Source: Amphiscolops sp. MND2022 (Eukaryota). Taken from it: a DNA stretch of 64,000 nt. Within the stretch, counting starts at the first letter, position 1; each line of letters starts with the position of its first letter. The notes beneath the pieces are model-generated. The model had not been told where the DNA came from, ran no database searches, and saw only the letters and a program-made list of their open reading frames with translations. The stretch is from the NCBI GenBank assembly GCA_964187785.1, contig OZ076409.1:66528001-66592000 (forward strand), in the 5' to 3' direction. The translations under genes were made by a program, and so were the position numbers. Shown here in pieces: positions 1 through 64,000 of the stretch.

Positions 1-1770
1 CATGTGATTTCATGCACAACCACGTTTTCGAAATTCCCACAAAATGAGCGATTTCTTTGAAGTTGCTAGTTGTTTCCAAAGGGTTTTTGATGAGAAGCCC
101 TTGTTGGCCTCCAATGTTGATAACCTGATAGCTTGAATTGGTTTTACAAGATAAATCAAACGAAATCTGAAGAAAGGTTGTTTTTAGAAGTTTCCTGTTG
201 CTCTGCAAACTAACTGACTTAATTAGTCAACGTATTTTTCAAGATCAGAAAAAGTTCGTATCAGGTTGTTACCAGGTGGCTCGAAATGCTAACTGAACCA
301 ATCTTTCGGTTTACGAAAAACCCTAAACCTCCCTTAATGCCATGCTACCCTGTGTAGCGTTAGAACTCGGCGAAAATTTTTTTTGGGCGACGTTTCGCAT
401 TGTCGCGTCAGTGTTGATACCAAGTCGGTCTAAGAGAAGTTGTAAAGTTGCTGATTTTTTCTGTTGACAGTCGATTTAGTCTGTCGAGTTCACAAAGTAG
501 TGTGGGAAACTAATTTGCTTTTCCATCAATTGAAAATAAAAAAGTGGTACCTTAAATTTTCGGGATAAATTCGATTCGGGTTCTTTTCCTTATTAGTAAG
601 TTTAGATGTCACCCGTTCTTCCTTTCAGGTGTTTAAGTATAAAGGACGGTATATGCCCAGTTTGCCGAATCCGAGGGACAGTTTGCCGAATTTTTCGGCA
701 AACTGTCCCAAATTCTAAAGGACAAATAATCCAACTTTGCTCTAAAGTGTTTTCGATAATGCAAATTGCTGATCTGTACTCGTGTGAAAACCGAATCAGA
801 AAAACATTCTATATATAATTGGGTCTTGGGGAATAAGGTATTTCGTATAAACTTACTTTTCTGCCCCTGTGGCTCTACTAAAACCTGTACGTAGAGAAAC
901 CTTTAACTCCTTCAACTGTAAATCAACGCTCACCGTCTGTAGGCATGCCGAGACACCTTTCGACAACGAGCGCCGAATACAAACAAGGGCGCGACCACAT
1001 TCTGGATGAGGTTGCTCTGCTGGAATTTTCAGATTTACTGACAGCTGAAACCTACCAATTCTGTAACACTTGCACTTTAGCGAGTTGATATCGATTTCCA
1101 TTGAATACGCTTGCTTTTGTGTTGGAAAGATTTTGTGGATTGTGCTTGCTTTTGTGAATTTTGAAAAAGTTCAAGGAAAGGCGTCTAGGATGAACGCTGC
1201 AGACCAGCTCTGATGGAAAGAATGATGATCTTTGACACTGTCTCCTACTGATAGTATTGGAGGAACAACTCTATTGGAAGTCAAACAAAAACTTCAGACA
1301 TTGGGGCGTGGCGTCGACGATCTTCCACGTGGATGTTGACGTACTTCTATCCGGACTCAAAAACTGATTAATATCAGTTCAGACCTTGGGGGATGGTGTC
1401 GACGATAGAGAATGGCCGTGAAAGGGCGAAAAGGGAAGGTTTTGTGACAGACCCACGTGAAGACCTATCTCAAACCAAACAACTAAGAACTGGGAAGTTT
1501 GTAAAGCAACGTATTCTCTGGGGCTCAAATCGATTCCAGACTGTTAAAACACTTATTAAAATACTCATATCGCAGTAGATACAGCTACACAAACTTAGCA
1601 GACTCTCCGAAAACTTATGGCTCTGTATAAGATGGAAGATGTTTACAAGTTTTCTAGAGGAAACATTTTATATTGATTATATTCTTTCCTAGCGTTTGCA
1701 ATATTGTGGTTATAGCGACACAGTATGCTGAAATATCTGGTTATTTTCTAGAGATTAATGTAGATGAGGG

Positions 1771-2224
1771 ATGCCTTCTCATGAGCTAGCTGAAGAACTT
1801 GATCCTTCCAACTCAGACCATGATGCTGATGGAGAGCATGTAGATGTCATACCGACATCTCCAACACCTAATGAAAATGATGGTAGAGTGAGTGAGACTA
1901 GCCAACAGAATCCATTGGATGACCCACCCCCGCCTTATGTAGAGTTCGAAAGTCCTCGGAACTCTAATGAGAACTTGGATGACGATGCAGTTTCTGGGGA
2001 TGATATACCAGTGGACAACATCATAATTGAAGAAGACAGCGTGTCAAATGAAGAGACATTTGACGCTCAGCAACGAAACGAAACAATTTATGAAGATGAT
2101 TTTCCGGTCGAAGTTTTATATAAACTTGATGAAATGATCAACCGACCGCGATGGGTGATTCCTGTTCTTCCTGGCGGTGAACTTGAAACTCTACTTAAAG
2201 CTAGCATAAGATTGGCAAAGCAAG
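1771..2224 (+). CDS. USP9X: USP9X coding exon 1
   Basis: ATG...[26 protein letters not shown]...KQ; donor CAAG|GTAATT; upstream acceptor TTTTCTAG at 1751. Confidence 0.9.
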
Positions 2225-5200
2225 GTAATTAAAACGAGATTTTGATAGAAATGTATCATTTCAGTTGGAGTTGAAAAAATTTGTTTTCCGTTTTGAAAAT
2301 GTATTTTTGGATGAAGTTAGTCCTCCCTGAATGACTTTTGAAATCTGTTCAAATAAATTATGGGGTAATTTATGGCTTGCATTAGCCCTCACAGACCAAC
2401 ATATTCAATTGTGCCTGGAGGTTCGTGTTGCAGCGTATTGGCTCCTGAGAAACTTCACACTACCGAGTCCACTCTTCGACATACGTCAAATTCAGCATTT
2501 ACTTTTCTCATTTCGCCTTGAGGTTTTGATGCGCAAGGTCTCCTTTTGTTCTAGCTTGGAAAGAGATAGAATAAAGAAAATTGTGTTCTTAAAAATTTCG
2601 TTTTTCCATTTTACCAATTTATCGATCCGAGACAAACGGCTGTCAAGTTCCAAAAACTTGCATGAAGATTTGATCGTTTCAGATGCGGTCGTATTCACCA
2701 CATTTCTTTCCATATGATGTCCTGTATCATTTACTGTTTCAGGTCTTGACGAGAAAAATGCTGAATGTATGAGATTTTACCGTGAAGGATTGTATCATTC
2801 CACCATGAAGATTTTGACAGACGAGGCTGTACAGAATTGGAAAGCAGATATTCAGGTGATTATCTCTATATATAATTTGTTATCAAGCTGTTTTAGCTGT
2901 TTTAAATTGTCAGAAATGGCTGGGTTACATGATTAGTTGCACCCGAAGGTTTGTCAAGGTTAAGACATCCCTCCCTTGGGGATTATGGCACTTAGAGGAT
3001 TCTACCTTCGCTGGTTGATGGCGGGTCGATCTACAACATTTTAAAATTTTATAAATGTGTACTAAAGAGTCCATGGTGGAAATATATAGTAAAATAGCGA
3101 ATCTACAACGCATCCAAAGGGGATCCAACGCATCCATTCTTAACACTGTTTTTAAGCCAATTACGAGAACAGATGATCGCCCCTTCTGTTTTTTAGCACT
3201 CTTTGACTTTCTCGAAAATTTTTTGAAGTTTCCCCTTCTGTATTTTTGATGACAGAAGCGTTTTTCAAGCCTAAGGGATTTTTTTAATGTTATCCTATAA
3301 CTGTCCCCGGTCATATTATCTGACAGCTTATAAGTCATTGTTTTGGTTCAGTTGGGAGTCTTAGGTAGTCGCATAACCTCTTGATAAATTATAATCAAGT
3401 ATTTATTCAATTTGTCGAATAAATAGGCACCGGGCTTCATGATTACGTCAGAGCGAAACTTTTGTCTGGAGTGATAGAGATAATGATATGATGTTACCGT
3501 TTCTTCTCAAGAAACGCTTAATGGGGATCCATCCACAAGTCCTATGCATATTCGTTTAGACCAGCTTTGCAGTCGATTTCCATCTTGTCTTTCTAGTTTT
3601 TGTGGTGGTGTAATAGAGTAAGGGTCTCCGAATCTTCGATCTAAAATACTTTCTAGGTTTTTCCGACAGTTTTCCGTAGTAATTTCTCAATTTCGTTATT
3701 TTCGTCATATGGGAAAGGAAAATATTTAAATCGAACAGGTTTTCTTACAAAATTTGCCAAGCACCAACTTTATATTTAAATCTAAGGGTGTTACCCATAG
3801 AATTCAACTTACATAAATTTAGCTTCGTGCGATTTGTATTTGTGGAGATTTCCGGTCTTTTTTGTTGAACCCAGAATGACCCAGAAATAGTAAAAACTGC
3901 AATTTTTTTACGTTTTATTGCGATTTTTGTCAATTTTTCAATAGATGTCGTGGATTAGATTGCTGAAAATGCTAAACATGGCACTAATTCGTTGTCCACT
4001 AGGCTTCTCAGAAGAGATAGTTGCTGTTTCCTAAATGAAAATGTTTCAAATTGACACCGAAAATGACAAAAAGTCCAAAATGTTCCAATTTTTGAAGATT
4101 TTATCTATTTTATTTCATATTTTCGACAGCCTTCGTCAACTGGAACGTTGAAAAGAGTCAACATGGAAAGAATATGTTGTCCAGTGTGCTTAGAAAACAG
4201 AAAAATGCTTTCCGATTTTCACTATTTTTGTTCAATTTTTGTCGAAATATCGATAGTCTTCGTGGACTAGAATGGTAAAACGCCTAACGCATGGGCAAAC
4301 GGGTTTCCATTACCTTTCGTCATGAGATAAGTTCAATTTGAAAGAGGAAAATGCCTCAAATTGAACCTGAACTGTTAAAAGACTTGAAGTTTTTGCCGTT
4401 TTTGATGCATTTTCTGTACATCCGAAAGATTTTGCTCTAAGTTCTAGCAGAATCAACTCAACAACGGAAAAGCGAGCTTTGTATTCCATTTTTAGAAGAG
4501 AACGTTGCAGCGTTTTGCTTCAAAAACACTTCAGAATGACTCCGAAGCAGTCGAAAATTTTCAACATCTTCGTTTTTGTGCAACTTGTGTACTTTTTTGA
4601 ATAGTTTTGGAGTCAGAATGTTGGCAAACGTTCAAGAAAGACTGAATTCATACTCCAGTAGGCTTTTAGAGGAATATTTGCAAACTTCTGTTGAAAATAG
4701 CTCAAAATTGACCGCAAAAAGTCGAAATTTTCGTCGATTTCCAACATTTTTAGTGAATTTTTTGAGATTAGAAGATTTCGGTAAAATAAAGGCTTCGAAA
4801 AGCTTCAGATGATAAAGCTATGTCCGAAGCACGTTTTTCAAGAAAATTGCCTAATTTATTGTTGGAAGTTTCCTCAGAATGACCCAAATCTTGGAAAAAC
4901 TGAATTTTCAAGTTCTACAATTTTAGGCAGTTTTCTGTACAATTTTTGAGCAACTTCCTTGCATGAAATGGTTCAAGAACTCAAGAATGACTAATCCTGT
5001 TATCTCCAGTGGGCAATTTTGGAGATATAACTCCATTTTTTGTTGGAATTGGCTTAAAAACCCCAAAAATCCGTGAAACAACTAAAAAGCACGTCGTTTG
5101 ACAAATTCAAAGCACGAAAATTTTTGAAGAATAGAACTTCGAATGACCTGAGAGTTGAAACAAAAAGGTATTCAAAACGCAAATAGGGAAAAAGTGGGAT

Positions 5201-8200
5201 GAAGTTCATCGAGTTTACAACAAAGGTGTCAAAGTTTCGAACTTTCTTTATTTTCGACAACAGTCTCAATTTTGAACCTTTTTCGAAATCTTCACTGAGA
5301 TATACCATAGGCTCAAGATTGAACAATGTAGCTAGCGGTAGTGTTTCGAACCGATATCAGACAATTGATATGCCCAACTTTCGAAAACTTCTCTTGAAAA
5401 CGTAAATTTCGACCTCATTTATCCAATATTTAATCAAAAACCGCCAAGCAACATCACTAGTTATCATGTACACCTTTCAAAGGAAGATGTTTCGTGCTAC
5501 TTCGTGCAAAAATATAACAAACCCGGATCGCTGAACTTTCCTAAATTTACAAAAGACCTCTTTTCAAACTTTTACCATTTTCTCAGTGCCAAAAATTATC
5601 TCAGGAAGTACGCCTGAGACTAGGAAACCACTTTTTGCCCTACAGGAATCACAAAAAAATCCATTTTTTGATTTTTTTTCTGGTAAAATTCTCATGGCGA
5701 AACGAGTTTCAGCTCGCAAAAACTACCTGTCTCAAGCCGAAATCACCAATGGAAGCAAGCGGTACTCTTTGATCAGCTGAAAGTTTCGAAAAGACGCACA
5801 GAGTCGAAAAGCTGAAATGAGGTAAATTTTATTTGATCAAAAGTAACAAATAAGTCACCCTCAAGACTCGGGAAACCTATTTCCTTTACAGAAAACCTCC
5901 AAATTCAAAAATTGAGAGAAATGTTTTTCAAAAATTATTTTCAAAAAAGTTATTGAAAATTCTCTCTTCGAGACTCGCATAGTGCCAAAAAACGATAAGT
6001 GGCCAGCTATTGCGGAAATTATAGGTTAAGGGTTTCCTTTGGAATGGGCTAAAATGAATCAAAGCTTTTCTTTCTTCGAACTTCTTTGCGTTTTTATAGT
6101 GCTTTGGCTATTCTTGAGCCTCAATTCTATTTAGTTGTAGAACAGTTTGGGGCGGAAAATCTCGCTGCTCAGCGGGCGTCTTGTTTTTGAATATGCGGAT
6201 TTTGCAAGTCGTATGAGAAGGAGGGCGAGTTTGAGTAATAATTTGTAGGCGGTCATCCTGCTGCATCATCGTCTGTAGTTTTCTTTTGAAGCTATGTTAT
6301 TTTTAGGGCCATTGCCTTTTTAGTCGGCGCTTTTCCATCAAGGGAAAAATGCCCGACTATAGCAGTGACTGTTTTTAGTCGGCGCTTTTCTAGGGAAAAG
6401 TGCCCGACTCTTACAGTGGCTAGTTTTTTTCGTCAGACTACAATCTCACTCTGATTGGGCCACTTTTCTTACAATCGAAACTACTAAAACTACTAGCATA
6501 AGGCCAAGTCCGGTCAGCGGAAATTAGTGCAAAAGGGTCCCTCTTTCATTTTTAAATTTTTAACCGTAACCTACAAAACCGGGCGAGACTAAAAGGTTCT
6601 ATTTTTTTCGGCATTGTGCGACTTTTTTCGAAAATTTTTTAATGTCTCAAAGGAGTCCCCCTTTCGAGTTTTTTGATATTTTGCAACAGAATATATGTTA
6701 ATAAAGCCCGAAGGGTCCCCCTTTTACATTTTTCGGCACTATGCGACATTTTCTGAGAGAAAAAAAATCAAAAATTTCAAGTTTTTTTAAAAAAAGTCTT
6801 TTGCGCATTTTGAGCCTTATAGCGCCGACTTTAGACGTTCCCGTCTTGTTTTTTCTTCAGACTCAATCCTCACACTGATCGGTCCACTTGTCTTACATTT
6901 TCGGCTCTGTGAGAATTTTTTTTCGAAAAAAAATTTTTCCTTTCATTTTTTTGGAGTTTTCCGACAGAACGGATGTTGAAAAATCCCCCCTTTCAGTTTT
7001 TCGACATTGTGAGACTTTTTTTCATTAAAAAAATTTTCACCAAAAGTGCCCCTCCTTCAATTTTTTTGATTTGCCACAGAATGGATGAAAAATCTCAAAG
7101 TGTCCCCTCTGGTGCGCCAATTCGGTCCTTTTGCTGTTTTTGAGCCTTAGATATGGCGCCGACTTGGGCCGTTCCCGGCTTGTTTAGTATATCTGCGATA
7201 GCAGGAATATTATTGAAATCTGAAGATGTCTACTTTTTTCAGTAAAATTCTCACACGATACTGAATAATTCAGATATTTTGTTCGGCAGTGACTGTAAGC
7301 GTGACAATTAAATTTCTCAAGCTGCTGACGACAATTGAATTCTCGTGCGATGGAACGAGCGAGTGGTAATTATGCATTCGTACGCTGACGTCATTGAGAT
7401 GACGCGAGCGAATGTTCGTAATTGTGCTTTCGTTGCTCCCATTTATTGAGATGAATGAAGCGAATGAGTGTTAATTATTTTTTCGCAGAGAGCTTCGCCT
7501 GTTTTTGCACATGACGAAGTCAATGTGCATTGCAGTCCAGCTAAAGAAAGTTTTTTTTCCCACAATAGTCAACTTGATAAAGAGCGCCTTTTAGACAAAA
7601 GCCAAAACCCCTGAGAGATTCGAACCTGCAGCCTCCCGATTGCACGGCATAAGTGTTGACCACTGTGCCATAGGGACGTTATTGAACAAAGTTGAACTGT
7701 TGAATATATACGCATGCGATTAAAATAATATATATACGCATATTAAAATAATGTCTTCGTCATGTGTTGCGAAGCACCGCTTCGCCTCTGTGTCAAATAT
7801 ATATTTGCTTTAGTGAGAGATTTACTACTAATACTACTAAAAGACAGAGTTTATTCTAGTCAACAAAGAAATACTTGATGATATTCACATGTACAGATTT
7901 TTTAACAACAGATTTGAAGGCGGTATAAACTGGTACAGTGATTAATTGTGCGCTAAATAATGATTAAACAGGGGTGTATTGGTATTCCAGATATGATTTT
8001 ATTATTAATGAAAGATTGAAGCAGAAATAATAGTGTGCCCCGGAGGGCCTATTTTTGAACTCTGACCAACAGACTTGTTGAATGTATGGTTTGTTCTTGA
8101 ATTAACTTGAGGTGTTTTGTCTTTCAATATTTCTGCGGTTGAGGTGTTTTGTCTTTCAATATTTCCGCAATGTTATTTTTCTCAAGACCTATTTGTCGAG

Positions 8201-11200
8201 CCAATTTTGATCGGCTACCCCAAGTCTTGAGCTAGTTCAGTTAATTCTCGTAGCAGCGCGTTCAATTGAGATGAAGCGAACGAGTGGTAATTATTCGTAC
8301 GCCTAGAGCCTCACCTGCGTTTAACTAAGAATACGAAACGTCATGCGAATGCGAACTGGGTCCTGTCGAAGACACCTCAGTGCAACATTTCATACCAACC
8401 CTGATCGTTGGCAAAGGGGCTCAGTGAAGTCAGCTTGGCAGAGGGCCAATGCCTAGTTTCTTTTCACGTCACGAGCTTAATTACTATGGTTCTTCTAGCT
8501 TTGAAAGCTACAAATTTGGCTTCGTCTTTTGTTTAAGAGAGGGGTCTTTTTCCTGTTGTAGTCGATAGTTACATTTTGCCAATTGCTACGGAAAACTGTA
8601 TTGGATCGTCACTTCAACATTCCGGGTAGAAGATATAACGTCTGTTTGACCGCAAAATCGCTGATGAAAGGCTTCTGTATTTTATCTAAGCTGATGACAT
8701 TTTGACTGCTACAAAGAGGTTCTACTTGTCAGATCTTCTCAACGATGTCAATCTTAAAGGTCTCGCGTAGGAAAGAAATTGACGGTCGTATTACTTTTCA
8801 GGATCTCTCAATTTATAGAAGTGGTACGAGTATAGAATGCATACGTTCGACAGTCATATTACTGGATGATTTCCTCAGTTTATCGTGCTCACTTTGGAGG
8901 CTCTGTAATCTCTTCCTGTTGAAGGAGCTCCTGTTGAGGCTGAATTGATGTGAATTGAACATCTTTCGTTTTGTTGCACATGACGAAGTCAATGTGCATT
9001 GCAGTCCAGCTAAAGAAGTTTTTTTTCCACAATAGTCAACTTGATAAAGAGCGCCTTTTAGAGAAAAGCCAAAACCCCAGAGAGATTCGAACCTGCAGCC
9101 TCCCGATTGCACGGAATAAGCGTTGACCACTGTGCCATAGGGACGTTATTGAACAAAGTTGAACTGTTGAATATATACGCATGCGATTGAATATATATAT
9201 ATATATATATATGATGCAATAAGGGGTCGATGTGTTTAACGACAGCAGCCTCAAATCGACCCTGCTAAAGCAGATGTGGGACTTTTTCACGAGAAATAGG
9301 ACGTCAAACAATCCTTGTAGTTGGATCTATATTTGCTTATGTAAAAATTGTCGTGCCAATGAAATGTTTTAAATACGGGAGCGACCCTCCCTGTGGCAAT
9401 AGCTACGAAGCCTTTATAATAATAAAAATAATATAGGGCACAATTATTCATTGTACCAGTTTATATGAAGACCTTGATGTCTCAGACGTAAATATTGATT
9501 CTCAACTCAACACGTATAGCTGAGTAAACGGAAACTCTGGGATAACAATGAATGCATTTCGGTATGAAACCATCTTCAGCAAATACAAATCTGAAAATAT
9601 CCACAGGTTATTAAATAACAGTAAAATCTGGAAGACAATTATTGTAACACAGAGGCGAAGCGGTGCTTCGCAACACATGACGAAGATAGCTCTACGTTGT
9701 ATATATATTTAAATTTCCCGTATTTAAAACATTTCATTGGCACGACAATTTTTACATAAGCAAATATAGATCCAACTACAAGGATTGTTTGACGTCCTAT
9801 TTCTCGTGAAAAAGTCCCACATCTGCTTTAGCAGGGTCGATTTGAGGCTGCTGTCGTTAAACACATCGACCCCTTATTGCATCAGGATATTGGCTCTGTA
9901 CCCAGATCGATACCAGAAGTCATGGCGTTGTTCTTCACATCTGATGTCTGGAAGTTTGACTCTTGTTTTGCGACCGTTCCATTTAATTTCAGCAAACTCA
10001 GCGAAATCCATGTCATAATGTCCCAAGTAGATATTGTTATATAGAAGTAGTTCCTTGAGCACCTTCATATAAAGTGGAGGCAGCAGATTGCACAGAGTTA
10101 AAGCTTCTTCATAGTCTCGGTCTCCCACTAACCATGTTATAACTTTTCTATTAAAGCTTTCTATGAGTTTATGTTCACTACGATTTAGGTCCCAACATTC
10201 AGAGGCGAATAAGAGTTGGGCTGATTACAGCACAGTATAAGTGGATCTTGCTGGTTGTGGATAGCCTAAAACTGGTGTTTCGTTTCGTGAGGAACCAACA
10301 TTTCGTGGCTTTTGAGATCCGGTCGTTTGCGTGGTCAGACCAGTTAAGGTTATCTTTGATTATGAGACCCAAATCTTTGATTTCTTTTCTGTGTTTCATG
10401 ACATTTCCCCCTAGGGTTAAATCACTGAGATTGTCAGATTTTCTGAATGTAAAGGCAGTAATAGAAAAGTTTTTGTAATTGAAAAGAAGGCAATTCACGT
10501 TGGTCCAGCAGTGCATGTTGTAAAGGTCTTCTTGTAGTTCCGTAAGAGCTCTGTTTCTTGTTCTGCTTATCAGTTTTAGATCATCTGCAAAAAGCAGTGC
10601 TAGTGCAGAGAACACAACATTCGGTTATATATAGAAGAAACGAAGGGGGTCCGAGGACGGAGCCTTGAGGCACACCATATGTTACGACTCGTCTCTTAGA
10701 CTCAACATCTTCAATCCTCATGCTTTGGGTTCTCCCAGTTAAATAGTCTTGAATCAGGCGATAAAGGTTATCGTTCAAGTTTAGTTGCAAGAGTTTTCTC
10801 ATCAGGATTGAGTGCTTTATAGTATCAAAGGCTTTCGAGAAATCAAAAAGCAGGAGGCACTTGTAGTCTGATGCTGCACCAAAGTTTTCATAGACTCTGG
10901 ACAAACTGCGGATCAATTGGATTACTACAGAACTTCGAGGAAGGAAACCGTATTGGTTCTCGGAGACCAGTGGTAGAAGACAATTCAAAATAATTTCTGA
11001 GATGAATTTTCCCATTATCTTCGATACGATACTGAGGAGTGTGACAGGTCTGTAGTTCGTCACATCGTTGTTTCTTTCATCTTTATATATTGGGGGCACC
11101 AGGCCGTGTTTTCACGATTCTGGAAATTTCGCTAGTCTTATGATATTGTCAAAGCAGCTTCGAGGACTTAGAAAGACTTTAGGAAGTTTCTCTGAGAATT

Positions 11201-14200
11201 ACTGGTGGTAGGTTATCAGGTCCTCTGCTTTTGGTCATCGCTAGTCTTATGATATTGTCAAAGAGCAGCTTCAAGGACTTAGAAAGACTGTAGGAAGTTT
11301 CTCTGAGAATTACTGGTGGTAGGTTATCAGGTCCTCTGCTTTTGGAGGCGTTTATAAGTCGAAGCTCACGTTCGAGCATTTTTTTGCTGATTTTCAGCTT
11401 TATGTGTCCAGTGAGCTGGCTTGCGGTTGGTTCAAATATCTCGTAGTTCCCATCAGTAACTACTGAAACGAGGTAGTCGTTAAACAATTCCGCTTTCTCT
11501 CGAGCATCACTGCCATGCCTCTCGGATAACACGAGTGTGTGGGAAAGGGTCCTTCTGAAAACTCTTCAGATATTTGAAGATCCGGGACGTATCCCTTGAG
11601 GCAAAGAGATATTTTTGTAGTTTTCTCGGTCATTTGACTGCATTTCAACACTTCAGCTCAAAATCAAGCCAAAAAGGAGCAGAAAGCGACTTTATTTCTC
11701 ATTTCCTTTTCAAGGAATTAAGTTTGTGGAGGCAGTGGGATGTTTCCGATTATTTCCAAGGATGATAAGACTGTCTTTTTCCAGTCCTTCTATGTGTGTT
11801 GGCGTCTGTAATTTGATACAACCATTTAAACCATAGTTCGCAGCATTTGTCGACACTACTGTAACAGTACGGCATGAAAGGCTCTTCTATTATCTGGGCT
11901 TTAGCGACTCAAAGTTGCAGAAGCTGTAGAAGACGTTGGATGTCAATTTGGGTTTTCGAATTTGACTTTCAATTTCCACCGGTGAGTGGTTGGAGAATTT
12001 CTGGATGTCAATTGCTTTATCCACTCTGATTATATTTGATTCATTCTCACAGAAGATCAGATCGAGGCATGGCGATTTGGTGGTCTTGAAATTAACAACT
12101 TGCTTCAAACTCATATCAATTATTCTCGAAACAAAATCATTCTCATAGCTGTCGCTTGAATAATATGTATTCCAATCCATTTTTGGTAAGTTGAAGTCAC
12201 CAAAGAGTAATATGTTTCCTTTTGTTTCGATGGAGAGAAACTGAAAGATATTGTCTAATTGACCTTCAGAGAGCCGGTATGGACTCTTTTCTGGCGGATT
12301 GTATATCAGGCTTTCAGCAAAGGTGGCTTTAGCGTGACTTCGATTGCCTCTAGACATTCCTTTATTGGATCAGAGAGTTCACCCAGTTCCAGTTTTCCAT
12401 GAGGGATCCAGTTTCCGGTTGCAATCAGACAGCCACCGTGTTTACTTACTTCGGGATTTTTAATGTTATGTCTATCAGCGCGTAACAACTTGTAATTCGA
12501 GAAAAACAGCTCGGTATTTTTGATGCTTTTAGTCAACCATGTCTCATTCAGTAGGATTATACAAAGTTGTTTCGTAAGACGTAGTCAGCCAAGTCCAATC
12601 TTTTTTGACGGTTTATAATACTTCTGACGTTGAAGAGGAGAACTTTCATTGTTTTCTATCATAAACAGTCAGTTTCCAAGGAATTAGGGTTGGTGTCATC
12701 TTGGTGTTGTACTCTTTTCTTTCTTCGTTGTATTTCCAAATTCGACACCGGGCCTCGGATAAAGTAAACAAATTTTTCAGCATTTTCACCATCTCTCTCC
12801 TTTGCGGAATTTATTTGTTCTCGAATCATATCTCGTTTCTTTTGAGTAATCATGCGAGACACTTAAGCTTTTATAACAATTTTCTGCTGTTTTCAAGTTT
12901 TTCAGAGCCGCAAATATTTTCGCTTTTTGGTCTTTGCCTTCGAAGACCAGTTTTAGGGGCCTGCTTTTCATGTTAGTTTGATGATTTGCATTTGATTCAC
13001 CGAGTGTAATGGCGTTTTTCACCATGACTTTTTCACATTGAAGTCCTCTCTGGCAAAACTCAGCAAAAAAGGATAAATCATCTTGTTATCTTTCTTTTGG
13101 AATCAGTTTTTTACTTTCAGGGACTCTGAACAAAACTAGATTTGCTTCATTTCTCGTTCTCCCTCTTCGCTTTGTCTTGCTGCTCCAGAGGTTCTCGCAT
13201 AATCTCTTTCAATTTTGGAGGGTTTGAGTGTGATATGTTCCATGCTTTAATTTCTCGCGGAATTTCGATTTGTTTCCTCGAATGTTGTCAAGTTTTTCCT
13301 CAAAAGAGTTTTGCATGGACTCTAGCTTGGTGTCGATTTGTTTGTCGATAGGTTCAGATATCTTCTGCAACTAGTTGGCATTTTCAGCAACCTTTTTTCT
13401 CGATTTCCTCAATTTTTGTATTGGGTTTCCAATCCTCTTTCAACATTTTTTTGCCTTGATTTGGCAGCCACAGTTTGGTCATAGCCACAAAATTCCAGTA
13501 TTGTTTTCAATCGCTGAGATCATTTTTAATGGTACATTTGGCCTTTCACCGCCATGAAACCAAATTCCACGGCGGAAACACTGAAGAGATCCATTTTTAC
13601 ATTCACTTTCGCATTCACCACAAGGGTACTTCACTGACGCACTCCGAAGTTTCACCATTTTAATTTGATCTGATCGAACCTTCCCACCAACTAAGGATTT
13701 AGAAGGCCCTATTGATCTATGAAAAAGATTATGAAATGCAGCCTTCCCACCAATTAAGGATTTAGAAGACTTTGAACTAACCTCACTTTCCCTTCAGAGC
13801 TCTTTTTTCTGGGAGGGCTTCTTCTTTTTCTTGTTTTTGAACTTTTCGGGTCCAAATTGTTTGAGATTCTGGCGACTGCTCCAGAGGGCTATTAATAGTC
13901 TCGCTTCGTTTATGATTTTCGGATGTAGTATGCGCAAGTTACAGATCAGTATCTTGTTTTTACGGTTTCTATGAGAGATCAGCTGTTTGAATGCGTCGAT
14001 GGTGATAATTTTAGTACTTCTGAGATTTTGTAAGATTTGGGGATCTTCAAATCTTTGGATGTATACGACAGCGGCAATTCTGTCCTTCAGAGACTTCAGG
14101 ATAGACAAGAGATTGGGGATAGGAAGAGGGGGAATAACTGGAGAAGGCGAATTCTTTCTCCGGTATGGAGTTACCGTGTTGTTGATCAGGTCGTGCCAGA

Positions 14201-17200
14201 TCACGATATTTTTCTTTCGCGAGAGACTACCCCGATTGAGAAGGTTATGTAAAACTTTCTTCTTGTCTGGGTTTTGTGAGTTGAAGCTCAATCCTCCGTC
14301 AGAGAATGTTCTTCCGTTGAATTGTCTTCTTTCGTGATAGGGTAGTGCTACGATTGTATTTCTCAGCGAACTTGCTCCGATGATGAACACCATTCATAAC
14401 ATACAACGCCGGTCACTGAAACCCTCCGAAGAGGTAACCCAGTCTGAGGTTTGCCGGACTTTCAAGTAATCACTGAAATAGATAGGCCGGGGGGCAGTCT
14501 CCGACCTATTTAGTAAGTTAATAAGTTATATAATGATATGACAGGAGTGTATAGTACTTTCTGATGTTTTTATTGAACATCAAAGTCAATGGTTATTGAA
14601 GCGTAAAGTAGAAATTTTACTGTGGACCGCATTGGCCCCGCAAGTGTTTTTCGTTGATTGCTTCCCCAGACTGGAGCGATGTAATACAGTTCTGGCAAAA
14701 GTAGCACCTGGTATAGCCGAATAAAGGGGGCTGACTGTACTCACACTTTTTTCCAACTTGTTCTTCGATGTGAAATTTCGGGCTTAGAAAAGCTGCCCTG
14801 TTTCGCGTAAACTGCAGTTGGAAATTTTCCGGAGTGATATGTTTTCTTACTGGCAATTTTTTTTGTAACTTTTCTGATCGGGAAATCAGGGAATGGTAGT
14901 TTATGGAGACTTTATTTAGTTTTGATTTGTTTTCCGCAGCCGCAATTTATTGTGTAGGGGGATGAAAATCACCATCTGTGTCGTTTATCTCTGCCAAAAA
15001 TCCACGTTATTGATTATCAATTCAGTTACTGTGCATGAGTTCCTGTGGGCCAGTTGATAGGGCGCCGGGCACTCAGGCGGTAGATCATGGGTTCCTACCC
15101 GGGTTTGAAACAGGTTTCGTTGACTTTTTTCGGAAGCTAGACCTGAATACTTGTTCTGTTTAGATACTGTAGTTATCAACTTATTCGAATATGTGGGTAT
15201 TTCAGTAATCGTGGCCCAGTCGATGGTGCGTCCGTTTGGCAGACAGGAAGGCGTGAGTTCGAACCCGCGCTGGAGCCTGAACTTTTTTCAGTTTTTCCAG
15301 GAAGTAGGTGGTCGGTGTATCGCACCTTCGCTATATTTGAATTTTTTGCTTTAAGAAGTTTGGATGGTTGTCGAACTTCGCCTTCGCACTTTTTCGTGTA
15401 GAGGAAAATATCCCGGTGCTTAGTGGGCGTCTTGTTATTTACCGACTGTCATTTGTGATTATAATGGTTGTTTGTTTCAGCGCGCAATCAGGAACAACTG
15501 TGAGAAGTTGATAGAACTGATCGTGTTGAAGCTGAGCAGTGACAATTTGGCCCTGTTGGATATGCTGGCCACGTTGTTCAACCACAACTGCAGGTTCCAT
15601 CACTTCAACGCCAACAAGGTCGCCGAGTACGAACCCTCATACCAGGTAATCAGCCAGCCCGTTGAGATCATTCTCCTTGATATAATTGAGAATGCCCGTA
15701 AAGGGCTATTAGTTTTACGATTAGTTGGTCAAAACTAGTTAATACCCGTTACATGGATGCTAACATTGATATAATTGCGCTTGAGGTTGCGAATAGCTTC
15801 TTTCAATAATGAAACGTTTTTATTGTGCTAGAGAAAAGGTCTTTCATTTGAGCGCTTTTACGGAATGAAAAAAACTTTAGATGAAAAGAAGTCGACTGGA
15901 GCTCATGATAGTAGTGGTTACACTTGCGATAAGCAAGTGTCATGGGAAAGTGCGGATGCTTTTTTTCCGCGCGACAACTCTCGTTTCAGACCGCAAGCCG
16001 CATAATTCATGCGTTCGTGGTCTAGTGGTAAGATGCTTGCTTTTCAACCCAGAGGGTTCATGTTCGAGCCGGTGCAAATTTTTTTCCAAGCATTCCGAAG
16101 CAGAAGGTTTCCCCGTTTTTTCGGCACTATGAGATTCCCCCTTTTCGGCTTTGTGAGACTTTTTAAAGAGAATTTATGAGAATTTTTTTAAGTCCAAAGG
16201 GTCCCCCTTCGATTTTTTGATATTTTGCAGCAGAATGGCTGTGAAAAAATCTCAAATGGTTCCCCTTTTACAGTTTTTGGCATTGTGAGATTCTTCGAAA
16301 TGAATAATTTTCGGCGTAACCATAAGTTGACCAGGAAAATTTTGGATCCATTCAAAAATCGGGTGCTTAATTTTTAAACCGCAATATCTCCTAAACTATT
16401 CAAGTCCGGCAAATGATTCATAGAGCTTTCGAAAGAGGAGCACCAGTTTCAAATCAATTTTTAAACTGCTGGGCTGGGAGCCCGCTAGCGCGAAGTTTTT
16501 TGCGGGAAGTCCTCCGTTGGCGTGCGGCTTCGCCGCACTGGTTCCGGACTTTGCGCCTAAACTTTGCACGCGTCGTTTTCAGCATGTTTCAAAAGAAGCT
16601 GGGGCCGCTTTGACCCAATGTCGATACCAGTGGGATAAAAGAGGGACCACAAACGAAAACTGGGAAAAAGGAAAATCTGCACTCAATTTTTTTGGTCCCA
16701 TTTTCTGGATTTCGGAGACTTCACGTCAATATTCCGTGAAAAAGCGCAAATGCTATGCAATATCGTCTGAAAATCCTATTCAAGGGTTTTCTTTACTATA
16801 CAATCAACTGGTGCATTTAGAATTTTCAGAAACTAAATGTGCCAAATTTGGCACAGTGGCCAAGTTAAGGTTAAGTTAGGTTTTCTCAGGCCCAGCACGC
16901 TATATCCGAAGTTTAAAGACCGGCGTTTTTATGTGACTTTTCAATCTGTTTTCATCGAAGCCCCCTCAATTTTTTAAACGAAAGTTTTGCGATCCTAAAG
17001 GACTCCTCAGGGTTTTCGGAGCTATGTGACTTACCGGAGACGTTCATCGGAAAATTTCCTTTGGGTTTTTTTCTGCACTATGCAACTTTATTTTATCAAA
17101 GGGTACCCCCTTACCTTTTTTTTGAAGTTTTCAGTTTGTAAAAAACGTTTCATGAGCCTGAATGACCTCTTTTTGGGTTTTTGGGCATTGTGCGACTTTT

Positions 17201-20200
17201 TTTACCAAATATTTTTTTTGAAATAAATTAATTTTTTCCAAATGGTTCCAATAGTTGTTCCTTGAATATTTTTGAGCCTTAGATATGGCGCCGACTTGGG
17301 ACGTTCCCGTCTTGTTTCCTAAAACCTTGATCTGGCTTGACTGGATTTCCTCAACACTGGAATAAACTAGTACACAGCTTTATTGTAACTACTTAATTTC
17401 AATTTTGAATGTCATTCTTGTTATATAACTGATTGCTAGTTAAGTAAAACTCAGTTTTTCTATTTGAATGAAGTTCAAGAATGCGCAATGTTTTTTGTGT
17501 TTCTTTGAAACTTGTAGATAAAACATTCACCTTCAGTCCTCAATATTTCAAGTTTTTGATCCTTATGGGTTTCATCAGTAGCTTCTTCTCATGTTTATTG
17601 GGTGCTAGTTCTGACGCTTTTCACGCTGTATTGTTATGTTTAGACCACAGAAATTCCCAAAATAATGAAGTATGCAATGAGTCTGGATAACAGAATACCA
17701 AAGGTGGGTAACAATGCACAGCATAATTTTTATTTACAGTAAAATTAATTTCATTCTTGGGCGAAACGACAAGCTTTAATTATCGTCGGATGTGTAATGA
17801 GTAATCGAAACTGTGAATGTTCCAATGAGATTCATATCCTTAGAGTTGTTATCCTTGCGAATTCGTATCCTTGCGACTTGCCGAGAAAATTTAAAATTTC
17901 AAAAAAAATCGAAAATATTATTCATACATGTTTTTTTTGTAGTTTTCTGTTAAGGAAAATCATTTTGTTAGTCTTAAGGGTGATCTCTTTGTTAATGTTT
18001 TGGTCATGTGGGACACCAATACCTGTAGAGAAGACACGGTTTTTTCGGCACTGTGCTACTTTTTTCAAAAAAATCGTTTGTTCAAAGCGTTCTGCAGGTC
18101 TTAGAGAACTTTTATAAGACCTAGAAGACTAATGTTTATAAATTTCTGCATTCTTACCAAAATAGCATTACAAATGTTCTGTTAGCATCTACAATAGTCT
18201 AACTCTCTTAGCAGAAAGGTTAACCCTAAGTGGACCAAGCAATTTCCGAAGTCATCCAAAAATCTGGTACTTAAACTGTCAACCGCACTATCTTCTGAAC
18301 TATTTGAGTCCGACAAACGATTTATAGCGTGTTCGAAAGAAGACCATCAGGGCTTTCAATTTGATTTTTGATTTGAATTGCTGGGCTGGGGGCTCGCATT
18401 GGCTCCGGACTTTGCGCCAAACCCTTGCAGGCTTCGTGTCTGATTGCAATTCAATTTCAAAACATGCTAGGGCCGCTGTGACCCAACCTTGATACCAGTG
18501 GGATAAAGTGACCACAAACAGAAACTGGAAAAACGAAAATCTGCACTTCGTTTTTTCGATTTTTTTGGTCCCGGTTTCTTGGTTTCAGAGGCATCAAGTC
18601 AATATTTCGTGAAAATGCGTGCAATGCTCTGTAATGTCATCTAAGACTCTCGTTCAAGAGTTTTCTTTTCCATAGATCTAGTGCCATCTAGTGCCTTCAG
18701 AAGTTTGCAAAAAGTAACTGGTACGAAATCGTACCCCGGGGGAATACTTTTATCGACAAAGCGAACCAGTGTTTAGTGGGTAAGGGTTCGCCCAGAGCTT
18801 AGCCTGCGTTCAAATACGAATTCGAAGCGTCGTATACGCTTAGAAGTTGTACCCTTTTGTTAAAGTAACAAAGCTTACCGTCCGAGAAGAATCAAAGGGG
18901 CTGTTTAAACTGGTACAGTGATTAATTTCGCGCTATATAATGAATTAACAGGAGGTATTAGGTATTTCAGATATGTCTTTGTTATTGAACATCGAAGTTG
19001 ATGATTTTAGACTAAAGCAGAAATAATACTGTGCCCCGAAGGGACAATTTTTTTACATTTAGATGCGACGCATCTGTCACTCAAGTGATGCGTGACAGTG
19101 AAATGACATGCAGTTGGTTTTTAGGGTTGGTTGGTGGATCTCATCAATCGCTTCGGGTACTTGAAGGGTTTCGACATCCTGCTGAGTCGTTTCCAACAGG
19201 TGACTACGTTGTCTGTCAGTCTGCTTGCTGCTCTCTTGAGGTGAGTTCAAACTCCATTACACAAGTACATGTATATTTCGAAACATTAATCATCGTCTAA
19301 ATGATGGACTAAAAATGCTGCTTTTCAACTAGAAGTGATAGATAGCATTCAACTTCAACAAGGCTTAAAACTTCTTCATTATGTGTTTTCCATGTGGAAT
19401 TCCTTCGGTCAGTAGCTTCTGAATTTCTTATTCCCGACTGAACTTAATGATCGGAAAGTTTTTAAATGGCAACTCATTTTTTCATGCTGATTTAACTGCT
19501 TAATATTTTTGTTTTTGTCTTATTGCGAGATTTCAACATTACTCAAAATTTCCTTTTCCAGATTTTTCAAAATTTCTGCCATTCGAGTTTGGTGTTTTGA
19601 ATTCTATTGCAATTTCAAGTCCCATCAAAAACTGACTGGATCACACAAAAATTTAGAATAAGTTCTTCGCATTGATTTTTACGGTGAACAAATCTCATTG
19701 TAGTTTGCCCCTGAATGCTAAGTTGCCTCAATTTGGGCTCAAATATTGTCAAATTTGGGTAATAAACTTCTCTGAAAAGTTTGGACTAAAAATTAAAATT
19801 AGTGTCCGAAGTTTCAAGAAGAAGACAATATTTCCATTTTTACAGAAATAAACTGAGTTTTTGGTCTCGAGCAAAGAATGATGATAATTAGGAAATGAAC
19901 AAATTTTTGCAAAGCTCATAATGAAGTAATAATTCGATAAATTTTGAAATTAATTTGTGTTCAGACCATTCTCCGGATGCCAGGAGTTTCTAACTGCCGC
20001 CTGCATTTCAACCTATTTTGTGCCTATAATGTCAATCACTAAAAACTATCTTCTCAACCTATCTGATGCCGAACTGAAAAAGGAATCAAAATCGGAGTTG
20101 AAGAACGATCAGATATCTTGCATTTTGACCACGATGAAGAGAATCGCCCGGCAGTGCAGCGAAAAAGATGGCAAGTTTGACGTGAGCGATTTGAGGCTAG

Positions 20201-23200
20201 AAATGATTCTTAGGTTGCTACGCGTGTCGTCTTTCAATGGCAAAATGAACGCTCTGATCGAGATCAACAAAATTTTGCAATCATCCAGCAATTTCGACAC
20301 CCTATCATGTGCAGATGCAATTCCACCCGATAAACTTGCGGTAAGAGCTCCAATGTCTTGTCTCATTCTTCTCATGGACCTCGACTCAGGGTTCGGAAAG
20401 AAACAAAGTTTCATTAAATTTGATTATTTGGAGCATTTTAATGGACTTTTGTTCTTTGTTAGTCCAAAATTTGTCGAATAATAGTAAACTTCGGTTAAAT
20501 CGTATTCACATAATTCGGATCTTCGTTAAATTCGTATGTATCTAGGACCCCATTTCATGGAAACAAATGTATTATCATCCGGTTAATTTGTATTTCTCAT
20601 TCTTCGTATCGTTTTATTCGGTCCCTGGCGAAAGGAATAAGCGGATTCCACTGTATCTACTTTTTTCAGTCAAAAAATATAACAAGCCGGGACCGGCCAA
20701 GTCGGCGCCATATCCAAGGCTCAAAAATAGCAAAAGGACTTCCCAGTGTCAATTTACAGTACTCGAAAATCGAAAAAGCAAAAAATATGAACCGAGTGGC
20801 GTGCCTGGGCCCGCTAGCGCGAGCCCCTGGCGTGCTAAAAGGGGGACACTTCTGAAATTGTCAACATTTTTGTCGCAGTTGAAAGGGGGACCCTTTGGAG
20901 AAAAAACAAATTTTCGAAAAAAAGTCTCATAATGCCGAAAAACTGAAAGGGGGGACCCTTTGGGGTTTTCAACATCCATTCTGTCGCAAAACATCAAAAA
21001 ATTGAAGTGGGGAAAAATTTTGATTTTCGGGAAAAAAATCTCACAGTGCCGAAAAAAACTGAAAGGGGGGACCCGTATGGTAAGTTACGCGGAAAACAGG
21101 AAAAGCCTTTTTGGTTCAGTTCGGTAGACCAAATAGTGCAATTTGGTGCAATAATATTTTCTAGAACTTTCAAGAACTATTTTGATCAGTTCGTGTGGAT
21201 TGAAAAAAGCCACTATAATAGTCGCGTTTCACTTCATGAAGCGCCGACTAAAAACGACCGTGCGCATCGAAACTACAAGTTGTATATGCCCATGTTACAA
21301 AATCTTTTTTGGAAACTCGTCAAATCAATGAAGATGATAAATGATTTATAATAGGTAATGGGATGTTTTCATTAGAGGATGTTGCATAAAATTGGTTGTC
21401 TCCCCGATCAATTCAAAAATTTTGAATTCTGCCTTAGATTATCTGTGTTAGAAGATCTGAAGCAGTTGAACAAGCCTGGGAAGGTATGAGTCGGCGCCAC
21501 GCTTAAGGCTCAAAAAGCAAAAGTACTTCAAAGCGTGAATGACTTTTTTGAAAAAAACTCATCTCAGTGCTGAAACCCAAAGTGGCGACCCTTTGGTTTT
21601 TAAAGGGATTTTTGCTTTTATTCTCACCAGAAACCTCGAAACGCCTAAGCATTTTTTTCACCAGAAGCCATAGAACTGCAGCGAGAACCCTCATCTGAAA
21701 TATGAATTTTCCAAACAAAACGCACTGTGCCAAAAAACCAAAAAGCCTTTGGGCTAGAAAACGCTTTTTCTATCCAAAAATATCAAAAACCGAATGGGGG
21801 ACCCTTTTGGAAAATTTCAAAAAATCGCCACTTCCGAAAATTCTTTTACAATCCAAATATGTCTTGTCAAAATATGAATGCGTGGACGTTTTCAATCAAT
21901 TTGAAAATTTGTGGCTTTTTAAAATTTTCATGGTCACTCGGCCGGTTTTAAGGAAAAATGCCACAGAGTCACTTTAATCTCCAGAGGAAACGCATCTAAA
22001 TTTGTGCAAAGTGTTCTTTTCATTTATTCCATTTTTAACGTACCATACAAAACCGGACGAGACTAAAGGGTCCCCCCTTTGAATTTTTTTGGCACTGTGC
22101 GACTTTTTTTCGAATTTTTTTTGTCTCCAAAGTGTTCCCCTTCAAGTTTTTCGATATTTTGCAGCAAACTGAAGTTTCGAAAAGCCCAAAGGGTCTCCCC
22201 TTTTAAAGGTTTTCAGTGTCCCAGCACGCTATATCCCAACTTTTGACGTTATATCCGAAGCAAATTGCGTTCTTTTAAGTAGGAGGCCAAGGTTCGAAAA
22301 AGCGCTTCTATGTGGCCCAGCACGCTGTGGCCCAGCACCCAAACTATATTGCGAGCACAAAGGCACCCTTTGGGTGTTTCGACACTTTTTTGTGAGTTTC
22401 GCAAAAAAGTCAGCATTTTTTAAAAAACTACGCTTTTTGATCCTTGAGTATAGCGCCGACTTTAAACGTTCCCGTCTTGTTATTTCATGAAGCGTCGACT
22501 AAAAACATGCATTTGGTCCTCTTTGAAAAATGCGTTGAAAAAAGTTTTTCAAGATTTCTTACAAGCATGTTAAGTCATGATTACTTTGTTACAGATGGAA
22601 TGATTTGAACCAGTTCAGTCGGTTTTTGATGTTTTTTGAGAGCTTCCAGAAATTGTCTCTCGATCTGACATGAAAACCGTTCTGTCGCCGAGAGTCCATT
22701 AGCTAACCGTTTTGTGAAGCAATCTGTACCGGATTGCATAAAACAGTCTTTTCTCCTTAGTTACTGATTGAACCATGCAACACTTGTCATTTAGTTACTG
22801 CCTTGCTGATTTTCGGTCTGTTTTATTCACTGCGTTCCCACGGCCTTGACATGCTTTCATCTGCGTCCCCAAAACATGTTGAAAAATGGACATGATATTT
22901 GTTTTTTTTTTGTGGAGCATTTGGTTTTTTCACTTGAAATTCTCTTGAATTCTGGAAAGAAAAAAGTAGTGAATTTTTTTGAATGAAATTTACATAATGT
23001 AAACGTCATAGTCACGAACGGATATATGCACAACACGAAGAATTTATTCACTCTATTTGTATATAAATGAATATAAGTATGCGAAATGAAAAAGGACGAA
23101 AGTACGAGCTAATGAAAAATATTTTTTTTTGCATCGTACCAATGGATTAATGAAAATAGATTTTTTGCATCGTACTTTTAGGAAGATCATTATAAGGTCT

Positions 23201-26200
23201 CAACAAAAACAGAATCCTAGGTAACAAAAACTCTGAAAACAGTACAATTTTTGGAAGAACGATATCTTTTTAGCAGCATGATGAGAGGTAAAATTATGTT
23301 TGGTGATATTTAATGGCATCAAATAATATAACTTACATTGTTTTGTAATAAAACCATTAATTTTTGTATTCAAACAGTGTAATGATTCATTCTGAGCGTT
23401 GATTCAAACCGAATTTTTGCAGGACTCGGGGGCCTTTTCTATAGATCTTATCTGGGTGTCTTTTCTTCGGTTGAATTGTGAAGAATTTATCAAACTTACA
23501 GCGCCAAAGATATCCAAAACATCAAAAACCCAATTTTTCAAAAAGGTGATTTTTTCCGGAAACGTTTCGGTGCCGAAAAACCCAAAAGGAGATCCTCTAA
23601 ATTCGCAAAACGCTTTTTCAATGTCAAAAATTTTCAAGAAGTGAAGACGTTGCTCTTTGACCAAATGAAATTATTCCTCGAAAAGTCACACTGTGCCGAA
23701 AAAACCGTTGGTCTTTTCCAAAGGCACTGAGAGAGTTCTCATCAGTTCCACAAACCAAAGATGTCACTCTGAAGCTCGGAATAACCCGAAATTGTCATTT
23801 TTTAAACGATTTTGTCATAAAATAATGTCTTCGATAAGCATAGTACTGAAAATCTCGAAGGTGTGCTCTTTGCTCGCAAAACGATTACATAATTATTAAG
23901 AAAACTCCTATCAGTCCGAAATGACCTAAAAAATCAAAGAGGTCACCTTTAGGACTCGGAGAATGGTTCTCCTCAACTGAATATCTGAAGGAGAAACTAA
24001 AAAATTTCGAAAAATTGCATAGTGCCAAAAAACCTTGAAGGGCTATTTTCTCGCAAAAAAATTTATGTTTGCTAAAATTCGAACGGGAGCTTTGGCGAAA
24101 AGTACCAAAAACTTCTACCTCGGCAAGCACATGGAAGATTTGGCCTAATATGGGACTCGAACTCATACATTCCTGCTTCTCATGCTCCTGTCACCGGGCC
24201 TGGAAATGTGAGTTGACCGCTAGACCAAAAGGCCATATAAAATTGATAAATTAATTATAAAATTGGACGTAACAGGGACCCTAACGAAAAAAACTTGCCA
24301 CTGTAAGAGTCTTGCGCTTTTCTACCGAACAGCTCCGACCTAATGGCCTTCCAAAAATTGAATCCGAAAATTGTGAACCGATTGAAAAGTTTGTTGTGAC
24401 TCGGTCTTCTTCCAGGTCAGCCTCCGTCAAAACCAGCTGTTAGACCGGTAATGACACGTCACTCCGCTTCGCTCCTGCGTTCAGGGCACTATAAAAATTT
24501 AACCGTGACAATACGATTGCCTTCTCTGGACGCTATTTACTAACAAACCTTTTGGACATTATTTATTTCTTAGGACGTTTTTTACTCTCCCCTGTTTTTC
24601 AATAGGGTGTTTGTGGGGGCTATTTATCCATGAGATTCTGGAGAAGTGATTTCAAAAGTACTTGCTGCATTATTTTTATTCAAATGTACAAATGTAGAGG
24701 ATTCTCTTTTATTCAAGTAACAAAGCTTATTAGTCTCACAGATGGACTTCAAAAATTTGGATTTTGAAATCTACGTTAAGTTGATTGACTTCCGCAAAAA
24801 AATTGACTTCCGCAAATTTGTAGAAAGAGTTTTATATCCTAAAAATTTGTGGGGAAAAGGGCATATTTTTTCCTGGGAGATTTTTTGGGAAATTTAGAAA
24901 TATTACTGTGTCCCACATGTGGCCGATTTTGATGGAAGAATTTTTCACTATTTCATGTCATATTTTTATCACGTCTCGATGTACGAAATGGTACCCCGGA
25001 ATGGCCAGGAGCTTTCCAAGTTGGAACTCGAATCAACTGCCATATTAATTTGCTCCACGACAGCGTGAGTTTGCATCGCAATTTGATGTCGAACGTTTGT
25101 TACGGACAGAGAGACGGGGAAATGGCATTTTCTTTGATGAAGTTTCATAAGTCTCTAAAAACTTCTGTTTTGAAGAACCGACTCAAGGTAAACATAGAAT
25201 TCAGTTTCGCTTAGTGACGAAGTTCGAAATTCGTAGAAATTGGCGCAAACTTTGAAAATTGACATACTGCCATTCCTTTGCACGGTCGTCGTGTTTTTGG
25301 GGCAAACCGCTCAAGCGAATAGGAAAAATTGGGGGAAAATACACGTAATTATTCCAACCACTGGATGTAGAATGCGTTCTCATCATCACTTTAGGCCTGG
25401 TCAGAGTTTTGACACCGCTAGTTATCCTTTTTCCCGCTATTTCATTGGCCATTCAAAGGTGATGGATCCATCTGAAGCTATTTCATTTTGTCTCATTGGA
25501 TTAATGTGTATTGTAATAAGAAGGCATGTAAAAATCAAAAGAGGTGTTTTACAAGCTAAAACAATGTCATTGATTTGGCCTTCAATGCTCATTGATAACA
25601 ACATGTTACTTTGTTTTACAATATCAATGTTTTAGCTGAATGATTTTATGGGTCTATAGTAATCATAAAAATTTGATACTCACCAAAATTCTGACGCCGT
25701 ATATGGCGAAAATTACTAGAAAGTCTTTCATCATTCGTCAAGTCGACTAAAAATTTTCTCAAAGTCATAAACAGTTGTCAACTGAGTGATATATAGGTTT
25801 TCAAAAATCCTTTTTGGATGATGCTTTCAAGTTCTAAGGTCGTTTTAAGTTTTCTCCTGATCAGTTTGACACCCTTAGTTGAATAATACTGAAGGCGTGA
25901 ATAAGTTTCACACTAAACATCAAACACTTGCTGGCGGCATTCAAGTGCTGGTATTTAGTAATGGTATCATAAACTGATGACTAGAATGAGCAACTGACGC
26001 GTCATTGTCGCGATTTAGTGCTGTTTAATTTTTTTTTCGGTAGCCACTGCGATTTGAAATAGTTTAACCGTAGTCACTGAAGGATTAATTGTTCAATACA
26101 ATTCATTTTAATGAATTGCTGGAAGTTGTCATCAGAATCTGTGACAAATCCATTGAAATATCTGAAATTGAAGGTCTTTGTGAAGTCTATTTTACAATTT

Positions 26201-29200
26201 GTTGTTCTTGTAATTTTTTTCATGGGTTCTAACTCTTCAGTTCGTTCTAAAAGTTGAAGTTATCAAGGGGATCTAAACGAAAGTCGGCGTCCCTTAAAAT
26301 AGCAATTTTGCTTAGTAAAATGATCTTGAGATCGAAACACGTCTGCATTTGTTCGATTCCGTAATATCACCAATTCTTTTATATGAATGAGAACTATGGG
26401 GCTACGAGAACTTGGAGCAAATTGAAGTTTTTCACAGGAATTTTCTTCGACGCATTCTGAAGGTCAGGAAAAGTTCGCCCAGTGCTATGGTTTATGGAGT
26501 ACTCGGTAGGCATGAAATGAAAATTACTGTCTGGAAGCGAATGGTTAACTTTGGAAAAAAACTGATCAAATCAGATGAGTTATCATGTGTAATTCGCCTT
26601 TGGTTAGACAACTGTAACGTTGTCACACCATGGCAGTCAGGAATAAAATAATCCCCATAAATTGCGGAGTACCGATGACAGAAGAGTATGCATGTTTCGT
26701 GTCTGATAACCAGTTCAACAGTTTTTTTAAAAGAAAATGTGAAGATCTAGCTTTTCAATCATGGCAAGTGATGTTTCAAGTCAACCCACTATGTGAAAAT
26801 TACCACCTATATAAGCATCGACTAGAATTCGAGCGATATTTGAAAATAATTAGAGGTCCTGAAAGAGTGAAACTAACCACTTTTAGGTGTTCGTCTGCTG
26901 CTTTACCAACTGTTGAAATGGTGTTACGGAAATCCTTTATAGAAACTTGTCCCCTATGTGGGTCCTATTGTGTCCCGGACAAGTACCATCTGTTGTTGAA
27001 CTGTAGGTTTGTTAGCGCTAAACGTCAAGAGTTTTTGCCAATTTATTATTAATGGGGGAGGAAAATCATGATCTGTGTTGCGTTCTTTTTTTTTACAAAT
27101 TTTGCCAAATCTCCACGATCTCCAACTACCAGACTATTTTTATAGTTACTAAAATAGTCAAGTAGTTGTAGTTACTAGTTTTAACTAAAATAGTCAAGTA
27201 GTTTTAGTTACTAGTTTGTCATCTCCATCTTTCGGTTACTTGACCAGTTTAGTTACTTGACTAATTCATTTCCTATCAATCAGTAGGTTGTGGGTTCGAA
27301 TCTCGCCTCCGCCTGATTTTTTTTGACAAGGGGGAAAAAATCAAGAAGTTTAGCGGGCATCTTGTTGCTTAAACACCCTAATTTGATAAAGTATGACTAG
27401 CTGATGAGTACATCTAATGGAACTCTTCTGATGAATATCTCAAAACTTGTCCAGAACTGTTGCAACACTATTGATGAATATTTGTAAGCTGTGATTTGTA
27501 CGCCTTCGGGCAACAAAATTAATTAACTCTCTCTCTCTCTCTTAAATGGCGTTCAAGCCACTCTCGAAGGAGGTTCCAACTTTCGATGAAATTCAGTTTG
27601 CAATACAACTTCACTACCAATTGAAAAACTTGGTACAACTTTTTGTCTCTTCGTTTCAAATCACTTAGAATTCTTTTTGAAATCTGAGAAATGTTTCCGA
27701 ACATGTGAATGTTCACTCCCATATACGCCATTGTTTCTAGTCGGCGCCTTTTCCTTACAGGAAAGCCGACTATTGCAGTGACTAGGTTTTTTTCGTCAGA
27801 CAACAGAATGTATGCGTAGTGGACATTTTTTACTGAACTTCTAGACCGGAAAAGTTAGTCCAAAGGGTCCCATACTACATTTTTAACGTTAGATACAAAA
27901 CCGGACGAAACTATAGGGTCCCCCCTTTGAATTTTTTTCGGCACTGTGCGACTTTTTTCGAATTTTTTGTCTCCAAAGGGTCCCCCTTCAAGTTTTTCGA
28001 TATTTTGCAGCAAACTGTAGTTTCTAAAAGCCCAAATGGTCTCCCCTTTTAAGTTATGTCTCCAAAGGGTCCCCCTTCGATTTAAATATTTTGCAACAAT
28101 CTGGATTTTCAAGGAGCCTAAATGGTCCCCTTTTACAATTTCAAATACTTCGCGCACTTTGAGTCTTAGATATAGCGCCGACTTGAGACGTTCCCGTCTT
28201 GTTGAATTCCGCAACAGATAAGTAGGTGTCTCAAATAAATGGCGGTCAATAGTTTTAGGGCTTATAAAGTTCTGCTGATAAATTTCAGTAGGAACTGAAG
28301 AGTACAGTGGATCCCGGATATAATCAACGTCAGCGTAATAACTAGTGTTCCTCATAATCGAACGTTCCTTTATGAGCGTTGGAATAGGGAACTAATTTTG
28401 CAATCGAGCCCAAGATGCGCATTGACTATAAGCGGGTATTCCGTATAAGTGGGTTTCTTATATCCAGGAGCCACTGTAGCTCCTTTTTAATAGCTTTTTT
28501 AAATAGTCACAATAGCAAGCTTCTTAATACTTTGTTTAATTATGATGAGTTTTTTGTTTTCAGGCGTGGCTTTCAGAAAATGACGTTTTGAGCATAGTGC
28601 TTCGAGACAATCTTCACCAACCTCAGTACGTGGATAAGCTGGAGAAAATCATCAGATTTGCCATCAAGGAAAAGGCATTGTCTCTGAAAGACCTTGACGC
28701 TACCTGGAACGCCCAGGTGGGCAAGCATGAAGCTATTGTTAAAAATGTTCACGAACTTTTGGCCAAACTAGCTTGGGATTTCACTCCTGAGCAGTTGGAT
28801 CATTTGTTCACACGCTTCAAGGAGAGTTGGAATAACGCCAACAAAAAGCAACGTGAAAAGCTTTTGGCATTGATTCGTAGATTAGCCGAAGACGACAAGG
28901 AAGGCGAAATGGCACAGAAGGTCCTTTCTCTTCTCTGGACCTTAGCCAGAAGTGAAAATTGCCCGGCTGAAATTGTGGACTTGGCTCTATCAGCGCATAT
29001 AAAAATTTTAGATTGCAGTGTCGCTCAAAATCGTGAGGAGCAGAAGATAGCTTGGATTGAAACGTTTATAGATCAGTTGAGGAAACCAAACGATGACTGG
29101 GTTGTTTTGGCCCTTCGCATGATTCGTTCAATCTGTCGCCAATTTCCTGAGAACCTGTCCCAGCAGATGACGATTCAGCCGAGAATGGGAGCTTTGCATC

Positions 29201-32200
29201 TCATCTACAGAGATAAACTTATCCATAATATCCAGGAGAAATATGCACTGGTCACGTTGGTTGCCAACAGTCTCACTGATTACATGCAGAAAATGAAGTT
29301 GTACAGCAAGGAGAACCCCGAGTACAACCCCAACTGTGTCAAAGAGGGTTCACGGTTAGAAAAACGTCATCTAGGTTCTTTCATAGTTTCATTCAGGCTT
29401 TGGCTACATAACTAAGCAGAGTTTCAGAAGAAAAGACGGACTTTATAATCGGCTCATTTTATACGAAAACGTGCCCGACTATTACTGCGACTTTTTTCTC
29501 CAGACCACAGAGTTCACACTGAATCGTCCAGTTGCGACAGATTTTACGCCTTAGATCTAAAGCATACCAAAGGGTCCCCCTTTCAGTTTACCACATTTTT
29601 ATCTGATCTGAGATCGAATGGTCCCCCTTTGGGTATTTTTCCGGTACTTTTTTGAATTTTTTTATATCGACAAGGGTACCGACAAATCAGGTAGAGAAAA
29701 CCGTTTTTTGAACCTAAGGGATCGTCCGTGAATATTTTTTGGCACTGCGAAAATTCGATAAAAACAAAACACCTTTTAGCCCTAAATGGACCAGATAGTT
29801 TCTGCAAACTTCTAAACGCACCAATTGACCGCATGGTAGAAAAAACTCTTGAATAAGATTTTCAGACGATTTTACACATCATTGCACGCCTTTTCACGGA
29901 ATATTGACATGATGCCTCCGAAATTATGAAAATGGGGCCAAAAAATCAGAAAAAAAATTGAGCGCAGATTTTCCGTTTTTCCCGTTTTCGTTTGTGGCCA
30001 CTCTATCCTACTGGTATCAAAATATGGTCAAAGTGGACCTGGCATGTTTTCAAGGAGCCAGTGCCCCCAGCCCTGCAGTTCAAAAATTGATTTGAAAGCC
30101 CTGATACTCTTCATTCGAACGCGCTATAAATCGTTTGTCGGACTTGATTAGTTTAGTAATTGCAGTTTAAAGTTGAAGCACCAGATTTTTGAATGGATCC
30201 GAAATGTTGCTGGTCCATTTAGGGTTAATATATTAAACTTTAGCTATAAGAGAGACGCCGACTTTATGCGTTTTCGACTTGTTTATATTCACGGCAAAAA
30301 ATCAGGCGGCGTTACTTATCGAGCTTGAAATATCACTTTTTGAGGAGTTTAAAATAGTTTTTCTTAATTGTTTCCTTCAAGTCGTTTCAAATATAGAGCT
30401 TAATCAAATGATGTAGATTCAAGTGGACCAGTTTTACGCAATTTTGTGGTCGGAAAGTTTTTGGCTAACAATCAATTAATTGTCAAGAAAACAGTTCGCT
30501 CGATTGTGCGCATTTTTCTTGCTCATTTACACATTTGATGTTAGTCATTTGTACCTTGGAAATTCCAAGTTGGAATCAACCATTGGCGATATGAAATGGG
30601 AGTTTCCTTTTTTGGCTCTTAACATGAAATTTGGGGTGAATGTGGGTTTTGTGTTGCAGGTACACACATCTGCAACAAGTGGAGGAAAGACTGGACTTTT
30701 TGTGTTTTGTTTTAAAAGACGGACAACTGTGGCTTTGTCTGGCTCAAGCTGAGGACATCTGGGATTCACTGACTGAGAAATCTGTGTACAGAGAAGACAG
30801 ACAATGTTGTTTTCGGTGGTTCTCCAAACTTATGTCAGACGAGCCAGACTTGGACCCGGAGATCAGTGAAAACTTTTTTGCGTGTAAAATTTTGACTCTG
30901 GACACCAGTTTGCTTTCAGACGAAGGCATCGTTTGTTTTGATCACTTTTTTAAACTTGTCAACTGTCGGGCCAACAAGTTCAAGCAAACATCACGCAGTA
31001 AGTCGGGCTTCTTTTTACTAGACACGGAATTGATTGGGCTGAATTACTTGTGGAAAATAATTGTCAACTGCAGTGATGAGCTCGCTTCCAAAGCAATTCA
31101 TCTTCTCATTGAAATTTTTACCAATCTATCAGTGCAACTGAAATCGCAAGCTATCAAAATTTACAACCAGTTCATTGAGAAGTGCATGAGTTACCTGAAC
31201 GAATCCTTTTCCAAAGTGTGCAAAATTTCTGTCTCGGATAAAGACTTTCTCAACCTTGTCACAGAAGAAAACAATCGAATGCAAAGAGTTTTGACAGTGT
31301 TGAAAGAGTTCATTAGAAAAACAGATTCGGCGTTTCTCTCAGAAAGAAAATGTAGCCCACTGATAGAAGCTTGTTGCGGCAAATACTTGGTGCTAATTGT
31401 TCGTATCGTCAATACAAGCCGACAGATCGATGATTTTTCCATCGCTACCCATACACATGCAACTGTAGCCCATTTGCGCAAACTGATTCTGCAAAAGTTC
31501 AACTTCACAACGTCCAATGCAATCTGCGAAATTGGTTTCAACAACGCAATGATAGATTCCTGTTTTGACACGTTGACCTTGAAAGAGTATAAATTGGCCC
31601 ATAAGAGTCTGATTCTAGCAAAGGTCATGTCATGTTCACCTGGTGTGTCAATGGGAGCAGCTCCGGCTCTGCCGTCTAGTGATGAAGAAGATGACTTGGA
31701 TCAGCCAGCGTATACCAGAGGAGGACAAAACCAGGCTTTACATTCTTCAGGTGCCGGTCCGGTGGATACAAGCGACGCTGAGTGTCTCCTACCTTCGTCA
31801 ATTTTCAGCCAACAGAACGAACACCTTTGCACCCTTCTTAGAATATGTGATTGGGCCGCCCAACATCATCTCACTGCTCTTTGGAATACAATAAGGGATG
31901 AGAAAAAATTTTGATCGTTTCAAAAAGCTGACAATCTGAGTTATAAATGAACTACCAAGGACTGTTAGTTTTGAACAATATAAAATTACTTCGTTATGCA
32001 GTCAGTTTTTATTAATTGGCGTTTTCGAAGAAAAAGGTCGACTCCTACAATTGCTAGTTTTTTTCGTCAGTTCAACGCAATTGGTCACAATTTTTGTGCA
32101 CTGGGCACTTTTACCATAAGCACTTAGTACTTGATTTTGAACGCATCCAAAGCCTCTAACATGAAATACAAACCCATTCAAAAGCAGAAGCCCTCCCCCT

Positions 32201-35200
32201 TTTTCACTTTTTTCGGCACTGAGACTTCCCTCCTTTTTCGGCTTTGTGAGACTTTTCCGAAAATTTTTTAATGTCTCCAAAGGCTCCGTCTTTCAATTTT
32301 TTGATATTTCGCCAAATTGGATTTTCAAAAAGCCCAAAGCCCCTTGCAATTTTTGGAACTGAGATTTTTCCAAATGATTTTTCATCTTCGGATTTTTCCA
32401 AAATTAGGTTTTCTCAGCACGCTGTATCCGAATTTTTTTCAAGATCGGCGTTTTTTTCATGCGGGTTTTTCCTATGTTTTTATCGAAACCCCCTCTCGGT
32501 TTTTCTAGAAACGAAACGTTTCGCTCAATTTTCCCTTTTTTGAGAGGTTTTCGGTTGAGCAAGATGGGTTTTTGCTGTTTCCAGTTGGGGAAAAAGTGGT
32601 TTTTGAGTCATACGTATCGTTTCGGGTATTTTTTGGCGCTGTAAAATTGATGAAAAGTGTCCTTTTGCGTATTTAAAAAACTTTACCTTTTTGAACCTTG
32701 GAACGGCTGACTTGGGCCGTTCCCCTTGCTTGTTCATTTCCTGTTACCACCAAAAGCAATTAATTATATGTTATTTATAAATTGTTACATTGAGAACCGA
32801 TGCGATCTAGATCATTGGTACCTTTTCCAGCCAAAAAATCATTGTATCAACATATAGAATCTATAAAACGTTATCAAATCTTTTCCAATCAAGATTACTT
32901 TGTATTAGTTCATAGAATCAAAAATCAAAGTTGATAAGAGACGCTATGGAAATAGGACGCAAGGTTGTCTGAGTTTGAATATATTTAATTTTTAGTCGGT
33001 GCTATGTAGCTTTTTTCGACACTGTGCGATTGAGAACTTTTTCAAAATAAGATTTCTTGACGCTTTCAAGTACGTGTGCTTTTTGAGCCTATTTATGCCG
33101 TGGCTGGCTTGTTGACTAAAATTTATTCAAATACAGTCAATAATTTTTCATCCCTATGAATCTACCGTACCAGGCATCTAATCTCGCTTCTGCCCTGTGA
33201 CTCCCACGTGGCAGACAGAGTGAAGGCAGTGTGTGCTGATCACGCCACTGGCGAGGAGGTGTCACTCATGCCCACAGTCGAGTCTCTCTTCTTCTCCAAT
33301 TCCCCCAACCAGGTGCTATACTATTTGGAAGTGCTCCACGTCCTCTTGTTCCCCGCAGTCGACCCCCTCGGTGAAGAATCCAGATTGTTCCAAGTGAGTT
33401 TTCGTCATTTTGACATTCCGTGCTTGACAATGAACCCTCGCGAATGTTTGTACAACATTTCATTTTGCCTCATTTTGTAGATTCAGCACAGAGTGGGGTT
33501 TTTAACACCTCTCCGAGGTTTTTAACAGTTAACTAAAAACAAAAACTGCTGAAACTTAAAAAGTTGTTTTGAACAATTTAATCGCATTTTTCATCAGAAC
33601 GAAGCATCCTCATTATGAAAGCCAATTTCGTCGGTTTTTCTTGGCCGAGTGGATTACGAACGTCACTGTACATATCCCAGCGAAGAAAATGCTCTTTCAA
33701 TACCAGCAGATGATTGAGGCAAGTCAAATAAGACACATAAGTCGCCAATATCTTTAGTGATTTGGCCAGTCAATACCTGGGCTTTCACCCCAATTGACCT
33801 GGGCGTTTTTTTTTAAATTTTCAAAAAAATTGACAAAGAATTTTCAATCATAAATATCTCCAACTACGCGGACCTGAGGAACGAACTATAGCGCGTTTGA
33901 AAGCTTTGATATTGGGCTTTCATTTTGGTCAGCTGAGCCCCTGTCGCCGCCCGCCCCTTCCTTCAGAAATTTAGTTTCTTTCCGGTACCGCCGCTTTGCG
34001 GCAGTTCCGCACTTCGTGCGGCCCGCTGGGCGGCGGCTTGTGGTAACAACAGAATATTATAGGGGTATGTTGCACCAGGACTTGTGGCAGGGTATGTGGT
34101 TGGTTTTTTCTATTGATCAAAGACTTTTGAGAAAACTGGATTTCGTCAAAAACTGAATTTTGAGAAAATTTAACTATTTTTTGTTCAAAAAAAAAACATT
34201 TTTCTCAGTTTTGGAGACCTTTTTCTAATGCTTGTGCCATTCAAATCAATCTAGGTACCAATTACTTGTTGAAAAAAACTGTGCTAGAGAAAATGGGCTA
34301 CTGGCAAAAGGAATCAGAATTTGGAAAAAAGGTATGCTGCTTTAAAGCACCACTAGGTTCATTGGGGTTAACAAAATCTTCAACTTTGCAATTTACTTTG
34401 CTGAATGATTCTTTATAATCATCCTTTCTCGATCCCAAATATGTAATGAATTGAGAAATCAGTTATTCATTCGAAACAAGATCCTCCGCGTTTTTTATTT
34501 CCTTGGGAGACGTATTTCGGATGCAATAAATGGGCCAGAAACCATATAGGTGGTACTGAACGCGAATAGCGCTTTTCTGCAATTTCTAGTCAACACCATC
34601 AGCTATCGAGCTGTAATCAGCCTCGAGCACATCTAATGCTGCGGCAACAGGGGCGAGGCACTTTAATCCATCCTCAACATTTTTGTAGATTGCCAAATTT
34701 TTCAAAGTATCAGTTGCGCCAAGTAACCTTGATGAGTTTCCGTTTTCAATTTTTGTCACTCATCCTTCTGCTTGTAACCATGACATTGGCTGGTGACAAT
34801 TTTGAAATAGGGGGCGCAACTTCGTTTACTCGACTTACCAATTGTGATGATACCAAATCTTTTGCAAGAAGGTTGACCTGATGAGCAGCACATCCATATG
34901 CAATAAAGTTCCTTTTTAGTCGGCGCATTTTAGTAGAAAATGTGCCCGACTATTACAGTGGGTAGTTTTTTTTAGACACGAAAGGTCCACTTTTTTGTTC
35001 ATTTGTTCAACAACCTCAAACCTCAACAACTTCAAACCTCAACAACTCCAACCTCAGAAGCGCGTCCAAAACGAAAAGAAAAAACAAAACAGACGTCCAC
35101 AACCTCGAAATCACACTAAGGATCCCCCCACTTTTTTTCGGAACTATGCGACTTTTTGAAACTTTTTGGATTGAAATTTTTTCACCAAATGGTCCCCCCT

Positions 35201-38200
35201 TCAATTTTTAGGAGTCGGAAAAAATTTTCGACTACTTATGCAATCGTGCTGTTTTTTTTTCTTTTTGTTTTTTTCTCCCGACCTTTTCATGAAAATTTCA
35301 AATTTCTCAAAAACTGTCCATACGATTTTCACAAAATTTTGCACAGTCATTCTACACCCAAAGGGGCCCCTGCGTGTGCAAAGGCATCAAAATCGTATGG
35401 CCTGGATGTGAGAAACATAGCCAAAATTAGCCCAAAAATGGCCAAAAAACAGCCATTTTTCGACTTTTTTCGATTTTCTCAAAAACTGTCCATACGATTC
35501 GAACGAAATTTTCTACAGTTAGTCTACACCATATTAGAGTCCTATATGTGCAATGGCATCAAAATCGTATGGCTGGGATGTGAGAAACATAGCCAAAATT
35601 AGCCCAAAAATGGCCAAAAAACAGCCATTTTTCGACTTTTTTCGATTTTCTCAAAAACTGTCCATACGATTCGAACGAAATTTTCTACAGTCATTCTACA
35701 CCATATTATGGTCCTTTATGTGCAATTTCATTAAATTCGTATGGCTGAGATGTGAGAAACACAGCCAACTTTAGCCCAAAAATGGCCAAAAAAACAGTCA
35801 TTTTTCGATTTTTTCGATTTTCTCACAAACTGTTCATACGATTCGAACGAACGCGAGTCAGAAGGAAAAAGACTTAAGCCGACTCCTTTACCGCATATGC
35901 GGCTCTGGTTTTTGATGTTTTGCAACACAATGGATGTCAAAAAATCGCAAAGGGTCCCCCCTTTTACATTTTTCGGCACTGTGACACTGTTCAAAAATCT
36001 CATTGAGAAAAATTATTTTGGGAAATTTTTTCATGTCTCCTAAGGGTCCGCCCTTCAATTTTTTTAAATTTTTTTGCAACCAGCTGGAGTTTCACAAAGC
36101 CCGAAGGGTCCCCCTTTTAAATTTTGAGCCTTAGATATGGCGCCGACTTTGGCCGTTCTCGGCTTGTTTCTTCTCATTTTGACCATGTTCTCAGCATTGT
36201 CTGTTATAATTGCAGACACTTCAACACCAAAATCTTGTTTCATTTTGTCCATTTCATCTTCAGCAATGTCCGCCAAAATTTCACTAGTATGAGGAACCGA
36301 ACTAGCATCAATTGTCGAAATCAGATAAACATTTTATCAGATAAAGCAATTATTGACTCGTTCGAAATGTTGCTCCAAACATCCATGCAGATAGAAACTC
36401 GTTGACCATTAACGTTTTCCGCACATTTTTGTCCGCAAGTCGCTTCCGTGTGGGTGGCTTATATCCTGGGTTTAGTGCCTGACAATTCTTTAAACTCTCT
36501 GGACTCTACTGCTCGGAACGTCAAACTATTGGCAAAAAATTCCCACTTTCAGATCAAATTTATCTTGATCAGCTTTGCTTGTGGAAACAGTGAAATTTGT
36601 GATTCCGGGATGTTTTGGAGCTCTAGGGCTTTGCTCCCAATCTGTGTCATGATTTCCAAAGTGCTGGCGCATTTGTTTGGCGTTTCCAACCATCACTTTA
36701 TTGCACGTAATACATTCTGCTCTGTTTTCCCCTAGGTCTTGTCTTCCGTTAAAAAATTCCCAAATGGGGGTCTCGGGGTCGACCGTCACTCATTTCTACC
36801 TGAAAAAAAAACTTTTGAATTACCTGAAAAATTTTTGAATTGCGTTAAAAATATGTTAAAAACTAATGTTAATTAACGTTAAAAACATATGTTAAAAACA
36901 TGCGTGTTTTTAGCGTGCCCACCCTGATTCAGCAATCTGTTGCTTCACGTTTCCTCATGTTTTGCTCTGCCAGGGGTACTCGAGCGTAAATTAAGTGTAT
37001 TTCTTGGTTCTCCAAGATGAACGGTACCTAATTTGTGGTATTTCCCAGAGTTTCAGGTTCATATTTTGAAGAAATAGTAACAACAAAAATTGAGATGCTA
37101 TAACCAAGAGATGTGACAGCGAGAGCGATAGCGAAGTAAAATTCTGAAATTTAAATTAATATCTTGAAAATCGGTTTTTTTAATTAGCGATAGCGTTAGC
37201 GAACTCATTTTGTTGTAGCGATAGCGATGAAATCAAGCCATTAGCGATGTTAGCGATGAAGTGGTTAGCGATCACACCTCTGGCTATAACTATACCTATC
37301 TATCATGTTTCACTCGAGGCTGATTTATTTGAGGTTTTCTTCTCAAAAATTCTAAAGGGGGCTCAAGCTGGAGTGTTATTTATTCAAATAACAAAACCTG
37401 TATCCTCAGATTTGGATATTTTCATTCAAACTTATCCTTTTTACATTTTTTTTAGATTTCAAAAATTGTAAATGCTTTGAATCTACTTCGAGTTTATCCC
37501 AAAAAATGTAAGAATTGTATACTATTTGGAAATTCGTTGCATTTGAAGAAATTTTGTTGCACTCCGAAGGGTCTGATTTTCACATGTAGATATATGCAGA
37601 CGAATTGTAATAATGCCAATCAAACCACAGCATAATCCGGGTTTACCGATGGCCTAGGTTTGGCCTTAATGATGTTATAGTCTAAGGACGTTACAACCGA
37701 AGAACTTTATGCACTCTTAATAGAGCGCGGTGGAACACATATTACATTTATAAGCGGCTTGACTTAATAACCGGTGACGTTATCACCGGCTTACATTGTA
37801 AAAAAACTGTAAATTTTGAAATTTTTCATCTTTGTGCAGAAACATGAAGATTTAATTTTATAATTTAGGATCTCTTGCTTATTGAGTGCTTGAACAAAAG
37901 TCATTTTGACTGGTTCTTCCAGTCTCGTATGCCCACAAATCACAAGGTCTCAAGAAACCAGACGAATGAATCATTCATCGGAGATCATCTCTCCCTTTAA
38001 TTTTTTAATCTGTTTCAGATGCATTTCATAAAAGCCAGAGGAGTTGATGTCATTCTCGCCATGTTGACAAAAAACAACTTTCTATCCAATGCTGACATTT
38101 ATACTAAACGGTTAGTTGGTTGACCTTCTCCTGGAGCAAAAGTGAAGTGGTTTTCAGAATCGTTTCTTAACTTCTTCCTGAGCTGATCTGATTTACTTCC

Positions 38201-41200
38201 TTTCATTCAACTTTCGCCACCTCTTTAAGTGAAACTGTCAAGACCAAACGCGTTGCGAGAGGCGAAATTTCGTAATGAAGATCATTGGTATGGATACATT
38301 TTTTGCTTGAACAAAGTACTTTTTGCAGAAGTGCATACACTGTGGTGGTGAAAATGTCGAAGCTTCTCTATTGTTCGATCGGATTCGCGATTCTGCTCCA
38401 CTTGAAAAACTCACCTGATGCCCTGACATCTACTGCTTCGGCAACCTTTTCTGATGCAGATGGTGCTAAATCCTCGGCTGCTGCTGCCGCCCAAATCAAG
38501 TTCGAAGGCCTTGAGGTCTGGGGTTATCAAAAGTTGATTCTTCAGAAATGTTCTATTTTCCCTGTCAATTATTGTATTTTTCAAAAACCAGGTCTTCCAT
38601 GTTACCAAAGTCAGCTTGACAGTATCACGAATTTGAAGAAATTAAAATTTTTTCATTGGAACATTGTTTTCGAGCTTTCAAAGCTTATGATACCGGAGTT
38701 GATGTTTGAAAATCAGGTGTCTGAAAAACATAATAAAACTTTGATTTTCATTTTGGAAGGGTTGCGAAATATCGTTAAAAAATTGTGATATAAATTTGAT
38801 AATGCCTGCTGCTGAAGGTGGGAATGCGTTCAATCCCCAACTGCTTGGACAACATAATTTTGCGACAAGTGGCGTCTGTGTTGGCCTGCCACATGTACTC
38901 AAAATACTCATTATCGGAGACTGAGCAAATTATCCCTGACGAAAGCACCATCAAGTCGCTCTTCAAGTTGGCATGCTCACCCACTGGTTCTGTTACTTTC
39001 GACAGCTCCCATCATTTCTCAAGTCTGGGCGGCAGTGTTTCTGGTTGCGTGCCCCACAGCGAGGAAAACTCAGGACTCCCGGCTAACAAAGTGAACGCGT
39101 TGAAGGAACCCAGTCATGAAGATATAATGCTCTCATCGGAAGCTCTGGAGGTGTTAACCATCTGCTTCACTTTGAACCCATCACAGTTGGAAACGTTTTT
39201 GCAGAAGGAGCAGCAGTGGAATTTTTTGGTGCAAGAGATTCTAATCAAGTGTCCCGATAGGAGTCTGAGAGTGACGTGTTTGGATCAGTTGCTGTTAATA
39301 GCCACGCGGGCCAATGTGGCATCGCTACCACGTGTGGTCAACTTTTTTGTCTCAATTCTGCTGAAACAGATGACTTATGCTGCTAATAATGCCGACAGAA
39401 GCGACTCGTTCTTCAGGTCAGTTAATTAAAGCCTAGTTTCGAAAACAGATGAAACCAGACTGTTCTTGACTGTTTTTAGGAGTCGGAAAAAATTTTCGAC
39501 TACTTATGCAATCGTGCTGTTTTTTTTTCTCCCGACCTTTTCATGAAAATTTCAAATTTCTCGAAAACTGTCCATACGATTTTCACGAAATTTTGCACAG
39601 TCATTCTACACCCAAAGGGGCCCCTGCGTGTGCAAAGGCATCAAAATCGTATGGCTGGGATGTGAGAAACATAGCCAAAATTAGCCCAAAAATGGCCAAA
39701 AAACAGCCATTTTTCGACTTTTTTCGATTTTCTCTAAAACTGTCCATACGATTCGAACGAAATTTTCTACAGTTATTCTACACCATCTTAGAGTCCTATA
39801 TGTGCAATGGCATCAAAATCGTATGGCTGGGATGTGAGAAACATAGCCAAAATTAGCCCAAAAATGGCCAAAAAACAGCCATTTTTCGACTTTTTTCGAT
39901 TTTCTCAAAAACTGTCCATACGATTCGAACGAAATTTTCTACAGATATTCTACACCATATTAGAGTCCTATATGTGCAATGGCATCAAAATCGTATGACT
40001 GGGATGTGAGAAACATAGCCAAAATTAGCCCAAAAATGGTCAAAAAAGGGCCATTTTTCGACTTCAGAAGGAAAAAGACCTAAGCCGACTCCTTTACCGC
40101 ACATGCGGCTCTGGTTTGATTCCATGTTTTCTCGTTTTTTTATCAGTCATATTCCGAGTTCTATGCAAAAACATCGTAAAATCTCAGGTATGAGCGCCCA
40201 CGGTGTATAAATCTCAATAAATTTTGCGCAGTAGAGAAAATGCTTCCAGTATATTACGGAGGCGTCATTACCGCGTAATTTTCTTGTTTGTTACAAAATT
40301 TTGGTTTGAGACAGCGCTGAAGAAAAAATAGGATGCGGGTTTACCAACCGTTTTCAATGTCTCATAGAATGTCGATGAGCTACAGTTATAATGTACCGAA
40401 GTTTGTCCAAAAATTTCCAAAGTCTAGTGCGCATGTTTTCCACAATAAGCCGTAGTGGTATGAAAAGTACCCTCGATTTTGTTGAAAGATAGATCAGGAA
40501 GTTTAGAAAAGTTGATGTGGATCTGGAACCGATGTTATGAACGTTGACTTGATTTAACTGCTTTAGATTGGTGTGCAAGTTGTTGGAATACGCGCGATTC
40601 CTCAATATATCGATTGAGAACTTGTCGCAATACCTTTCGCAAGAGATCACCTTCATAGACGAGACTAGAAACAACTGGCTGTCTGCAGTGGGGGTCGAGA
40701 AGGAAATGACGTTACCACATGATTTTTTTCTGTGTGGCAGACTTAATTTATGTCGCGAGCTGGTCTCCTTCACCAACGACGAGGTCGACAAGATCGTCCC
40801 GGGGTGCTCTTCGTTGATACAGGTTAATTTGTTCGTTCACTAATTAACCTTAAGCTGTTTATAAAAGTTAAATTGTAATGAAATTCTTACCTTTCAATTC
40901 AAAACATTGAATGAATTGAAATTTAGGTCGATAGAATTGAAATCAGGGGTGAGCAAATGAATATTATAATATATTGGACCATGTGTTCAATTTCACGACC
41001 CCCCCCGCCCAGGTACACCTTGTTGGGAGTTTCCACTCCCCACCCCCAACACGAAACCACATTTTGTTCTTGAATAAAAATATGAGAATATTATATGAAT
41101 GTATATACTTAGAGGATTGTCTCCACAACTGTTCGGACACTTCAGGCAAAAAAAATACCATAATTTTTTGGTATTATTGTCCAAAATAGCAGAAATTCAC

Positions 41201-44200
41201 GTTTGGAACAAGCTAAAATCGTATAAAAAAGGCCCCTCTTTCAGCGCAAATTTTGTCCGTGATTAAATCTAATGAGCAACTTTTTACTGACAATGTCAAT
41301 GTAATGGATAGGATTATCTCGACATCAATTATTTTATTGGACCAAAATTTCAACGCAAACGATGTCAACATAATGGTATTTGAACCTTGAACCTTGTCTT
41401 ATCCCCCCCTGTGGCCGCTTGGAGGGGAGGATTGAACATATGGTCCAATATATTGACTTTAAGAGACTCTATTGAAATCGTCATTTTATTTTTCACCATT
41501 TTGAATGAATAATTTTCATTCAAGATAAAGTGAAAGTAAATGAAAATGGGATCTTCTCTGTTAATTCCAAAAACTTATTTGAATGAATTTTTATACGCTT
41601 CTAAATATAGTAACTACAATCATACATTATTACTTGTCAACCTTAAATTGAATGTCAAAATATATTGGCCTGAAACACAAATACATTGGAACAAAATATA
41701 TACATGTAATTTAAGCTGAGAAAATATACTTTGCTTTTTTGAGAAAGTGTTTAAAGAAAGTGTACGATTGGGGCCTTTTCCGTTAATTTATTTAATTTTC
41801 ACCCTCTTGTAACACCATGTAAAATTGAATTTGTACAGAAAAGCGCCACCACGTCAGCAACAATTGCATTAGCGTGGCTTTCGCTCGCTCGCTTGCCTTG
41901 CATTTAAAATTGAATGCTAGCGCAGGCTTGCAAAATGACGATTACGTCACGCACTTTCTCACATTATTCCAAACACAGCTAGCTGCTGTTGAGCGAACGA
42001 TGTGTACTAGCTATTCAACTGTCTCTGTATAATTTATGCTTTTCGTTACAAACTGAATTTATCAAACTTGAAAATTAGGCGAAGTTATAAGTAAAGGTAC
42101 AAGTATATATTTCGAGTGATACCTAAAAATAATGGGCATTTTCACAAAATGGTGTGTTTGAAATTATATACATTGTAATGATTTGTCACCTCCGCCATGC
42201 AAGTAATAAAGAAAGACTTGATGTAATTAAGATCATACTTCTAGAGATCATTTCTAGAGTCTGCATCTTCGCCTCTTTTGGCAAAATTGATGACTTTCAT
42301 CAGCCCGATGATGACGGATGGATGTCTGGTCAGAGCATGAAGATGTCATGAGGGGAAACCTTCGATGACGTTGATGATTGCTTCGTGCTCCTTGGGGTAC
42401 AGAGACCAGGCAGCTATCTGAGGGCTATTTTAATTCCTTGAAAATATGTTCATACAAGTAAACAAATGAATTCTTTCACTCTGTTAATCAATTGATCTCT
42501 CCTATAAAAATCCCCAATCAAAAACGATGATATTTCATACATGTATTTAAAAGTGTTTCACTTTGTCTACCCCTTTTGTGCCGTATTTAAAGGATAACAC
42601 GGTCCCAAAATTGAATCACTATAGTAGTTATAACGATTAGATGTATGTAATTGCTTTCAGGAGTTATTCTTCGATTTCTTGTTCCCGGCCACCAAGGCGC
42701 TGCATCAGAACGAGAAAACCCTGTCTACATCAGCACAGTCTCAGCCTCTATTCGACAAGTGTAGAAATATCAAGCCGATATGCGACCAGTTGTTAACGCA
42801 AAACGCAGCGTTCCAGCTAATCATTGCCCTGTCAGAACGCAGTTTCGACAACTTCAGATTTCTCGTGCAGATTTTGATGGACTCCTTTTACAGCCGCAAT
42901 GTGACCACCATCACTGAATGGGAATTCCAGCCCCCGATCGGCTGCAAAGCCCCGGGTGGTTTCGTGGGTCTCAAAAATGCAGGTGCTACTTGTTACATGA
43001 ATTCAGTTATTCAACAGCTTTTCATGGTGCCCGAAATCCGGGAAGGCATTCTGTCAATTCCTGGAATCGCCGACGAGTACCGGGAAAATGACTCGGCCAT
43101 CGACTTCAGCTCCAGTTCAGTCGCGGGAAGCAGAGCAAATGACTCATCGAGCTCAGGATTCAGCTCAGCGGCGAGGTCTCTTGAACACGACGTGGAAAAC
43201 CTGTCCTTATCTGCAGTATCAATATCATCTCAGCTGGCTATATCCTCAAATTCTCAGGCAGGCATTAGGAAATATTGAACGAAAATCTAAATATTGAACG
43301 CCTAAATTTAGCGGTAGCAAATAAGGGACACGCAAATCAAATTTAGCGGCCCAAACTTAGCTTAGCACCATTCGTTTTTAAGATGGCTTTTCTCGACAAT
43401 TACAATAACAGTTGAACACTCAGCGATATATTAACAATCAGCATTTGATTCAATAGAGTTTTAATATTGGCTGTATGGCTGACCTTCCGTGGCGCTGTGC
43501 GCCCCCTTGTTCGGGCTTCATCAAAACCAGTCGCTTCGCTCCTGCATTTATGGCACCATAGCAAGTTCATTATACTGGTCTATTATCTCTGTGGTATTTT
43601 GTCCTTTGGTTTGGTATTTGTCCCCTGGTATTTTCTGGCATTCTGGCGTAAAAATGTGAAGTCAATATATAATGCCAAAACTAATGCCTGGCTGAGGTTA
43701 GGACGCGCGGGTCCAATATCACATAGAGGTGCTCAAGTATTTGCAAGTAATTTTCGGCTACCTGACTGCCAGCCAGCTGCAGTACTACTCGCCGGAGGGT
43801 TTCTGGAAGCACTTCCGGTTCGCAGGAGAACCTGTCAACCTCAGAGAACAACAGGACGCCCTCGAGTTCCTCAACAGCATCGTGGACAGGGATGTTAAAA
43901 TTGCCATGAATATGTATTATAGATTTACTATAGGACACATATACTTTTCTTGTATAAATCGTATGCTCACAGGAGGAAAACATTTTCCGAATTTTGTAGA
44001 TTTTTCACAGGGTTGGCTGATTATAATCATTTCAATCCACTATTTCAATCGTGATTCATTCAATTTGGAGGTGGATAAGTTATTTGATCATTTTCTTAAA
44101 TCAACATTTTCTTACTTCCGTTCCGAGCACTGGGCAATTGAAATGCGTATTCATCACTTGGTTCATTTGGAAAATTAATACCAATTGCTAGTTGAAAAAC

Positions 44201-47200
44201 TAAAACTTGTTTTTTGATCCAATTTTTGAAATAAATTTACTTTTCAGCGTTCCGATTTTTGGTGTCAGAACATTTCGACCTATGCAATTTCGACCTATGC
44301 AATTTCAGTTGCTGACAATTTTAACCTATTGCTTTTTCAACCTTCAACGAATCTTGACTCATTGATCCTAATTCGCCTGAATTATTTCACGACGACAATA
44401 GTTATAAATGAACCAAACTGGTCACATCATTTGTATTTATTCATGAAGAATCATTTCATGAAGAATCATATTCATGAAGAATCATTTGTATTTATTCATT
44501 GTATTTATTCATTTGTATTATTCACGACATCTCCTGTAATACTGTTTTTCGTCGGCGCCTTTTCCCTTAAGGAAAAAAGCCCGACTCTTACAGTGAGTAG
44601 TTTTTTTTCAGTTGACAATCTCACTCTTTTACAATCTTTTGTTCCTTTGTTTTCTGAGAAACTTAGTTTTTCACAACTAATTTTCTGAGAAGCAGGAGGT
44701 CGTGGGTTCGATTCTCTCACTAAACCACAAGTTTTTTAGGCTCTTTTCTGTTTTCCCCCCCACCACCAATTTTTTTTTTGGAAAATTAGTGAAAATCGTA
44801 TAACAAAAAGACTTGAATACAAACCAGAGAGCTTCAAATTTACATTCATTCTTAATGTGACAGTTTAGGATTCAGATACAAATTTTGTTCACACTTTTTC
44901 AATATGTAGTCACGCATTTTTGATGAAGAAGTCATCAGCTTCCTGTTTTGAGTCATCAATAAACGTTTAATACGAACACAATTATAGTCAAAAAGCGTGA
45001 ACAATGTTTTGTTAAAGCAAAACACTATTCCAATAGACGTTAACTTCCCATTATGAAAGAAGAATTTACTTTTAATTAGGCTAGTCTAAAGTTTTTAAGG
45101 AAATTTACTTCCAAAAATTTTGGTGGTGGGGGGGAAAACAGAAAAGAGCCGTTTTTTATGCTTCCAAAAGTAGAGGCGAGACCAAAAGGTCCCCCCTTTG
45201 GGTTTTTTTCGGCACTATGCGACTTTTTTCGAAAATTATCGAATTCTATCAAAGGGTACCCCCTTGCATTTTTTTGAAGTTTTCGGTTTCTAAAAACGTT
45301 TCATGAGCCTAAATGGCCTCTTTTCTAAGTTTTTCGGCATTGTGCGACTTTTTTTAAAAAAAATACTTTTTGAAAAAAAATTTTCCAAATATTTCCAATA
45401 GTTGTTCCTTGAATATTTTTGTGCCTTAGATATGGCGCCGACTTGGGACGTTCCCGTCTTGTTGATCGTTTGAATGATGATTTAATCACTTCTAAAGCGT
45501 GTGCAATTTTTTGCTGAAGCTTATCCCAACAATTTTTACCGGCCTATATTCATTATTCCGAAAATGGTTTTTTTTGCTTTTGTCGATAACATGCAATGAT
45601 TTTTTGAATATAACATCTCTGGACGTTGATAGTGTGGACGAGGCGACGAAACATCTGGGAATCTCACCCTCAGTGTTTTCTGCTATGATCGGGGGGTCCT
45701 TCGCAGATCAGAAGATATGCAAGGATTGCCCGCACAGGTACTCTAGGGAGGAGCCGTTCACGACTGTGAGTGTGGACATAAGGAACAACCAGACTCTGAA
45801 GGACTCGTTCGAGCAGTATGTGAAGGGCGACTTGTTGGAAGGAGACAACGCCTATTTGTGTGAAAAGTGTGGCAAGAAGGTACGTATCACATCTGTTGCA
45901 TAGTCTGAGTCAAAAGATCAGATGATTCAAAAAAGTCGGTTTAGGGATAGTCAAGTGACCTGCAATCAGTGAATTGTACACGATACACGACAGGATACAC
46001 CATTTTTTGCTTTGTGATACACGAACCTATACGATACACGATTTTTTGAAATATACACGAAAAATACACGATAATTAAATTGAGCGCGTGAATCTGGCAA
46101 TTGAACGTAGGAATTAGCCATTCCAGCAAGCTCAGGAGCAGCCAAAAGGCTATTTTCTCAATGTAACATACGATGCGCAAATAGAAGAAACCGTATGTTA
46201 CAAAAAACTTGGAAATTTTGGTTCAAATTGCTGTTTATAATGAGCAAATTGAAATTCAAACTTCAAAGTTTTTTTTTATTTTTCAGTAAAAAATACACGA
46301 ATATACACGATTATACACGAAAATACGCGATTTTTTAAAATACACGAATACACGTAACGGTTTTTGCAAATACACGATACACGAAAAACTTGATACACGA
46401 CAATTCACTGCCTGCAATGCTCCCCATTGTGCACTTTTACATATATTCTTCCGAATTTACTATCGTTTACTATGAAATATGTTTATTTGCTCTCGCTTTC
46501 AATTTTGATTGTCACATCAAGTGAAATTCATGTAAATTGAGGAAATTTTATCTTTTGACCCTGATATTTCGGAAACGGTTGATCATTTTCGAAATCAAAA
46601 TACATCCATGGCTTCAGTAGATTTGTGGGCGGTAATCGAAAATAAAACTTGCCAAAACGTCTGTGGACGGTCAAAAATTATAAAAACGATAAAAATCCCA
46701 ATTTTGCTAAAAATCAGCTTTTTGTAACTTTTCCAATTTTTGTCTCAGAAATTTTTCTTTAAAAAATACTAATATAAACTAGATGAAATTCTAAGAAATT
46801 TTTACTTTTGATGTTTTTCAAAAATTTTAATCAATTTCTGGAAAATCAAGCCTAAAATCGCCTAGGGGATGATTTCTTAATCACAGTACTGTATAACTTG
46901 CTTCAATGTTTTCGAGTTGTTGGAAAAATTAATAACTGTGTACATATACATGTATACTGTGCGTAGGGAGCGGCTCACTATGCAGACGGTTCACTAAGCC
47001 GACCAAATAAATTCATTCTCAGCGCGTGATTAAATTCAATCTGAACGCGCGATTAAATTCATTCCCAAATTTCATTGGACAAATACATATTCCAAATAAC
47101 AGTACATGTAAACAAGATTGCGTCAATCAACAACGTAGTCAGCTATGGTCACATACCTCTAGTGCCCTAAATGCAGGAGCGAAGCGAAGCGAAGCGGAGC

Positions 47201-50200
47201 GACGTGCCATATGGCCATGCCTCAATTTTGCTACTTGGCGAAGGGAGCGAAGCGACCGAGCCATACAACAGATATGCTAAACTCTTTAAGGAAATAAATT
47301 TATTTAATGACCTTTTTTGGTCGGCTTAGTGAACCGTCGACTTAGTGGAACCCCCCCCCCCCTGTGCGTAGAGCGCCAAGAAACGCAAATGTGACTTCTG
47401 TGTCGGTTTTGAATAGAATTTTATTAGAGCACTTAACGGAGTTATTAGTTACAGTTATTACGAAGTGAACATCGGGTGAAATGAAGTCGGTTGACATGAT
47501 AGGCTAGAATGATTCTGACTCCATTTTCGCACCCGAACTCCGATCTCTTTTTTGAAGATGGAAAATGTAATTTTTTTGAAGGTGGACACAGTGAAGAGAA
47601 TGTGTATCAAGAAGCTGCCGCCAGTGCTCATTATCCAACTAAAGAGGTTCGACTATGATTGGGAGAGAGATTGCGCCATCAAGTTCAACGACTACTTCGA
47701 GTTTCCCTTCCATTTCGACATCGAGCCGTACACTGTCGACGGACTGGCCAAAATTGAAGGTTTTATACGCATATTTGATAACCTGCTGAAAACTCTTAAG
47801 ACGATGGAATAAGTGCTTGATTTTTGTGCGCTGGAGTGAATGGATGCGTTTGTGGTATGTGTAGGCGACAACTTCAATGAATTTCAGAGACACATGTTAA
47901 GCTTGACTATTTTGCAACTAGTTATATTGCCTATTTAGAGTTTTGATTTTCCAATGTGGTTCAGCTGGTTAACAGTTCGCGAGTTATTCAATTCCTTGGG
48001 TGTTTTTTATTTGGAATGCGGTTTCGCGGTCTCTTTTATAGTTTGAAAGTTTCAGGGCAATATTAATGTGGTGTTTAGTCATCAATTCAATTAGTCGCTG
48101 CCCTTAAAAGAATGGATTCCATCAAATGTGCGTATCCAACTTACAGGACCTTCGTAGAAATCTATTACATCCAAGGACCTTCAAAGCTTCTTTGAAGGAA
48201 TCCACTCCCCGTTCCCGAAAACCTGAGGAGAAGAAATATTGAATTCATTGTCCATCTTACTCGCGGTTTCGTATTTTCTGACAATATGTTCATGCCTCAA
48301 ACTTGTTTCAGTGTTACTAGTAAGAGCAACATTCACCGTAATTCGTTCTTAGGTGAAATAATCAGAGACGACTCTTTCGAGACACCACCACAACTGTCCC
48401 CTACATGTTCGGGTCTGGCTGTGAGTGAAGAGATGTCTTCTGGTCTGGGCAGTAAGGAGTCTCTTAGTATCCCCACGGCTACTACACCCGACTCAGAGTT
48501 CCCCCCTGACGTGTCTTCTGCCCCCCAATTGGGGTCAACTTACAAGCTTATGGGGGTAGTCGTTCATAGTGGACAGGTAGAAACCACTTTTTGTTGCAGC
48601 TAAATAATCCGTTCTTTGATTCACCAAATTATTACTTTCTCGTTTCAGTTCACTGTTCAACTACCCGGGTTGAAACTCCGTGCAAGTCGTAGTACGATCT
48701 CGCTAAAATTTTAGCCGTTATCGTGCGACGATTCGTATTATTATGATTGGCGTATTAAGATTAATACGAGATTATTAAGATCGTAATAAGAAATCTATGA
48801 TTGAGTTCATCTACATGTCCGCAACACACCCCAGTAAAAGATCGCTTTCAACAGTTTTCTCAAGCTCCAAATTTTGAATGAAGAAATCAGATGAATACTC
48901 CATTTTTGGCAATTTACAAGTTACTAGGCTATGATCATTTGTTATACCCCAAGTTGATAAAAACGCTATTGCAAAAGCAGAGGGTGCCTTGAAAAATTTA
49001 GTGAAATGAATGAATTAATTTATTCATTTCACTAATTTTTCAGGCGCTCTCTACTTTTACAATAGTTTTTAGTTACATAAATATGCTGCATAATTGCCAT
49101 GCTTTATCATTTACTGTAAGAAGACTTAACAAGCAGGGAACGGCCAAAATCGGCGCTATATCTAAGGCTCAAAAAGCGCAAAGTTTTTAAAATTGTAAAA
49201 GAGGGAACCCTTTGGGCTTTTTGAAACTCCAATTTGTTGCAAAATATGAAAAAAAATGAAGGGGACCCTTTGAAGACAAGAAATTTTCGACAAAGTTTTA
49301 CCATGAGATTTTTGAACAGTGTCACAGTGCCGAAAAATGTAAAAGGGGGGCTCTTTGGGATTTTTTAACATCCATTCTGTTGCAAACTATCGAAACAATT
49401 GAAAGGGGACCCCTTGGTGCAATGCAAAAATTTTCGATAAAAGTCTCATAGTGCCGAAAAAACTAAGTGAAAAACACCAAGATAGCCAAAGGGGATCCTT
49501 AGTATGTTTTCGAGGTTCTGGACGTCGGTTTTTCTGTTTTGGTTCTGAGGTTTCTAGTGTTTTGAACCTGTGTAGTTCAAGTTGTTGAACAAATGAACAA
49601 AAAGTGAACATTACGAGTATAAAACTACCCACTGTAAGAGTTGGGCACTTTTCTTCAAAAGCGCCGACTAAAAAATGCTTTTCGTGGTATGAACTGCATG
49701 ATTGATACGATCTTGCTACGACCTTACTACGAGAGGCGCGATAGGGTTGTGAGGCAGTGATTTATTTGTCATTGAGCATTTCGATTTTGTGGAAAAGCTC
49801 AATTTGGTAAAGCCGATTCGACAAAAATTTAACAGGAAAAATGTTGCTGTGAAAAACGACTAGGGCCTGAGAAGTTGTATGCATTGTCATTCCAGAGAAC
49901 TCAGCGGATGCATTTTACAAATAGACTAAGAAAAATCTCGACCCGACTTTTTCAAACTTTTCAACTTTCGAGGATTCATAATAGAACGAAGGCTGTATTG
50001 TACTATTTTTCTAGGCATCGGGTGGTCACTACAACAGCTACATCCAATGCAGAGAAAGAGACCCACTAGCCAACAAAGGTCAATCTGGCAAATGGTTCAA
50101 GTTTGACGATGGAGATGTGTCCGAGCTACACATTGATGACGAGGCCGCCGAATTACGTAATCAGTGGTTCGGAGGAGATAATGTCGCAGAACAACTTAAT

Positions 50201-53200
50201 TCTTCGTTCACGTCCTTTGACCAGAAGAGGAATTCAAGTTAGTCAGAAGCGCTTTTCAGTCGGCGACTTTTTGCGACTCTTAGTGGCAATTTTTAAAGTA
50301 GAATGAAAATTTCCTCTCTGAAAAGTCCACTTTTTTACAATCTTTTAGACTGAGATCTAAGGAGGAGTATTAACAGACGCCAAAGGGATCTTTGTTCATT
50401 GAAGCCACCAGATGTGATTTTATGACCTTTTTTTGACAGCATAAATGTAATAATTTCGATGTGCAGCTCAATTTTTGGATTGCGAAAACGTTATTTTCCA
50501 GGAGTTGGAATCTCGGTCTCCTGTCAGTTTCAGTTTCTATGTAGAAATGTGCTTCTTGAAGGTTTTCTCGGAATACAATGTAAACACAGTAAAATCCGTT
50601 GAATTCGTATCTAGGGAAATTTATGGCTATCCTACCCAATACTGAGTTCTGGTTATTGATATTGATTTATTCAATCTGTGAAACTACGAATTACCTGGAT
50701 TCCTTCCATTGAATCTCTCTGGTTGTCCTTGGCCCATTGTTTCATTTTTGTTTTAATTTAGGTCGACGACAGAAGCGTTGGTGGAACGCGTACTTGCTTG
50801 TCTACGAGCGGCGGCAAGAGCTCAGTGACCAGACTAGTCCTGTGCAGCTGTGCAATATGCAAGCATCCGCTTTGGCCACTGCTCACAGGCCACACTCACA
50901 GGATCACCACCTGAAGCTGGTCGATGTCACCTCGGATGAGTCATCGTTGACCTCTTTCGACAGCGAAGAAACCACTTCAGCAAAAGGCTGCTCAGACAAT
51001 AATAAAACCTGTGTCCCCAATAGTTCAACTTCGTCCAAGTCTTCTCTTCATCTTTCTATAACCAGCTCTTCTCAGAATAACAACAACAACAGTAGTAATA
51101 ATTGCCTCTTGAAGATGCCACCGTCCATTTCGAAAGCTGTGGAACAGCAGACTGTCAATTTTGCCCACAATAAAGTTCAGTTCATGCCAGAGTATCTGAA
51201 CTTTGTTAAAAATCTGGTCTCAAGTTGCCAAGGTACGGGTGTGCGTGCGATAGTTTTCTGTATCAGTTGATTTTTTATATCACTGATGTCGAAATTTTGT
51301 TTTTGAAGTGTTTTGCTGTTGCTGAAGTGTATCCATGTTTCTTCTACATGATAATGAACATAATCAAGTTTGTCGTATAAGCTCAGATAGTTCTAACCGA
51401 ACTTGTTCAAAATTCAAAGCTGAAAATAAATTCAATTAATCAGGCGACAGATGTGCAGAAAAACTCATGTTCTAGAATCAGGCCGGTTTTTTGTGTTTTG
51501 TCTAAAAAACACCATTAAAAAATCCAGCGCACAGAAATGAATTTGTTTTTAGAAATGTAGAAATTCAATTTGGAGTATAGTATATTTATCATAATCAGCG
51601 ACACCGCACGCCCGTATGCGAATAAATCAAGGCTTCATGATGGACATTCGAGAGGTCAACAATCAAGGTCAAACGGTGGCCGACCAGTTTGGGATGCTGT
51701 CAATGCAACTTCTGTGCAATGTCGTCTTCAACACTGTGCTGCACACGAAGAAGGTTCTCCGCGGGCCGGCCCATGATTGGACAGATTTGATGATCACGCT
51801 ACTGAAGCATGTGGCATGCACAAGAACGTGGCTGGCGGAGAACTGGATTTTTAAGTACAAGAAATTAATATCCGAGTACATTTTGGACTGTCCATCTGCC
51901 GAAGTTCGTCAAGCTATTGTCAAGTTACTTGTGTTTCTCTGCCACTTTTCCAACTTTGATGGGCCCTATCTTACAATACAGCAACGTTAGTGTTTAAAAA
52001 CCCTAACTTTTCTTGCAAGGTTCAGAAAGTGCAAGATCTTAAAAATATGATTTGGGCAGATTTAAGAAAATTGTGAAAATTTGTGCCGAAAAGAGGGGAC
52101 TCTTCTATAATTAACGCATTAAAAAATTTTTTTTTTTAAATTTTTTTTAGCTGAATCTTTGAATTCCTCCCACATATTCAGCCGAAGTAAGTCTCTTAAA
52201 GTCTGTGAAAATTGGACTGTAATGTAATTCTGTGGTGCGGAGAAAAAACTATTGACTGTAGCAGTCGGACGCTTTTTCTTAAGAAAACACTGACTAAAAT
52301 TTTAACTGAAACTTTTAAATATCTTTGATGCATTAGAGTTCTTGCGACTCTGCAAAGTGTCGCAACGCTGCCAAAAAGACTGCATTTTATTGAAGTGCCC
52401 ATTCTTCTGCCCATTTAACTGGTTTTCCTCTTGGTTCTTGTTGGTAATCTCCGATTTGAATGGCCATATTAGAGCAGTAGAATTTTAAAAAGTCCAAAAA
52501 AACTCATTTAAAATGATCGCTCAATTATAGAAAGGAAATTGGCTCGCAAAAGAAAACAGCATGAAGTGTTTTAATTTAGCCATGTAAATCTAATCATGCT
52601 GTTATCACTTCTTTAAGTTCAACTATAGTAAGAAATGACCCAGAGCCAAGTTTCTGACTTCGATATCTCGGAATATCTAAGTTGTCAATTTCTGTAAAAA
52701 TCAGAGGAAACTTTTTTGACCTTGTACCGGAAGTTAATTCGCTGAAAAATTTGAACACTCAGTGGGAGACAGAAATGTTTTCTTTGTGTGCAGGTGAGAG
52801 TGGCAAGATTTTGGCGACACATGCGAGTCTGAAGCTGAGTGACTACATAGTGAGTGAGATGGCGTCTCTGATGCGCAAAGACGTGAAGGAGTCCTCGAAG
52901 CACCTCAACCAGTACTTCCACTTCTTCCTCCACTACTGCTCTTTTGGGCCCGACCAAAGGTGCTACCTTACTCTGTCGTTATCACTGAACTGCTGGTTTT
53001 TACACACAAAAATCACATATTGCTATTCATTAAGTTGAAAAATTCTCAGCATTAGATAGGTTTTCCCTGTCTCGCAAGACGTGGATATGACGAGAAAATA
53101 TGCTATATCCGAAATTTATTTATATCGTATATCTGAAAATCTTATTATTATGAGTTTATTCGTAAAATACAAAACTCCGATGGCGGTTCAATTGAAACTC

Positions 53201-56200
53201 CCGCTTTTTGACTTTGAAGATGTGCAAAGACAAAAAATGTGCCAAAAAAAGCCTACATGCGAATTTTGATCGTTATAACCCAACTATATTACGTTATATC
53301 AGAAAATGTTTTCAGTATTAAGTTTGACAACTTGAAAAAAATTTTACCTCCGCGGGATCCAAAGGTTTGACACTTTGCCCACCAAATAGACTTGCCCAAC
53401 TAATCTGAGTAGCCACTGTACCAAGTGAATAGGACATATGTTCAGAATGAACTCATTTACTTGAATTATAGTCAAAACTAACTTCTGTCAAATTTTGATG
53501 AAAAAAATATCCCCACTGAAACTATTTTTTTTGTTTTTCCGGGAACAAAAAATAAAGATTAGTAAAAGCTTTGAATTAGACATTTTCTCATGCTGTGTCA
53601 AAGACTGAAATGGGCCTGTTAAGAGCTTGAGAGTATTCAAAAACACTATAGGTAGCCTGGAACTCCCTAAGTAGGAAGTCAAAACTGCTAATCGTTTGGT
53701 GCCAACTCTATTAAATGAACCATGTGGTATTTTCTTCGGCTTTTTGTCGTCAGTAATTGACCACTTCTTTTTTTCTATATACCGTATTTCTTCGAATATA
53801 AGTCGCCTCCGAATATAGGCGGCCCCCGATTAGAAGCCGTATAAAGCCTGAAAATTTTATCCTAAAACCATAGCTTTCCGTATTTCTTCCAATATAGGCC
53901 GCGAAATCATTACGAAAAACAACATACAAGCCGCGGCCTGTATCCGAAGAAATACGGTAAACAGCTATGAATATACAGTCAGTTTGTTTCCAAGTGATGT
54001 TTGTTTTGGTGTAGGTGTCAGCTGCTGAAGCGAGACGTGCCTCTGCTGATGGTGAATCTGGTGTTTGAAGAGAGCAACAACCAGATCAAGTACCAGACCT
54101 CGGAGTTCGCCAAACTCTACCAAGTTGTCTCTATCCTCGTCAGGTGCTGCGACCTCATGCCTTACTGCGAGCCTTCGTCTGGCAAAGAAGTTTGTACACA
54201 CAAAGCCATCTATTGAAAAAATCTTCATGTCTTTTGCAGTACCTTCTCGATCTTTTTGATTTTTGAAAGAGGCTAGTGAACTTCCTGTCGTCTCCGACAA
54301 TCACTCAAGCAAAATTCTGTTCATTTCTCGTATTGCGTTTCCAAATTATCGGAAGGCCCAACTTTGTCATAAATTTGCTCTTAGATGTCTCGAACTTTGC
54401 TTGGTAAGGCCTACTCCGGTGTTTTTTTTAAATCCTTTGGTTGCCGAATGGTTCACCGCGGTTCCAAATTTTTGGATCCATACATCAAAACCGTCAATCA
54501 TACCTGAAGAAATTGTAATCGAGAAATTGAGATGTACATCTCCATTTCTCGATTACAATTTCTTCAGGTATGATTGACGGTTTTGATGTATGGATCCAAA
54601 AATTTGGAACTGCGGTGAACCATTCGGCAACCATACGTTGAGTGCCTTTGCATTCATCAAATTAGATTAATTCGGTTCTCTGATCGTAGAACTTTACCTA
54701 ATATAAGTTGCGATTGATTTGCTTTGTCTTACTTTCAATTGCATTTTGGCACATGAGGAACGACCTTAAGAGTAAACCTATAGATGTCATAAATTTAAAT
54801 GGCATCAATTACATTTTTTAGTGATTTTTTTAAAAACATTGTTTGTAAATCGTCATGTGTGCGAAATGTCAGTAGATGTTTTATAATCTTCTTTTGGCAT
54901 ATTACTGTAGCATTTCTGTTTACGTTTGGTGTTTTAGATTCATCAAATGATGGCGAATCGGTACGGAGACCGAGACTTGGAGATACCGGTGCCAATCTCG
55001 GTTGGTCTCAAGGAGCGGTTGTTGGATGAGACAGTGTACGTCAAGAGAATCATCGAGGAGTGCCCCAACACCGAAGAAACCTGCTTCCTCATTTGTGTTA
55101 GTCAATAAACTGCATTTTATGAAACTGAAAATGAACAGGCTTATTTCATTGTTCAATTCGTTTTTTTCTCAGACTTGTATCGTCAACATTTTATTCCCTG
55201 GCTTAGTATCAGTTTTTTTCTTGTGGTACTTCAATTCTATTGATGGATGTTTTTTAGTCGGCGCTTTTCTTGAGAAAAGAGTCGACTATAGTCATGGTTT
55301 TTCGTCAGTGTTTTTTTTTCGATACACTTGAAGTGACCAAAATAGTTCTACCAAAAGTTCTACAAAATTTTAAGACGCAAAATTGTACCTTTTGGCCTAG
55401 GGAACTGGACTATAAGAGTTGTTCCTTTTTTAGCATAACATACAAAACTGGATGAGACTAAAGGGTACAACGTCATCCCTTTCAGTTTTTTTCGACATTG
55501 CGAGATTTTTTTCACCAAAAGGTTCTCCCTTCAATTTTTTTTATTTGCGACAGAATGTATGAAAAATCTCAAAGTGTCCCCCCTGGCGCGTCAACCGATC
55601 CAACTTTTGGGTTTCTCGGGTACTGTGGAAGAGAATACTTTGACACTTTGAAGTCCTTTTGCTATTTTTGAGCCTTAGATATGGCGCCGACTTGGGCCGT
55701 TCCCGGCTTGTTTTCTTATGAACTTAACATAAACATACCAGCCTGTCGATAGGCAAACATACCAATGATGTCCAATTATATTCTTTTTAATTCAAAATTC
55801 AAGTTTGAATTGAGAATTCTATAAGAAACATAAATTGAAGTTTAAAGTGGCTGAGAAATGAAATTTAAAAATCACTACACGTTTGATGGTAAAATTGCGG
55901 ACCAAAGTTTTTTGAAAACAAGCCGGGAACGGCCCAAGTCGGCGCCATGTCCAAGGCTCAAAAATAGCAAAAGGACTTCAAAATTTCCAAGTATTGGTGA
56001 ATTGGGACTACTTTTATGAAAAAAATTTAGAAAAAAAGTCTCACAATGCCAAAAAACTGACAGGGGGGACCCTTTGGGGTTTTTCAACATCCATTCTGTC
56101 GCAAAACATCAGAAAATTGAAGGGTGAAAAATTTTTTATTTTCGGAAAAAAAGTCTCACAATGCCGAAAAAAACTGAAAGGGAGGACCCTTTGGGATTTT

Positions 56201-59200
56201 TCAACATCCATTCTGTTGCAAATTTCCAGAAAAACTGAAAGGGAGGACCCTTTGGGATTTTTCAACATCCATTCTGTTGCAAAACTCCAAAAAAAATTGA
56301 AGGGGGGCCTTTCATGGTGAAAAAAGTTTTTTTTGAAAAAAGTCGCACAGTGCCGAAAAAATGGACCCTTTGGTCTCGTCCGGTATTGTATGTTACGCGG
56401 GAAACATTTTTGGTTCAGTTCCTTGGGCCAACAGGTACATTTTGGCGTCTTCTGGAACTTTTGGTAGAACTATTTTGGTCAGTTCAGGTGGTCTTAAAAA
56501 AACACTGACGAAAAGCCATGACTATAGTCGACTCTTTTCTAAAGAAAAGCGCCGACTAAAAACTGAAGTCGTTTTCTGCAGTAGTATGCGAGTGTATACC
56601 GGAACCGGTAACTGCCACTTAGGAAAGTGTGGCTCAATACTTACAACGACATTTCAGTTCGCAAATTTACAACTGCTGATTCACGTGTTGAACTATTTTC
56701 AAAAAGTAGATTTGTTGAATTTTAAATTGGGTCTTTCGTGCAAGACTTCATTCTATAAATAAGAAGTAAGATTACAGGCTTCAGTCAAATAGTTATAATA
56801 ATATAGTAATCAAGTAATTAAGCACGACTGACAGCACAAAAACACTTTACGAAATAAGAACAACTATGAAATAGGTTTAATGAATTAGCTTGTTTTGCAA
56901 GAAAAGGTCGAGGGATTTAGTGAAAGTGGTTTGAGGGTGGTCAAAATTCAGCACATGGTTTCTAATCGGCTCGTTTGCACTTTTAATAAACGATCGTGGA
57001 ACTATTCGTACTTGTGAACTTCTTGGCTATTGGCCTACAAAACCAAGAATTATAACTGCGAGTATGTATGGGCTTTGATTCCTTCTCTGTGGTGAATTTG
57101 TTGATTTTCTTATCTGTAGGCTTGGGTAAAACAATAGAAAGCCAAGAAAATTCCTGAAATTTTATCAATATTTAAATATTCATCACTGATCTCGACTACA
57201 TTTTTCATTGTAAATGCATGGGTCTTTCTTGCAAAAAGAAATCCACAATTTTGCCTTGGCTTTGATTGGCCCAAAACTAATTTCAAGACATTACCAATTG
57301 TATCTCCTGAAAAAGAAACGAAAGCATCGTGTTTGTTCATCAAAATGGAAGTTTTATTATTTAGTTGACCATAAAAAAGTATCTATTATGCATTCTTCGT
57401 TTCAAAAACCCGCCTCTGATGAAATGAAGTTCTGTGAATTCATTCTATTTAGAGGTTAAGTTTTGAATGTGAGTTTTGTTGCAGTACCTCTCTTGGGAGA
57501 ATGCGTCGTTCTCTGCGGCTGTGCTGACGGACATTCTGTGGCAAATCACCTTTGCATACGCAGCTGACCTCAAACCGTATTTGGATCTTCTTCTGGAAGT
57601 GCTAAAGATCCCTGACTCATGGCAGACGCATAGAATCATAAAGGCTTTAAAGGGCACGCCGAAAAAACAAGGTAAAAGTATGGCTCCGACGTTTCTTGAA
57701 TTGGCAAAATGCATTTTTGGGTTGAGTCAAAATATTTTGAACCCGTTGATATTATTAAGATTGACCTGTGGTTCCAAATTAGGTGCCAAATGTTACAAAA
57801 TTGTCCAAAATGATGTCCCATATGCCAATTCAGTAGTAAATGCAATCAATGAAAAATGAAATCAGGAAGTTTCTTCATTATTTGCAAACTTAGATATCAA
57901 GTGCCCAACAAAACTTTGGAATGTTTGTTTATTTGATTTTCAAAACTTGGATGATAGCAGAAACCAGAGCTAGTTTTGTTTTGGTCCAATTCTTTTTTTA
58001 CAAATAAAGGTTCAATTTATTTCTTACACTATTGTACTAATTGAAGTAGTTAAATCTGTTGAATGAACAAAATAGATTATCAGCCCTTAAAATTAATAGA
58101 ACATCATACTACTGTTTGGTTGAGTAATTTCCTAAAAGCATCCTTCTGCGCCAACAAACCGTCCATTCCTCAATTCCTTCGGCTAGCTGCCAGTTCTTTT
58201 GGCAGGCAATCAAAGAAAACAGTTACCTTGGTAGCGTGCAAAAGCGCATATATACCTTGCAGTGGAAAACAATTGTGTTCTAGACAGCAAAGATGGTTTG
58301 TTCGAAACAATTGAGAAAAGCAAGACGCATTTTGCAAGGCGAGCTTACCTGGCGATCAAGATGCTGACGAAGCTCTTCAGTCAGAGCCCACCGGCCCTCT
58401 CCATCCTGCGCCGGGATCCAGAGATCAAAAACCAGTGGCTGGTGGTCGTCGATTGGCTCAAACTCGAACTAAATCGCAACCAGGGATGAGCAATTGAATT
58501 TATCTCGACAGCGTTTCACGTAATCTAATGTCCCAATTTGCCAGGAGTGCCTTTATAACGAGCGGGGTCTGTCAGTTTTTGAAGGGAGACCTTTAGGCCA
58601 GATTTGATCGGTAAGGGAGTGGTCGAAGATTTGCAACCAAGTTGTACGGAACCGTTAAGGCAACCTGGGACACCACAGTAGGTGTACGGCAGCTTTATTG
58701 TTTATAGAGGTAAAAAAATGTAGGATCACATTGAATCTCGATGTTGATTGGAAAACCGATTGTAATACAGTCAGTTTTCAGTTATCCGGACCTTGTTCGA
58801 ATAGTTTTCACTTCTTCGATAGCGAGAGAAGCAAGAAATTATCGTAGTTTTTTTTGAAAAGCTGACCAAGATGCCATTGAGTGGCTGAAACTGTGCTTTT
58901 ACTGCCGATAAAATAAGTTTACTACCGATACAGGTTTTCTTTGCTTCATGGGCAAGGTTGGCCTGTTTTAAAACAATGTTTTAAAACACGCCAATAAAAA
59001 ACGTTTTAAAACATCAATAAAAAAACGTTTTGAAACATTTTATTAAACATTTTGAGATTTGATTAAGATAATTTATTGTTTTTTTATTTTCGATTGTTTT
59101 CACCCCCATATTTTTTGAATGTGATATATCGTTTATGTTCAAAAATTCGTTTATGTTCAATTCGTTCAAAGCTGAGATGCCAACTGGATAACGAAAAGAC

Positions 59201-59871
59201 AGCCAAACTCTGCTTTTTGTATCGCCAATTAAACAAGAAATAATTTTCTTTAATTCACATTTAATGTAATTAAAGATTAAGAAACAATAATATCCGTTTT
59301 TCTCAGTTTGAAGTGGAAAATTTTTAAAAAACAATAAAAAACAAAAAACATGTTTAATTGTTTAAAAAACTGTTTGTTTTATTTGATAAAAAACAAACAA
59401 ATGACCAACCCTGTTCACGGGCCGTTTTAAAATAGATTAATTAAAAGTAGCTGCGTTTTCATTGACGCACAACTGCGATGACCTTCGCCGAGTTTTCTTC
59501 GCTTTTCCTGTACCTTAAATTTTTGACAAAAATTCAATTGCCCATCCTTTGGTGATCAGTTTGCGATATCAAGCGGAGGTGGCAACCAGTACCAGAACTA
59601 CAACTACTCGTGGAACAATTCGGGGGCTGCCAATGGTGGCATAGGGGGAGTGTCAAATGAAACGGCCAATGGACACGCACTAGAGAGATCACCCAGTGCC
59701 AGACTCACCCTGCAGAAGGCGTCTGAGTTCATCCCCATTGCCAAGCCAGCGTCGCCCTCACCCGGAATTGCGGAGAAATCGTCGGCAACCACAGCTGCGT
59801 CTGTATCACCGGTGGGCTTAAACATTTCAGGGCTTTATTTAAGATATTGTTTTTATCCATGCGTTGTTTAA
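1771..59871 (+). CDS. USP9X: Ubiquitin carboxyl-terminal hydrolase USP9X/FAF-like, multi-exon gene (27 coding exons reconstructed; last exon may splice on at 59811)
   Basis: Exons are collinear with USP9X-family motifs: [48 protein letters not shown], Cys box [49 protein letters not shown], His box [51 protein letters not shown]. Phases close at all 26 junctions. Confidence 0.95.
2743..2855 (+). CDS. USP9X: USP9X exon 2
   Basis: [50 protein letters not shown]; not in the ORF track. Confidence 0.9.
6317..7184 (+). mobile_element. HINE/DINE-1-like (Helentron-associated) family A copy with a second family A copy nested at about 6372-6850
   Basis: 5' T-run+AGTCGGCGC with a nearby partial inverted copy (GCCCGACT); 3' GCGCCGACTT + hairpin (AGACG-TTCC-CGTCT or GCCG-TTCC-CGGC) + TGTT; sits in T-runs with no TSD. 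Confidence 0.75.
7502..7793 (+). mobile_element. HINE-like family C with an antisense tRNA-like cassette; near-identical partial copy at about 8970-9211 and inverted 3' end at 9647-9688
   Basis: Subterminal IRs CACATGACGAAG/CTTCGTCATGTG, 3' hairpin GCGAAGC-ACC-GCTTCGC; minus-strand TGGCACAGTGG...GGTTCGAATC. Confidence 0.6.
9212..9432 (+). mobile_element. 5'-truncated copy of the same LINE 3' end, with (ATA)-rich tail
   Basis: 9212-9380 is the reverse complement of 9716-9884; it follows a (TA)n run and ends TTTATAATAATAAAATAAT. Confidence 0.7.
9716..13600 (-). mobile_element. Decayed CR1/L2-group LINE (ORF1 remnant, APE endonuclease, RT), many frameshifts
   Basis: EN motifs RADR..KHGG, GDFNLP, CLDLIF, SNH; RT motifs [40 protein letters not shown]; internal ~108-bp tandem duplication at about 11130-11345; 5' boundary approximate. 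Confidence 0.9.
13794..14393 (-). CDS. Intact 199-aa ORF, SGNH/GDSL-hydrolase-like, probably retroelement-borne
   Basis: [10 protein letters not shown] (block I-like), GGLS (II), [10 protein letters not shown] (III), ILHP (V), Lys-rich tail; lies upstream of and co-oriented with the LINE. Confidence 0.45.
   Translation of the reverse strand: MVFIIGASSLRNTIVALPYHERRQFNGRTFSDGGLSFNSQNPDKKKVLHNLLNRGSLSRKKNIVIWHDLINNTVTPYRRKNSPSPVIPPLPIPNLLSILKSLKDRIAAVVYIQRFEDPQILQNLRSTKIITIDAFKQLISHRNRKNKILICNLRILHPKIINEARLLIALWSSRQNLKQFGPEKFKNKKKKKPSQKKEL
15481..15645 (+). CDS. USP9X: USP9X exon 3
   Basis: [24 protein letters not shown]...[11 protein letters not shown]...YQ|GTAATC. Confidence 0.9.
15890..17316 (+). 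mobile_element. HINE family A-type copy containing a tRNA-like cassette (16011-16075) and a nested piggyBac-like MITE (about 16320-16870)
   Basis: 3' end GGCGCCGACTTGGGACGTTCCCGTCTTGTT; MITE ends TAACCATAAGTTGACCA / TGGCCAAGTTAAGGTTAA; 5' boundary approximate. Confidence 0.6.
17644..17703 (+). CDS. USP9X: USP9X exon 4 (60 nt)
   Basis: [31 protein letters not shown]; fills the gap before GWLVDL. Confidence 0.8.
18220..18790 (+). mobile_element. piggyBac-like MITE, same family as 16320-16870 and 29780-30224
   Basis: Starts TTAA-CCCTAAGTGGACCA; internal sequence is homologous to the other two copies; right end unclear. Confidence 0.6.
19125..19240 (+). CDS. USP9X: USP9X exon 5
   Basis: [28 protein letters not shown]...LLAALL|GTGAGT. 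Confidence 0.9.
19965..20340 (+). CDS. USP9X: USP9X exon 6
   Basis: [15 protein letters not shown]...[18 protein letters not shown]...DKLA|GTAAGA. Confidence 0.9.
20681..21254 (-). mobile_element. HINE family A copy
   Basis: AACAAGCCGGGACCGGCCAAGTCGGCGCC...GCGCCGACTAAAAA. Confidence 0.75.
21469..22505 (-). mobile_element. HINE family A copy with an oppositely oriented family A fragment inside (about 22030-22481)
   Basis: AACAAG..GAGTCGGCGCC start, GCGTCGACTAAAAA end; internal AGCGCCGACTTTAAACGTTCCCGTCTTGTT. Confidence 0.6.
26330..27052 (+). mobile_element. 3' fragment of a non-LTR retrotransposon ORF2 (decayed)
   Basis: [40 protein letters not shown] and C-terminal [14 protein letters not shown] knuckle; stop codon and frameshift present. 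Confidence 0.75.
27737..28203 (+). mobile_element. HINE family A copy
   Basis: TAGTCGGCGCC...AGCGCCGACTTGAGACGTTCCCGTCTTGTT. Confidence 0.75.
28305..28476. mobile_element. Tc1/mariner(pogo)-type MITE
   Basis: TA-CAGTGGATCCCGGATATA ... TATATCCAGGAGCCACTG-TA. Confidence 0.75.
28564..29354 (+). CDS. USP9X: USP9X exon 7
   Basis: [28 protein letters not shown]...VKEGS|GTTAGA. Confidence 0.92.
29780..30224. mobile_element. piggyBac-like MITE nested in a degenerate HINE family A copy (about 29445-30283)
   Basis: Perfect 15-bp TIR CCCTAAATGGACCAG / CTGGTCCATTTAGGG, flanked by TTAG and TTAA. Confidence 0.8.
30660..31895 (+). CDS. USP9X: USP9X exon 8 (includes Ubl-like segment; ends at GG donor)
   Basis: [20 protein letters not shown]...LWNTI; ends ATAAG|GGATGAG. 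Confidence 0.88.
32010..32734 (+). mobile_element. HINE family A copy (degenerate)
   Basis: Family internal GGGTCCCC/CGGCACT-type motifs; 3' GACTTGGGCCGTTCCCCTTGCTTGTT. Confidence 0.65.
33174..33393 (+). CDS. USP9X: USP9X exon 9
   Basis: CCAG|(R)[24 protein letters not shown]...SRLFQ|GTGAGT. Confidence 0.88.
33788..34367. mobile_element. piggyBac-like MITE nested in the hAT element
   Basis: TTCA-CCCCAATTGACCT ... AGGTTCATTGGGG-TTAA. Confidence 0.65.
34914..36168 (+). mobile_element. HINE family A copy interrupting the hAT transposase
   Basis: TTTTTAGTCGGCGC...GGCGCCGACTTTGGCCGTTCTCGGCTTGTT; transposase ORF pieces abut both ends. Confidence 0.8.
35205..35910 (+). mobile_element. HINE family B with internal 172-bp tandem repeats (about 3 units)
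   Basis: subTIR AGGAGTCGG/CCGACTCCT, 3' hairpin CCGCATATGCGG; GGCATCAAAATCGTATGG recurs at 35383 and 35555. Confidence 0.8.
37105..37282. mobile_element. hAT-type MITE with AGCGAT subterminal repeats
   Basis: 8-bp TSD GCTATAAC; imperfect TIR CAAGAGATGTGA / TCACACCTCTG. Confidence 0.75.
38019..38110 (+). CDS. USP9X: USP9X exon 10
   Basis: [42 protein letters not shown]. Confidence 0.88.
38329..38515 (+). CDS. USP9X: USP9X exon 11
   Basis: [24 protein letters not shown]...FEGLE|GTCTGG. Confidence 0.8.
38818..39416 (+). CDS. USP9X: USP9X exon 12
   Basis: [14 protein letters not shown]...[14 protein letters not shown]...DSFF|GTCAGT. Confidence 0.85.
39473..40117 (+). mobile_element. HINE family B, second copy with 172-bp tandem repeats
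   Basis: Near-identical to 35205-35910; unit marker at 39637, 39809, 39981. Confidence 0.8.
40567..40822 (+). CDS. USP9X: USP9X exon 13
   Basis: [15 protein letters not shown]...SSLIQ|GTTAAT. Confidence 0.85.
40971..41451. mobile_element. MITE with ~21-bp TIR
   Basis: ATATTGGACCATGTGTTCAAT / ATTGAACATATGGTCCAATAT. Confidence 0.7.
42661..43257 (+). CDS. USP9X: USP9X exon 14, catalytic Cys box (3' end ambiguous: 43257 with GC donor or 43215 with GT donor)
   Basis: [16 protein letters not shown]...[23 protein letters not shown]. Confidence 0.88.
43702..43889 (+). CDS. USP9X: USP9X exon 15 (ends at GG donor)
   Basis: [24 protein letters not shown]...[14 protein letters not shown]; ends GACAG|GGATGTT. 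Confidence 0.88.
44545..45463 (+). mobile_element. HINE family A copy with a nested MITE
   Basis: GTCGGCGCC...GGCGCCGACTTGGGACGTTCCCGTCTTGTT; B-box-like GGTTCGATTC near 44705. Confidence 0.75.
44739..45150. mobile_element. Merlin-like (GG...CC) MITE
   Basis: ~31-bp TIR GGCTCTTTTCTGTTTTCCCCCCCACCACCAA; 8-bp TSD GTTTTTTA; superfamily inferred from termini only. Confidence 0.75.
45633..45879 (+). CDS. USP9X: USP9X exon 16
   Basis: GATAG|(S)VDEATKHLG...[17 protein letters not shown]...[15 protein letters not shown]. Confidence 0.9.
45967..46410. mobile_element. hAT-type MITE with ATACACG subterminal repeats
   Basis: TIR CAGTGAATTGT / ACAATTCACTG; 8-bp TSD CCTGCAAT. Confidence 0.85.
46966..47361. 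mobile_element. Mutator-like MITE
   Basis: 9-bp TSD CTGTGCGTA; G.../...C termini; IR GACGGTTCACTAAGCCGACCAAA / TTTGGTCGGCTTAGTGAACCGTC. Confidence 0.8.
47582..47759 (+). CDS. USP9X: USP9X exon 17
   Basis: [35 protein letters not shown]...AKIE|GTTTTA. Confidence 0.92.
48353..48576 (+). CDS. USP9X: USP9X exon 18
   Basis: CTTAG|GEIIRDD...[20 protein letters not shown]. Confidence 0.88.
48966..49065. repeat. ~100-bp imperfect palindrome
   Basis: CTATTGCAAAAG...TAGTGAAATGAAT / ATTCATTTCACTA...CTTTTACAATAG. Confidence 0.8.
49128..49674 (-). mobile_element. HINE family A copy
   Basis: AACAAGCAGGGAACGGCCAAAATCGGCGCT...GCGCCGACTAAAA. Confidence 0.75.
50015..50237 (+). CDS. USP9X: USP9X exon 19, catalytic His/Asp box
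   Basis: [19 protein letters not shown]...[12 protein letters not shown]...NQWFGG...|GTTAGT; frame not in the ORF track. Confidence 0.92.
50762..51232 (+). CDS. USP9X: USP9X exon 20
   Basis: TTTAG|(S)[16 protein letters not shown]...[10 protein letters not shown]...SSCQ|GTACGG. Confidence 0.9.
51599..51985 (+). CDS. USP9X: USP9X exon 21
   Basis: ATCAG|...[14 protein letters not shown]...[12 protein letters not shown]...IQQ|GTTAGT. Confidence 0.88.
52794..52959 (+). CDS. USP9X: USP9X exon 22
   Basis: TGCAG|...LKLSDYIV...[10 protein letters not shown]...PDQ|GTGCTA. Confidence 0.88.
53782..53957. mobile_element. Tc1/mariner-type MITE
   Basis: TA-CCGTATTTCTTCG ... CGAAGAAATACGG-TA. Confidence 0.8.
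54015..54189 (+). CDS. USP9X: USP9X exon 23
   Basis: [15 protein letters not shown]...[22 protein letters not shown]...GKE|GTTTGT. Confidence 0.88.
54438..54633. repeat. 196-bp loopless palindrome
   Basis: Centred on GATGT|ACATC (54531-40); the arms differ at about 2 positions. Confidence 0.95.
54938..55096 (+). CDS. USP9X: USP9X exon 24
   Basis: [17 protein letters not shown]...[28 protein letters not shown]; frame not in the ORF track. Confidence 0.88.
55250..55712 (+). mobile_element. HINE family A copy
   Basis: TTTTTAGTCGGCGC...GGCGCCGACTTGGGCCGTTCCCGGCTTGTT. Confidence 0.8.
55917..56561 (-). mobile_element. HINE family A copy, inverted relative to 55250-55712
   Basis: AACAAGCCGGGAACGGCCCAAGTCGGCGCC...GCGCCGACTAAAA. 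Confidence 0.8.
57485..57671 (+). CDS. USP9X: USP9X exon 25
   Basis: [15 protein letters not shown]...LKPYLDLLL...[14 protein letters not shown]...|GTAAAA. Confidence 0.92.
58284..58483 (+). CDS. USP9X: USP9X exon 26 (ends at GG donor)
   Basis: [20 protein letters not shown]...[11 protein letters not shown]; ends CCAG|GGATGAG, and read-through hits TGA after one codon. Confidence 0.88.
58953..59413. mobile_element. hAT-type MITE with AAAAC-rich subterminal repeats
   Basis: CAAGGTTGG / CCAACCCTG termini; 8-bp TSD TTCATGGG/TTCACGGG. Confidence 0.75.
59560..59811 (+). CDS. USP9X: USP9X exon 27 (ends at CCG|GTGGGC donor, or runs to stop at 59871)
   Basis: [25 protein letters not shown]...[25 protein letters not shown]. 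Confidence 0.85.
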
Positions 59872-59985
59872 ATGTCCTAAAGCTCTAACTTCGTATATTT
59901 AAAATCAATTGCTCTATACTGGAATCAGTGTTTTCACTCACTAATGTAAATTCGCTTTTCTAAAATTGATTTTCAGATGTAAGTT

Positions 59986-62900
59986 TTTTTAATCGGCGCA
60001 TTTTAGTAGAAAATATGCCCGACTCTTACAGTGGGTAGTTTTTAGTCGGCGCTTTTCTAAGGAAAAGTGCCCGACTCTTACAGTGGCTAGTTTTTTTTTC
60101 TTTTTTTTTCGTCAGACTACAATCTCACTCTGATTGGGCCACTTTTCTTACAATCGAAACTACTAAAACTACTAGCATAAGGCCGAGTCCGGTCAGCGGA
60201 AATTAGTGCAAAAGGGTCCCCCTTTCATATTTTACTATTTTACCGTAGCCTACAAAACCGGACGAGACTAAAGGGTCCCCCCTTTAAATTTTTTTTTCGG
60301 CATTGTGCGACTTTTTTTCAAAAATTTTTTAATGTATCAAAAGAGTCCCCCTTTCGAGTTTTTGATATTTTGCAACAAAATATATGTTGATGAAGCCCAA
60401 AGGGTCCCCCTTCTACATTTTTCGGCACTATGCCACTATTTCTGAAAGAAAAAATATTCAAAAATTTTTTTGAAAAAAATTTTTTTGCGCTTCTTGAGCC
60501 TTAGATATAGCGCCGACTTTAGACGTTCCCGTCTTGTTTTTACTCGCGTAAGGTCCACTTGTTTGTTCATTTGTTCAGTTTGACCAAAATATACCGCAAA
60601 CCTTAGAACCTCATCCAAAATTATAAAACCGACGTCCAGAACCTTGAAAACAACTAAGGATCCCCACTTTGGCTATCTGGGTGTTTTAACTTGGATTTTT
60701 TTCGGCACTGAGATTTTTTTTCGAAAATTTTTTGATTGTACCAAAGGGTCCCCCTTCAATTTTTTGATATTTTGGAACATTGTAGATGTTTGAAAGTCCC
60801 AAAGGGTGGTCCCCCTTTCAGATTTTTCGGCACTATGAGACTGTTCAAAATTGTCATTTTTCATCTGCCATTAGGTTTTCTCAATACATATCAACCAATA
60901 TTTTTTCAATGCTATCCGAAATTTGAACATAATATCCGGAGTAAGGCGCTATATCCGAATTTTTGACGTTATTTCCGAAGTATATTCCGTTTCACTGAAG
61001 AGGAGGAGGAGGAGGTTCGAAAACAAGTGCTCGCATTTGTCCCAGCCGCTATATCCGAACTACAAGCTGTGGGACAAATTTCGGTTGGTCATTGAAACCT
61101 CAACTACCCGAAATTGTCAGACAAAACGAATTTCTCCTCACTCCAAACCGTACTGGACCGAGGAACTTTCAGCTATCTCAAGAAAAATGCGGAAAGCTTT
61201 AAAATCCTACCTGACCAGAAACACGGACAACAACCTCGAGGAATATAGGAGGTGGAAAGAAGTTTTTGAGAATACCAGGAAGAAGGCTCTAGAAGATCAC
61301 TTGTCACAGGAAACGTCCAAACTCAACCGAGCACAAGCAGAGGGTTTCTGGAGGCAGTTGAAGCGTATGACGAAATCTAATACAAGCAATCAAATTGAAT
61401 CACTCTGGAGCGACCGGAAAGAAATACTGTCAGGAAATGTAGAAATTGAACACGAAATGTTCGAAACGTTTTTTGAAGCAAAACACATAAAACAGAACGA
61501 GAAAGACTTCGACGAAGACTTCTTCATGGAAACCAATAGTCGATACGAGGACCTGAAGTTGAATGACTTTAAAGGCGTAGAAGAAACTATTAGTGACTTG
61601 AACGACACGATAACAGAAGGTGAAGTCTCGCGAGCCCTCCAAAAGTACAAATGCAACGCAAAAAGCTTCGATAATGCTGGTTTCCATCCCTCGATGCTGA
61701 GAAGGTTGGCCGCGAATGCTATACAGGCACTGACGCATTTATTCAATGGATGCCTCGAAACAGGCTCATGGGTATGGCGTGCAGCGAAAATAATATTTCT
61801 TAGAAAGGAAGGTAAAACCTCATATGCAAGTGCCGGCGCATACCGGCCGATTTCAATAACTCCTTTCATTGGAAAAGTGCTTGAGAAAATATTAACGGAA
61901 CGATTAGCCAAACACTTAAATCGAGTCAATGTGTGGGACAAAAATCAAGAAGGGTTCTCCAAGAACAACAACACTATCCGGTATCTTAACAGGTTAGTGA
62001 ATCAGATAAAGGACGAGAAACAAAGCAAAAGGAAGACGGTATGCCTCTTCATCGACTTCGAGAAGGTCTATGACACGGTATGGAAGAAGGGCTTAGCTGT
62101 CAAGTTGCGGGGAAAAGGAGTAACGGGGAAGTTTATGAACCTCTTGGACAGCTTCATGAACAATAGGGAGATACAGCTGCAAGTAAACGAAATGAAGGGC
62201 CCCAACCGAGAATGTGGGGAATACGGGCTCCCACAAGGATCAGTGATATCTCCAATTCTCTTCAAGTTCTTCTTACATGATTTTGAGGAAAGTTTTGATG
62301 ATCGGAATAACATAGCCATATACAAATTCGCTGACAACGGAACAGTCAAAGTTTCGGGAAACAAGTTGGGAGAGGCAATGTCAGAAATGAAGATTGTGAT
62401 GAACGCTATCGATGTATGGACGAAGCGGTGGAGAATGGTGATAAACTGTCAGAAGGACAAAACAGAACTCATTCATTTTTCACCGGCGGCAAAACAACAA
62501 CAGTTGTATCCAATACCTCTTGGGAGCAATAGTATACAATTTACCTCAGCAACAAAAGTATTGGGAGTCTGCATCGACAATAAACTATCTTTCGAAGATC
62601 ACAGCTGTAAAATGGCGAAGAAAATGTGCAACAGATGGAGGATGATTACCAGATTAACGAGCAGGACCAATGGTCTCAATCACCAAGTCATAGTAAAACT
62701 CATTACAACTACATTTCTTCCGATTCTTCTCTATGGGGGTATAGTATGGATGACAACCAAGAACATTCGGTCGATAAATGGTATCTGGTACGAAATGTTG
62801 AAGCGATCCATTGGGGCAATTTACAATGTAAACCAATCCATTGCAGAGGTTATTACAGGTCTACCACCGCTGTCGGTCTGGAACAAGATGAACTCTATTA

Positions 62901-63970
62901 AACACTACCTGAAAACATTTCAACAGAGCGGGGTTTCCAAAAACGACGTGTACATGGACTACATAAACAAAAAATTAGTGGCTGCCCAGGATCAACAATC
63001 GCAAAAGGTTTGAAAGACGTGGTTCGCTTCCTGGAGTGGAAAAGAACCGAACGCCCGGGGTGTTTTACTGAAATCGAACACAGTCTAATGGAGGAGCAAA
63101 AACGTAACCTGAGTCGATTGGTCTACCTTAGCTCGAACTGTTACTCATACGACAGAAGTCTTATAGCAAAGTACTCTGAAATTCTGTGGCAGGAGTCGAT
63201 AAACAATACGTTGTCGCTAGAGGGAAAAGCGAACATCCCAAAGGTGTCGTGCGAGCCCTTACCGATTCCACCGGACTTCTCACGACTAGATGAAGTGCTG
63301 TATATGAGTTTATTTTATGAAAACAATACAATGTACCATTTTCTTTGGCAACGAAGTCTGGTAGAATCGCCCCTATGCCGATGCATGGAAGATATTCAGA
63401 CTGTAGAACACATTTTGTGTGATTGTCCAATGGTAGAAGAAGATGTGAAGCGTCAACTAGATGAATTCAACTGGAAGAACCTGGGTTACGGGCGTGCAGA
63501 CATTACAGTAGACCTTTTGAACTGTTCGAGGAATCCAGAATTAGCAACAATTTGCAAGAAGATTATAAGAAACCCGAAGCTCAAATTATGGCAGCAGAAA
63601 TAAGAGACAAACAGAAGTAGCTGGTTATCATAAAGACGAATGGAATTTGCAAAAAGAACAAGCGCTCCGAAGAAAGCGCATCAGAGAAATTATAGAGAGG
63701 TCAAAACAAAGCCAGAGTACCTCTATGGACACTAAAATGCCCACAGTAGGCAGTAAAAGAAATCATCATCATCATTATATCCGAACTTCTGAAGCGTTTT
63801 CCCAGCACGGAAGGCTTCCTTTGGGTGAAACTTTTTTGTGTGTTCTAACCCCGTTGTATTTTTTCGGCACTGTGAGATTAAGAATTTTAAAAAAATCCTC
63901 GACGTTTTGAAGTACTTTTGCTCCTTTCGAGCCTTGAGCGGGCGACGACTTTGCCGTTCCCTGCTTGTTT
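59986..63970 (+). mobile_element. HINE family A copy interrupted by another family A copy (about 60039-60538) and by a LINE; a further copy begins near 63970
   Basis: Family termini at 59986, 60039, 60538 and 63970. Confidence 0.7.
61062..63775 (+). mobile_element. 5'-truncated LINE (I/Jockey-group-like RT), nearly intact ORF2 with one frameshift near 63010
   Basis: KEGKTSY..AGAYRPIS, DFEKVYD, GLPQGSVISP, KFADNG, C-terminal CRC..TVEHILCDC; (CAT)n tail at 63761-75; 12-bp TSD TATATCCGAACT (61050-61, 63776-87). Confidence 0.9.
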
Positions 63971-64000
63971 TTAGTCGGCGCTTCATGAAGTGAAACGCGA

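What the first reader, a model, noticed from the sequence alone, without database searches (positions are those of the whole stretch)
2225..59559. Intron ends carry intron-specific reverse complements of their own 5' splice site: candidate structure-guided intron definition system
Seen: within about 5-45 nt upstream of the 3' AG there is often a reverse complement of that intron's own donor region. 58482-58501 AGGGATGAGCAATTGAATTT vs 59530-59549 AAATTCAATTGCCCATCCTT (18 WC + 1 GU of 20). 43253-68 CTCAGGCAGGCATTAG vs 43681-96 CTAATGCCTGGCTGAG (15/16). 43887-97 CAGGGATGTTA vs 45611-21 TAACATCTCTG (11/11, 1 GU). 31894-914 AGGGATGA...AAAAATTTTGA vs 33137-55 TCAATAATTTTTCATCCCT. GT introns show it too: CAAGGTA(A) 57668 vs (T)TACCTTG at 58223 and 58253; CAGTTAA 39419 vs TTAACTG 40554; AAGAAGGTACGTATCACATCT 45874 vs AGATGGAAAATGTAATTTTTT 47556; AGTGTTTAAA 51989 vs TTTGAACACT 52750. 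Others are weaker and GU-rich. The paired sequences differ between introns, often extend into the upstream exon, and their mismatches are often G-U on the sense strand, which fits selection on pre-mRNA structure better than one transposon TIR. Inference: pairing brings the ends of transposon-bloated introns together and compensates for poor donors and pyrimidine tracts. Known analogues from memory are end-paired nonconventional euglenid introns and AC/GT-repeat bridging in fish introns; I do not know of this donor-covering form in an animal.
Basis: partly seen in the sequence, partly recalled or inferred. Interest (0 to 1): 0.92.

Follow-up and report, generated by a model that had tools for sequence, protein, structure and literature searches.

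The report
Transposon-born introns with paired GG ends
In this animal, introns with unusual GG/GA/GC starts carry complementary ends because they are old DNA-transposon insertions turned into introns, which explains where such odd splice sites can come from, while ordinary GT introns show no such pairing.

Summary
The window holds a USP9X/FAF gene with 26 introns. End pairing is real but confined to non-GT introns. Over 112 introns (USP9X plus dyneins), non-GT introns pair with their own acceptor region (n=13, p=2e-5; dyneins alone p=9e-4). The paired GG/GA arms are hAT transposon terminal inverted repeats (CAGGGATG…CATCCCTG, like maize Ac/Ds). Genome-wide these pairs are about 10-fold over control and flanked by 8-bp target duplications, and 23 of 76 fetched copies form in-frame GG-AG introns. 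The element supplies the exon's last CAG and the GG donor; the acceptor is usually the host NAG just behind the duplicated target (11-nt spacer in 13 of 29). This is a new variant of the introner mechanism. Whether the helix is kept for splicing is open. The arms outlast the target duplication, and these introns lack pyrimidine tracts. Against this, the planned replication was underpowered, G-U bias is weak, donor changes are uncompensated, and no RNA data were found.

The parts
1768..59830 (+). USP9X/FAF-like deubiquitinase gene, 27 coding exons, 26 introns (22 GT, 3 GG, 1 GC); start and last exon not resolved
   Evidence: spliced ORF 2780 aa, 0 stops, about 42% identity to USP9X
43887..43897 (+). 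5' hAT TIR of GG intron 43890-45632; 43887-43889 (CAG) are exonic, donor GG at 43890
   Evidence: (homology caller: GG 258 vs best GT 241)
45611..45621 (+). 3' TIR of intron 43890-45632 (10 Watson-Crick pairs + 1 G-U)
   Evidence: pairing probability 0.93-1.0 over exon -3..intron +7 in the whole-intron fold
43879..43886 (+). exonic copy of the decayed 8-bp target-site duplication
   Evidence: 5 of 8 identical to 45622-45629
45622..45632 (+). intronic TSD copy (45622-45629) plus co-opted acceptor TAG (45630-45632): the 11-nt spacer
58481..58501 (+). 5' arm of GG intron 58484-59559 (CAG|GGATG type)
   Evidence: (rank 1 of 51); single copy in the genome
59530..59559 (+). 3' arm (59530-59550) and 9-nt spacer to the acceptor of intron 58484-59559; TSD no longer recognisable (1 of 8)
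31893..31914 (+). 5' arm of GG intron 31896-33173
   Evidence: rank 2 of 51; the automatic caller also needed a non-GT donor but placed it 12 nt upstream
33137..33173 (+). 3' arm (33137-33156; its last 11 bases match the Ac/Ds right end as printed in PMC3260210) and 17-nt spacer to the acceptor
43253..43268 (+). 5' arm of GC intron 43258-43701; second donor family AG|GCA(C/G)GCAT
   Evidence: (rank 1 of 51)
43681..43701 (+). 3' arm (43681-43696) and acceptor of GC intron 43258-43701
45967..46410 (+). younger hAT-type element nested in GT intron 45880-47581: 11-bp TIRs, exact 8-bp TSD (45959-45966 and 46411-46418), weak hAT dimerisation-domain remnant; not at a splice site
   Evidence: Pfam PF05699 E=0.01, below the cut-off

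Best explanation
The paired introns are old, mostly single-copy insertions of non-autonomous hAT (Ac-like) DNA transposons into exons, i.e. introners. Insertion duplicates 8 bp: exon-TSD-[CAG GGATG … CATCC CTG]-TSD-NAG-exon. The spliceosome cuts after the element's third base (CAG|GG, a GG donor with a built-in exonic AG) and uses the host's NAG behind the second TSD as acceptor. The element's CAG replaces the host's NAG and the mRNA keeps its length; spacers of 8, 14 or 17 would add or drop codons, and other lengths need later indels. The reverse complement 5-20 nt before the AG is the right-hand TIR. Donors then drift (GG to GA or GC in two dynein introns). A second family of 8-bp-TSD elements starting with C gives GC donors by duplicating an AG|G site (7 of 8 TSD in one of four cases). 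Shown: pairing limited to non-GT introns, TIR motif, 8-bp TSD, 11-nt mode, in-frame interruption of coding sequence. Inferred: use of these junctions in RNA, recognition by the ordinary U2 spliceosome through exonic AG and G+1, and any role of the helix.
For: Motif pairs 296-356 nt apart: 41/34 vs control 4/3; 216-276 nt: 37/32 vs 3/4, with 17 of 50 places being one repeat family. Flank identity peaks only at 8 bp: 0.49 vs 0.27, with 11 of 40 at 6/8 or better vs 0.39 expected; replicated 0.51 vs 0.27 in 20 more. Target preference nTnnnnAn (hAT-typical from recall). 23 of 76 fetched elements splice to stop-free, codon-biased frames. Spacer 11 in 13 of 29 intron-forming copies; their TSD identity is 0.44 vs 0.27, p<1e-4. 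Ac/Ds TIR C/TAGGGATGAAA with 8-bp TSD (PMC3260210, passages). hAT transposase domains are abundant (150 of 150 scored over cut-off). All 7 homology-called GG/GA/GCATG introns follow AG vs 61 of 99 GT introns. Late gain: the unnamed relative P0001 aligns continuously across junctions 43258, 43890 and 45880 and ends at shared intron positions. 0 of 5 paired introns vs 22 of 62 GT introns share a position among dynein paralogues (too few to be significant).
Against: No RNA confirms any junction. 16 of 29 intron-forming copies have spacers other than 11, and in three window introns the TSD is unrecognisable. No autonomous hAT with CAGGGATG ends was examined, and the tested window intron end is single-copy, so no family links it to a mobile element. 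The GC family's geometry fits only 1 of 4 cases. Coding status of pattern-found copies rests on stop-free frames and codon bias over 240 nt.
Confidence: 0.82

Rival explanations
1. Compatible with the origin above: the TIR helix has been kept by selection because it helps define non-GT introns. It would hold the 3' end next to a weak GG donor and stand in for the missing pyrimidine tract until a helicase opens it for U1/U5/U6.
For: Intron-specific inner pairs (TIR positions 9-10, not part of the search pattern) are retained at 0.76 vs 0.31 mismatched, while TSD identity is 0.44 vs 0.27 (n=29). In spacer-11 introns, TSD 41 of 72 vs inner pairs 16 of 18 (p=0.013). In 7 homology-called introns the 3' arm matches the consensus at 48 of 56 bases vs TSD 21 of 56. 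Among copies with TIR of 10 bp or more, intron-forming ones have older TSDs (median 3, n=11) than others (median 7, n=13), p=0.026. The helix forms in whole-intron folds of up to 1.7 kb. Pyrimidine tracts are weak.
Against: The pre-specified replication gave p=0.65 (n=2 vs 7), with spacer-11 TSD 15 of 32 vs inner pairs 5 of 8; pooled p=0.008 by rank test but 0.087 by Fisher. G-U vs A-C mismatches: 12 vs 5 in pattern-found copies, confounded by the T-rich sense strand, and 6 vs 5 in homology-called introns. Two donor changes (GA, GC) are not compensated in the 3' arm. Indels and synonymous change also erode TSD identity. The helix covers the U1 site, which usually inhibits splicing (general knowledge).
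Confidence: 0.38
2. The 3' arm is conserved as a sequence element (branch site about 20 nt before the AG, or a protein site), not for pairing.
For: A T.AC branch-like motif lies in the 3' arm in 12 of 29 intron-forming copies vs 4 of 29 predicted from their own 5' arms (p=0.038).
Against: Non-intron copies carry it about as often (13 of 42, p=0.45). GT introns show no YTRAY excess (37 of 99 vs 33 +/- 5). Retained inner pairs differ between introns.
Confidence: 0.15
3. A general structure-guided intron-definition system acting on GT introns too.
For: One quoted GT intron (57672) falls in the top 5%.
Against: 99 GT introns show no excess (p=0.15); 2 of 99 are in the top 5%, fewer than the 5 expected.
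Confidence: 0.03
4. The GG/GA donors are mis-called junctions or assembly errors.
For: No RNA check was possible; the automatic caller made four doubtful non-GT or low-score calls in one dynein gene, and window junctions 43258 and 58484 were set by hand.
Against: The caller ignored pairing, yet recovered the same motif in four dynein introns, with no GT alternative or margins of 12-69 score units. One of them was found again by the genome pattern search.
Confidence: 0.04

Closest known systems
Introner / introner-like elements (Micromonas, Aureococcus, Polarella glacialis, Symbiodinium; hAT-classified families in Gozashti et al. 2025)
   Same: TIR DNA transposons that make introns on insertion, with one splice site carried and one co-opted. 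P. glacialis class 13 uses element bases 2-3 as donor and a TSD-plus-flank acceptor; class 12 builds GC donors from the TSD's last G and the element's first C (10.1101/2020.10.14.339549, parts 1-2 read). hAT introners with 8-bp TSDs are listed for plants, fungi and the tunicate Styela clava (PMC12130899 supplement 8, 32 of 63 'hAT' places seen).
   Different: GG donor inside an Ac-like TIR with three exon bases replaced; copies too diverged for similarity-based family detection. No GG class is named in the rows seen, but 'NC' rows could hide some.
Maize Ac/Ds (hAT)
   Same: TIR start C/TAGGGATG and 8-bp TSD (PMC3260210, passages).
   Different: Ds splicing from maize alleles is recalled, not read here; as recalled, those are imprecise mutant alleles rather than fixed constitutive introns.
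GA/GG-donor introns of the copepod Eurytemora affinis
   Same: About 12% non-canonical donors, obligate exonic AG, lineage-specific positions, unchanged U1 5' end (PMC5714493, whole text). In its File S1, 31 of 36 donors follow CAG or TAG (counted by eye), as hAT ends would give.
   Different: No origin was proposed, its donors are mostly GAA, and acceptor sequences are not in the supplement, so pairing could not be checked. Zero introner families are listed for it in PMC12130899 supplement 7.
Fritillaria borealis, Amoebophrya and euglenid non-canonical introns
   Same: Non-canonical introns with terminal inverted repeats and TSD-like repeats; end pairing proposed or tested (PMC11282704 parts 1-3; PMC7789003 passages; PMC12501133 abstract and outline only).
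   Different: There the repeats lie inside the intron or at both borders, and borders are often non-AG. Here the acceptor is AG, G+1 is kept, the helix starts in the upstream exon, ends about 11 nt before the AG, and such introns are a minority beside ordinary GT introns.

Membership tests
hAT superfamily element | 8-bp target-site duplication | tested here: met
   peak at 8 bp only, in two independent sets
hAT superfamily element | short TIR beginning (C/T)AG(G), Ac-like | tested here: met
   Ac/Ds TIR in PMC3260210
hAT superfamily element | cognate autonomous element with hAT transposase and the same ends | tested here: inconclusive
   PF05699 abundant in the genome; ends of those elements not examined
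Introner | insertion into exon leaves the reading frame intact after splicing | tested here: met
   23 of 76 pattern-found copies and 7 homology-called introns
Introner | families of near-identical introns at unrelated sites | tested here: not met
   tested end of intron 58484 is single-copy; only one pair sharing a 19-bp TIR, one intron-forming and one not (L109, L116). Fits old introners, not an active family.
Introner | lineage-specific intron position | tested here: inconclusive
   absent from relative P0001 for 43258 and 43890; 0 of 5 shared among paralogues; 31896 and 58484 not resolved (one search gave no close relative)
Introner | removal by the spliceosome shown in RNA | not testable with these tools
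   no RNA run listed
Euglenid-type nonconventional intron | no GT/AG borders; CAG/CTG pair inside the intron | tested here: not met
   all end in AG and start with G; the CAG is exonic. AG was required by my caller, so other acceptors would be missed.
Structure-dependent splicing (euglenid-like function) | pairing required, shown by compensatory change or mutation | tested here: inconclusive
   arms outlast TSDs; replication weak and donor changes uncompensated

The most novel reading that the evidence does not exclude
An animal has domesticated hAT terminal inverted repeats into a splicing signal: GG/GA-donor introns without pyrimidine tracts are defined by a selected helix between the exon-intron border and a site 11 nt before the AG. 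The same route would explain GA/GG donors in other animals such as Eurytemora.
Probability: 0.33. Interest if true: 0.88.

Novelty: new variant of a known kind. Interest (0 to 1): 0.62.

Why it matters
It gives a concrete, checkable origin for GG/GA donors with an obligate exonic AG, a pattern left unexplained in Eurytemora (PMC5714493). It shows that transposon-made introns too old for similarity searches can be recognised by geometry (TIR, 8-bp TSD, 11-nt spacer). Gene models in this genome will fail at such introns (10 of 112 sampled; 6 of 86 in dyneins). If the helix is selected, it would be a structure-defined intron class in an animal, testable with one compensatory minigene.

Tried and rejected
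No RNA holder listed; this is no evidence either way. Altered U1: 12 of 23 U1 matches were read, and none has a 5' end complementary to CAG|GGATG; 11 were not read. Active family for intron 58484: DNA search 1 hit, 20-nt pattern 2 hits. The 71-hit CAGGGATG repeat is internal to a larger repeat, not a terminus. Four 113-114-nt copies lie inside larger fold-backs and were left out of TSD contrasts. GC-family pattern: 3/4 vs 0/2 hits; of 5 fetched, one is a GC intron in a UBE2N-like gene (name recalled) and no TSD length emerged. Donor-conversion pattern CAGGHATG: 22/16 vs 4/3 (11 GA, 14 GC, 13 GT rows, several from repeats); flanks not available, so inconclusive. Second homolog search gave no close relative. 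Dropped before the 112-intron count: four low-margin calls in dynein C1a and one window containing N; one GA call in C1b was reset to GT after a rerun with full-length references. Elements fetched: 40 of 46, 16 of 18, 20 of 50 (17 of one repeat family and 13 others not fetched). Literature searches turned up no report of GG donors inside hAT TIRs. Subscription papers (Huff 2016, not held; Henriet 2019; the maize Ds-splicing papers), two unsearched supplements of PMC12130899, 31 unseen rows of its supplement 8 and bioRxiv supplements may bear on novelty. The lineage of the organism was not determined. No earlier scan notes exist for this genome.

Full report
Gene and observation. The window encodes a USP9X/FAF homologue on the + strand. 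Junctions set from reading frame and homology give 26 introns and a 2780-aa frame without stops: 22 GT, three GG (31896, 43890, 58484) and one GC (43258). Whole-intron folds close on the terminal helix, with probabilities near 1 at most arm positions.

Independent sample. I located dynein heavy-chain genes, fetched part of them and called junctions from 150 homologues, requiring AG and allowing any GN donor, without regard to pairing. After dropping four low-margin calls and one window with N, 112 introns remained (99 GT, 7 GC, 5 GG, 1 GA). GT: cognate -12.2 vs -11.9 kcal/mol, p=0.15. Non-GT: -19.5 vs -12.9, p=2e-5; dyneins alone p=9e-4. Three GC introns with ordinary-looking donors have no arm; one of them shares its position with a GT intron in a paralogue. 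So the feature belongs to non-GT introns, 10 of 112 in this sample.

What the arms are. All GG/GA cases and one GC case read NAG|G(G/A/C)ATG at the donor and carry a CATCCCTG-like motif before the acceptor. This is the start of the maize Ac/Ds TIR (PMC3260210, passages). In the genome, CAGGGATG…CATCYCTG pairs exceed the reversed control about tenfold at 296-356 nt and 216-276 nt (a third of those places are one repeat family). In 40 of 46 fetched copies, flank identity peaks at exactly 8 bp (0.49 vs 0.27; 11 of 40 at 6/8 or better vs 0.39 expected). Twenty further copies repeat this (0.51 vs 0.27). hAT transposase domains are plentiful, and a young hAT-type element with an exact 8-bp TSD sits inside window intron 45880. 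Of 76 fetched copies, 23 can be spliced at CAG|GG to a nearby AG to give a stop-free, codon-biased frame. One flank is an EGF repeat by Pfam; others resemble transportin, clathrin heavy chain and ankyrin proteins (names recalled, not from a call).

Mechanism of intron birth. Among 29 intron-forming copies the distance from TIR end to intron end is 11 in 13, then 14 (5) and 13 (4). Eleven is the 8-bp TSD plus NAG. The element gives the exon its last three bases and the GG donor; splicing removes the rest of the element, the second TSD and the host's NAG, so the mRNA keeps its length. Window intron 43890 shows this with a 5-of-8 TSD. This explains why the pairing reaches into the exon, why every such donor follows AG (7 of 7 vs 61 of 99 GT), why inner bases differ between introns (many families), and why pyrimidine tracts are poor (the last 11 nt were exon). 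The GC family AG|GCA(C/G)GCAT fits duplication of an AG|G site by an element starting with C in one dynein intron (TSD 7 of 8, read) but not clearly in 43258. Late gain is supported by relative P0001, an apparently unspliced frame running across 43258, 43890 and 45880, and weakly by paralogue positions (0 of 5 vs 22 of 62). Use of these junctions in RNA is inferred.

Is the helix kept by selection? For: inner TIR pairs not used in the search are retained at 0.76 vs 0.31 mismatched, against TSD 0.44 vs 0.27. In spacer-11 introns the counts are 16 of 18 pairs vs 41 of 72 TSD bases (p=0.013). Intron-forming copies with long perfect TIRs have older TSDs than other copies (p=0.026). Against: the pre-specified replication had 2 vs 7 usable copies (p=0.65; pooled 0.008 by rank test, 0.087 by Fisher). 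G-U exceeds A-C only 12 to 5, or 6 to 5 in the unbiased set. The window's strand gap equals background, and two donor changes are uncompensated. A branch-site role for the 3' arm is neither supported over non-intron copies nor excluded. None of the 12 U1 copies read is matched to GG donors. I put a selected helix at a little over one in three.

Comparison. Introners are known, including hAT families with 8-bp TSDs and a small one in a tunicate (PMC12130899: passages and part of supplements 7-8; 10.1101/2022.06.06.494994: passages). P. glacialis classes already mix carried and co-opted sites (10.1101/2020.10.14.339549, parts 1-2 of 4). Non-canonical TIR introns occur in Fritillaria, Amoebophrya and euglenids (PMC11282704, parts 1-3 of 5; PMC7789003 and PMC13326754, passages; PMC12501133, abstract and outline). 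What I did not find in nine searches is a GG donor supplied by an Ac-like TIR with three exon bases replaced. In Eurytemora, 31 of 36 GA/GG donors follow CAG or TAG, a lead for the same origin.

Verdict. Observation partly confirmed; interpretation partly supported. A new variant of the introner mechanism in an animal, with an open but testable possibility that the inherited helix has become a splicing signal.

Noticed in passing
L008 (G000:C13:49602042-49602206); also L009, L010, L012, L013: U1 snRNA copies with altered 5' ends. The L008 end would pair with CAG|GTTT-type donors, and 35 of 99 GT introns here have T at +3.
   Followed up: no
window 36064-36789, - strand: Broken hAT-like transposase pieces (zf-BED E=0.003, DUF659 E=0.046, both below cut-off) inside intron 33394-38018.
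   Followed up: partly
window 9874-14393 and 60875-63603: Non-LTR retrotransposon reverse-transcriptase/endonuclease-like frames in the 12.6-kb second intron and downstream of the gene (names recalled).
   Followed up: no
window 9212-9884, 54438-54633, 55251-56562: Long near-perfect inverted repeats (169, 98 and 67 nt arms) from nested MITE or fold-back elements.
   Followed up: no
window 58473-58478 and 59563-59568: In the fold of intron 58484 the upstream exon also pairs 6 bp with the downstream exon, leaving the acceptor AG in an 8-nt bulge; may be chance.
   Followed up: no
L090, L093, L106, L125, L126, L127: Six intron-forming copies start CAG|GGATGTTGA, and five of them end in T(A/G)ACATC, hinting at one asymmetric family that forms introns in one orientation.
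   Followed up: partly
L007 (G000:C12:22481414-22484574): A U1 snRNA gene lies inside an intron of a dynein heavy-chain gene.
   Followed up: no
L120 (G000:C4:52010271-52010865, - strand): GC intron with a 14-bp terminal helix in a UBE2N-like gene (name recalled), same donor family as window intron 43258 and the same 10-nt distance to the AG.
   Followed up: partly

Follow-up and report, generated by a model that had tools for sequence, protein, structure and literature searches.

The 64,000-nt stretch of contig OZ076409.1 analysed here (the window; positions are numbered from its first letter), from the acoel Amphiscolops sp., carries coding exons of the gene USP9X (FAF-X) (Table 1). Introns were mapped with the 2830-aa protein P0117 (from an 8805-base Logan contig, sharing a 90% cluster with P0001), whose identity to the window ranges from ~70 to 100% per exon. 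By this mapping 26 USP9X introns lie within the window, of which 22 appear to begin with GT, one with GC and three with GG, the number originally predicted; a 27th, a GT intron starting at 59812, extends beyond the window. The exons remain open, mostly with 85–100% identity to relatives.

Table 1. USP9X features in the window (a slash marks the cut).
Feature	Position	Strand	Remarks
Coding exons 1–27	1771..59811	+	last exon beyond window
Intron 8, GG-AG, phase 2, 1278 nt	31896..33173	+	not in P0001, P0002, P0003
Intron 8 left hAT-type repeat, AAG/GGATG	31893..31900	+	spans donor; first 3 nt exonic
Intron 8 right repeat, CATCCCTA	33149..33156	+	same as ends of the genome's hAT transposase elements; AG 17 nt on
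Intron 14, GC-AG	43258..43701	+	strongest end-pairing in the gene; missing in relatives too; terminal sequence differs
Intron 15 exonic copy, presumed 8-bp target duplication (43879-43886), then left repeat CAG/GGATG	43879..43894	+	
Intron 15, GG-AG, phase 2, 1743 nt	43890..45632	+	not in P0118, P0120
Intron 15 right repeat CATCTCTG, 8-nt duplicate (5/8 match to 43879-43886), acceptor TAG	45614..45632	+	predicted 8+3 spacing
Intron 20, GT-AG	51233..51631	+	end-pairing, 11-nt spacing; not in P0123
Intron 26 left repeat, CAG/GGATG	58481..58501	+	~20 nt pairing with intron 3′ end
Intron 26, GG-AG, phase 0, 1076 nt	58484..59559	+	not in P0294
Intron 26 right repeat, end CATCCTTT	59530..59550	+	AG 9 nt on

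The GG introns, 8, 15 and 26, start at AG/GGATG and end in AG at exactly the positions predicted for them. The motif occurs four times on the plus strand of the window, three times at exon ends. With an AG acceptor required, the GG junction is the sole top scorer and yields the relative's residues exactly (TIR/HLI, IVD/SVD and RNQ/FAI), while the best GT or GC alternative within 150 nt costs 155, 23 and 64 alignment points for introns 8, 15 and 26, respectively. Since such alternatives damage the protein, homology confirms that these introns must be cut AG/GGATG...AG. Separate ENA gene calls, which run into the intron and may share reads with this assembly, also imply the G at +2: P0114 ends in IR-DEKKF within USP9X, and P0288, with a different intron sequence, gives DIQ-GWLI at a GG site in dynein. 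Rescue by micro-exons through an upstream GT or GC donor has no candidate for introns 8 and 26 and a single, poor one for intron 15 (VDN, where VDS is conserved), and A-to-I editing to an IU donor at +3 would, by reasoning, leave the frame off by 2 with no fitting AG. U12-type introns combine the donor RTATCCTT with the branch site TCCTTAAC, a combination that the GG introns lack by eye. The mapped introns carry the U2-type features G+1, AG acceptor, U1-compatible exon end and +3/+5, with GG in 5/5 at +1/+2 in place of the U2-type GT or GC.

Two further GG introns were found among 177 junctions in dynein, the set that remained of 199 once 22 with a margin below 8 points had been set aside (four weak GA and one weak GG among them). 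All five mapped GG introns (three in USP9X, two in dynein) read AG/GGATG, compared with an AG/..ATG context at 2 of 188 GT donors, which excludes chance. None of the 203 junctions has a confident GA donor, in a mapping that admitted donors starting with G and AG acceptors only. The 7-mer is identical at the five mapped sites, in three genes, and again in clathrin, which bears out the earlier argument against sequencing error. Excision from GG to AG gave an open, coding-like frame in 10 of 27 bounded elements, where random joins reach 5.6% (p = 1e-6), and all ten have a CAG end; two have been identified, namely clathrin heavy chain (775-805 and 806-830, split at 805/806; site at G000:C8:23664271-23664611) and a calcium-binding EGF repeat. 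At the sequence level these data support the predicted class of genome-wide GG-AG introns with a fixed AG/GGATG donor, and the GG share here is ~1–2.5% of introns. Over 664 kb, AGGGATG shows no overall enrichment (41 occurrences, 36.6 expected), and in a de novo scan for a donor with a distant partner GGATG could not be told apart from five control motifs. On the minus strand of L142, a candidate sixth intron (4470-6186), with a duplication of 7/8, an AG at 10 nt and a restored transporter-like frame, is noted as a lead and left uncounted; it returned nothing significant against Pfam and fell into Sugar_tr/MFS clusters of the ESM Atlas (16–29% of members).

A relative with 92% identity lacks all three USP9X GG introns in its single-frame gene calls, as seen in protein calls rather than DNA. 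Across relatives, such calls continue without a break through the three USP9X sites and one dynein GG site, again at the protein level (the calls listed for introns 8, 15 and 26 in Table 1, together with P0286 and P0289). Positions empty in relatives, the introner hallmark of recent gain, are thus seen here at the protein level. A scan of JGI metagenomes found no relative.

In all five mapped GG introns, an inverted copy of the donor motif (CATCCCT-like) lies 9–17 nt upstream of the acceptor AG. The 8-mer pair YAGGGATG...CATCCCTR is that of an Ac/Ds-type hAT terminal repeat, as compared with the ends C/TAGGGATGAAA and TTTCATCCCTA and the 8-bp duplications described in the pertinent part of PMC3260210. 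The left ends agree at AG/GGATG in 5/5 and the right ends at 6–8 of 8 bases. A cognate hAT transposase is present in the genome (at least 150 PF05699 matches), and of 30 transposase loci whose right ends were read, 7 end in CATCCCTA. YAGGGATG-N300-330-CATCCCTR, one 31-base length class, is present 27 times, compared with once for the control. The transposase-bearing families seen carry TAG-type repeats and the introns CAG-type ones, a point against the hAT model, though there are young CAG-type copies that lack a transposase (L182, L184, L204). The GG introns behave like introners, yet they do not form a multi-copy, sequence-similar family. Similar pairs among the 27 bounded elements number only 3, introns 8 and 26 and the L142 element have single-copy ends, and a search with the 20-nt end pattern of intron 26 returned, besides that intron, a single near match, which is unrelated. 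Ends without copies elsewhere imply that there is no multi-copy family today.

The target duplication is clear in the class of bounded elements and decayed in the USP9X introns. Eight of the 27 bounded elements keep 6–8 of the 8 bases duplicated (each with a chance of 0.006), and one (L189) keeps 7/8 with a TAG at 11 nt. The USP9X introns match at 5/8 (intron 15) and 1–4 of 8 (introns 8 and 26), and over the five mapped introns positions -11 to -4 share 17 of 40 bases with the exon end, against a background of 2.0 of 8 (p = 0.011). Of 15 cases, 10 have a spacing from repeat to AG equal to 11 modulo 3 (p = 0.009), and in five it is exactly 11. Exact 11-nt spacing with a recognisable duplication (5/8) is found in only 2 of the 5 mapped introns, and introns 8 and 26, with spacings of 17 and 9 nt, need later indels under the hAT model, which counts against it. 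Genome-wide, CATCCCTG-N8-YAG shows no excess (557 against 735 for the control; N9, 345 against 186), as repeats dominate the count. Out of 40 bases, 34 are preserved in the right repeat and 21, at best register, in the duplication next to it (p = 0.003), a difference that a purely passive relic does not predict.

We consider it probable, if far from certain, that the GG-AG introns are recently gained, transposon-born hAT introns cut by the ordinary spliceosome. The USP9X GG donors would then exist because old Ac/Ds-type insertions mark the cut with their own end sequence. What can be read directly from the DNA and protein comparisons is the homology-placed junctions, intron ends identical to the genome's hAT termini, the 8-bp duplications on young copies and the absence in relatives. 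A non-autonomous Ac/Ds-type hAT element (YAGGGATG...CATCCCTR, with an 8-bp target duplication) would enter an exon, where its first three bases, usually CAG, would mimic an exon end, so that the 5′ cut falls inside the terminal repeat at AG/GG. The 3′ cut would fall at a host AG a short way beyond the element, in the typical case the NAG that comes after the target site, 8 + 3 = 11 nt from the right repeat. Splicing would then take out one duplication copy and replace the host NAG with the element's CAG, thereby restoring the mRNA exactly; an AG at 8, 14 or 17 nt would also preserve the frame. Such insertions would survive while their interiors decay and fill with other repeats and their ends are retained, the right repeat perhaps as a branch or pyrimidine element or as a pairing partner. 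U1 contacts A-2, G-1, G+1, A+3 and G+5 of a donor, and the U6 ACAGA box contacts U+4/G+5. A U2-type spliceosome with canonical U1 and U6 most likely makes the cut, and may tolerate the G at +2 because the repeat supplies all of these bases. Canonical U1 pairs with the GG donors at -5.0 to -5.6 kcal/mol, compared with means of -6.3 for GT and -4.2 for GC donors (crude duplex energies).

The helix formed by the intron ends, originally predicted to be strongest in the GG introns, is indeed strong there (-20.2, -19.1 and -30.4 kcal/mol) but is equalled or exceeded by GC intron 14 (-37.9) and GT intron 20 (-30.5), the latter possibly the product of another repeat family. An end-pairing score of at least 22 is reached by 5/5 mapped GG and 7/188 GT introns (Fisher p = 4e-7; threshold chosen post hoc), and a threshold of 24 by 4/5 and 6/188. 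The helix is real and is accounted for in the first place by a relic hAT terminal inverted repeat, an origin that the original prediction did not name; any licensing of splicing by the pairing would come on top of this. Taken as a whole, the original interpretation is partly supported. With the same hAT origin, the pairing itself might make or guide the cut, as a fixed form of hybrid SOS-spliceosome splicing that needs AKAP17A, CAAP1 and RTCB; we regard this as unlikely. Paired inverted repeats with a 5′ cut in the repeat, an element of SOS geometry as defined in the sections of PMC12779559 consulted, are present here, and those sections describe exactly such geometry for Tc1 beside a host acceptor. 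The retention of the right repeat beside a decaying duplication (mean match 3.8 of 8 in the ten coding-like elements, which were selected for perfect 8-mer ends), a T-poorer 3′ end in GG introns (0.34 versus 0.47, p = 0.002) and the end-pairing of introns 14 and 20 also fit. However, SOS is imprecise, whereas USP9X, clathrin and dynein require one exact junction; the stems are just 8–20 bp over 0.3–1.7 kb; the donor retains G+1, A+3, G+5 and the exon AG, matching the demands of U1; and all six right-repeat changes in the five mapped introns are to pyrimidines, with the pair kept in 2/6. It is equally doubtful that the paired ends of hAT insertions still direct the removal of hundreds to a few thousand such introns, some of them in essential genes, by a precise, domesticated hybrid of this kind, a living intermediate between transposon rescue and true intron in which some GG donors later became GC.

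A lineage-specific change in a spliceosomal protein (U1-C, Luc7, Prp8, SNRNP27K or similar) that makes GG efficient, with the hAT repeat merely the source of sequence, appears more improbable still. GG introns do sit in essential genes and human GG donors are weak, giving 13–24% full-length transcript in minigenes (PMC12805630), and similar proposals appear in parts of the reports on Eurytemora (PMC5714493) and Fritillaria (PMC11282704); but GGATG alone was found, and the lack of confident GA donors among the 203 junctions argues against a general relaxation of the donor. That the donors are an artefact of +2 sequencing errors, of GT donors close by or of dead genes that transposons have disrupted is very improbable: the junctions are placed by homology rather than by spliced reads, but the recurring 7-mer, the cost of other junctions (23–155 points), the open exons and the same G in separate gene calls all stand against it. 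Least credible is the earlier suggestion of a variant U1 or U6 reading AG/GGAUG, since the U1 family, although diverse (its 5′ ends are of at least five kinds, and one of them fits the common GTTAG donor), offers no suitable 5′ end at any of its 23 loci, a 5′-blind search gave 16 places all within those 23, and 10/10 full-length U6 copies read ACAGAGA, in searches that scored 42 and 48 candidates and so could miss a divergent copy. A sub-threshold U6 fragment on a small contig (L041) reads ACAGGGA.

The preferred reading, hAT insertions cut by the ordinary spliceosome, would give an animal GG donor class a concrete origin, the donor being a piece of a very well-known transposon end, and its arithmetic of 3 element plus 8 duplicated bases, 11 removed, would explain a potentially silent insertion. 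Such intron gain would be invisible to similarity-based introner searches, and standard annotation would break 1–2% of introns in this genome, those of clathrin, dynein and USP9X included. The unexplained Eurytemora donors invite the same hAT-type test, and the introns offer short natural substrates for asking whether paired transposon ends help to define introns.

Maize Ds elements differ from the acoel introns in being spliced from GT donors near their end, mostly imprecisely. As far as PMC3260210 was covered, maize Ac/Ds shares with the acoel introns identical terminal 8-mers and an 8-bp duplication, its Ds-like copies have little in common besides their ends, and Ds1 is cited there as an intron. 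Introners are introns derived from DNA transposons (bioRxiv 2022.06.06.494994; PMC12130899; PMC11282704), and the passages available describe the same recent lineage-specific gain, terminal inverted repeats and frame restored through target duplication. They include hAT-class families, one in a tunicate, and an Aureococcus family whose mRNA keeps element bases and the 8-bp duplication (Gozashti 2022/2025; PMC11282704). Unlike those introners, the acoel donor is a GG inside the terminal repeat and the interiors are mostly single-copy, so that similarity-based searches would miss them. The donor classes named in the consulted portions are GT, GC, GA and AT, without GG, which their 'NC' class could conceal, and the supplement outside files 13 and 14 contains no acoel names. 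Our literature search, which lay outside most subscription papers, returned no report of acoel GG donors or of hAT repeats as GG donors.

SOS and hybrid SOS (Zhao 2025, PMC12779559), in the sections concerned, likewise cut 5′ within the left repeat, use a downstream canonical AG and have paired ends, but SOS is imprecise and was shown for Tc1, Tc3, Tc4 and Hsmar2 with long intact repeats, whereas the acoel repeats are short and decayed, with one exact junction, fixed in essential genes. The euglenid nonconventional and Fritillaria non-canonical introns, in the excerpts of PMC11282704 used, resemble ours in MITE-like origin, paired ends and a weak pyrimidine tract; in contrast, the acoel GG introns keep G+1 and the AG acceptor and are a small minority beside ordinary GT-AG introns. 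The original prediction referred to GG/GA donors in Eurytemora and Oikopleura. For Eurytemora GA and GG donors are indeed reported, with other motifs in the portion consulted (GGAGA, GGAGG, GGATT and, twice, GGAAC), and the Oikopleura paper has GA-AG but not GG-AG. Eurytemora affinis (Robertson 2017, PMC5714493) shares the obligate exon AG, A at +3, recent gains in ordinary genes and canonical U1, but there the class makes up 10–12% of introns, is mostly GA, leaves +4/+5 free and comes with no proposed origin; the acoel introns are set apart by GG only, a fixed GGATG, a 3′ inverted partner and a probable hAT origin.

The gene in the window (G000:C1:66528001-66592000 of a 1.07-Gb genome) is USP9X, and its closest named relatives lie in the Convolutriloba macropyga and Symsagittifera roscoffensis clusters (55-57% identity), which identifies the host as an acoel. 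A full-length protein of 2830 residues from a close relative (P0117, from a Logan contig) aligns to every exon. Junction enumeration against it returned 22 GT, one GC and three GG introns, with a 27th intron (GT) running out of the window, in agreement with the original prediction of three GG donors among 26 introns; all three AG|GGATG sites are present in the sequence, and the predicted acceptors are correct. The relative's residues are reproduced exactly at the three junctions. Nearby GT donors, raised as the alternative, fare poorly, as the best GT or GC substitutes cost 155, 23 and 64 alignment points for introns 8, 15 and 26, respectively. Conservation of the reading frame thus points to splicing of these introns, and the GG-AG junctions are almost certainly genuine.

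Coordinates of the introns, elements and snRNA genes discussed in the text
Feature	Location	Strand	Remarks
USP9X GG intron 8	window 31896..33173		
USP9X GG intron 15	window 43890..45632		
USP9X GG intron 26	window 58484..59559		
USP9X GC intron 14	window 43258-43701		
USP9X GT intron 20	window 51233-51631		
Element in USP9X intron 2	window 9874-12584	-	long reverse-transcriptase-like frame; non-LTR retrotransposon (by reading)
Element in USP9X intron 27	window 60875-63603	+	long reverse-transcriptase-like frame; non-LTR retrotransposon (by reading)
Dynein GC intron	L082:1783-2129 (region B, 11783-12129)		
Dynein-intron MITE L098	region E 21394-21855		
Dynein-intron MITE L102	region F 12117-12936		
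1.7-kb element	L142:4470-6186	-	
U1 loci L008, L015, L022 (shared insert)	~1370-1510	U1 strand	
U6 genes L025-L028	G000:C3:315168-319044		

Twelve dynein heavy-chain regions were mapped against 102 reference proteins, selected from 150 by a length of at least 2500 residues, and 177 of 199 junctions passed a margin of 8 points. These comprise 166 GT, 9 GC and 2 GG (2/177); the frequency including USP9X is 5/203, USP9X having been chosen because it has GG introns. Both dynein GG introns carry CAG|GGATG, a context that the mapping method does not force and that only 2 of 188 GT donors share, and they extend the distinct GG-AG class proposed originally. There are about 18 dynein heavy-chain loci (L076-L151), many with 20-30 introns per 50 kb.

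Near their 3′ end, all five mapped GG introns repeat the donor region in inverted orientation. The 8-mers of this right repeat are, in order, CATCCCTA, CATCTCTG, CATCCTTT, CATCCCTC and CTTCCCTC, located 17, 11, 9, 16 and 11 nt from the intron end. End-pairing scores of at least 22, a cut-off picked after seeing the data, were obtained for 5/5 GG, 3/10 GC and 7/188 GT introns, and the GG introns are T-poor at the 3′ end (0.34 versus 0.47). End-pairing had originally been described as strongest in the GG introns; it is strong there, but in USP9X GC intron 14 and GT intron 20 equal or surpass them. The latter two, which have other terminal sequences and are missing from relatives, perhaps derive from other inverted-repeat families. 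The dynein GC intron (donor CAG|GCATG, CATC-type partner 11 nt before its end) might represent a GG-to-GC conversion within the same class.

The ends of maize Ac, C/TAGGGATGAAA and TTTCATCCCTA, are accompanied by an 8-bp target site duplication (PMC3260210). The acoel genome holds at least 150 matches to the hAT dimerisation domain, and the element end is CATCCCTA in 7 of the 30 hAT loci read. A pattern with both ends 300-330 nt apart occurs at 27 places, versus one for the control; all 27 were read, and 8 have a flanking duplication of 6-8 of 8 bases. An in silico cut that keeps the element's first three bases in the exon and ends at an AG lying 5-21 nt beyond the element gave an open, coding-like frame in 10/27, compared with 5.6% of 3000 random joins, and all ten use a CAG end. 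One splits clathrin heavy chain (residues 775-805 joined to 806-830) and another separates two halves of calcium-binding EGF repeats; for the other eight, a Pfam scan of four further left flanks gave no match. One element, L189, has the entire predicted structure (duplication 7/8, TAG at 11 nt, open frame). The spacing from right repeat to AG is 11 modulo 3 in 10 of 15 cases and exactly 11 in five, although the coding score served to choose the acceptors of the ten coding-like elements, so that the spacing was partly free to vary. Against a hAT origin, introns 8 and 26 require later indels, the intron ends are single-copy in the genome, and genome-wide spacing counts gave no clear signal. On balance, we consider it very likely that the GG introns descend from hAT (Ac/Ds-type) transposons. 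Since the 300-330 nt class takes in 10 of 203 mapped introns and all five mapped GG introns would escape the strict pattern, the genome-wide number of such introns is estimated, not counted, at hundreds to a few thousand.

Other elements were also seen. The 1.7-kb element is bounded by CAGGGATG with a 7/8 duplication and sits in a transporter-like (Sugar_tr/MFS) frame, which GG-AG cutting restores. The two MITEs are young and hAT-like; their ends differ (CAGGGTTA, TAGAGGTG), and their 8-bp duplications are perfect. Further transposase families end in CAGCCCTA, CAGCTCTA, GGCCCTA and GGCTCTA, and no donors of these types were found.

The relatives' ENA gene calls act as single reading frames, with alternative or intronic starts and ends inside the next intron. 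P0001, P0118 and P0294 (contig of equal length, 208,122; 92-97% identical) read through USP9X introns 7, 8, 14, 15 and 26, calls from the two named clusters through introns 7, 8, 14-16, 18 and 20, and P0286 and P0289 through a dynein GG site. Because these calls run through the intron positions, these introns, the GG ones among them, appear, at the protein level, to be recent gains. Intron gain in this acoel group is rapid and independent, and includes plain GT introns (USP9X intron 7). Comparison of P0118, P0286 and P0287 with the window and dynein locus L081 shows private introns in close relatives and others in the host.

Insertion would yield exon-duplication-CAG|GGATG...CATCCCTG-duplication-NAG|exon. 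Cutting from GG to the host AG would remove 11 host-side bases and leave 8+3 behind, with the message unaltered if the host NAG is CAG; the R, S and Q codons at the three USP9X sites are compatible with an AG that was there before insertion. The right repeat is kept at 34/40 bases, versus 21/40 for the adjoining duplication, and therefore probably has a role, which may be to supply a branch A and pyrimidines (6/6 changes are to pyrimidines) or to pair.

Canonical U1 would pair with GG and GC donors to a similar degree (crude energies), and human GG donors function at 13-24% (PMC12805630). As no fitting variant was found among the U1 and U6 copies located, this favours removal by the ordinary spliceosome, which we regard as reasonably likely. 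The main rival is a hybrid form of SOS splicing, which shares the geometry of the GG introns, but SOS splicing is imprecise (PMC12779559). Very unlikely is the variant U1 reading GGAUG or altered U6 box first suggested: no such U1 occurs among 23 loci (5′ ends ATACTTACCTG in 8, ATACTTACCTT in 6, ATACTAACCTG in 3, single variants in 2, interrupted in 3, degenerate in 1), a pattern search blind to the 5′ end added no loci, and ACAGAGA is present in 10/10 full-length U6 copies.

The ATACTAACCTG variants (L014, L020, L021) complement GTTAG, the most frequent donor among the mapped introns (31/203), and the six ATACTTACCTT loci suit AAG exon ends. L008, L015 and L022, three sequence types of U1, share one insert at an identical position near the 5′ end, a U1-targeting mobile element; in L015, 17 nt of U1 are also duplicated, and there is a tail of tandem ATGTTTT. 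The U6 genes L025-L028 are paired tail to tail in inverted orientation, with some 60 bases between partners, and this arrangement occurs twice.

In the accessible literature and the supplements covered, neither GG donors in acoels nor an Ac-type repeat acting as a donor turned up. Introns born from transposons, hAT families among them, have been described (PMC12130899, PMC11282704). Eurytemora also has GG donors, but their motif is different and unfixed, and no origin is proposed for them (PMC5714493). The GG-intron feature is real; transposon-born introns and GG donors were each known before.

Follow-up and report, generated by a model that had tools for sequence, protein, structure and literature searches.

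The window (the whole 64-kb stretch of DNA analysed here, from a small marine worm) carries a USP9X/FAF ubiquitin hydrolase gene (Table 1), the model of which is open throughout, with no stops and no frameshifts in its 27 exons and 2781 aa. The product has the Pfam domains ARM_UBP24_USP9X-Y, UCH_UBL1, and UCH, and it is 92.8% identical over 2773 columns to P0035, a full-length Logan protein. In a tree, it clusters with Convolutriloba and Symsagittifera (support 100/100), i.e., with acoel sequences. Three of the gene's 26 introns are GG-AG (8, 15, and 26), one is GC-AG (14), and 22 have GT donors. The preliminary description of this DNA had singled out one GG-AG intron, and it did so correctly for intron 8, the number of which agrees with the 27-exon model, but it overlooked GG-AG introns 15 and 26, GC-AG intron 14, the recent gain, and the match to Ac/Ds ends.

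Table 1. Positions of the gene, the non-GT introns, and their end features within the window (a slash marks an exon-intron border).
Feature	Position	Strand	Details
USP9X/FAF ubiquitin hydrolase gene	1771..59871	+	27 coding exons, 2781 aa
Exon 8	30660..31895	+	3' end ATA AG; unspliced frame stops at 31912-31914 (RDEKKF, then stop)
Intron 8 left arm	31893..31914	+	spans donor; 31893-31903 match Ac/Ds 5' repeat 9/11
Intron 8, GG-AG	31896..33173	+	phase 2, 1278 nt; homology-based junctions
Decayed pieces of the window's dispersed repeats, nested in intron 8	within 32005..33090	.	~32005-32064, 32197-32737, 33011-33090; families D3, D7, D10, D13, D17
Intron 8 right arm	33137..33156	+	33146-33156 match Ac/Ds 3' repeat TTTCATCCCTA 11/11
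Exon 9	33174..33393	+	starts G CAT CTA; GT-AG intron after exon 9 also in relatives
Intron 14, GC-AG	43258..43701	+	15-nt arms 43254-43268, 43681-43695
Candidate target duplication, intron 15	43879-43886 / 45622-45629	+	5/8 match
Intron 15, GG-AG	43890..45632	+	CAG/GGATGT; right arm CATCTCTG ends 45621
Intron 26, GG-AG	58484..59559	+	CAG/GGATGA; 23-nt arms 58484-58506, 59525-59547

Junctions of intron 8

The bases reported earlier at the borders of intron 8 are in place: ATA AG/GGATGAG at 31895/31896 and CCGTACCAG/G CAT at 33173/33174. Joining 31895 to 33174 produces a 14-residue segment that is identical in P0035 and differs by one residue (WTTIR) in the unspliced ORF P0001, and the USP9X segment used earlier for comparison, GARVLMKLMPPD, was found in stickleback P0004. 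The GT/AG alternative at 31847-33214 does cost 30 residues, as had been proposed, with an alignment score of 434 vs 655 for GG-AG. The best GC/AG choice (31876-33225) costs 24, and canonical donors were rejected, the best four GT and the best four GC donors losing 24-35 residues. Only one G..AG register, 31896-33173, keeps the protein co-linear with its relatives, and by the same homology the full-length conserved protein requires removal of the GG introns. Together with the presence of the GG on a second, haplotype-like contig, the gene sequence of which departs from that of the window at other places (P0034, P0118), this co-linearity supports the GG-AG reading, and we consider the junction very likely to be real.

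An assembly error at the GG, or a dead gene copy disabled by the insertions, is very improbable. The exon 8 read-through ORF (P0032), which requires the +2 G, is present on two ENA contigs, one of them differing from the window elsewhere, and the GG oddity recurs three times in the gene. A dead copy is at odds with a 2781-aa model that is open and retains its 92.8% identity to P0035 over its length.

Because AGG flanks both ends of the intron, four donor registers (31894-31897) yield identical mRNA and a fifth yields identical protein. The four are indistinguishable by RT-PCR, and just one of them ends in AG. We think it very unlikely that a different nearby site is used, whether GA-AG from 31902 (two more residues), AT-AC at 31891-33165 (one more), or a slid AG..CC register. 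The first two are in frame and score 643 and 639 vs 655, and the slid registers leave the mRNA unchanged. However, the extra residues of the GA-AG and AT-AC alternatives are found in no relative, the AT-AC donor would be ATAAGG when the U12 consensus for an AT donor is ATATCC, and introns 15 and 26 also give AG/GGATG..AG as their sole AG-ending best register. A U12-type intron was likewise rejected, as the GG-intron donors are GGATGAGA, GGATGTTA, and GGATGAGC, unlike the U12-type consensus RTATCCTT.

Complementary intron ends and probable recent gain

In all three GG introns, the preceding exon finishes in AG, positions +1 to +3 are GGA, and the acceptor is AG. Their donors all read AG/GGATG, each intron carries a complementary arm close to its 3' end, and all six arms have A-R-R-G-A-T-G in common. 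Positions +3 to +5 are ATG in 3/3 GG donors and 0/22 GT donors (14 of the 22 have A at +4), so a host donor preference is no explanation. The arms of intron 14 are complementary at 14/15 positions; their sequence differs from that of the GG introns and likewise starts with CAG at exon position -3. End complementarity reached p<0.05 in 4/4 non-GT introns vs 3/22 GT introns (Fisher p=0.002), intron 15 being borderline (p=0.04). Intron 11, folded with its flanks, had no excess of structure (z -0.13).

For intron 8, a perfect 8-nt pairing of TCATCCCT (33148-33155) with AGGGATGA (31894-31901) had been noted. That pairing exists, but the real complementarity is longer, approximately 20 nt with a bulge, and the right arm pairs with the donor in both MFE and centroid folds. 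An equal score occurred in 7/1000 shuffles and in 1.3% of random intron-interior 45-mers, figures obtained with window sizes picked post hoc on an example that was already known. The acceptor had been described as lacking a pyrimidine tract, which holds for positions -15 to -4 (3 T, vs 3-10 and a median of 7 in GT introns), but the right arm is itself such a tract (33144-33155, 11/12, ending 18 nt before the intron end). It is possible that pairing offsets this weak acceptor.

These arms may be a working part of the introns, needed today: the 3' arm would pair with a stretch that runs from exon -3 to at least intron +8, act in cis in place of U1, and draw the weak GG donor towards the branch region. 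We give this reading, which is compatible with a transposon origin, limited credence. The predicted probability of pairing between donor and 3' end is 0.80, 0.89, 1.0, and 0.88 for introns 8, 14, 15, and 26; for 7 of the 11 GT introns folded, it is about 0 (15/26 introns were folded in all). The arms have also been kept although interiors and duplications decayed, and by eye some of the mismatched positions of introns 8 and 15 are G-U pairs. However, the three mismatches of intron 26 are A-C, A-A, and C-C, none of them wobble, and a helix over -3 to +8 would mask the donor from U1, U5, and U6. In a copepod with GG donors, these vary beyond +3 in the accessible part of the data, and the study's author saw no special helper sequence (PMC5714493). 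A transposon scar explains the intron 8 arm without any present-day function.

The unspliced ORFs of a close relative, all on one contig, cross the positions of introns 7 and 8 (P0001), 11 and 12 (P0086), 14 and 15 (P0036), and 26 (P0171), and ORFs of the same contig break at positions 9, 13, and 25. ORFs that cluster with Convolutriloba and Symsagittifera likewise cross positions 7, 8, 14, and 15. At the protein level, the GG sites are spanned by P0001, P0002, and P0003 (intron 8), P0036, P0038, and P0078 (intron 15), and P0171 (intron 26). Because the close relative's unspliced frames cross all four sites, introns 8, 14, 15, and 26 are probably recent gains, as judged from protein ORFs. A decayed ancestral GT donor (AG/GT..) was rejected, relatives being intronless at the site.

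For the count of gains, introns 1-4 and 22-24 were excluded, and introns 10 and 19 were taken as shared, P0049 and P0043 ending there in intron-like read-through. Among all assessable introns, complementarity set against recent gain stood at 6/11 vs 1/8, which is not significant (p=0.08). The relative's DNA was sought in JGI metagenomes by protein (132 pattern hits, none confirmed) and via the window's common repeat (no matches).

Ac/Ds-type ends and the proposed route of gain

The right arm of intron 8 contains the only 11/11 match to the Ac/Ds repeat in the window, both strands included. At the donor, this repeat is matched 9/11 in all three GG introns and at most 7/11 in the other 23. The left and right ends match 9/11 and 11/11 in intron 8, 9/11 and 8/11 in intron 15, and 9/11 and at best 6/11 in intron 26, the right end of which matches poorly but has a 23-nt arm of its own. 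The introns thus have terminal inverted repeats like the C/TAGGGATGAAA ends of hAT/Ac elements. We take it that hAT elements with TAGGGATG-type ends also occur in animals; a literature search on them returned nothing usable.

The right arm stops 17 nt short of the intron end in intron 8, 11 nt in intron 15, and about 9 nt in intron 26. The 11-nt geometry, which is the length-neutral one of a hAT insertion, thus occurs in one of the three: in intron 15, the arm is followed by 8 nt and TAG. An 8-bp target duplication is matched 5/8 in intron 15, 2/8 in intron 8, and 3/8 in intron 26, and the background for a match of at least 5/8 is 2.5% per pair, or ~0.07 for the best of three. In blastn, the ends of the three introns (150 nt 5', 200 nt 3') had no mutual matches; they gave only short matches and hits to nested repeat families, and no multi-copy family can therefore be recognised. 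What the GG introns, all in one gene, share is their first 8-11 nt only, which falls short of the full-length similarity of introners. The 64-kb window contains no free element copy with both ends, and none of its 62 non-exon ORFs matches a transposase family. A PIF/Harbinger origin, suggested by the TAA/TAT flanks of intron 8, was rejected: introns 15 and 26 have no flanks of this kind, and AG is part of the arms.

We consider a transposon origin of the GG introns likely, and with scarcely less confidence we read intron 8 as a constitutive, recent GG-AG gain from a non-autonomous Ac-like hAT element in an exon, with introns 15 and 26 likewise. What we observe are the homology-based junctions, relatives that lack these introns, the inverted arms, and the Ac/Ds match; the insertion steps below are inferred. 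An element YAGGGATG...CATCCCTR would insert with an 8-bp duplication immediately 5' of a host NAG. Its first three bases would become the exon end and GGATG the donor, which would meet the consensus at -2, -1, +1, +3, and +5 and deviate at +2 (G). The right repeat, as the complement of the purine-rich left repeat, would supply the pyrimidine tract, and the host NAG beyond the duplication would become the acceptor. Protein length would be restored exactly because splicing would remove 8+3 = 11 nt past the element. Later drift would have altered the spacer to its present lengths (17, 11, and about 9 nt), other repeats would have inserted inside, and the -3 base of intron 8 would have changed at the silent third position of an Ile codon. 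The worm's major spliceosome would have to tolerate +2 G, as in the copepod.

Gain by some other route (e.g., DNA break repair in a lineage with relaxed donors), with AG/GGATG and the pyrimidine tract selected later or due to chance, seems unlikely. It would suit the interiors without family-level similarity, the lack of free copies, the weak duplications, and the stemless gained introns 5, 7, 16, and 18; exon-end AG and +3 A are also standard in copepod GG and GA donors (PMC5714493). However, it leaves unexplained the +4 T of all three GG donors, the 11-23 nt arms, and a perfect Ac/Ds end just where one is expected. A wider version of the transposon reading is doubtful: that an Ac-like hAT MITE family colonised exons throughout the genome of this acoel lineage, making about one in ten introns GG-AG with the cut inside the terminal repeat, and that the retained 3' repeat pairs with the donor and substitutes for U1 where U1 binding is poor.

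GG-AG introns with ends that match those of cut-and-paste transposons suggest that jumping genes turned into introns that must be excised at an unusual signal. A sequence source for GG donors is visible here: the Ac-type repeat reads AG/GGATG forwards and a pyrimidine tract backwards, so such an element would be nearly an intron on landing. Some close relatives have the introns and others lack them, so the step of insertion, the empty site, and any changes in U1, U6, and U2AF are directly testable in an animal. Gene prediction restricted to GT and GC donors will break conserved genes of this genome, as the 3/26 introns in USP9X/FAF illustrate. If the arms do stand in for U1, a transposon end would be a self-supplied splicing guide in an animal.

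Comparison with known systems

The copepod Eurytemora affinis has constitutive GA and GG donors in recently gained introns, with joins confirmed by RNA-seq; 36/297 introns (about 12%) have non-GY donors (31 GA, 5 GG), a quoted figure for GG donors in human introns is ~0.014%, and the origin and recognition of the copepod GG donors were left open (PMC5714493). The USP9X/FAF introns resemble these in their non-GY donors, recent gain, aquatic animal host, exon-end AG, +3 A, and frequency (3/26 vs 36/297). In Eurytemora, however, GA is dominant and GG donors are variable after +3 in the accessible data, whereas here all are GG, all are GGATG, and all have complementary 3' arms. No terminal repeat or transposon origin was described for the copepod, and its joins are RNA-seq-confirmed where ours are homology-based.

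Introners, which are known from many lineages, are sets of many sequence-similar copies, and the donors listed for them in the accessible parts of two papers are GT, GC, GA, and AT, not GG (PMC9860276, PMC12130899). As described in those parts, introners share with our introns recent gain, terminal inverted repeats, and aquatic hosts (PMC9860276, PMC12130899, PMC11282704), as well as, under the transposon reading, one splice site derived from the element and the other from the flanking exon in a length-neutral way (the 11-nt geometry, here in intron 15). Unlike those introners, no set of many similar copies was found here. The main texts of PMC9860276 and PMC12130899 do not contain "acoel", nor does that of PMC12130899 contain "hAT"; their supplementary tables may list such families. 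In a search of the openly accessible literature, we found no report of non-canonical introns in acoels or of GG donors formed by hAT ends, and the acoel papers searched were not found to mention introners.

Ds is spliced imprecisely, from GT donors that lie within the end of the element. In the accessible text of one paper, maize Ac/Ds (hAT) has 11-bp ends C/TAGGGATGAAA and TTTCATCCCTA with an 8-bp duplication, and work is cited in which Ds1 serves as an intron of Adh1-Fm335 (PMC3260210). The type of terminal repeat is alike, but in our introns the GG donor cut falls within the repeat itself, splicing restores the protein exactly, the host is an animal, and no transposase was found (62 non-exon ORFs, 64-kb window).

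Other non-canonical, MITE-derived introns with inverted ends are described in the accessible parts of further papers: AG-AC and AG-AT introns in Fritillaria borealis (PMC11282704), and introns of Euglena with pairing CAG...CTG ends, the CAG 3 nt inside the intron, where the entire element is removed together with a spacer and no GT-AG borders are used (PMC12501133, PMC13326754). Species-specific gain, inverted ends, and non-GT borders are common to all of these and the introns reported here. A euglenid nonconventional intron, with CAG 3 nt in from the 5' end and CTG 5-6 nt short of the 3' end as those parts describe it, was nonetheless rejected: unlike in euglenids, YAG stays exonic here (-3 to -1), G occupies +1, and the acceptor is AG.

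USP9X/FAF gene and the junction of intron 8

The window contains a single USP9X/FAF gene, whose 27 exons encode USP9X ARM repeat, UBL and UCH domains (Pfam) and accommodate P0035, a full-length Logan protein that served as our reference. The gene model is 2781 aa long, open along its whole length and 92.8% identical to P0035. Because its closest named proteins come from two acoels, Symsagittifera roscoffensis (55%) and Convolutriloba macropyga (54%), and the encoded protein groups with both at 100/100 in a 16-row tree, the host is probably an acoel.

Exon 8 ends in ATA AG at 31895. Past this point, neither GT nor GC occurs before the read-through frame reaches its stop at 31912-31914, and excising 31896-33173 produces a 14-residue junction peptide identical to P0035 and a gap-free alignment at the junction with both named acoels. 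We compared frame-keeping G..AG and AT..AC choices for this intron, among which GG-AG scored 655. The best GT donor scored 434 and lost 30 residues (the preliminary description had put this cost at about 30), and the best GC donor scored 500 and lost 24. GA-AG from 31902 (score 643) and AT-AC 31891-33165 (score 639) each add residues seen in no relative. Both ends of the intron carry AGG, so four registers yield one mRNA, and one register alone ends in AG.

A read-through ORF ending in RDEKKF, which requires G at +2, is recorded on two ENA contigs. One of them also encodes P0034 and P0118, proteins with one-residue differences to the window in two other exons; another contig carries P0176, which matches the window exactly. 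The GG is therefore not a slip of a single assembly path, though one sample may underlie both contigs. The GG-AG intron first proposed for this site is borne out by the identical join and the top score, and from the sequence comparisons we regard its junction as very likely correct.

Coordinates of the gene, selected introns and repeats within the window
Feature	Position	Strand	Detail
USP9X/FAF gene	1771-59871	+	27 exons
Intron 8	31896-33173	+	GG-AG
Intron 11	38516-38817		GT-AG
Intron 12	39417-40566		GT-AG
Intron 14	43258-43701	+	GC-AG; left arm from 43254
Intron 15	43890-45632	+	GG-AG
Intron 20	51233-51631		GT-AG
Intron 26	58484-59559	+	GG-AG
Long inverted-end element	9212-9884		169-nt perfect arms
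Long inverted-end element	55251-56562		67-nt arms
Palindrome	54438-54633		196 nt
LINE-type reverse transcriptase ORF	60875-63603	+	RVT_1 (Pfam)
Disrupted LINE	10584-12369	-	in intron 2
172-nt tandem units	35268-35911		in intron 9
172-nt tandem units	39522-39993		in intron 12

Donors and complementary ends across the gene

All 26 junctions were scored against P0035: 22 introns are GT-AG, three (8, 15 and 26) are GG-AG and one (14) is GC-AG. The donor sequence is AG|GGATG in 3/3 GG introns, and ATG occupies +3 to +5 in 0/22 GT donors. The GT donors have an unusual profile of their own, with T at +3 in eight (GTTAG in five), which may point to altered U1 or U6 pairing.

For all 26 introns, the stretch -4..+26 was tested for complementarity to the final 45 nt, using windows picked after examples had been seen, and 7/26 introns reached p<0.05 against shuffles versus about 1.3 expected. 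These comprise 4/4 non-GT introns (8, p=0.007; 14, p<0.001; 15, p=0.040; 26, p<0.001) versus 3/22 GT introns (12, 20 and 25), a difference with p=0.002. The four non-GT introns had a predicted donor-to-3'-end pairing of 0.80-1.0; introns 12 and 20 reached 0.65-0.72 and the other nine folded introns no more than 0.28. This stem closes intron 8 in the MFE fold and in the centroid fold alike; the 8-nt pairing across its donor in the preliminary description is confirmed and extends to about 20 nt. That description also gave the acceptor no pyrimidine tract. A T-rich tract is indeed missing (-15..-4), but the right arm (the 3' complementary stretch) is itself a pyrimidine tract (11/12). T content at -15..-4 is 3, 3, 4 and 6 in the non-GT introns versus a median of 7.

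Introns 20 (complementarity p=0.003) and 12 (p=0.014) are each missing from at least one relative's ORF, and the acceptor of intron 20 is without a T-rich tract. Introns 14 and 11, both missing in the close relative, share TAATGCCTG(G)CTG close to their 3' ends, and the donor region of intron 11 resembles a decayed complement (p=0.054). These two introns possibly stem from another family of elements, with GC altered to GT at the donor.

Intron gain and a candidate transposon origin

Intron absence in relatives was read from ENA proteins called on unspliced DNA. In a close relative (92% identical, a single 208,122-nt contig), unspliced ORFs span several intron positions, i.e., 7 and 8 (P0001), 11 and 12 (P0086), 14 and 15 (P0036) and 26 (P0171), and its ORFs break at positions 9, 13 and 25. 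ORFs clustering with Convolutriloba and Symsagittifera likewise span 7, 8, 14 and 15. Since introns 8, 14 and 15 are absent in both the near relative and the outgroups, gain is the simpler reading for them at the protein level; for intron 26, absence is observed in the near relative only. The pattern suggests that this lineage gained introns in a burst that included canonical ones. By gain status, complementary ends occur in 6/11 versus 1/8 introns (p=0.08).

Of the 19 intron positions that could be assessed across the gene, at least 11 lie within unspliced ORFs from other acoel-like sequences, seven of these within ORFs of the 92%-identical relative. P0036 ends at about model residue 1852, within the window's exon 16, and its stop may mark an intron private to the relative.

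Maize Ac/Ds, a hAT-superfamily transposon, ends in C/TAGGGATGAAA and TTTCATCCCTA and makes an 8-bp target duplication (PMC3260210). The six arms of the GG introns align on A-R-R-G-A-T-G, and the right arm of intron 8 (33146-33156) reproduces the Ac/Ds 3' end in full (11/11), a match that no other of the window's ~128,000 11-mers attains. Among the donors, the three GG ones agree at 9/11 and the other 23 at no more than 7; the right arm of intron 26 has diverged (6/11). Intron 15 has an acceptor spacing of exactly 11 nt and a candidate 5/8 duplication remnant, a level that 2.5% of unrelated pairs reach, and the duplication match is 2/8 in intron 8 and 3/8 in intron 26. The stem may matter for splicing today: it has survived longer than the target duplications, but the mismatches in the intron 26 stem are non-wobble and a helix covering the donor would need opening.

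We consider a hAT origin of the GG-AG introns likely. An element with ends YAGGGATG...CATCCCTR would have inserted in an exon, duplicating 8 bases; given a host NAG just past the duplication, excision from YAG|GG to NAG would remove the insertion and leave protein length unchanged, with the acceptor 8+3 = 11 nt beyond the element. The GG donor agrees with the consensus at -2, -1, +1, +3 and +5, and the right end's pyrimidine tract may replace the missing T-rich tract. Intron 8, with its 17-nt spacer, A at -3 (a silent Ile position) and decayed repeats inside, would fit an older insertion. Insertion, drift and splicing by the major spliceosome are all steps that we infer.

Such introns would work like introners, but within this one gene they do not appear as a multi-copy family, because the end regions of introns 8, 15 and 26 have no matches to one another, the 64-kb window holds no free element with both ends, and 0/62 of its non-exon ORFs match a transposase. 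Neither the two long inverted-end elements nor the palindrome carries Ac-type ends. Among other repeats, the LINE-type ORF lies ~1 kb downstream of the gene and continues in a second frame, and in the disrupted LINE, fragments of endonuclease and of reverse transcriptase lie in different frames. The tandem units reach 98% identity, and an abundant dispersed repeat (families D2 and D9) with a conserved 3' end has many copies over 7102-60544, occupying most long introns, 8 and 15 among them.

Comparison with known systems

Maize Ds reportedly can act as an intron. Our literature search, with subscription journals outside its scope, returned no report of acoel cases or of an Ac-type end as a GG donor. 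In the copepod Eurytemora, 12% of donors are GA/GG (PMC5714493), near the GG-AG share here (3/26), and gained introns carry GG donors whose origin was left unproposed (PMC5714493). Its GG donors vary past +3, going by the accessible part of the supplement of PMC5714493, whereas those here are all GGATG. Introners with inverted ends occur in many aquatic eukaryotes, and the accessible text of PMC9860276 and PMC12130899 gives their donors as GT, GC, GA and AT, in contrast to the GG here. Non-canonical, MITE-like introns are also found in Fritillaria and Euglena, and the borders that the accessible text of PMC11282704, PMC12501133 and PMC13326754 describes for them differ from those here.

Follow-up and report, generated by a model that had tools for sequence, protein, structure and literature searches.

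The window, by which we mean the whole 64 kb stretch of DNA that was analysed, carries what its sequence identifies as the intact USP9X gene of a marine acoel worm, a USP9X/FAF-like deubiquitinase. All gene counts refer to a refined 26-intron model in which the boundaries were corrected against homologues; its donors are 22 GT, one GC and three GG, and removal of the introns leaves 2762 codons free of stops and frameshifts. Over 2729 residues the model shares 94.3% identity with P0155, a protein on which the Pfam families ARM_UBP24_USP9X-Y, UCH and DUF3517 are found, and a tree that included named acoel proteins placed the gene, which a first tree had not. As downstream exons are 88-100% identical to P0155, the gene looks alive. 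Protein searches found no same-species protein across the intron 15 junction, and a 50%-representative search gave nothing beyond P0125. The features discussed below are as follows.

1771..59811, plus strand: USP9X/FAF-like deubiquitinase gene, 27 coding exons and 26 introns modelled, last coding part beyond 59811 not located
31896..33173, plus strand: intron 8, GG-AG, donor AAG/GGATGA (slash, splice point), 3' arm ending at 33156, 10/11 inverted match
43258..43701, plus strand: intron 14, GC-AG, bounded by a different inverted repeat (13/14)
43702..43889, plus strand: exon 15, 62/62 residues the same as in P0155
43879..43886, plus strand: left copy of a putative target-site duplication, exonic, 5/8 matches to 45622-45629
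43887..43897, plus strand: 5' terminal inverted repeat CAGGGATGTTA, which includes the GG donor at 43890
43890..45632, plus strand: predicted intron 15, 1743 nt, GG-AG, phase 2, mid-helix of the catalytic domain
43894..43895, plus strand: rival GT donor, 4/9 consensus matches, pairing with GAG at 45640-45642 at a cost of two residues
44739..45150, strand unassigned: nested element with 49-nt inverted arms, within intron 15
45611..45621, minus strand: 3' terminal inverted repeat, reading CAGAGATGTTA on the minus strand and occupying the place of ordinary introns' T-rich tract
45622..45629, plus strand: right copy of the putative target-site duplication, intronic, decayed
45630..45632, plus strand: TAG acceptor, presumed host exon triplet
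45633..45879, plus strand: exon 16, 99% identity to P0155, matching human USP9X 1715-1795 of 7YXX
51233..51631, plus strand: intron 20, GT-AG, inverted arms just within its ends, duplex -29.9 kcal/mol
58484..59559, plus strand: intron 26, GG-AG, donor CAG/GGATGA, ~21-nt inverted arms, duplex -28.8 kcal/mol

A first-pass annotation had proposed a GG-AG intron at 43890..45632 in the catalytic domain and counted it as intron 15, a number which it keeps in the refined model. Exon 15 ends at 43889 with ATC GTG GAC AG and exon 16 starts with T GTG GAC GAG, the predicted intron between them beginning at 43890 with GGATGTTA and ending at 45632 with GTTGATAG; human USP9X (PDB 5WCH, 7YXX) has NSLVDSLDEALK at the place of the junction. 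Measured against three related full-length proteins, the GG-AG join ranks first among 16 in-frame joins, and the joined exons bear out the earlier claim that GAC AG/T GTG restores NSIVDSVDEA: of 111 homologues, 110 have the SVDE register recovered in this way, as do relatives that are 94-98% identical. In the predicted structure of P0156 the junction lies at D106/S107, within a helix spanning residues 94-114. The GG donor has seven of nine consensus donor matches, and its CAG/GGATGT is one base off a strong consensus donor. The local D-E register served as our criterion because the spacing from the QxDA to the GGSF motif did not discriminate the joins (33 or 31 with the two joins, against 32 in 105/111). 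If the junction is moved 1-2 nt to the left, the mRNA stays identical and the ends lie farther from consensus; this placement was dropped.

The 11-bp complement of the donor, noted in the first reading as ending 11 nt before the end of the intron, was found again at 45611-45621. It is complementary to 43887-43897 at 10/11 positions, the sole mismatch being a G-U pair in RNA, and its sequence marks it as the 3' arm of a transposon-type terminal inverted repeat 11 bp in length. With the register left free, an inverted match of at least 10/11 occurred in 15/3000 random position pairs and 6/650 mismatched intron-end pairs, and at a fixed register, picked after viewing, in 6/300,000. The putative 5/8 duplication has a chance probability of ~0.034 given the register. 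An element of 1735 nt plus the 8 nt duplication makes 1743 nt, the exact length of intron 15; the first three nucleotides of the element, CAG at 43887-43889, are the last three of exon 15, and the 11-nt offset at the other end is the 8-nt duplication plus the host TAG. The offsets of the arms from the splice boundaries are -3 and 11 nt, so that the element makes up essentially the whole intron.

Members of the hAT family have a consensus of short terminal inverted repeats starting (C/T)AG, and their target-site duplications are 8 bp long. The terminal repeats of intron 15 also begin (C/T)AG, in agreement with hAT-type short repeats, and the element is probably of the hAT superfamily, a label drawn from its termini only. 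Seven intronic frames gave 0 Pfam hits and no trace of a transposase (8 of the 16 listed ORFs were scanned), a gene which a non-autonomous element would be expected to lack. Within the 64 kb window there is no second copy of the element ends or of its unique interior; the next intron holds a young element (45967-46410) whose ends are CAG...CTG and whose duplication matches at 8/8. The nested element and the dispersed repeats within intron 15 (44541-44627, 45177-45463) were presumably inserted later. No local structure was seen at either end of the intron when folded alone (z -0.59, +0.57).

Relatives read straight through the site. A genomic ORF of a close relative (P0156, 97.8% identity over 138 aa) runs through it, as do P0001 (98% to a Symsagittifera record) and P0158 (100% to a Convolutriloba record), and none of the 72 loci that cover the site is broken there. 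As intron 15 is absent from the close relative, from the two named acoels and from 72/72 loci, we regard it as a gain.

Two more GG introns of the gene, 8 and 26, share this architecture. Inverted ends of at least 10/11 occur in 4/4 non-GT introns versus 1/22 GT introns (Fisher p=3.3e-4, the threshold being set post hoc). Intron 8 is missing in P0125 and both named acoels, and its GG donor is seen again in a second contig (P0152); intron 14 is missing in P0156, P0158 and P0001, and Symsagittifera-type genomic ORFs run across the site of intron 20, their local identity being weak. The motif [CTA]AG[GA]GATG occurs five times on the plus strand, three of these being the GG donors of introns 8, 15 and 26, and its reverse form twice, once in intron 8 and once in intron 15, each time at the 3' end. 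All three GG introns mirror the G at +2 in their 3' arms and have an exon-end AG, G at +1, A at +3 and a YAG acceptor, with the AG/G cut and YAG end resembling those of spliceosomal introns. Within the 64 kb window, what they have in common in sequence is confined to the termini and nested repeats. The 8+3 geometry is found in intron 15 and, by spacing, in intron 20; in introns 8, 14 and 26 the arm-to-end distance is 17, 7 and 9 nt, without recognisable duplication.

Our main reading, to which we give a probability of about 0.7, is that intron 15 is a lineage-specific gain from a non-autonomous transposon with terminal inverted repeats, probably hAT, and that the major spliceosome excises it with GG-AG ends. 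On this account the transposon would have entered a USP9X exon and duplicated 8 nt; its own CAG would then be kept in the mRNA in place of the host TAG, changing GAT AGT to GAC AGT, still Asp-Ser. The donor would be created at position 4 of the terminal repeat, CAG/GGATGT, and the acceptor would be the host TAG that directly follows the duplication's second copy. Because CAG replaces TAG and the host TAG becomes the acceptor, the intron would equal element plus duplication in length and leave the protein unaltered. Survivors would be only those insertions with a suitable NAG after them, in a host lineage that has to tolerate G at +2. We infer the decayed duplication, the hAT assignment and the spliceosome as catalyst from the DNA, as we do the splice itself.

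An account with the same insertion and the same mRNA, in which the terminal repeats pair and so direct excision, is unlikely in our estimation. Pairing could act through SOS splicing (AKAP17A, CAAP1, RTCB) or an SOS/spliceosome hybrid, or could bring a weak donor to its acceptor. The end duplex of intron 15 (-19.8 kcal/mol) is below 99% of mismatched pairs, and those of introns 8, 14, 15, 20 and 26 (-19.5 to -30.5 kcal/mol) are stronger than those of 650 mismatched pairs (-9.7 +/- 3.3 kcal/mol), end pairing in all five inverted-repeat introns being what a structure-directed mechanism also predicts. The same five introns have no T-rich 3' tract (T fraction 0.27-0.40 vs mostly 0.5-0.7), their arms remain complementary despite decayed duplications, and, in the available text on SOS splicing, paired inverted repeats are the trigger and hybrids with a canonical spliceosomal acceptor exist (PMC12779559). 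However, SOS splicing as described there is imprecise, leaves indels and rescued poorly conserved regions only, whereas an exact join is needed in this conserved helix; moreover the arms of intron 15 are 11 nt long and 1.7 kb apart, and the AG/G cut and YAG end are retained at all three GG sites.

Less probable again is canonical splicing with a protein that tolerates the change, either from GT 43894 to GAG 45642 or from GT 43914 to TAG (+8 residues). Both joins are in frame with GT-AG ends, GG donors are very rare across most animals (~0.01% of human introns; PMC5714493), and two accepted GT donors of the USP9X gene also score only 4/9 consensus matches. Yet the first of these joins, GAT/GTTAAA to GAG, loses two residues just as the first-pass annotation had it, giving NSIVDRDATK in the helix whose register the homologues and close relatives keep; GAG acceptors number 0/26 in the modelled introns, and introns 8 and 26 require GG anyway, their best GT/GC alternatives costing 24 and 9 residues respectively.

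It is very improbable that intron 15 began as a normal GT intron in which a misreading or a mutation turned the T at +2 into G, with the inverted repeat arising by chance. A single base separates the site from CAG/GTATGT, a near-perfect donor, and the base at 43891 is unconfirmed in a second assembly: a look-up of read-through ORFs for the GG at 43890 gave 1/10 exact matches (exon-16 frame, one contig), and exon 15 as a query found P0001 alone. Against this, AG/GGATG is common to three donors of one gene, the GG of intron 8 is repeated in a second contig, and the intron is missing in all relatives examined; since the G at +2 is mirrored in three 3' arms, an error or a decayed GT is disfavoured. 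That the insertions go unspliced in a dead or truncated USP9X copy is scarcely credible, given the uninterrupted reading frame, the exons past the first GG intron, which match earlier ones in conservation, and the nested insertions and decayed duplications that mark the insertions as old.

Transposon-derived introns are known and GG donors are known, and we did not find the link between them in print in the literature covered. Our reading of intron 15 as a transposon gain suggests that a possible source of rare GG splice sites is a transposon terminal repeat, with the empty site kept in relatives. It raises the question of whether the GG and GA donors of other animals are relics of terminal repeats, and whether exonic transposons are first rescued by inverted-repeat-triggered splicing and later fixed as precise introns. 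That GG-AG introns derived from repeats form a class across the genome, with a relaxed spliceosome cutting them, has in our judgement slightly better than even odds, but the stronger form is unlikely: a genome-wide burst in this acoel lineage of hAT-derived GG-donor introns (~1/10 of introns), fixed in conserved genes, whose precise removal still needs repeat pairing in a domesticated SOS-like process. Old GG-AG introns would be easily missed because introner surveys start from annotated introns alike in sequence, and gene models for this acoel are expected to break at them.

Among known systems, the maize hAT elements Ac/Ds differ from intron 15, for which neither transposase nor family consensus was found and whose duplication is decayed, and also in that the splice predicted here is precise and would be a fixed feature of a gene in an animal; our literature search returned no paper printing the Ac repeat and none on Ds splicing. 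Introners, as described in the available parts of the surveys (bioRxiv 10.1101/2022.06.06.494994; PMC12130899; PMC11282704), resemble intron 15, whose duplication is putative: they combine a terminal-inverted-repeat element with a target duplication, carry one splice site and co-opt the other at the insertion site with mRNA length unchanged, and occupy species-specific positions. Those parts name GT, GC, GA (and AT) donors, with GG absent there and present here, and describe multi-copy families whose members are similar in sequence and for the most part short (median 30-654 nt), whereas the GG introns here are 1.1-1.7 kb, old and alike only at their termini. Only two animal groups had introners in the 2022 set, as far as its available text goes (bioRxiv 10.1101/2022.06.06.494994).

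The U2-type GG-AG pattern of the copepod Eurytemora affinis (PMC5714493) shares with this gene GG donors, exon-end AG, A at +3, lineage-specific positions and the necessity of non-canonical donors for full-length proteins. Its non-canonical share is about 12%, against 3/26 in one gene here; in the accessible portion of that paper four GG donors stand among 25 sites inspected, all YAG/GGA and 0/4 GGATG. GA outnumbers GG there by 31 to 5, whereas the USP9X gene has no GA donor, and the paper, which states no origin for its high GG frequency, offers no transposon origin, whereas here each GG donor sits in a terminal inverted repeat. GA-AG introns also occur in Oikopleura dioica, according to the part available of PMC7072748.

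SOS splicing, in the available text of PMC12779559, resembles the present case in that an exonic DNA transposon is cut out of the RNA close to inverted repeats that pair, the ends not being GU-AG; it differs in being imprecise, heterogeneous and tested on Tc1/mariner-type elements, whereas here an exact join is needed and the ends look spliceosomal. The MITE-derived introns of Fritillaria borealis, as far as the available text of PMC11282704 describes them, are likewise animal introns, bounded by terminal inverted repeats and target-site duplications, non-canonical, species-specific in position and excised by an adapted spliceosome; there AG-AC and AG-AT ends dominate, whereas in the acoel gene most introns have canonical ends and the exceptions are of the GG-AG kind.

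Intron 15 of the USP9X/FAF-like gene (43890-45632) is very probably a real GG-AG intron that came from a transposon and uses its terminal repeat as donor, one of three such introns in the gene. The first-pass annotation had proposed GG-AG ends here, and both coordinates and sequence proved correct: exon 15 closes with ATC GTG GAC AG at 43889, the intron opens with GGATGTTA and finishes with GTTGATAG at 45632. The 11-nt complement of the donor that it had reported near the 3' end was recovered at 45611-45621, matching 43887-43897 at 10/11 positions, and we read these two 11-mers as terminal inverted repeats. The relevant introns and elements are:

31896-33173, + strand: intron 8, starting AG|GGATG
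58484-59559, + strand: intron 26, starting AG|GGATG
43887-45621: inserted element of intron 15, 1735 nt between and including its terminal inverted repeats
45967-46410: young hAT-like MITE in intron 16, 444 nt, inverted ends CAG...CTG, 8-nt duplication matching at 8/8
54481-54590 and 55293-56520: long-armed elements with identical 8-nt flanks
45177-45463 and about a dozen others (e.g. 17058-17316, 55917-56194, 60263-60538): dispersed repeats of one family, common throughout the window, with copies nested inside introns 8 and 15

The 8 nt 5' and 8 nt 3' of the intron 15 element match at 5/8 positions (chance about 0.034), a host TAG directly follows the 3' 8-mer, and 1735 + 8 gives 1743, the length of the intron. 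Inverted matches of at least 10/11, a threshold set after looking at the data, were found at the ends of 4/4 non-GT versus 1/22 GT introns (Fisher p = 3.3e-4), and by chance in 6/650 mismatched intron-end pairs and 15/3000 random pairs. End duplexes of introns 8, 14, 15, 20 and 26 have energies of -19.5 to -30.5 kcal/mol versus -9.7 +/- 3.3 for mismatched pairs, their arms lie 17, 7, 11, 11 and 9 nt from the intron end, respectively, and the terminal motif is almost restricted to the boundaries of repeat-bounded introns. The G at +2 is mirrored in the 3' arm of all three GG introns, and therefore arrived with the element. The duplication of intron 15 is weak and none was recognisable in introns 8, 14, 20 and 26, seven intronic frames held no transposase remnant, and no unique interior was common to the three GG introns. 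We take the terminus of the intron 15 element to be like that of Ac, and use the hAT label because of this likeness and the 8-bp duplication. Target duplications of 8 bp are known for Ac/hAT (PMC3744419). The young CAG...CTG element in intron 16 indicates that elements of such build have been active; the flanks of the two long-armed elements are palindromic and so may be part of the arms rather than duplications. In intron 11 (38516-38817, GT-AG) the 3' end agrees with the 5' arm of intron 14 at 10/11 positions, and both splice sites lie within similar 8-mers containing AG|GT; it is possibly an older gain from intron 14's repeat family, with both splice sites from the duplication. Intron 20 (51233-51631, GT-AG) carries strong inverted arms, spaced in keeping with the -3/11 geometry but mismatched at the outermost bases. 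Splicing to the in-frame CAG at 51598 instead would lengthen its protein by 11 residues.

We propose that the first three element bases would stay exonic and silently replace the host triplet (GAT AGT to GAC AGT), that the intron would begin at position 4 of the terminal repeat and end at the host AG behind the second duplication copy, and that the length and sense of the mRNA would thus be preserved. By consensus, CAG|GGATGT pairs with U1 at all positions except +2 and +4, and each of the three GG introns has a YAG end, and this near-full pairing together with the YAG ends favours the major spliceosome, with its recognition of +2 relaxed. We give the whole account, a transposon-derived GG-AG intron cut by such a spliceosome, a probability of about 0.7. 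The main rival, which we consider unlikely, is excision guided by arm pairing, as in SOS or hybrid splicing: the repeat-bounded introns have no T-rich tract and their arms are still complementary, but SOS splicing is reported to be imprecise and not to have rescued conserved domains (PMC12779559).

Canonical splicing of intron 15 fits worse and is improbable. The alternative join (GT 43894, GAG 45642) keeps the frame and makes the protein two residues shorter, as had been claimed. Its GT has 4/9 consensus donor matches (7/9 for the GG site), equal to two accepted GT donors of the gene, so weakness as a donor is not by itself enough to decide against it. Among 120 homologues, 111 have the QxDAxEF motif, and in 110 of these D/N-E/D stands exactly eight residues past it, the lone exception being a substitution and not a deletion; this register is preserved by the GG join and broken by the GT join. 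Human USP9X reads NSLVDSLDEALK at this site (5WCH, 7YXX), and when 16 joins that keep the frame within 75 nt were compared, GG-TAG scored highest with each of the three full-length relatives. The homologue P0156, modelled with AlphaFold2 (mean pLDDT 60 for the model, about 80 at the junction), has the site inside helix 94-114. For introns 8 and 26 the best GT/GC alternatives would remove 24 and 9 residues, so GG is needed there regardless of intron 15. A sequence error or mutated GT at the intron 15 donor also fits worse and is very improbable; a read-through ORF at intron 8, P0152, is present on two contigs, one of which bears an exon 1 variant unlike the window's, so the GG of intron 8 is not confined to one assembly, and the same check found no second contig with the GG of intron 15.

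A dead gene fits worse too and is the least credible reading. The gene was placed by homologue mapping, has 27 exons and 2762 codons without a stop, and its refined model has 22 GT, 1 GC and 3 GG donors.

1771 to at least 59811, + strand: USP9X/FAF gene
42229-42426, + strand (that of the gene): U3 snoRNA in intron 13 (Rfam RF00012, 102 bits)

The protein is ~60% identical to its nearest named relatives, from the acoels Symsagittifera roscoffensis (XP_063715438.1) and Convolutriloba macropyga (XP_075258285.1), and about 31-42% identical to longer named proteins of other animals; in a quick tree of 20 proteins it formed a group of four with the named acoel proteins (support 100), which places the window in Acoela. 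P0155, a homologue from another species compared at the protein level (2830 aa, 8805-nt contig), is 94.3% identical to the gene model and keeps the SVDE register at the junction, and we infer from its size that the contig is a spliced transcript. Its last ~90 residues had no convincing match in 59812-64000, and the final exon may have diverged or lie past the window end. A CAG|GG stands at about 59831, just after the modelled gene end. Three of the 26 acceptors are AAG (38817, 47581, 51631), and intron 2 carries an open frame (11182-11565, - strand) whose product, with an internal duplication, seems akin to part of a protein from a non-LTR retrotransposon.

P0156 is continuous across introns 14 and 15 (97.8% identity over 138 aa), as are the genomic ORFs P0001 and P0158, which match the two named acoels at 98% and 100%. 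Another homologue, P0125, is continuous across introns 7 and 8 (93.8% over 738 aa, its longest contig equal in length to that of P0156), and is genomic, since its ORF runs off at the intron 9 position. Of 79 loci fetched, possibly including some transcripts, 72 span both sides of the intron 15 site and 44 are interrupted elsewhere; by the criterion used the site is uninterrupted in 70/72, the remaining two breaking a few residues further on. The simplest reading is that intron 15 was gained in the window's lineage. Intron 7 (29355-30659), an ordinary GT-AG intron without detectable arms, is missing from P0125 and both named acoels, so gains in the gene are not all repeat-bounded. The two named acoels are without many introns of the gene, intron 16 included (P0001, P0158, P0127, P0169 and related genomic ORFs), and the intron 16 position coincides with the end of another animal's genomic ORF (P0124). 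Both loss in these acoels and gain in the window's lineage seem to occur.

In the accessible portions of two acoel genome papers non-canonical donors are unmentioned; one of them gives the hAT share of the genome as 0.9% and found no intron consisting solely of transposon. A search of mostly open-access literature on GG donors, acoel splicing and intron gain by hAT elements or in Xenacoelomorpha, with introner surveys covered by their main texts, found no paper linking GG donors to transposon-made introns. GA-AG introns occur in Eurytemora and Oikopleura (PMC7072748). GG donors are known in Eurytemora (PMC5714493), where their positions are likewise lineage-specific and they share, over the 25/36 donor sequences compared, the AG|G.A context found here; unlike here, a transposon origin was not proposed. 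Intron 15, a candidate introner, would work like those introners that bring a donor and co-opt an acceptor (bioRxiv 10.1101/2022.06.06.494994; PMC12130899; PMC11282704).

Follow-up and report, generated by a model that had tools for sequence, protein, structure and literature searches.

A GG–AG intron in an acoel USP9X gene, probably a recent gain from a transposon with Ac-like ends

Intron 26 of an acoel USP9X gene begins with GG and is joined end to end by a long helix. We conclude that it is probably a recently gained spliceosomal intron derived from a transposon, and that the helix is a relic of that transposon, most likely its terminal inverted repeats.

The USP9X gene and the junction of intron 26

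The window, the whole 64-kb stretch of DNA analysed here, holds most of one large animal gene, which runs on the + strand from 1768 to at least 59811. The encoded protein has its matches among FAF-X/USP9X-type ubiquitin hydrolases, and the nearest named relatives, P0031 from the acoel Convolutriloba macropyga and P0034 from the acoel Symsagittifera roscoffensis, are each about 62% identical to it. A further match, P0029 (2830 amino acids), is encoded by a single open reading frame (ORF) on a Logan contig of 8805 nt; it agrees with the spliced window protein at 2573 of 2729 positions (94%). Judging from its length, we take P0029 to be the spliced transcript of a very close relative, and it served as the reference for mapping the coding introns. 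There are 26 of these: 22 GT–AG, one GC–AG (intron 14) and three GG–AG (introns 8, 15 and 26). With all 26 removed, the joined frame runs for 2763 codons without a stop, which bears out the ordinal given to intron 26, for coding introns, in a preliminary description of this DNA.

P0029 continues for about 90 residues beyond exon 27, and no exon matching them was found in window 59812-64000. A further intron probably starts at 59812, and the gene probably extends past 64000. An exact-match look-up of six window ORFs in the sequence collection returned none of them. The features at the junction are as follows.

58284..58483, + strand: USP9X coding exon 26, ending in LELNRNQ; the final CAG (58481-58483) is taken as the putative start of the element
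58484..59559, + strand: intron 26, 1076 nt, phase 0, GG–AG; missing in two outgroups
59560..59811, + strand: USP9X coding exon 27, FAISS...SNETANG...LERS, 86% identical to P0029

The window reads AAC CAG|GG at 58483/58484 and AG|TTT at 59559/59560. P0029 reads ELNRNQ|FAISS across the join of exons 26 and 27, which selects the GG–AG junction. Reading on into the intron would give GGA TGA, with the stop at 58487-58489, as the preliminary description stated; translation ending at 58489 is ruled out by exon 27, which is open and closely matches P0029. We also scored every in-frame, stop-free pair of a GT, GC, GG or GA donor in 58400-58559 with an AG acceptor in 59480-59659. The best pair was GG 58484 with AG 59559 (683), ahead of the best GC (619) and the best GT (600). 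The GT alternative, at 58448, removes 12 codons, including the conserved DWLKLELNR. Upstream GT and GC donors are therefore ruled out by their lower scores and the conserved residues they lose, and the earlier judgement that the GG donor is nearly forced holds. The CAG repeat flanking the intron (3 nt at its left copy, and exact) permits three other registers with an identical mRNA; we chose the GG–AG register because no other ends in AG. Splicing of intron 26 at GG–AG is shown at the level of relatives' proteins only. An Rfam search found no family in the intron.

Other features lie elsewhere in the window. Intron 13 contains a full-length U3 snoRNA gene (RF00012, 102 bits; window 42229-42426, +) on the same strand as USP9X. 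Remnants of LINE-type reverse transcriptases lie at 10584-11657 (-), with an RVT_1 match at 10587-11111 (E 9e-21), and at about 61000-63600 (+). Several introns, the gained introns 8 and 15 among them, are filled by an abundant dispersed repeat in which the motif GGGTCCCC recurs; examples are at 6600, 16100, 27900, 32200, 45200, 49300, 56100 and 60200-60850.

Presence and absence of introns in relatives

Intron absence was scored at the protein level, from gene-caller ORFs on relatives' genomic contigs. On a 208,122-base contig, P0061 starts within intron-like sequence where intron 25 lies, then crosses NRNQFAISS uninterrupted. P0198, a single genomic ORF on a C. macropyga-type contig, likewise reads through the site of intron 26. 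Because the intron is missing from these two genomic ORFs, we infer that it was gained recently, a point missed in the preliminary description. A search of metagenome contigs for related loci, based on P0061, gave 127 pattern matches, none of which was confirmed.

The relative represented by the 208,122-base contig is identical to the window protein at 1545 of 1678 positions (92%) over seven fragments. Its ORFs cross introns 7, 8, 11, 12, 14, 15 and 26 and stop at introns 9, 13, 21, 24 and 25, so that it lacks 7 of the 12 scorable window introns, with all four non-GT introns among the seven. Symsagittifera- and Convolutriloba-type ORFs additionally cross introns 5, 16, 18 and 20, and stop at 10, 17 and 19. 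Seven introns (1-4, 6, 22 and 23) were unscorable and are left out of the counts of gained and shared introns. End-to-end helices occur in 7 of 11 introns missing from some relative and in none of eight shared introns (Fisher P 0.013), and the exon ends in AG at 10 of the 11 gained introns compared with three of the eight shared ones (P 0.04). Three ORFs of the 92%-identical relative (P0169, P0030 and P0192) are interrupted at three positions that carry no intron in the window; these breaks suggest independent intron gain in the sister lineage, or may be assembly errors.

In other animals an intron lies two codons upstream: of 19 proteins examined (among 107 matches), eight depart from the alignment at ELE(R/K)|V or ELDR|V. 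This position is what would favor an old intron that slid six bases from its ancestral animal site, decayed from GT to GG and was lost twice in the outgroups. Such a history requires the slide and both losses, and a new gain is simpler because the two acoel outgroups have neither intron. An assembly error at +2 would also produce a spurious GG, but the G at +2 is mirrored by a C in the 3′ arm of the helix. Both proposals must further contend with three introns that share the same start, and with an ORF running into intron 8 as RDE that is present on two contigs. We therefore regard a slid intron or an assembly error as highly improbable.

Paired ends and Ac-like termini

The helix of intron 26 joins 58482-58501 to 59549-59530 over 20 positions, 18 of them Watson–Crick pairs, with one G–U pair and one A–C mismatch. 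At -30.2 kcal/mol (z -5.7), it is more stable than any of 500 shuffles and lies below all 650 cross-intron pairings, whose minimum is -26.3. It is also part of the fold of the whole intron, with pair probabilities of 0.85-1.0 for +1 to +18, the mismatch excepted. The 20-bp helix of the preliminary description is thus real. Its billing as the longest is right for ungapped runs among the seven helix introns, although introns 14 (-30.5) and 20 (-29.9) are equally stable. The proposed ACCA/TGGT extension also exists, ACCA at 58479-82 pairing with TGGT at 59550-53, but it takes a 1-nt bulge and leaves 6 nt, not 5, before the junction.

We called an end-to-end helix at P <0.03 in introns 8, 11, 14, 15, 16, 20 and 26, comprising three GG, one GC and three GT donors (11, 16 and 20); the floor of P 0.002 was reached by introns 8, 14 and 26 only.

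31896..33173, + strand: intron 8, GG–AG, AG|GGATG start; 3′ arm ending at 33156 and matching the Ac/Ds terminus at 11/11 positions; missing in three relatives
38516-38817, + strand: intron 11, GT; weaker helix than intron 20
43258..43701, + strand: intron 14, GC–AG, strong end-to-end helix with a different terminus; missing in three relatives
43890..45632, + strand: intron 15, GG–AG; putative element at 43887-45621, followed by exactly 8+3 nt; duplication 5/8; missing in three relatives
45880-47581, + strand: intron 16, GT; weaker helix than intron 20
51233..51631, + strand: intron 20, GT–AG with a strong end-to-end helix; a control that has the helix without an odd donor

The gained introns 11 and 14 have a short motif in common near their 3′ ends and possibly represent a second family of intron-forming elements.

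The preliminary description did not remark that the helix of intron 26 begins at a hAT-like terminus, YAGGGATG, whose first three bases are the last three of the exon. All three GG introns start AG|GGATG, with a mirror copy near the 3′ end, and all three combine exon AG, +1 G, +3 A and an AG acceptor with a lineage-specific position. The exact 8-mer YAGGGATG occurs three times in the window, each time at a GG-intron end. The terminus of maize Ac/Ds is C/TAGGGATGAAA, with an 8-bp duplication, in the accessible text of PMC3260210. Counted from the third-last base of the exon, each left end (introns 26, 15 and 8) matches this terminus at 9 of 11 positions; the right ends match at 11/11 in intron 8, 8/11 in intron 15 and 6/11, shifted by one base, in intron 26.

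These termini suggest a route by which the intron may have formed. A non-autonomous hAT-type element with YAGGGATG ends would have landed in the exon, immediately upstream of a host CAG codon. The first three bases of the element would have replaced that codon and the bases after them would have become the donor (CAG|GGATG). The host CAG, pushed back behind the 8-bp target duplication, would have become the acceptor, so that splicing restores the original protein. The end-to-end helix would be the pair of terminal inverted repeats, with the GG donor inside it and the acceptor made of host sequence. Introns 8 and 15 may have arisen in the same way. The features expected at intron 26 are these.

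58473..58480, + strand: expected first copy of the 8-bp target duplication, exonic
58481..58501, + strand: left arm, putative left terminal inverted repeat; covers the donor, 9/11 to the Ac/Ds terminus
59530..59551, - strand: right arm, putative right terminal inverted repeat; pairs with intron base +1 at -13
59549..59556, + strand: expected second duplication copy, 3/8 identical (P 0.37)
59557..59559, + strand: acceptor CAG, presumed original host Gln codon

In general terms, an element inserted before a host NAG codon would give the exon a YAG and leave an intron that ends in the duplication plus NAG, with the partner of +1 at -15. Intron 15 has it at -15 exactly, while the right end of intron 26 is 2 nt short of the model and that of intron 8 (partner at -21) is 6 nt long. 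The 8-bp duplication is likewise best in intron 15 (5/8, P 0.04) and poor in introns 26 (3/8) and 8 (2/8), and in a group test gained introns did not exceed shared ones (P 0.19).

Beyond their termini, the interiors of introns 8, 15 and 26 have no end-to-end homology within the 64 kb. When nine of the 26 introns were compared with the window by blastn, nested repeats appeared and no second full copy of intron 26. The blastn comparison of introns with the window missed a 20-base end at 40944, which other searches found.

40944..40963, + strand: free copy of the intron 26 left end inside intron 13, 17/20 identical (shuffle mean 0.00)

A right end for this copy was sought and not found. Starting 24 bases inside it is a MITE-like 24-bp inverted repeat (96%; window 40968-41454). 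The 19-base left end also matched three metagenome loci, at which there was no partner end with a duplication and no likeness to intron 26 past 19-22 bases; by our estimate, a few such matches are to be expected by chance in a collection of this size, and we did not use them.

Gain by another mechanism or family would account for the poor duplications. In this case the intron would come from a non-hAT element or from fold-back copying in the course of break repair, and the Ac-like terminus would have converged on the one form of GG donor that can be used. The four other helix introns (11, 14, 16 and 20) have termini unrelated to the GG-intron ends, and in introns 14 and 26 the arms pair with host exon bases beyond -3. 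Moreover, all five GG donors of the copepod Eurytemora affinis read YAG|GGA (File S1, PMC5714493). Since YAG|GGA may be needed by any GG donor, part of the left-end match is expected anyway, and six of the matching bases may reflect this general requirement. The continuation to GGATG, however, is seen in none of the five copepod donors and in all three here, and the 3′ mirror copies, including the 11/11 match at intron 8, are free of donor constraint. Along with the free copy of the end in intron 13, these observations make a non-hAT or repair origin, in our view, decidedly unlikely.

Elements resembling hAT transposons occur in the window.

33489..36926, - strand: hAT-like element in intron 9, decayed; its ends start with CAG, its 8-bp duplication is perfect, and it holds DUF659 and BED-finger pieces that fall below the Pfam cut-off
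58953..59413, strand not assigned: nested hAT-type MITE in intron 26, 461 nt; ends 9/11 complementary, flanks 58945-58952 and 59414-59421 7/8 identical

We take DUF659 and BED fingers to be marks of hAT transposases. In the intron 9 element, the BED finger scores E 0.003 and the DUF659 pieces E 0.05, both short of the cut-off; its ends match each other at 8 of 14 positions and are similar, not identical, to those of intron 26. The 3.4-kb element, of autonomous type, is interrupted by an insertion of about 1.1 kb, and its coding pieces are broken by frameshifts and stops. Another MITE-like element, at window 45967-46410, has 11/12 ends and a perfect 8-bp flank.

The nested MITE of intron 26 has CAGGGTTGG-type ends. 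The preliminary description had recognized it, and had remarked that the helix persisted despite the insertion, which implies selection. We accept the MITE and reject the argument: the insertion lies some 470 nt into the intron, where it could not disturb the ends, so that its survival says nothing about selection on them. Nor are the helix arms (18/20) detectably better kept than the ends of the younger MITE (9/11). The GG donor, helix and MITE of that description therefore stand, and its implied selected splicing device is not supported on the grounds given.

A splicing role for the helix can still be argued from other evidence. Whatever its origin, the helix might now be needed, either joining a weak GG or GC donor to the acceptor or replacing U1 pairing, and be kept by selection. 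Helices are found in 4/4 non-GT introns compared with 3/22 GT introns (P 0.002), and the arms of intron 26 have stayed at 18/20 while the expected duplication decayed to 3/8. The helix can reach into the exon, to -6 in intron 14; six of the seven helix introns are T-poor at the 3′ end (T fraction 0.24-0.35); and splicing in Euglena requires a paired end signature, according to the accessible text of PMC12501133. Among gained introns only, however, the donor contrast falls to 4/4 against 3/7 (P 0.19). The register of the helix to the acceptor ranges from -8 to -21 among the seven introns, unlike a fixed ruler, and end pairing is unreported for the copepod GG introns in PMC5714493, which ran no test for pairing. 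The helix of intron 26 also occupies the donor from -2 to +18 and the acceptor side from -30 to -11. U1/U6 and U2AF/U2 must bind the donor and acceptor-side stretches in single-stranded form. The spliceosome would therefore have to open the helix or act before the far arm is made. On balance we consider structure-assisted splicing unlikely. The same doubt applies to its strongest form, in which the terminal repeats have been domesticated as a cis splicing signal and GG and GC donors work only while the 3′ arm pairs across them. If that were true, an animal would possess structure-dependent introns of a Euglena-like class, and tolerance of this kind would allow Ac-type transposons to found introns genome-wide.

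Because the register varies and the Euglena signature is absent, we read the helix as a transposon relic, and splicing would not need it. Exon AG, +1G, +3A and +5G retain most of the usual U1 pairing, as in the pattern described for copepod GA/GG donors, and the acceptor is an ordinary CAG. We infer that the ordinary U2 spliceosome removes intron 26, in a lineage that would tolerate a G–G donor given exon AG, +3A and +5G. The transposon origin draws on the empty sites, the enrichment of helices in gained introns, the terminus match, the geometry of intron 15, the free left end and the hAT-like elements; counting against it are the 3/8 duplication of intron 26, its right end 2 nt short of the model and the group duplication test. 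This evidence covers one gene, with empty sites read as protein and three introns alike at their termini only.

Significance and comparison with known systems

New here would be a GG donor formed inside an Ac-type terminus and an element replacing a host codon, in an acoel. Our literature search found no report of non-canonical or gained introns in acoels, including in the accessible text of PMC9911081 and PMC10565955; subscription papers and introner datasets were outside its scope. Animal introns very rarely have a GG donor, and the study of the copepod in which such donors are common did not settle how they arose (PMC5714493). The acoel introns offer a specific way: exon AG and G-G-A-T-G are both contained in the Ac-type terminus YAGGGATG, and insertion directly before a host NAG codon would yield an exact intron. 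The absence of seven of 12 scorable introns from the 92%-identical relative also points to a burst of intron gain in an acoel lineage. Genes of this kind would be broken up by gene finders that accept only GT or GC donors. With filled and empty sites in close relatives, both intron birth and any role of end pairing in splicing can be tested directly.

In E. affinis, GG donors have an obligate exon AG and mostly +3A, and occur in recently gained introns; they make up about 12% of introns, compared with 3/26 here (PMC5714493). Donors there are mostly GA, their origin is unexplained in that study, and 3′ ends are not in its File S1.

Maize Ac/Ds has the same terminus, C/TAGGGATGAAA, and the same duplication length, and Ds supplies splice donors near its ends; Ds1 is cited as acting as an intron (PMC3260210, PMC5395267). 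The maize cases are plant mutant alleles and exonisation rather than fixed, exact introns, and the accessible text of these papers has no GG donor inside the terminal repeat.

Complementary ends that join the junctions, together with short direct repeats, are likewise described for euglenid nonconventional introns and Amoebophrya introners (PMC12501133, PMC7789003). In the accessible text of these sources, Amoebophrya has widely variable borders and no detected U1, and Euglena requires a fixed N3CDG..CH'GN5-6|R signature. A Euglena-type register does not fit intron 26: CAG falls at +4 to +6 only with a start at 58478, where its partner is TTG and not CTG, and the in-frame end, 59556, precedes C and would delete an Asn kept by P0029, P0061 and P0198.

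Introners are lineage-specific gains from non-autonomous transposons with terminal repeats (Gozashti 2022 PMC9860276; Gozashti 2025 PMC12130899; review PMC11282704). As with introners, one splice site here would be carried by the element and the other co-opted from the insertion site, leaving mRNA length unchanged. Introner 5′ sites are GT, GC, GA (and AT) in the accessible text of PMC9860276 and PMC12130899, not GG as here. The word 'acoel' occurs 0 times in the main texts of these two papers, whose supplementary datasets may list such genomes. Unlike introners, the copies here are old, with likeness in the 64 kb limited to the termini in three introns and one free left end.

Fritillaria borealis is also an animal whose non-canonical splice sites are transposon terminal repeats at species-specific positions, and its non-canonical introns are removed by the U2 spliceosome (PMC11282704; bioRxiv 2025.08.15.670264). 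In the accessible text of these sources AG–AC and AG–AT ends dominate and fewer than 10% of introns are GT–AG, whereas in our gene 22/26 are GT–AG and intron 26 combines a GG donor with an AG acceptor. As far as the accessible descriptions allow comparison, intron 26 would work like introners and the Fritillaria introns, with which it shares recent gain and ends that resemble terminal repeats.
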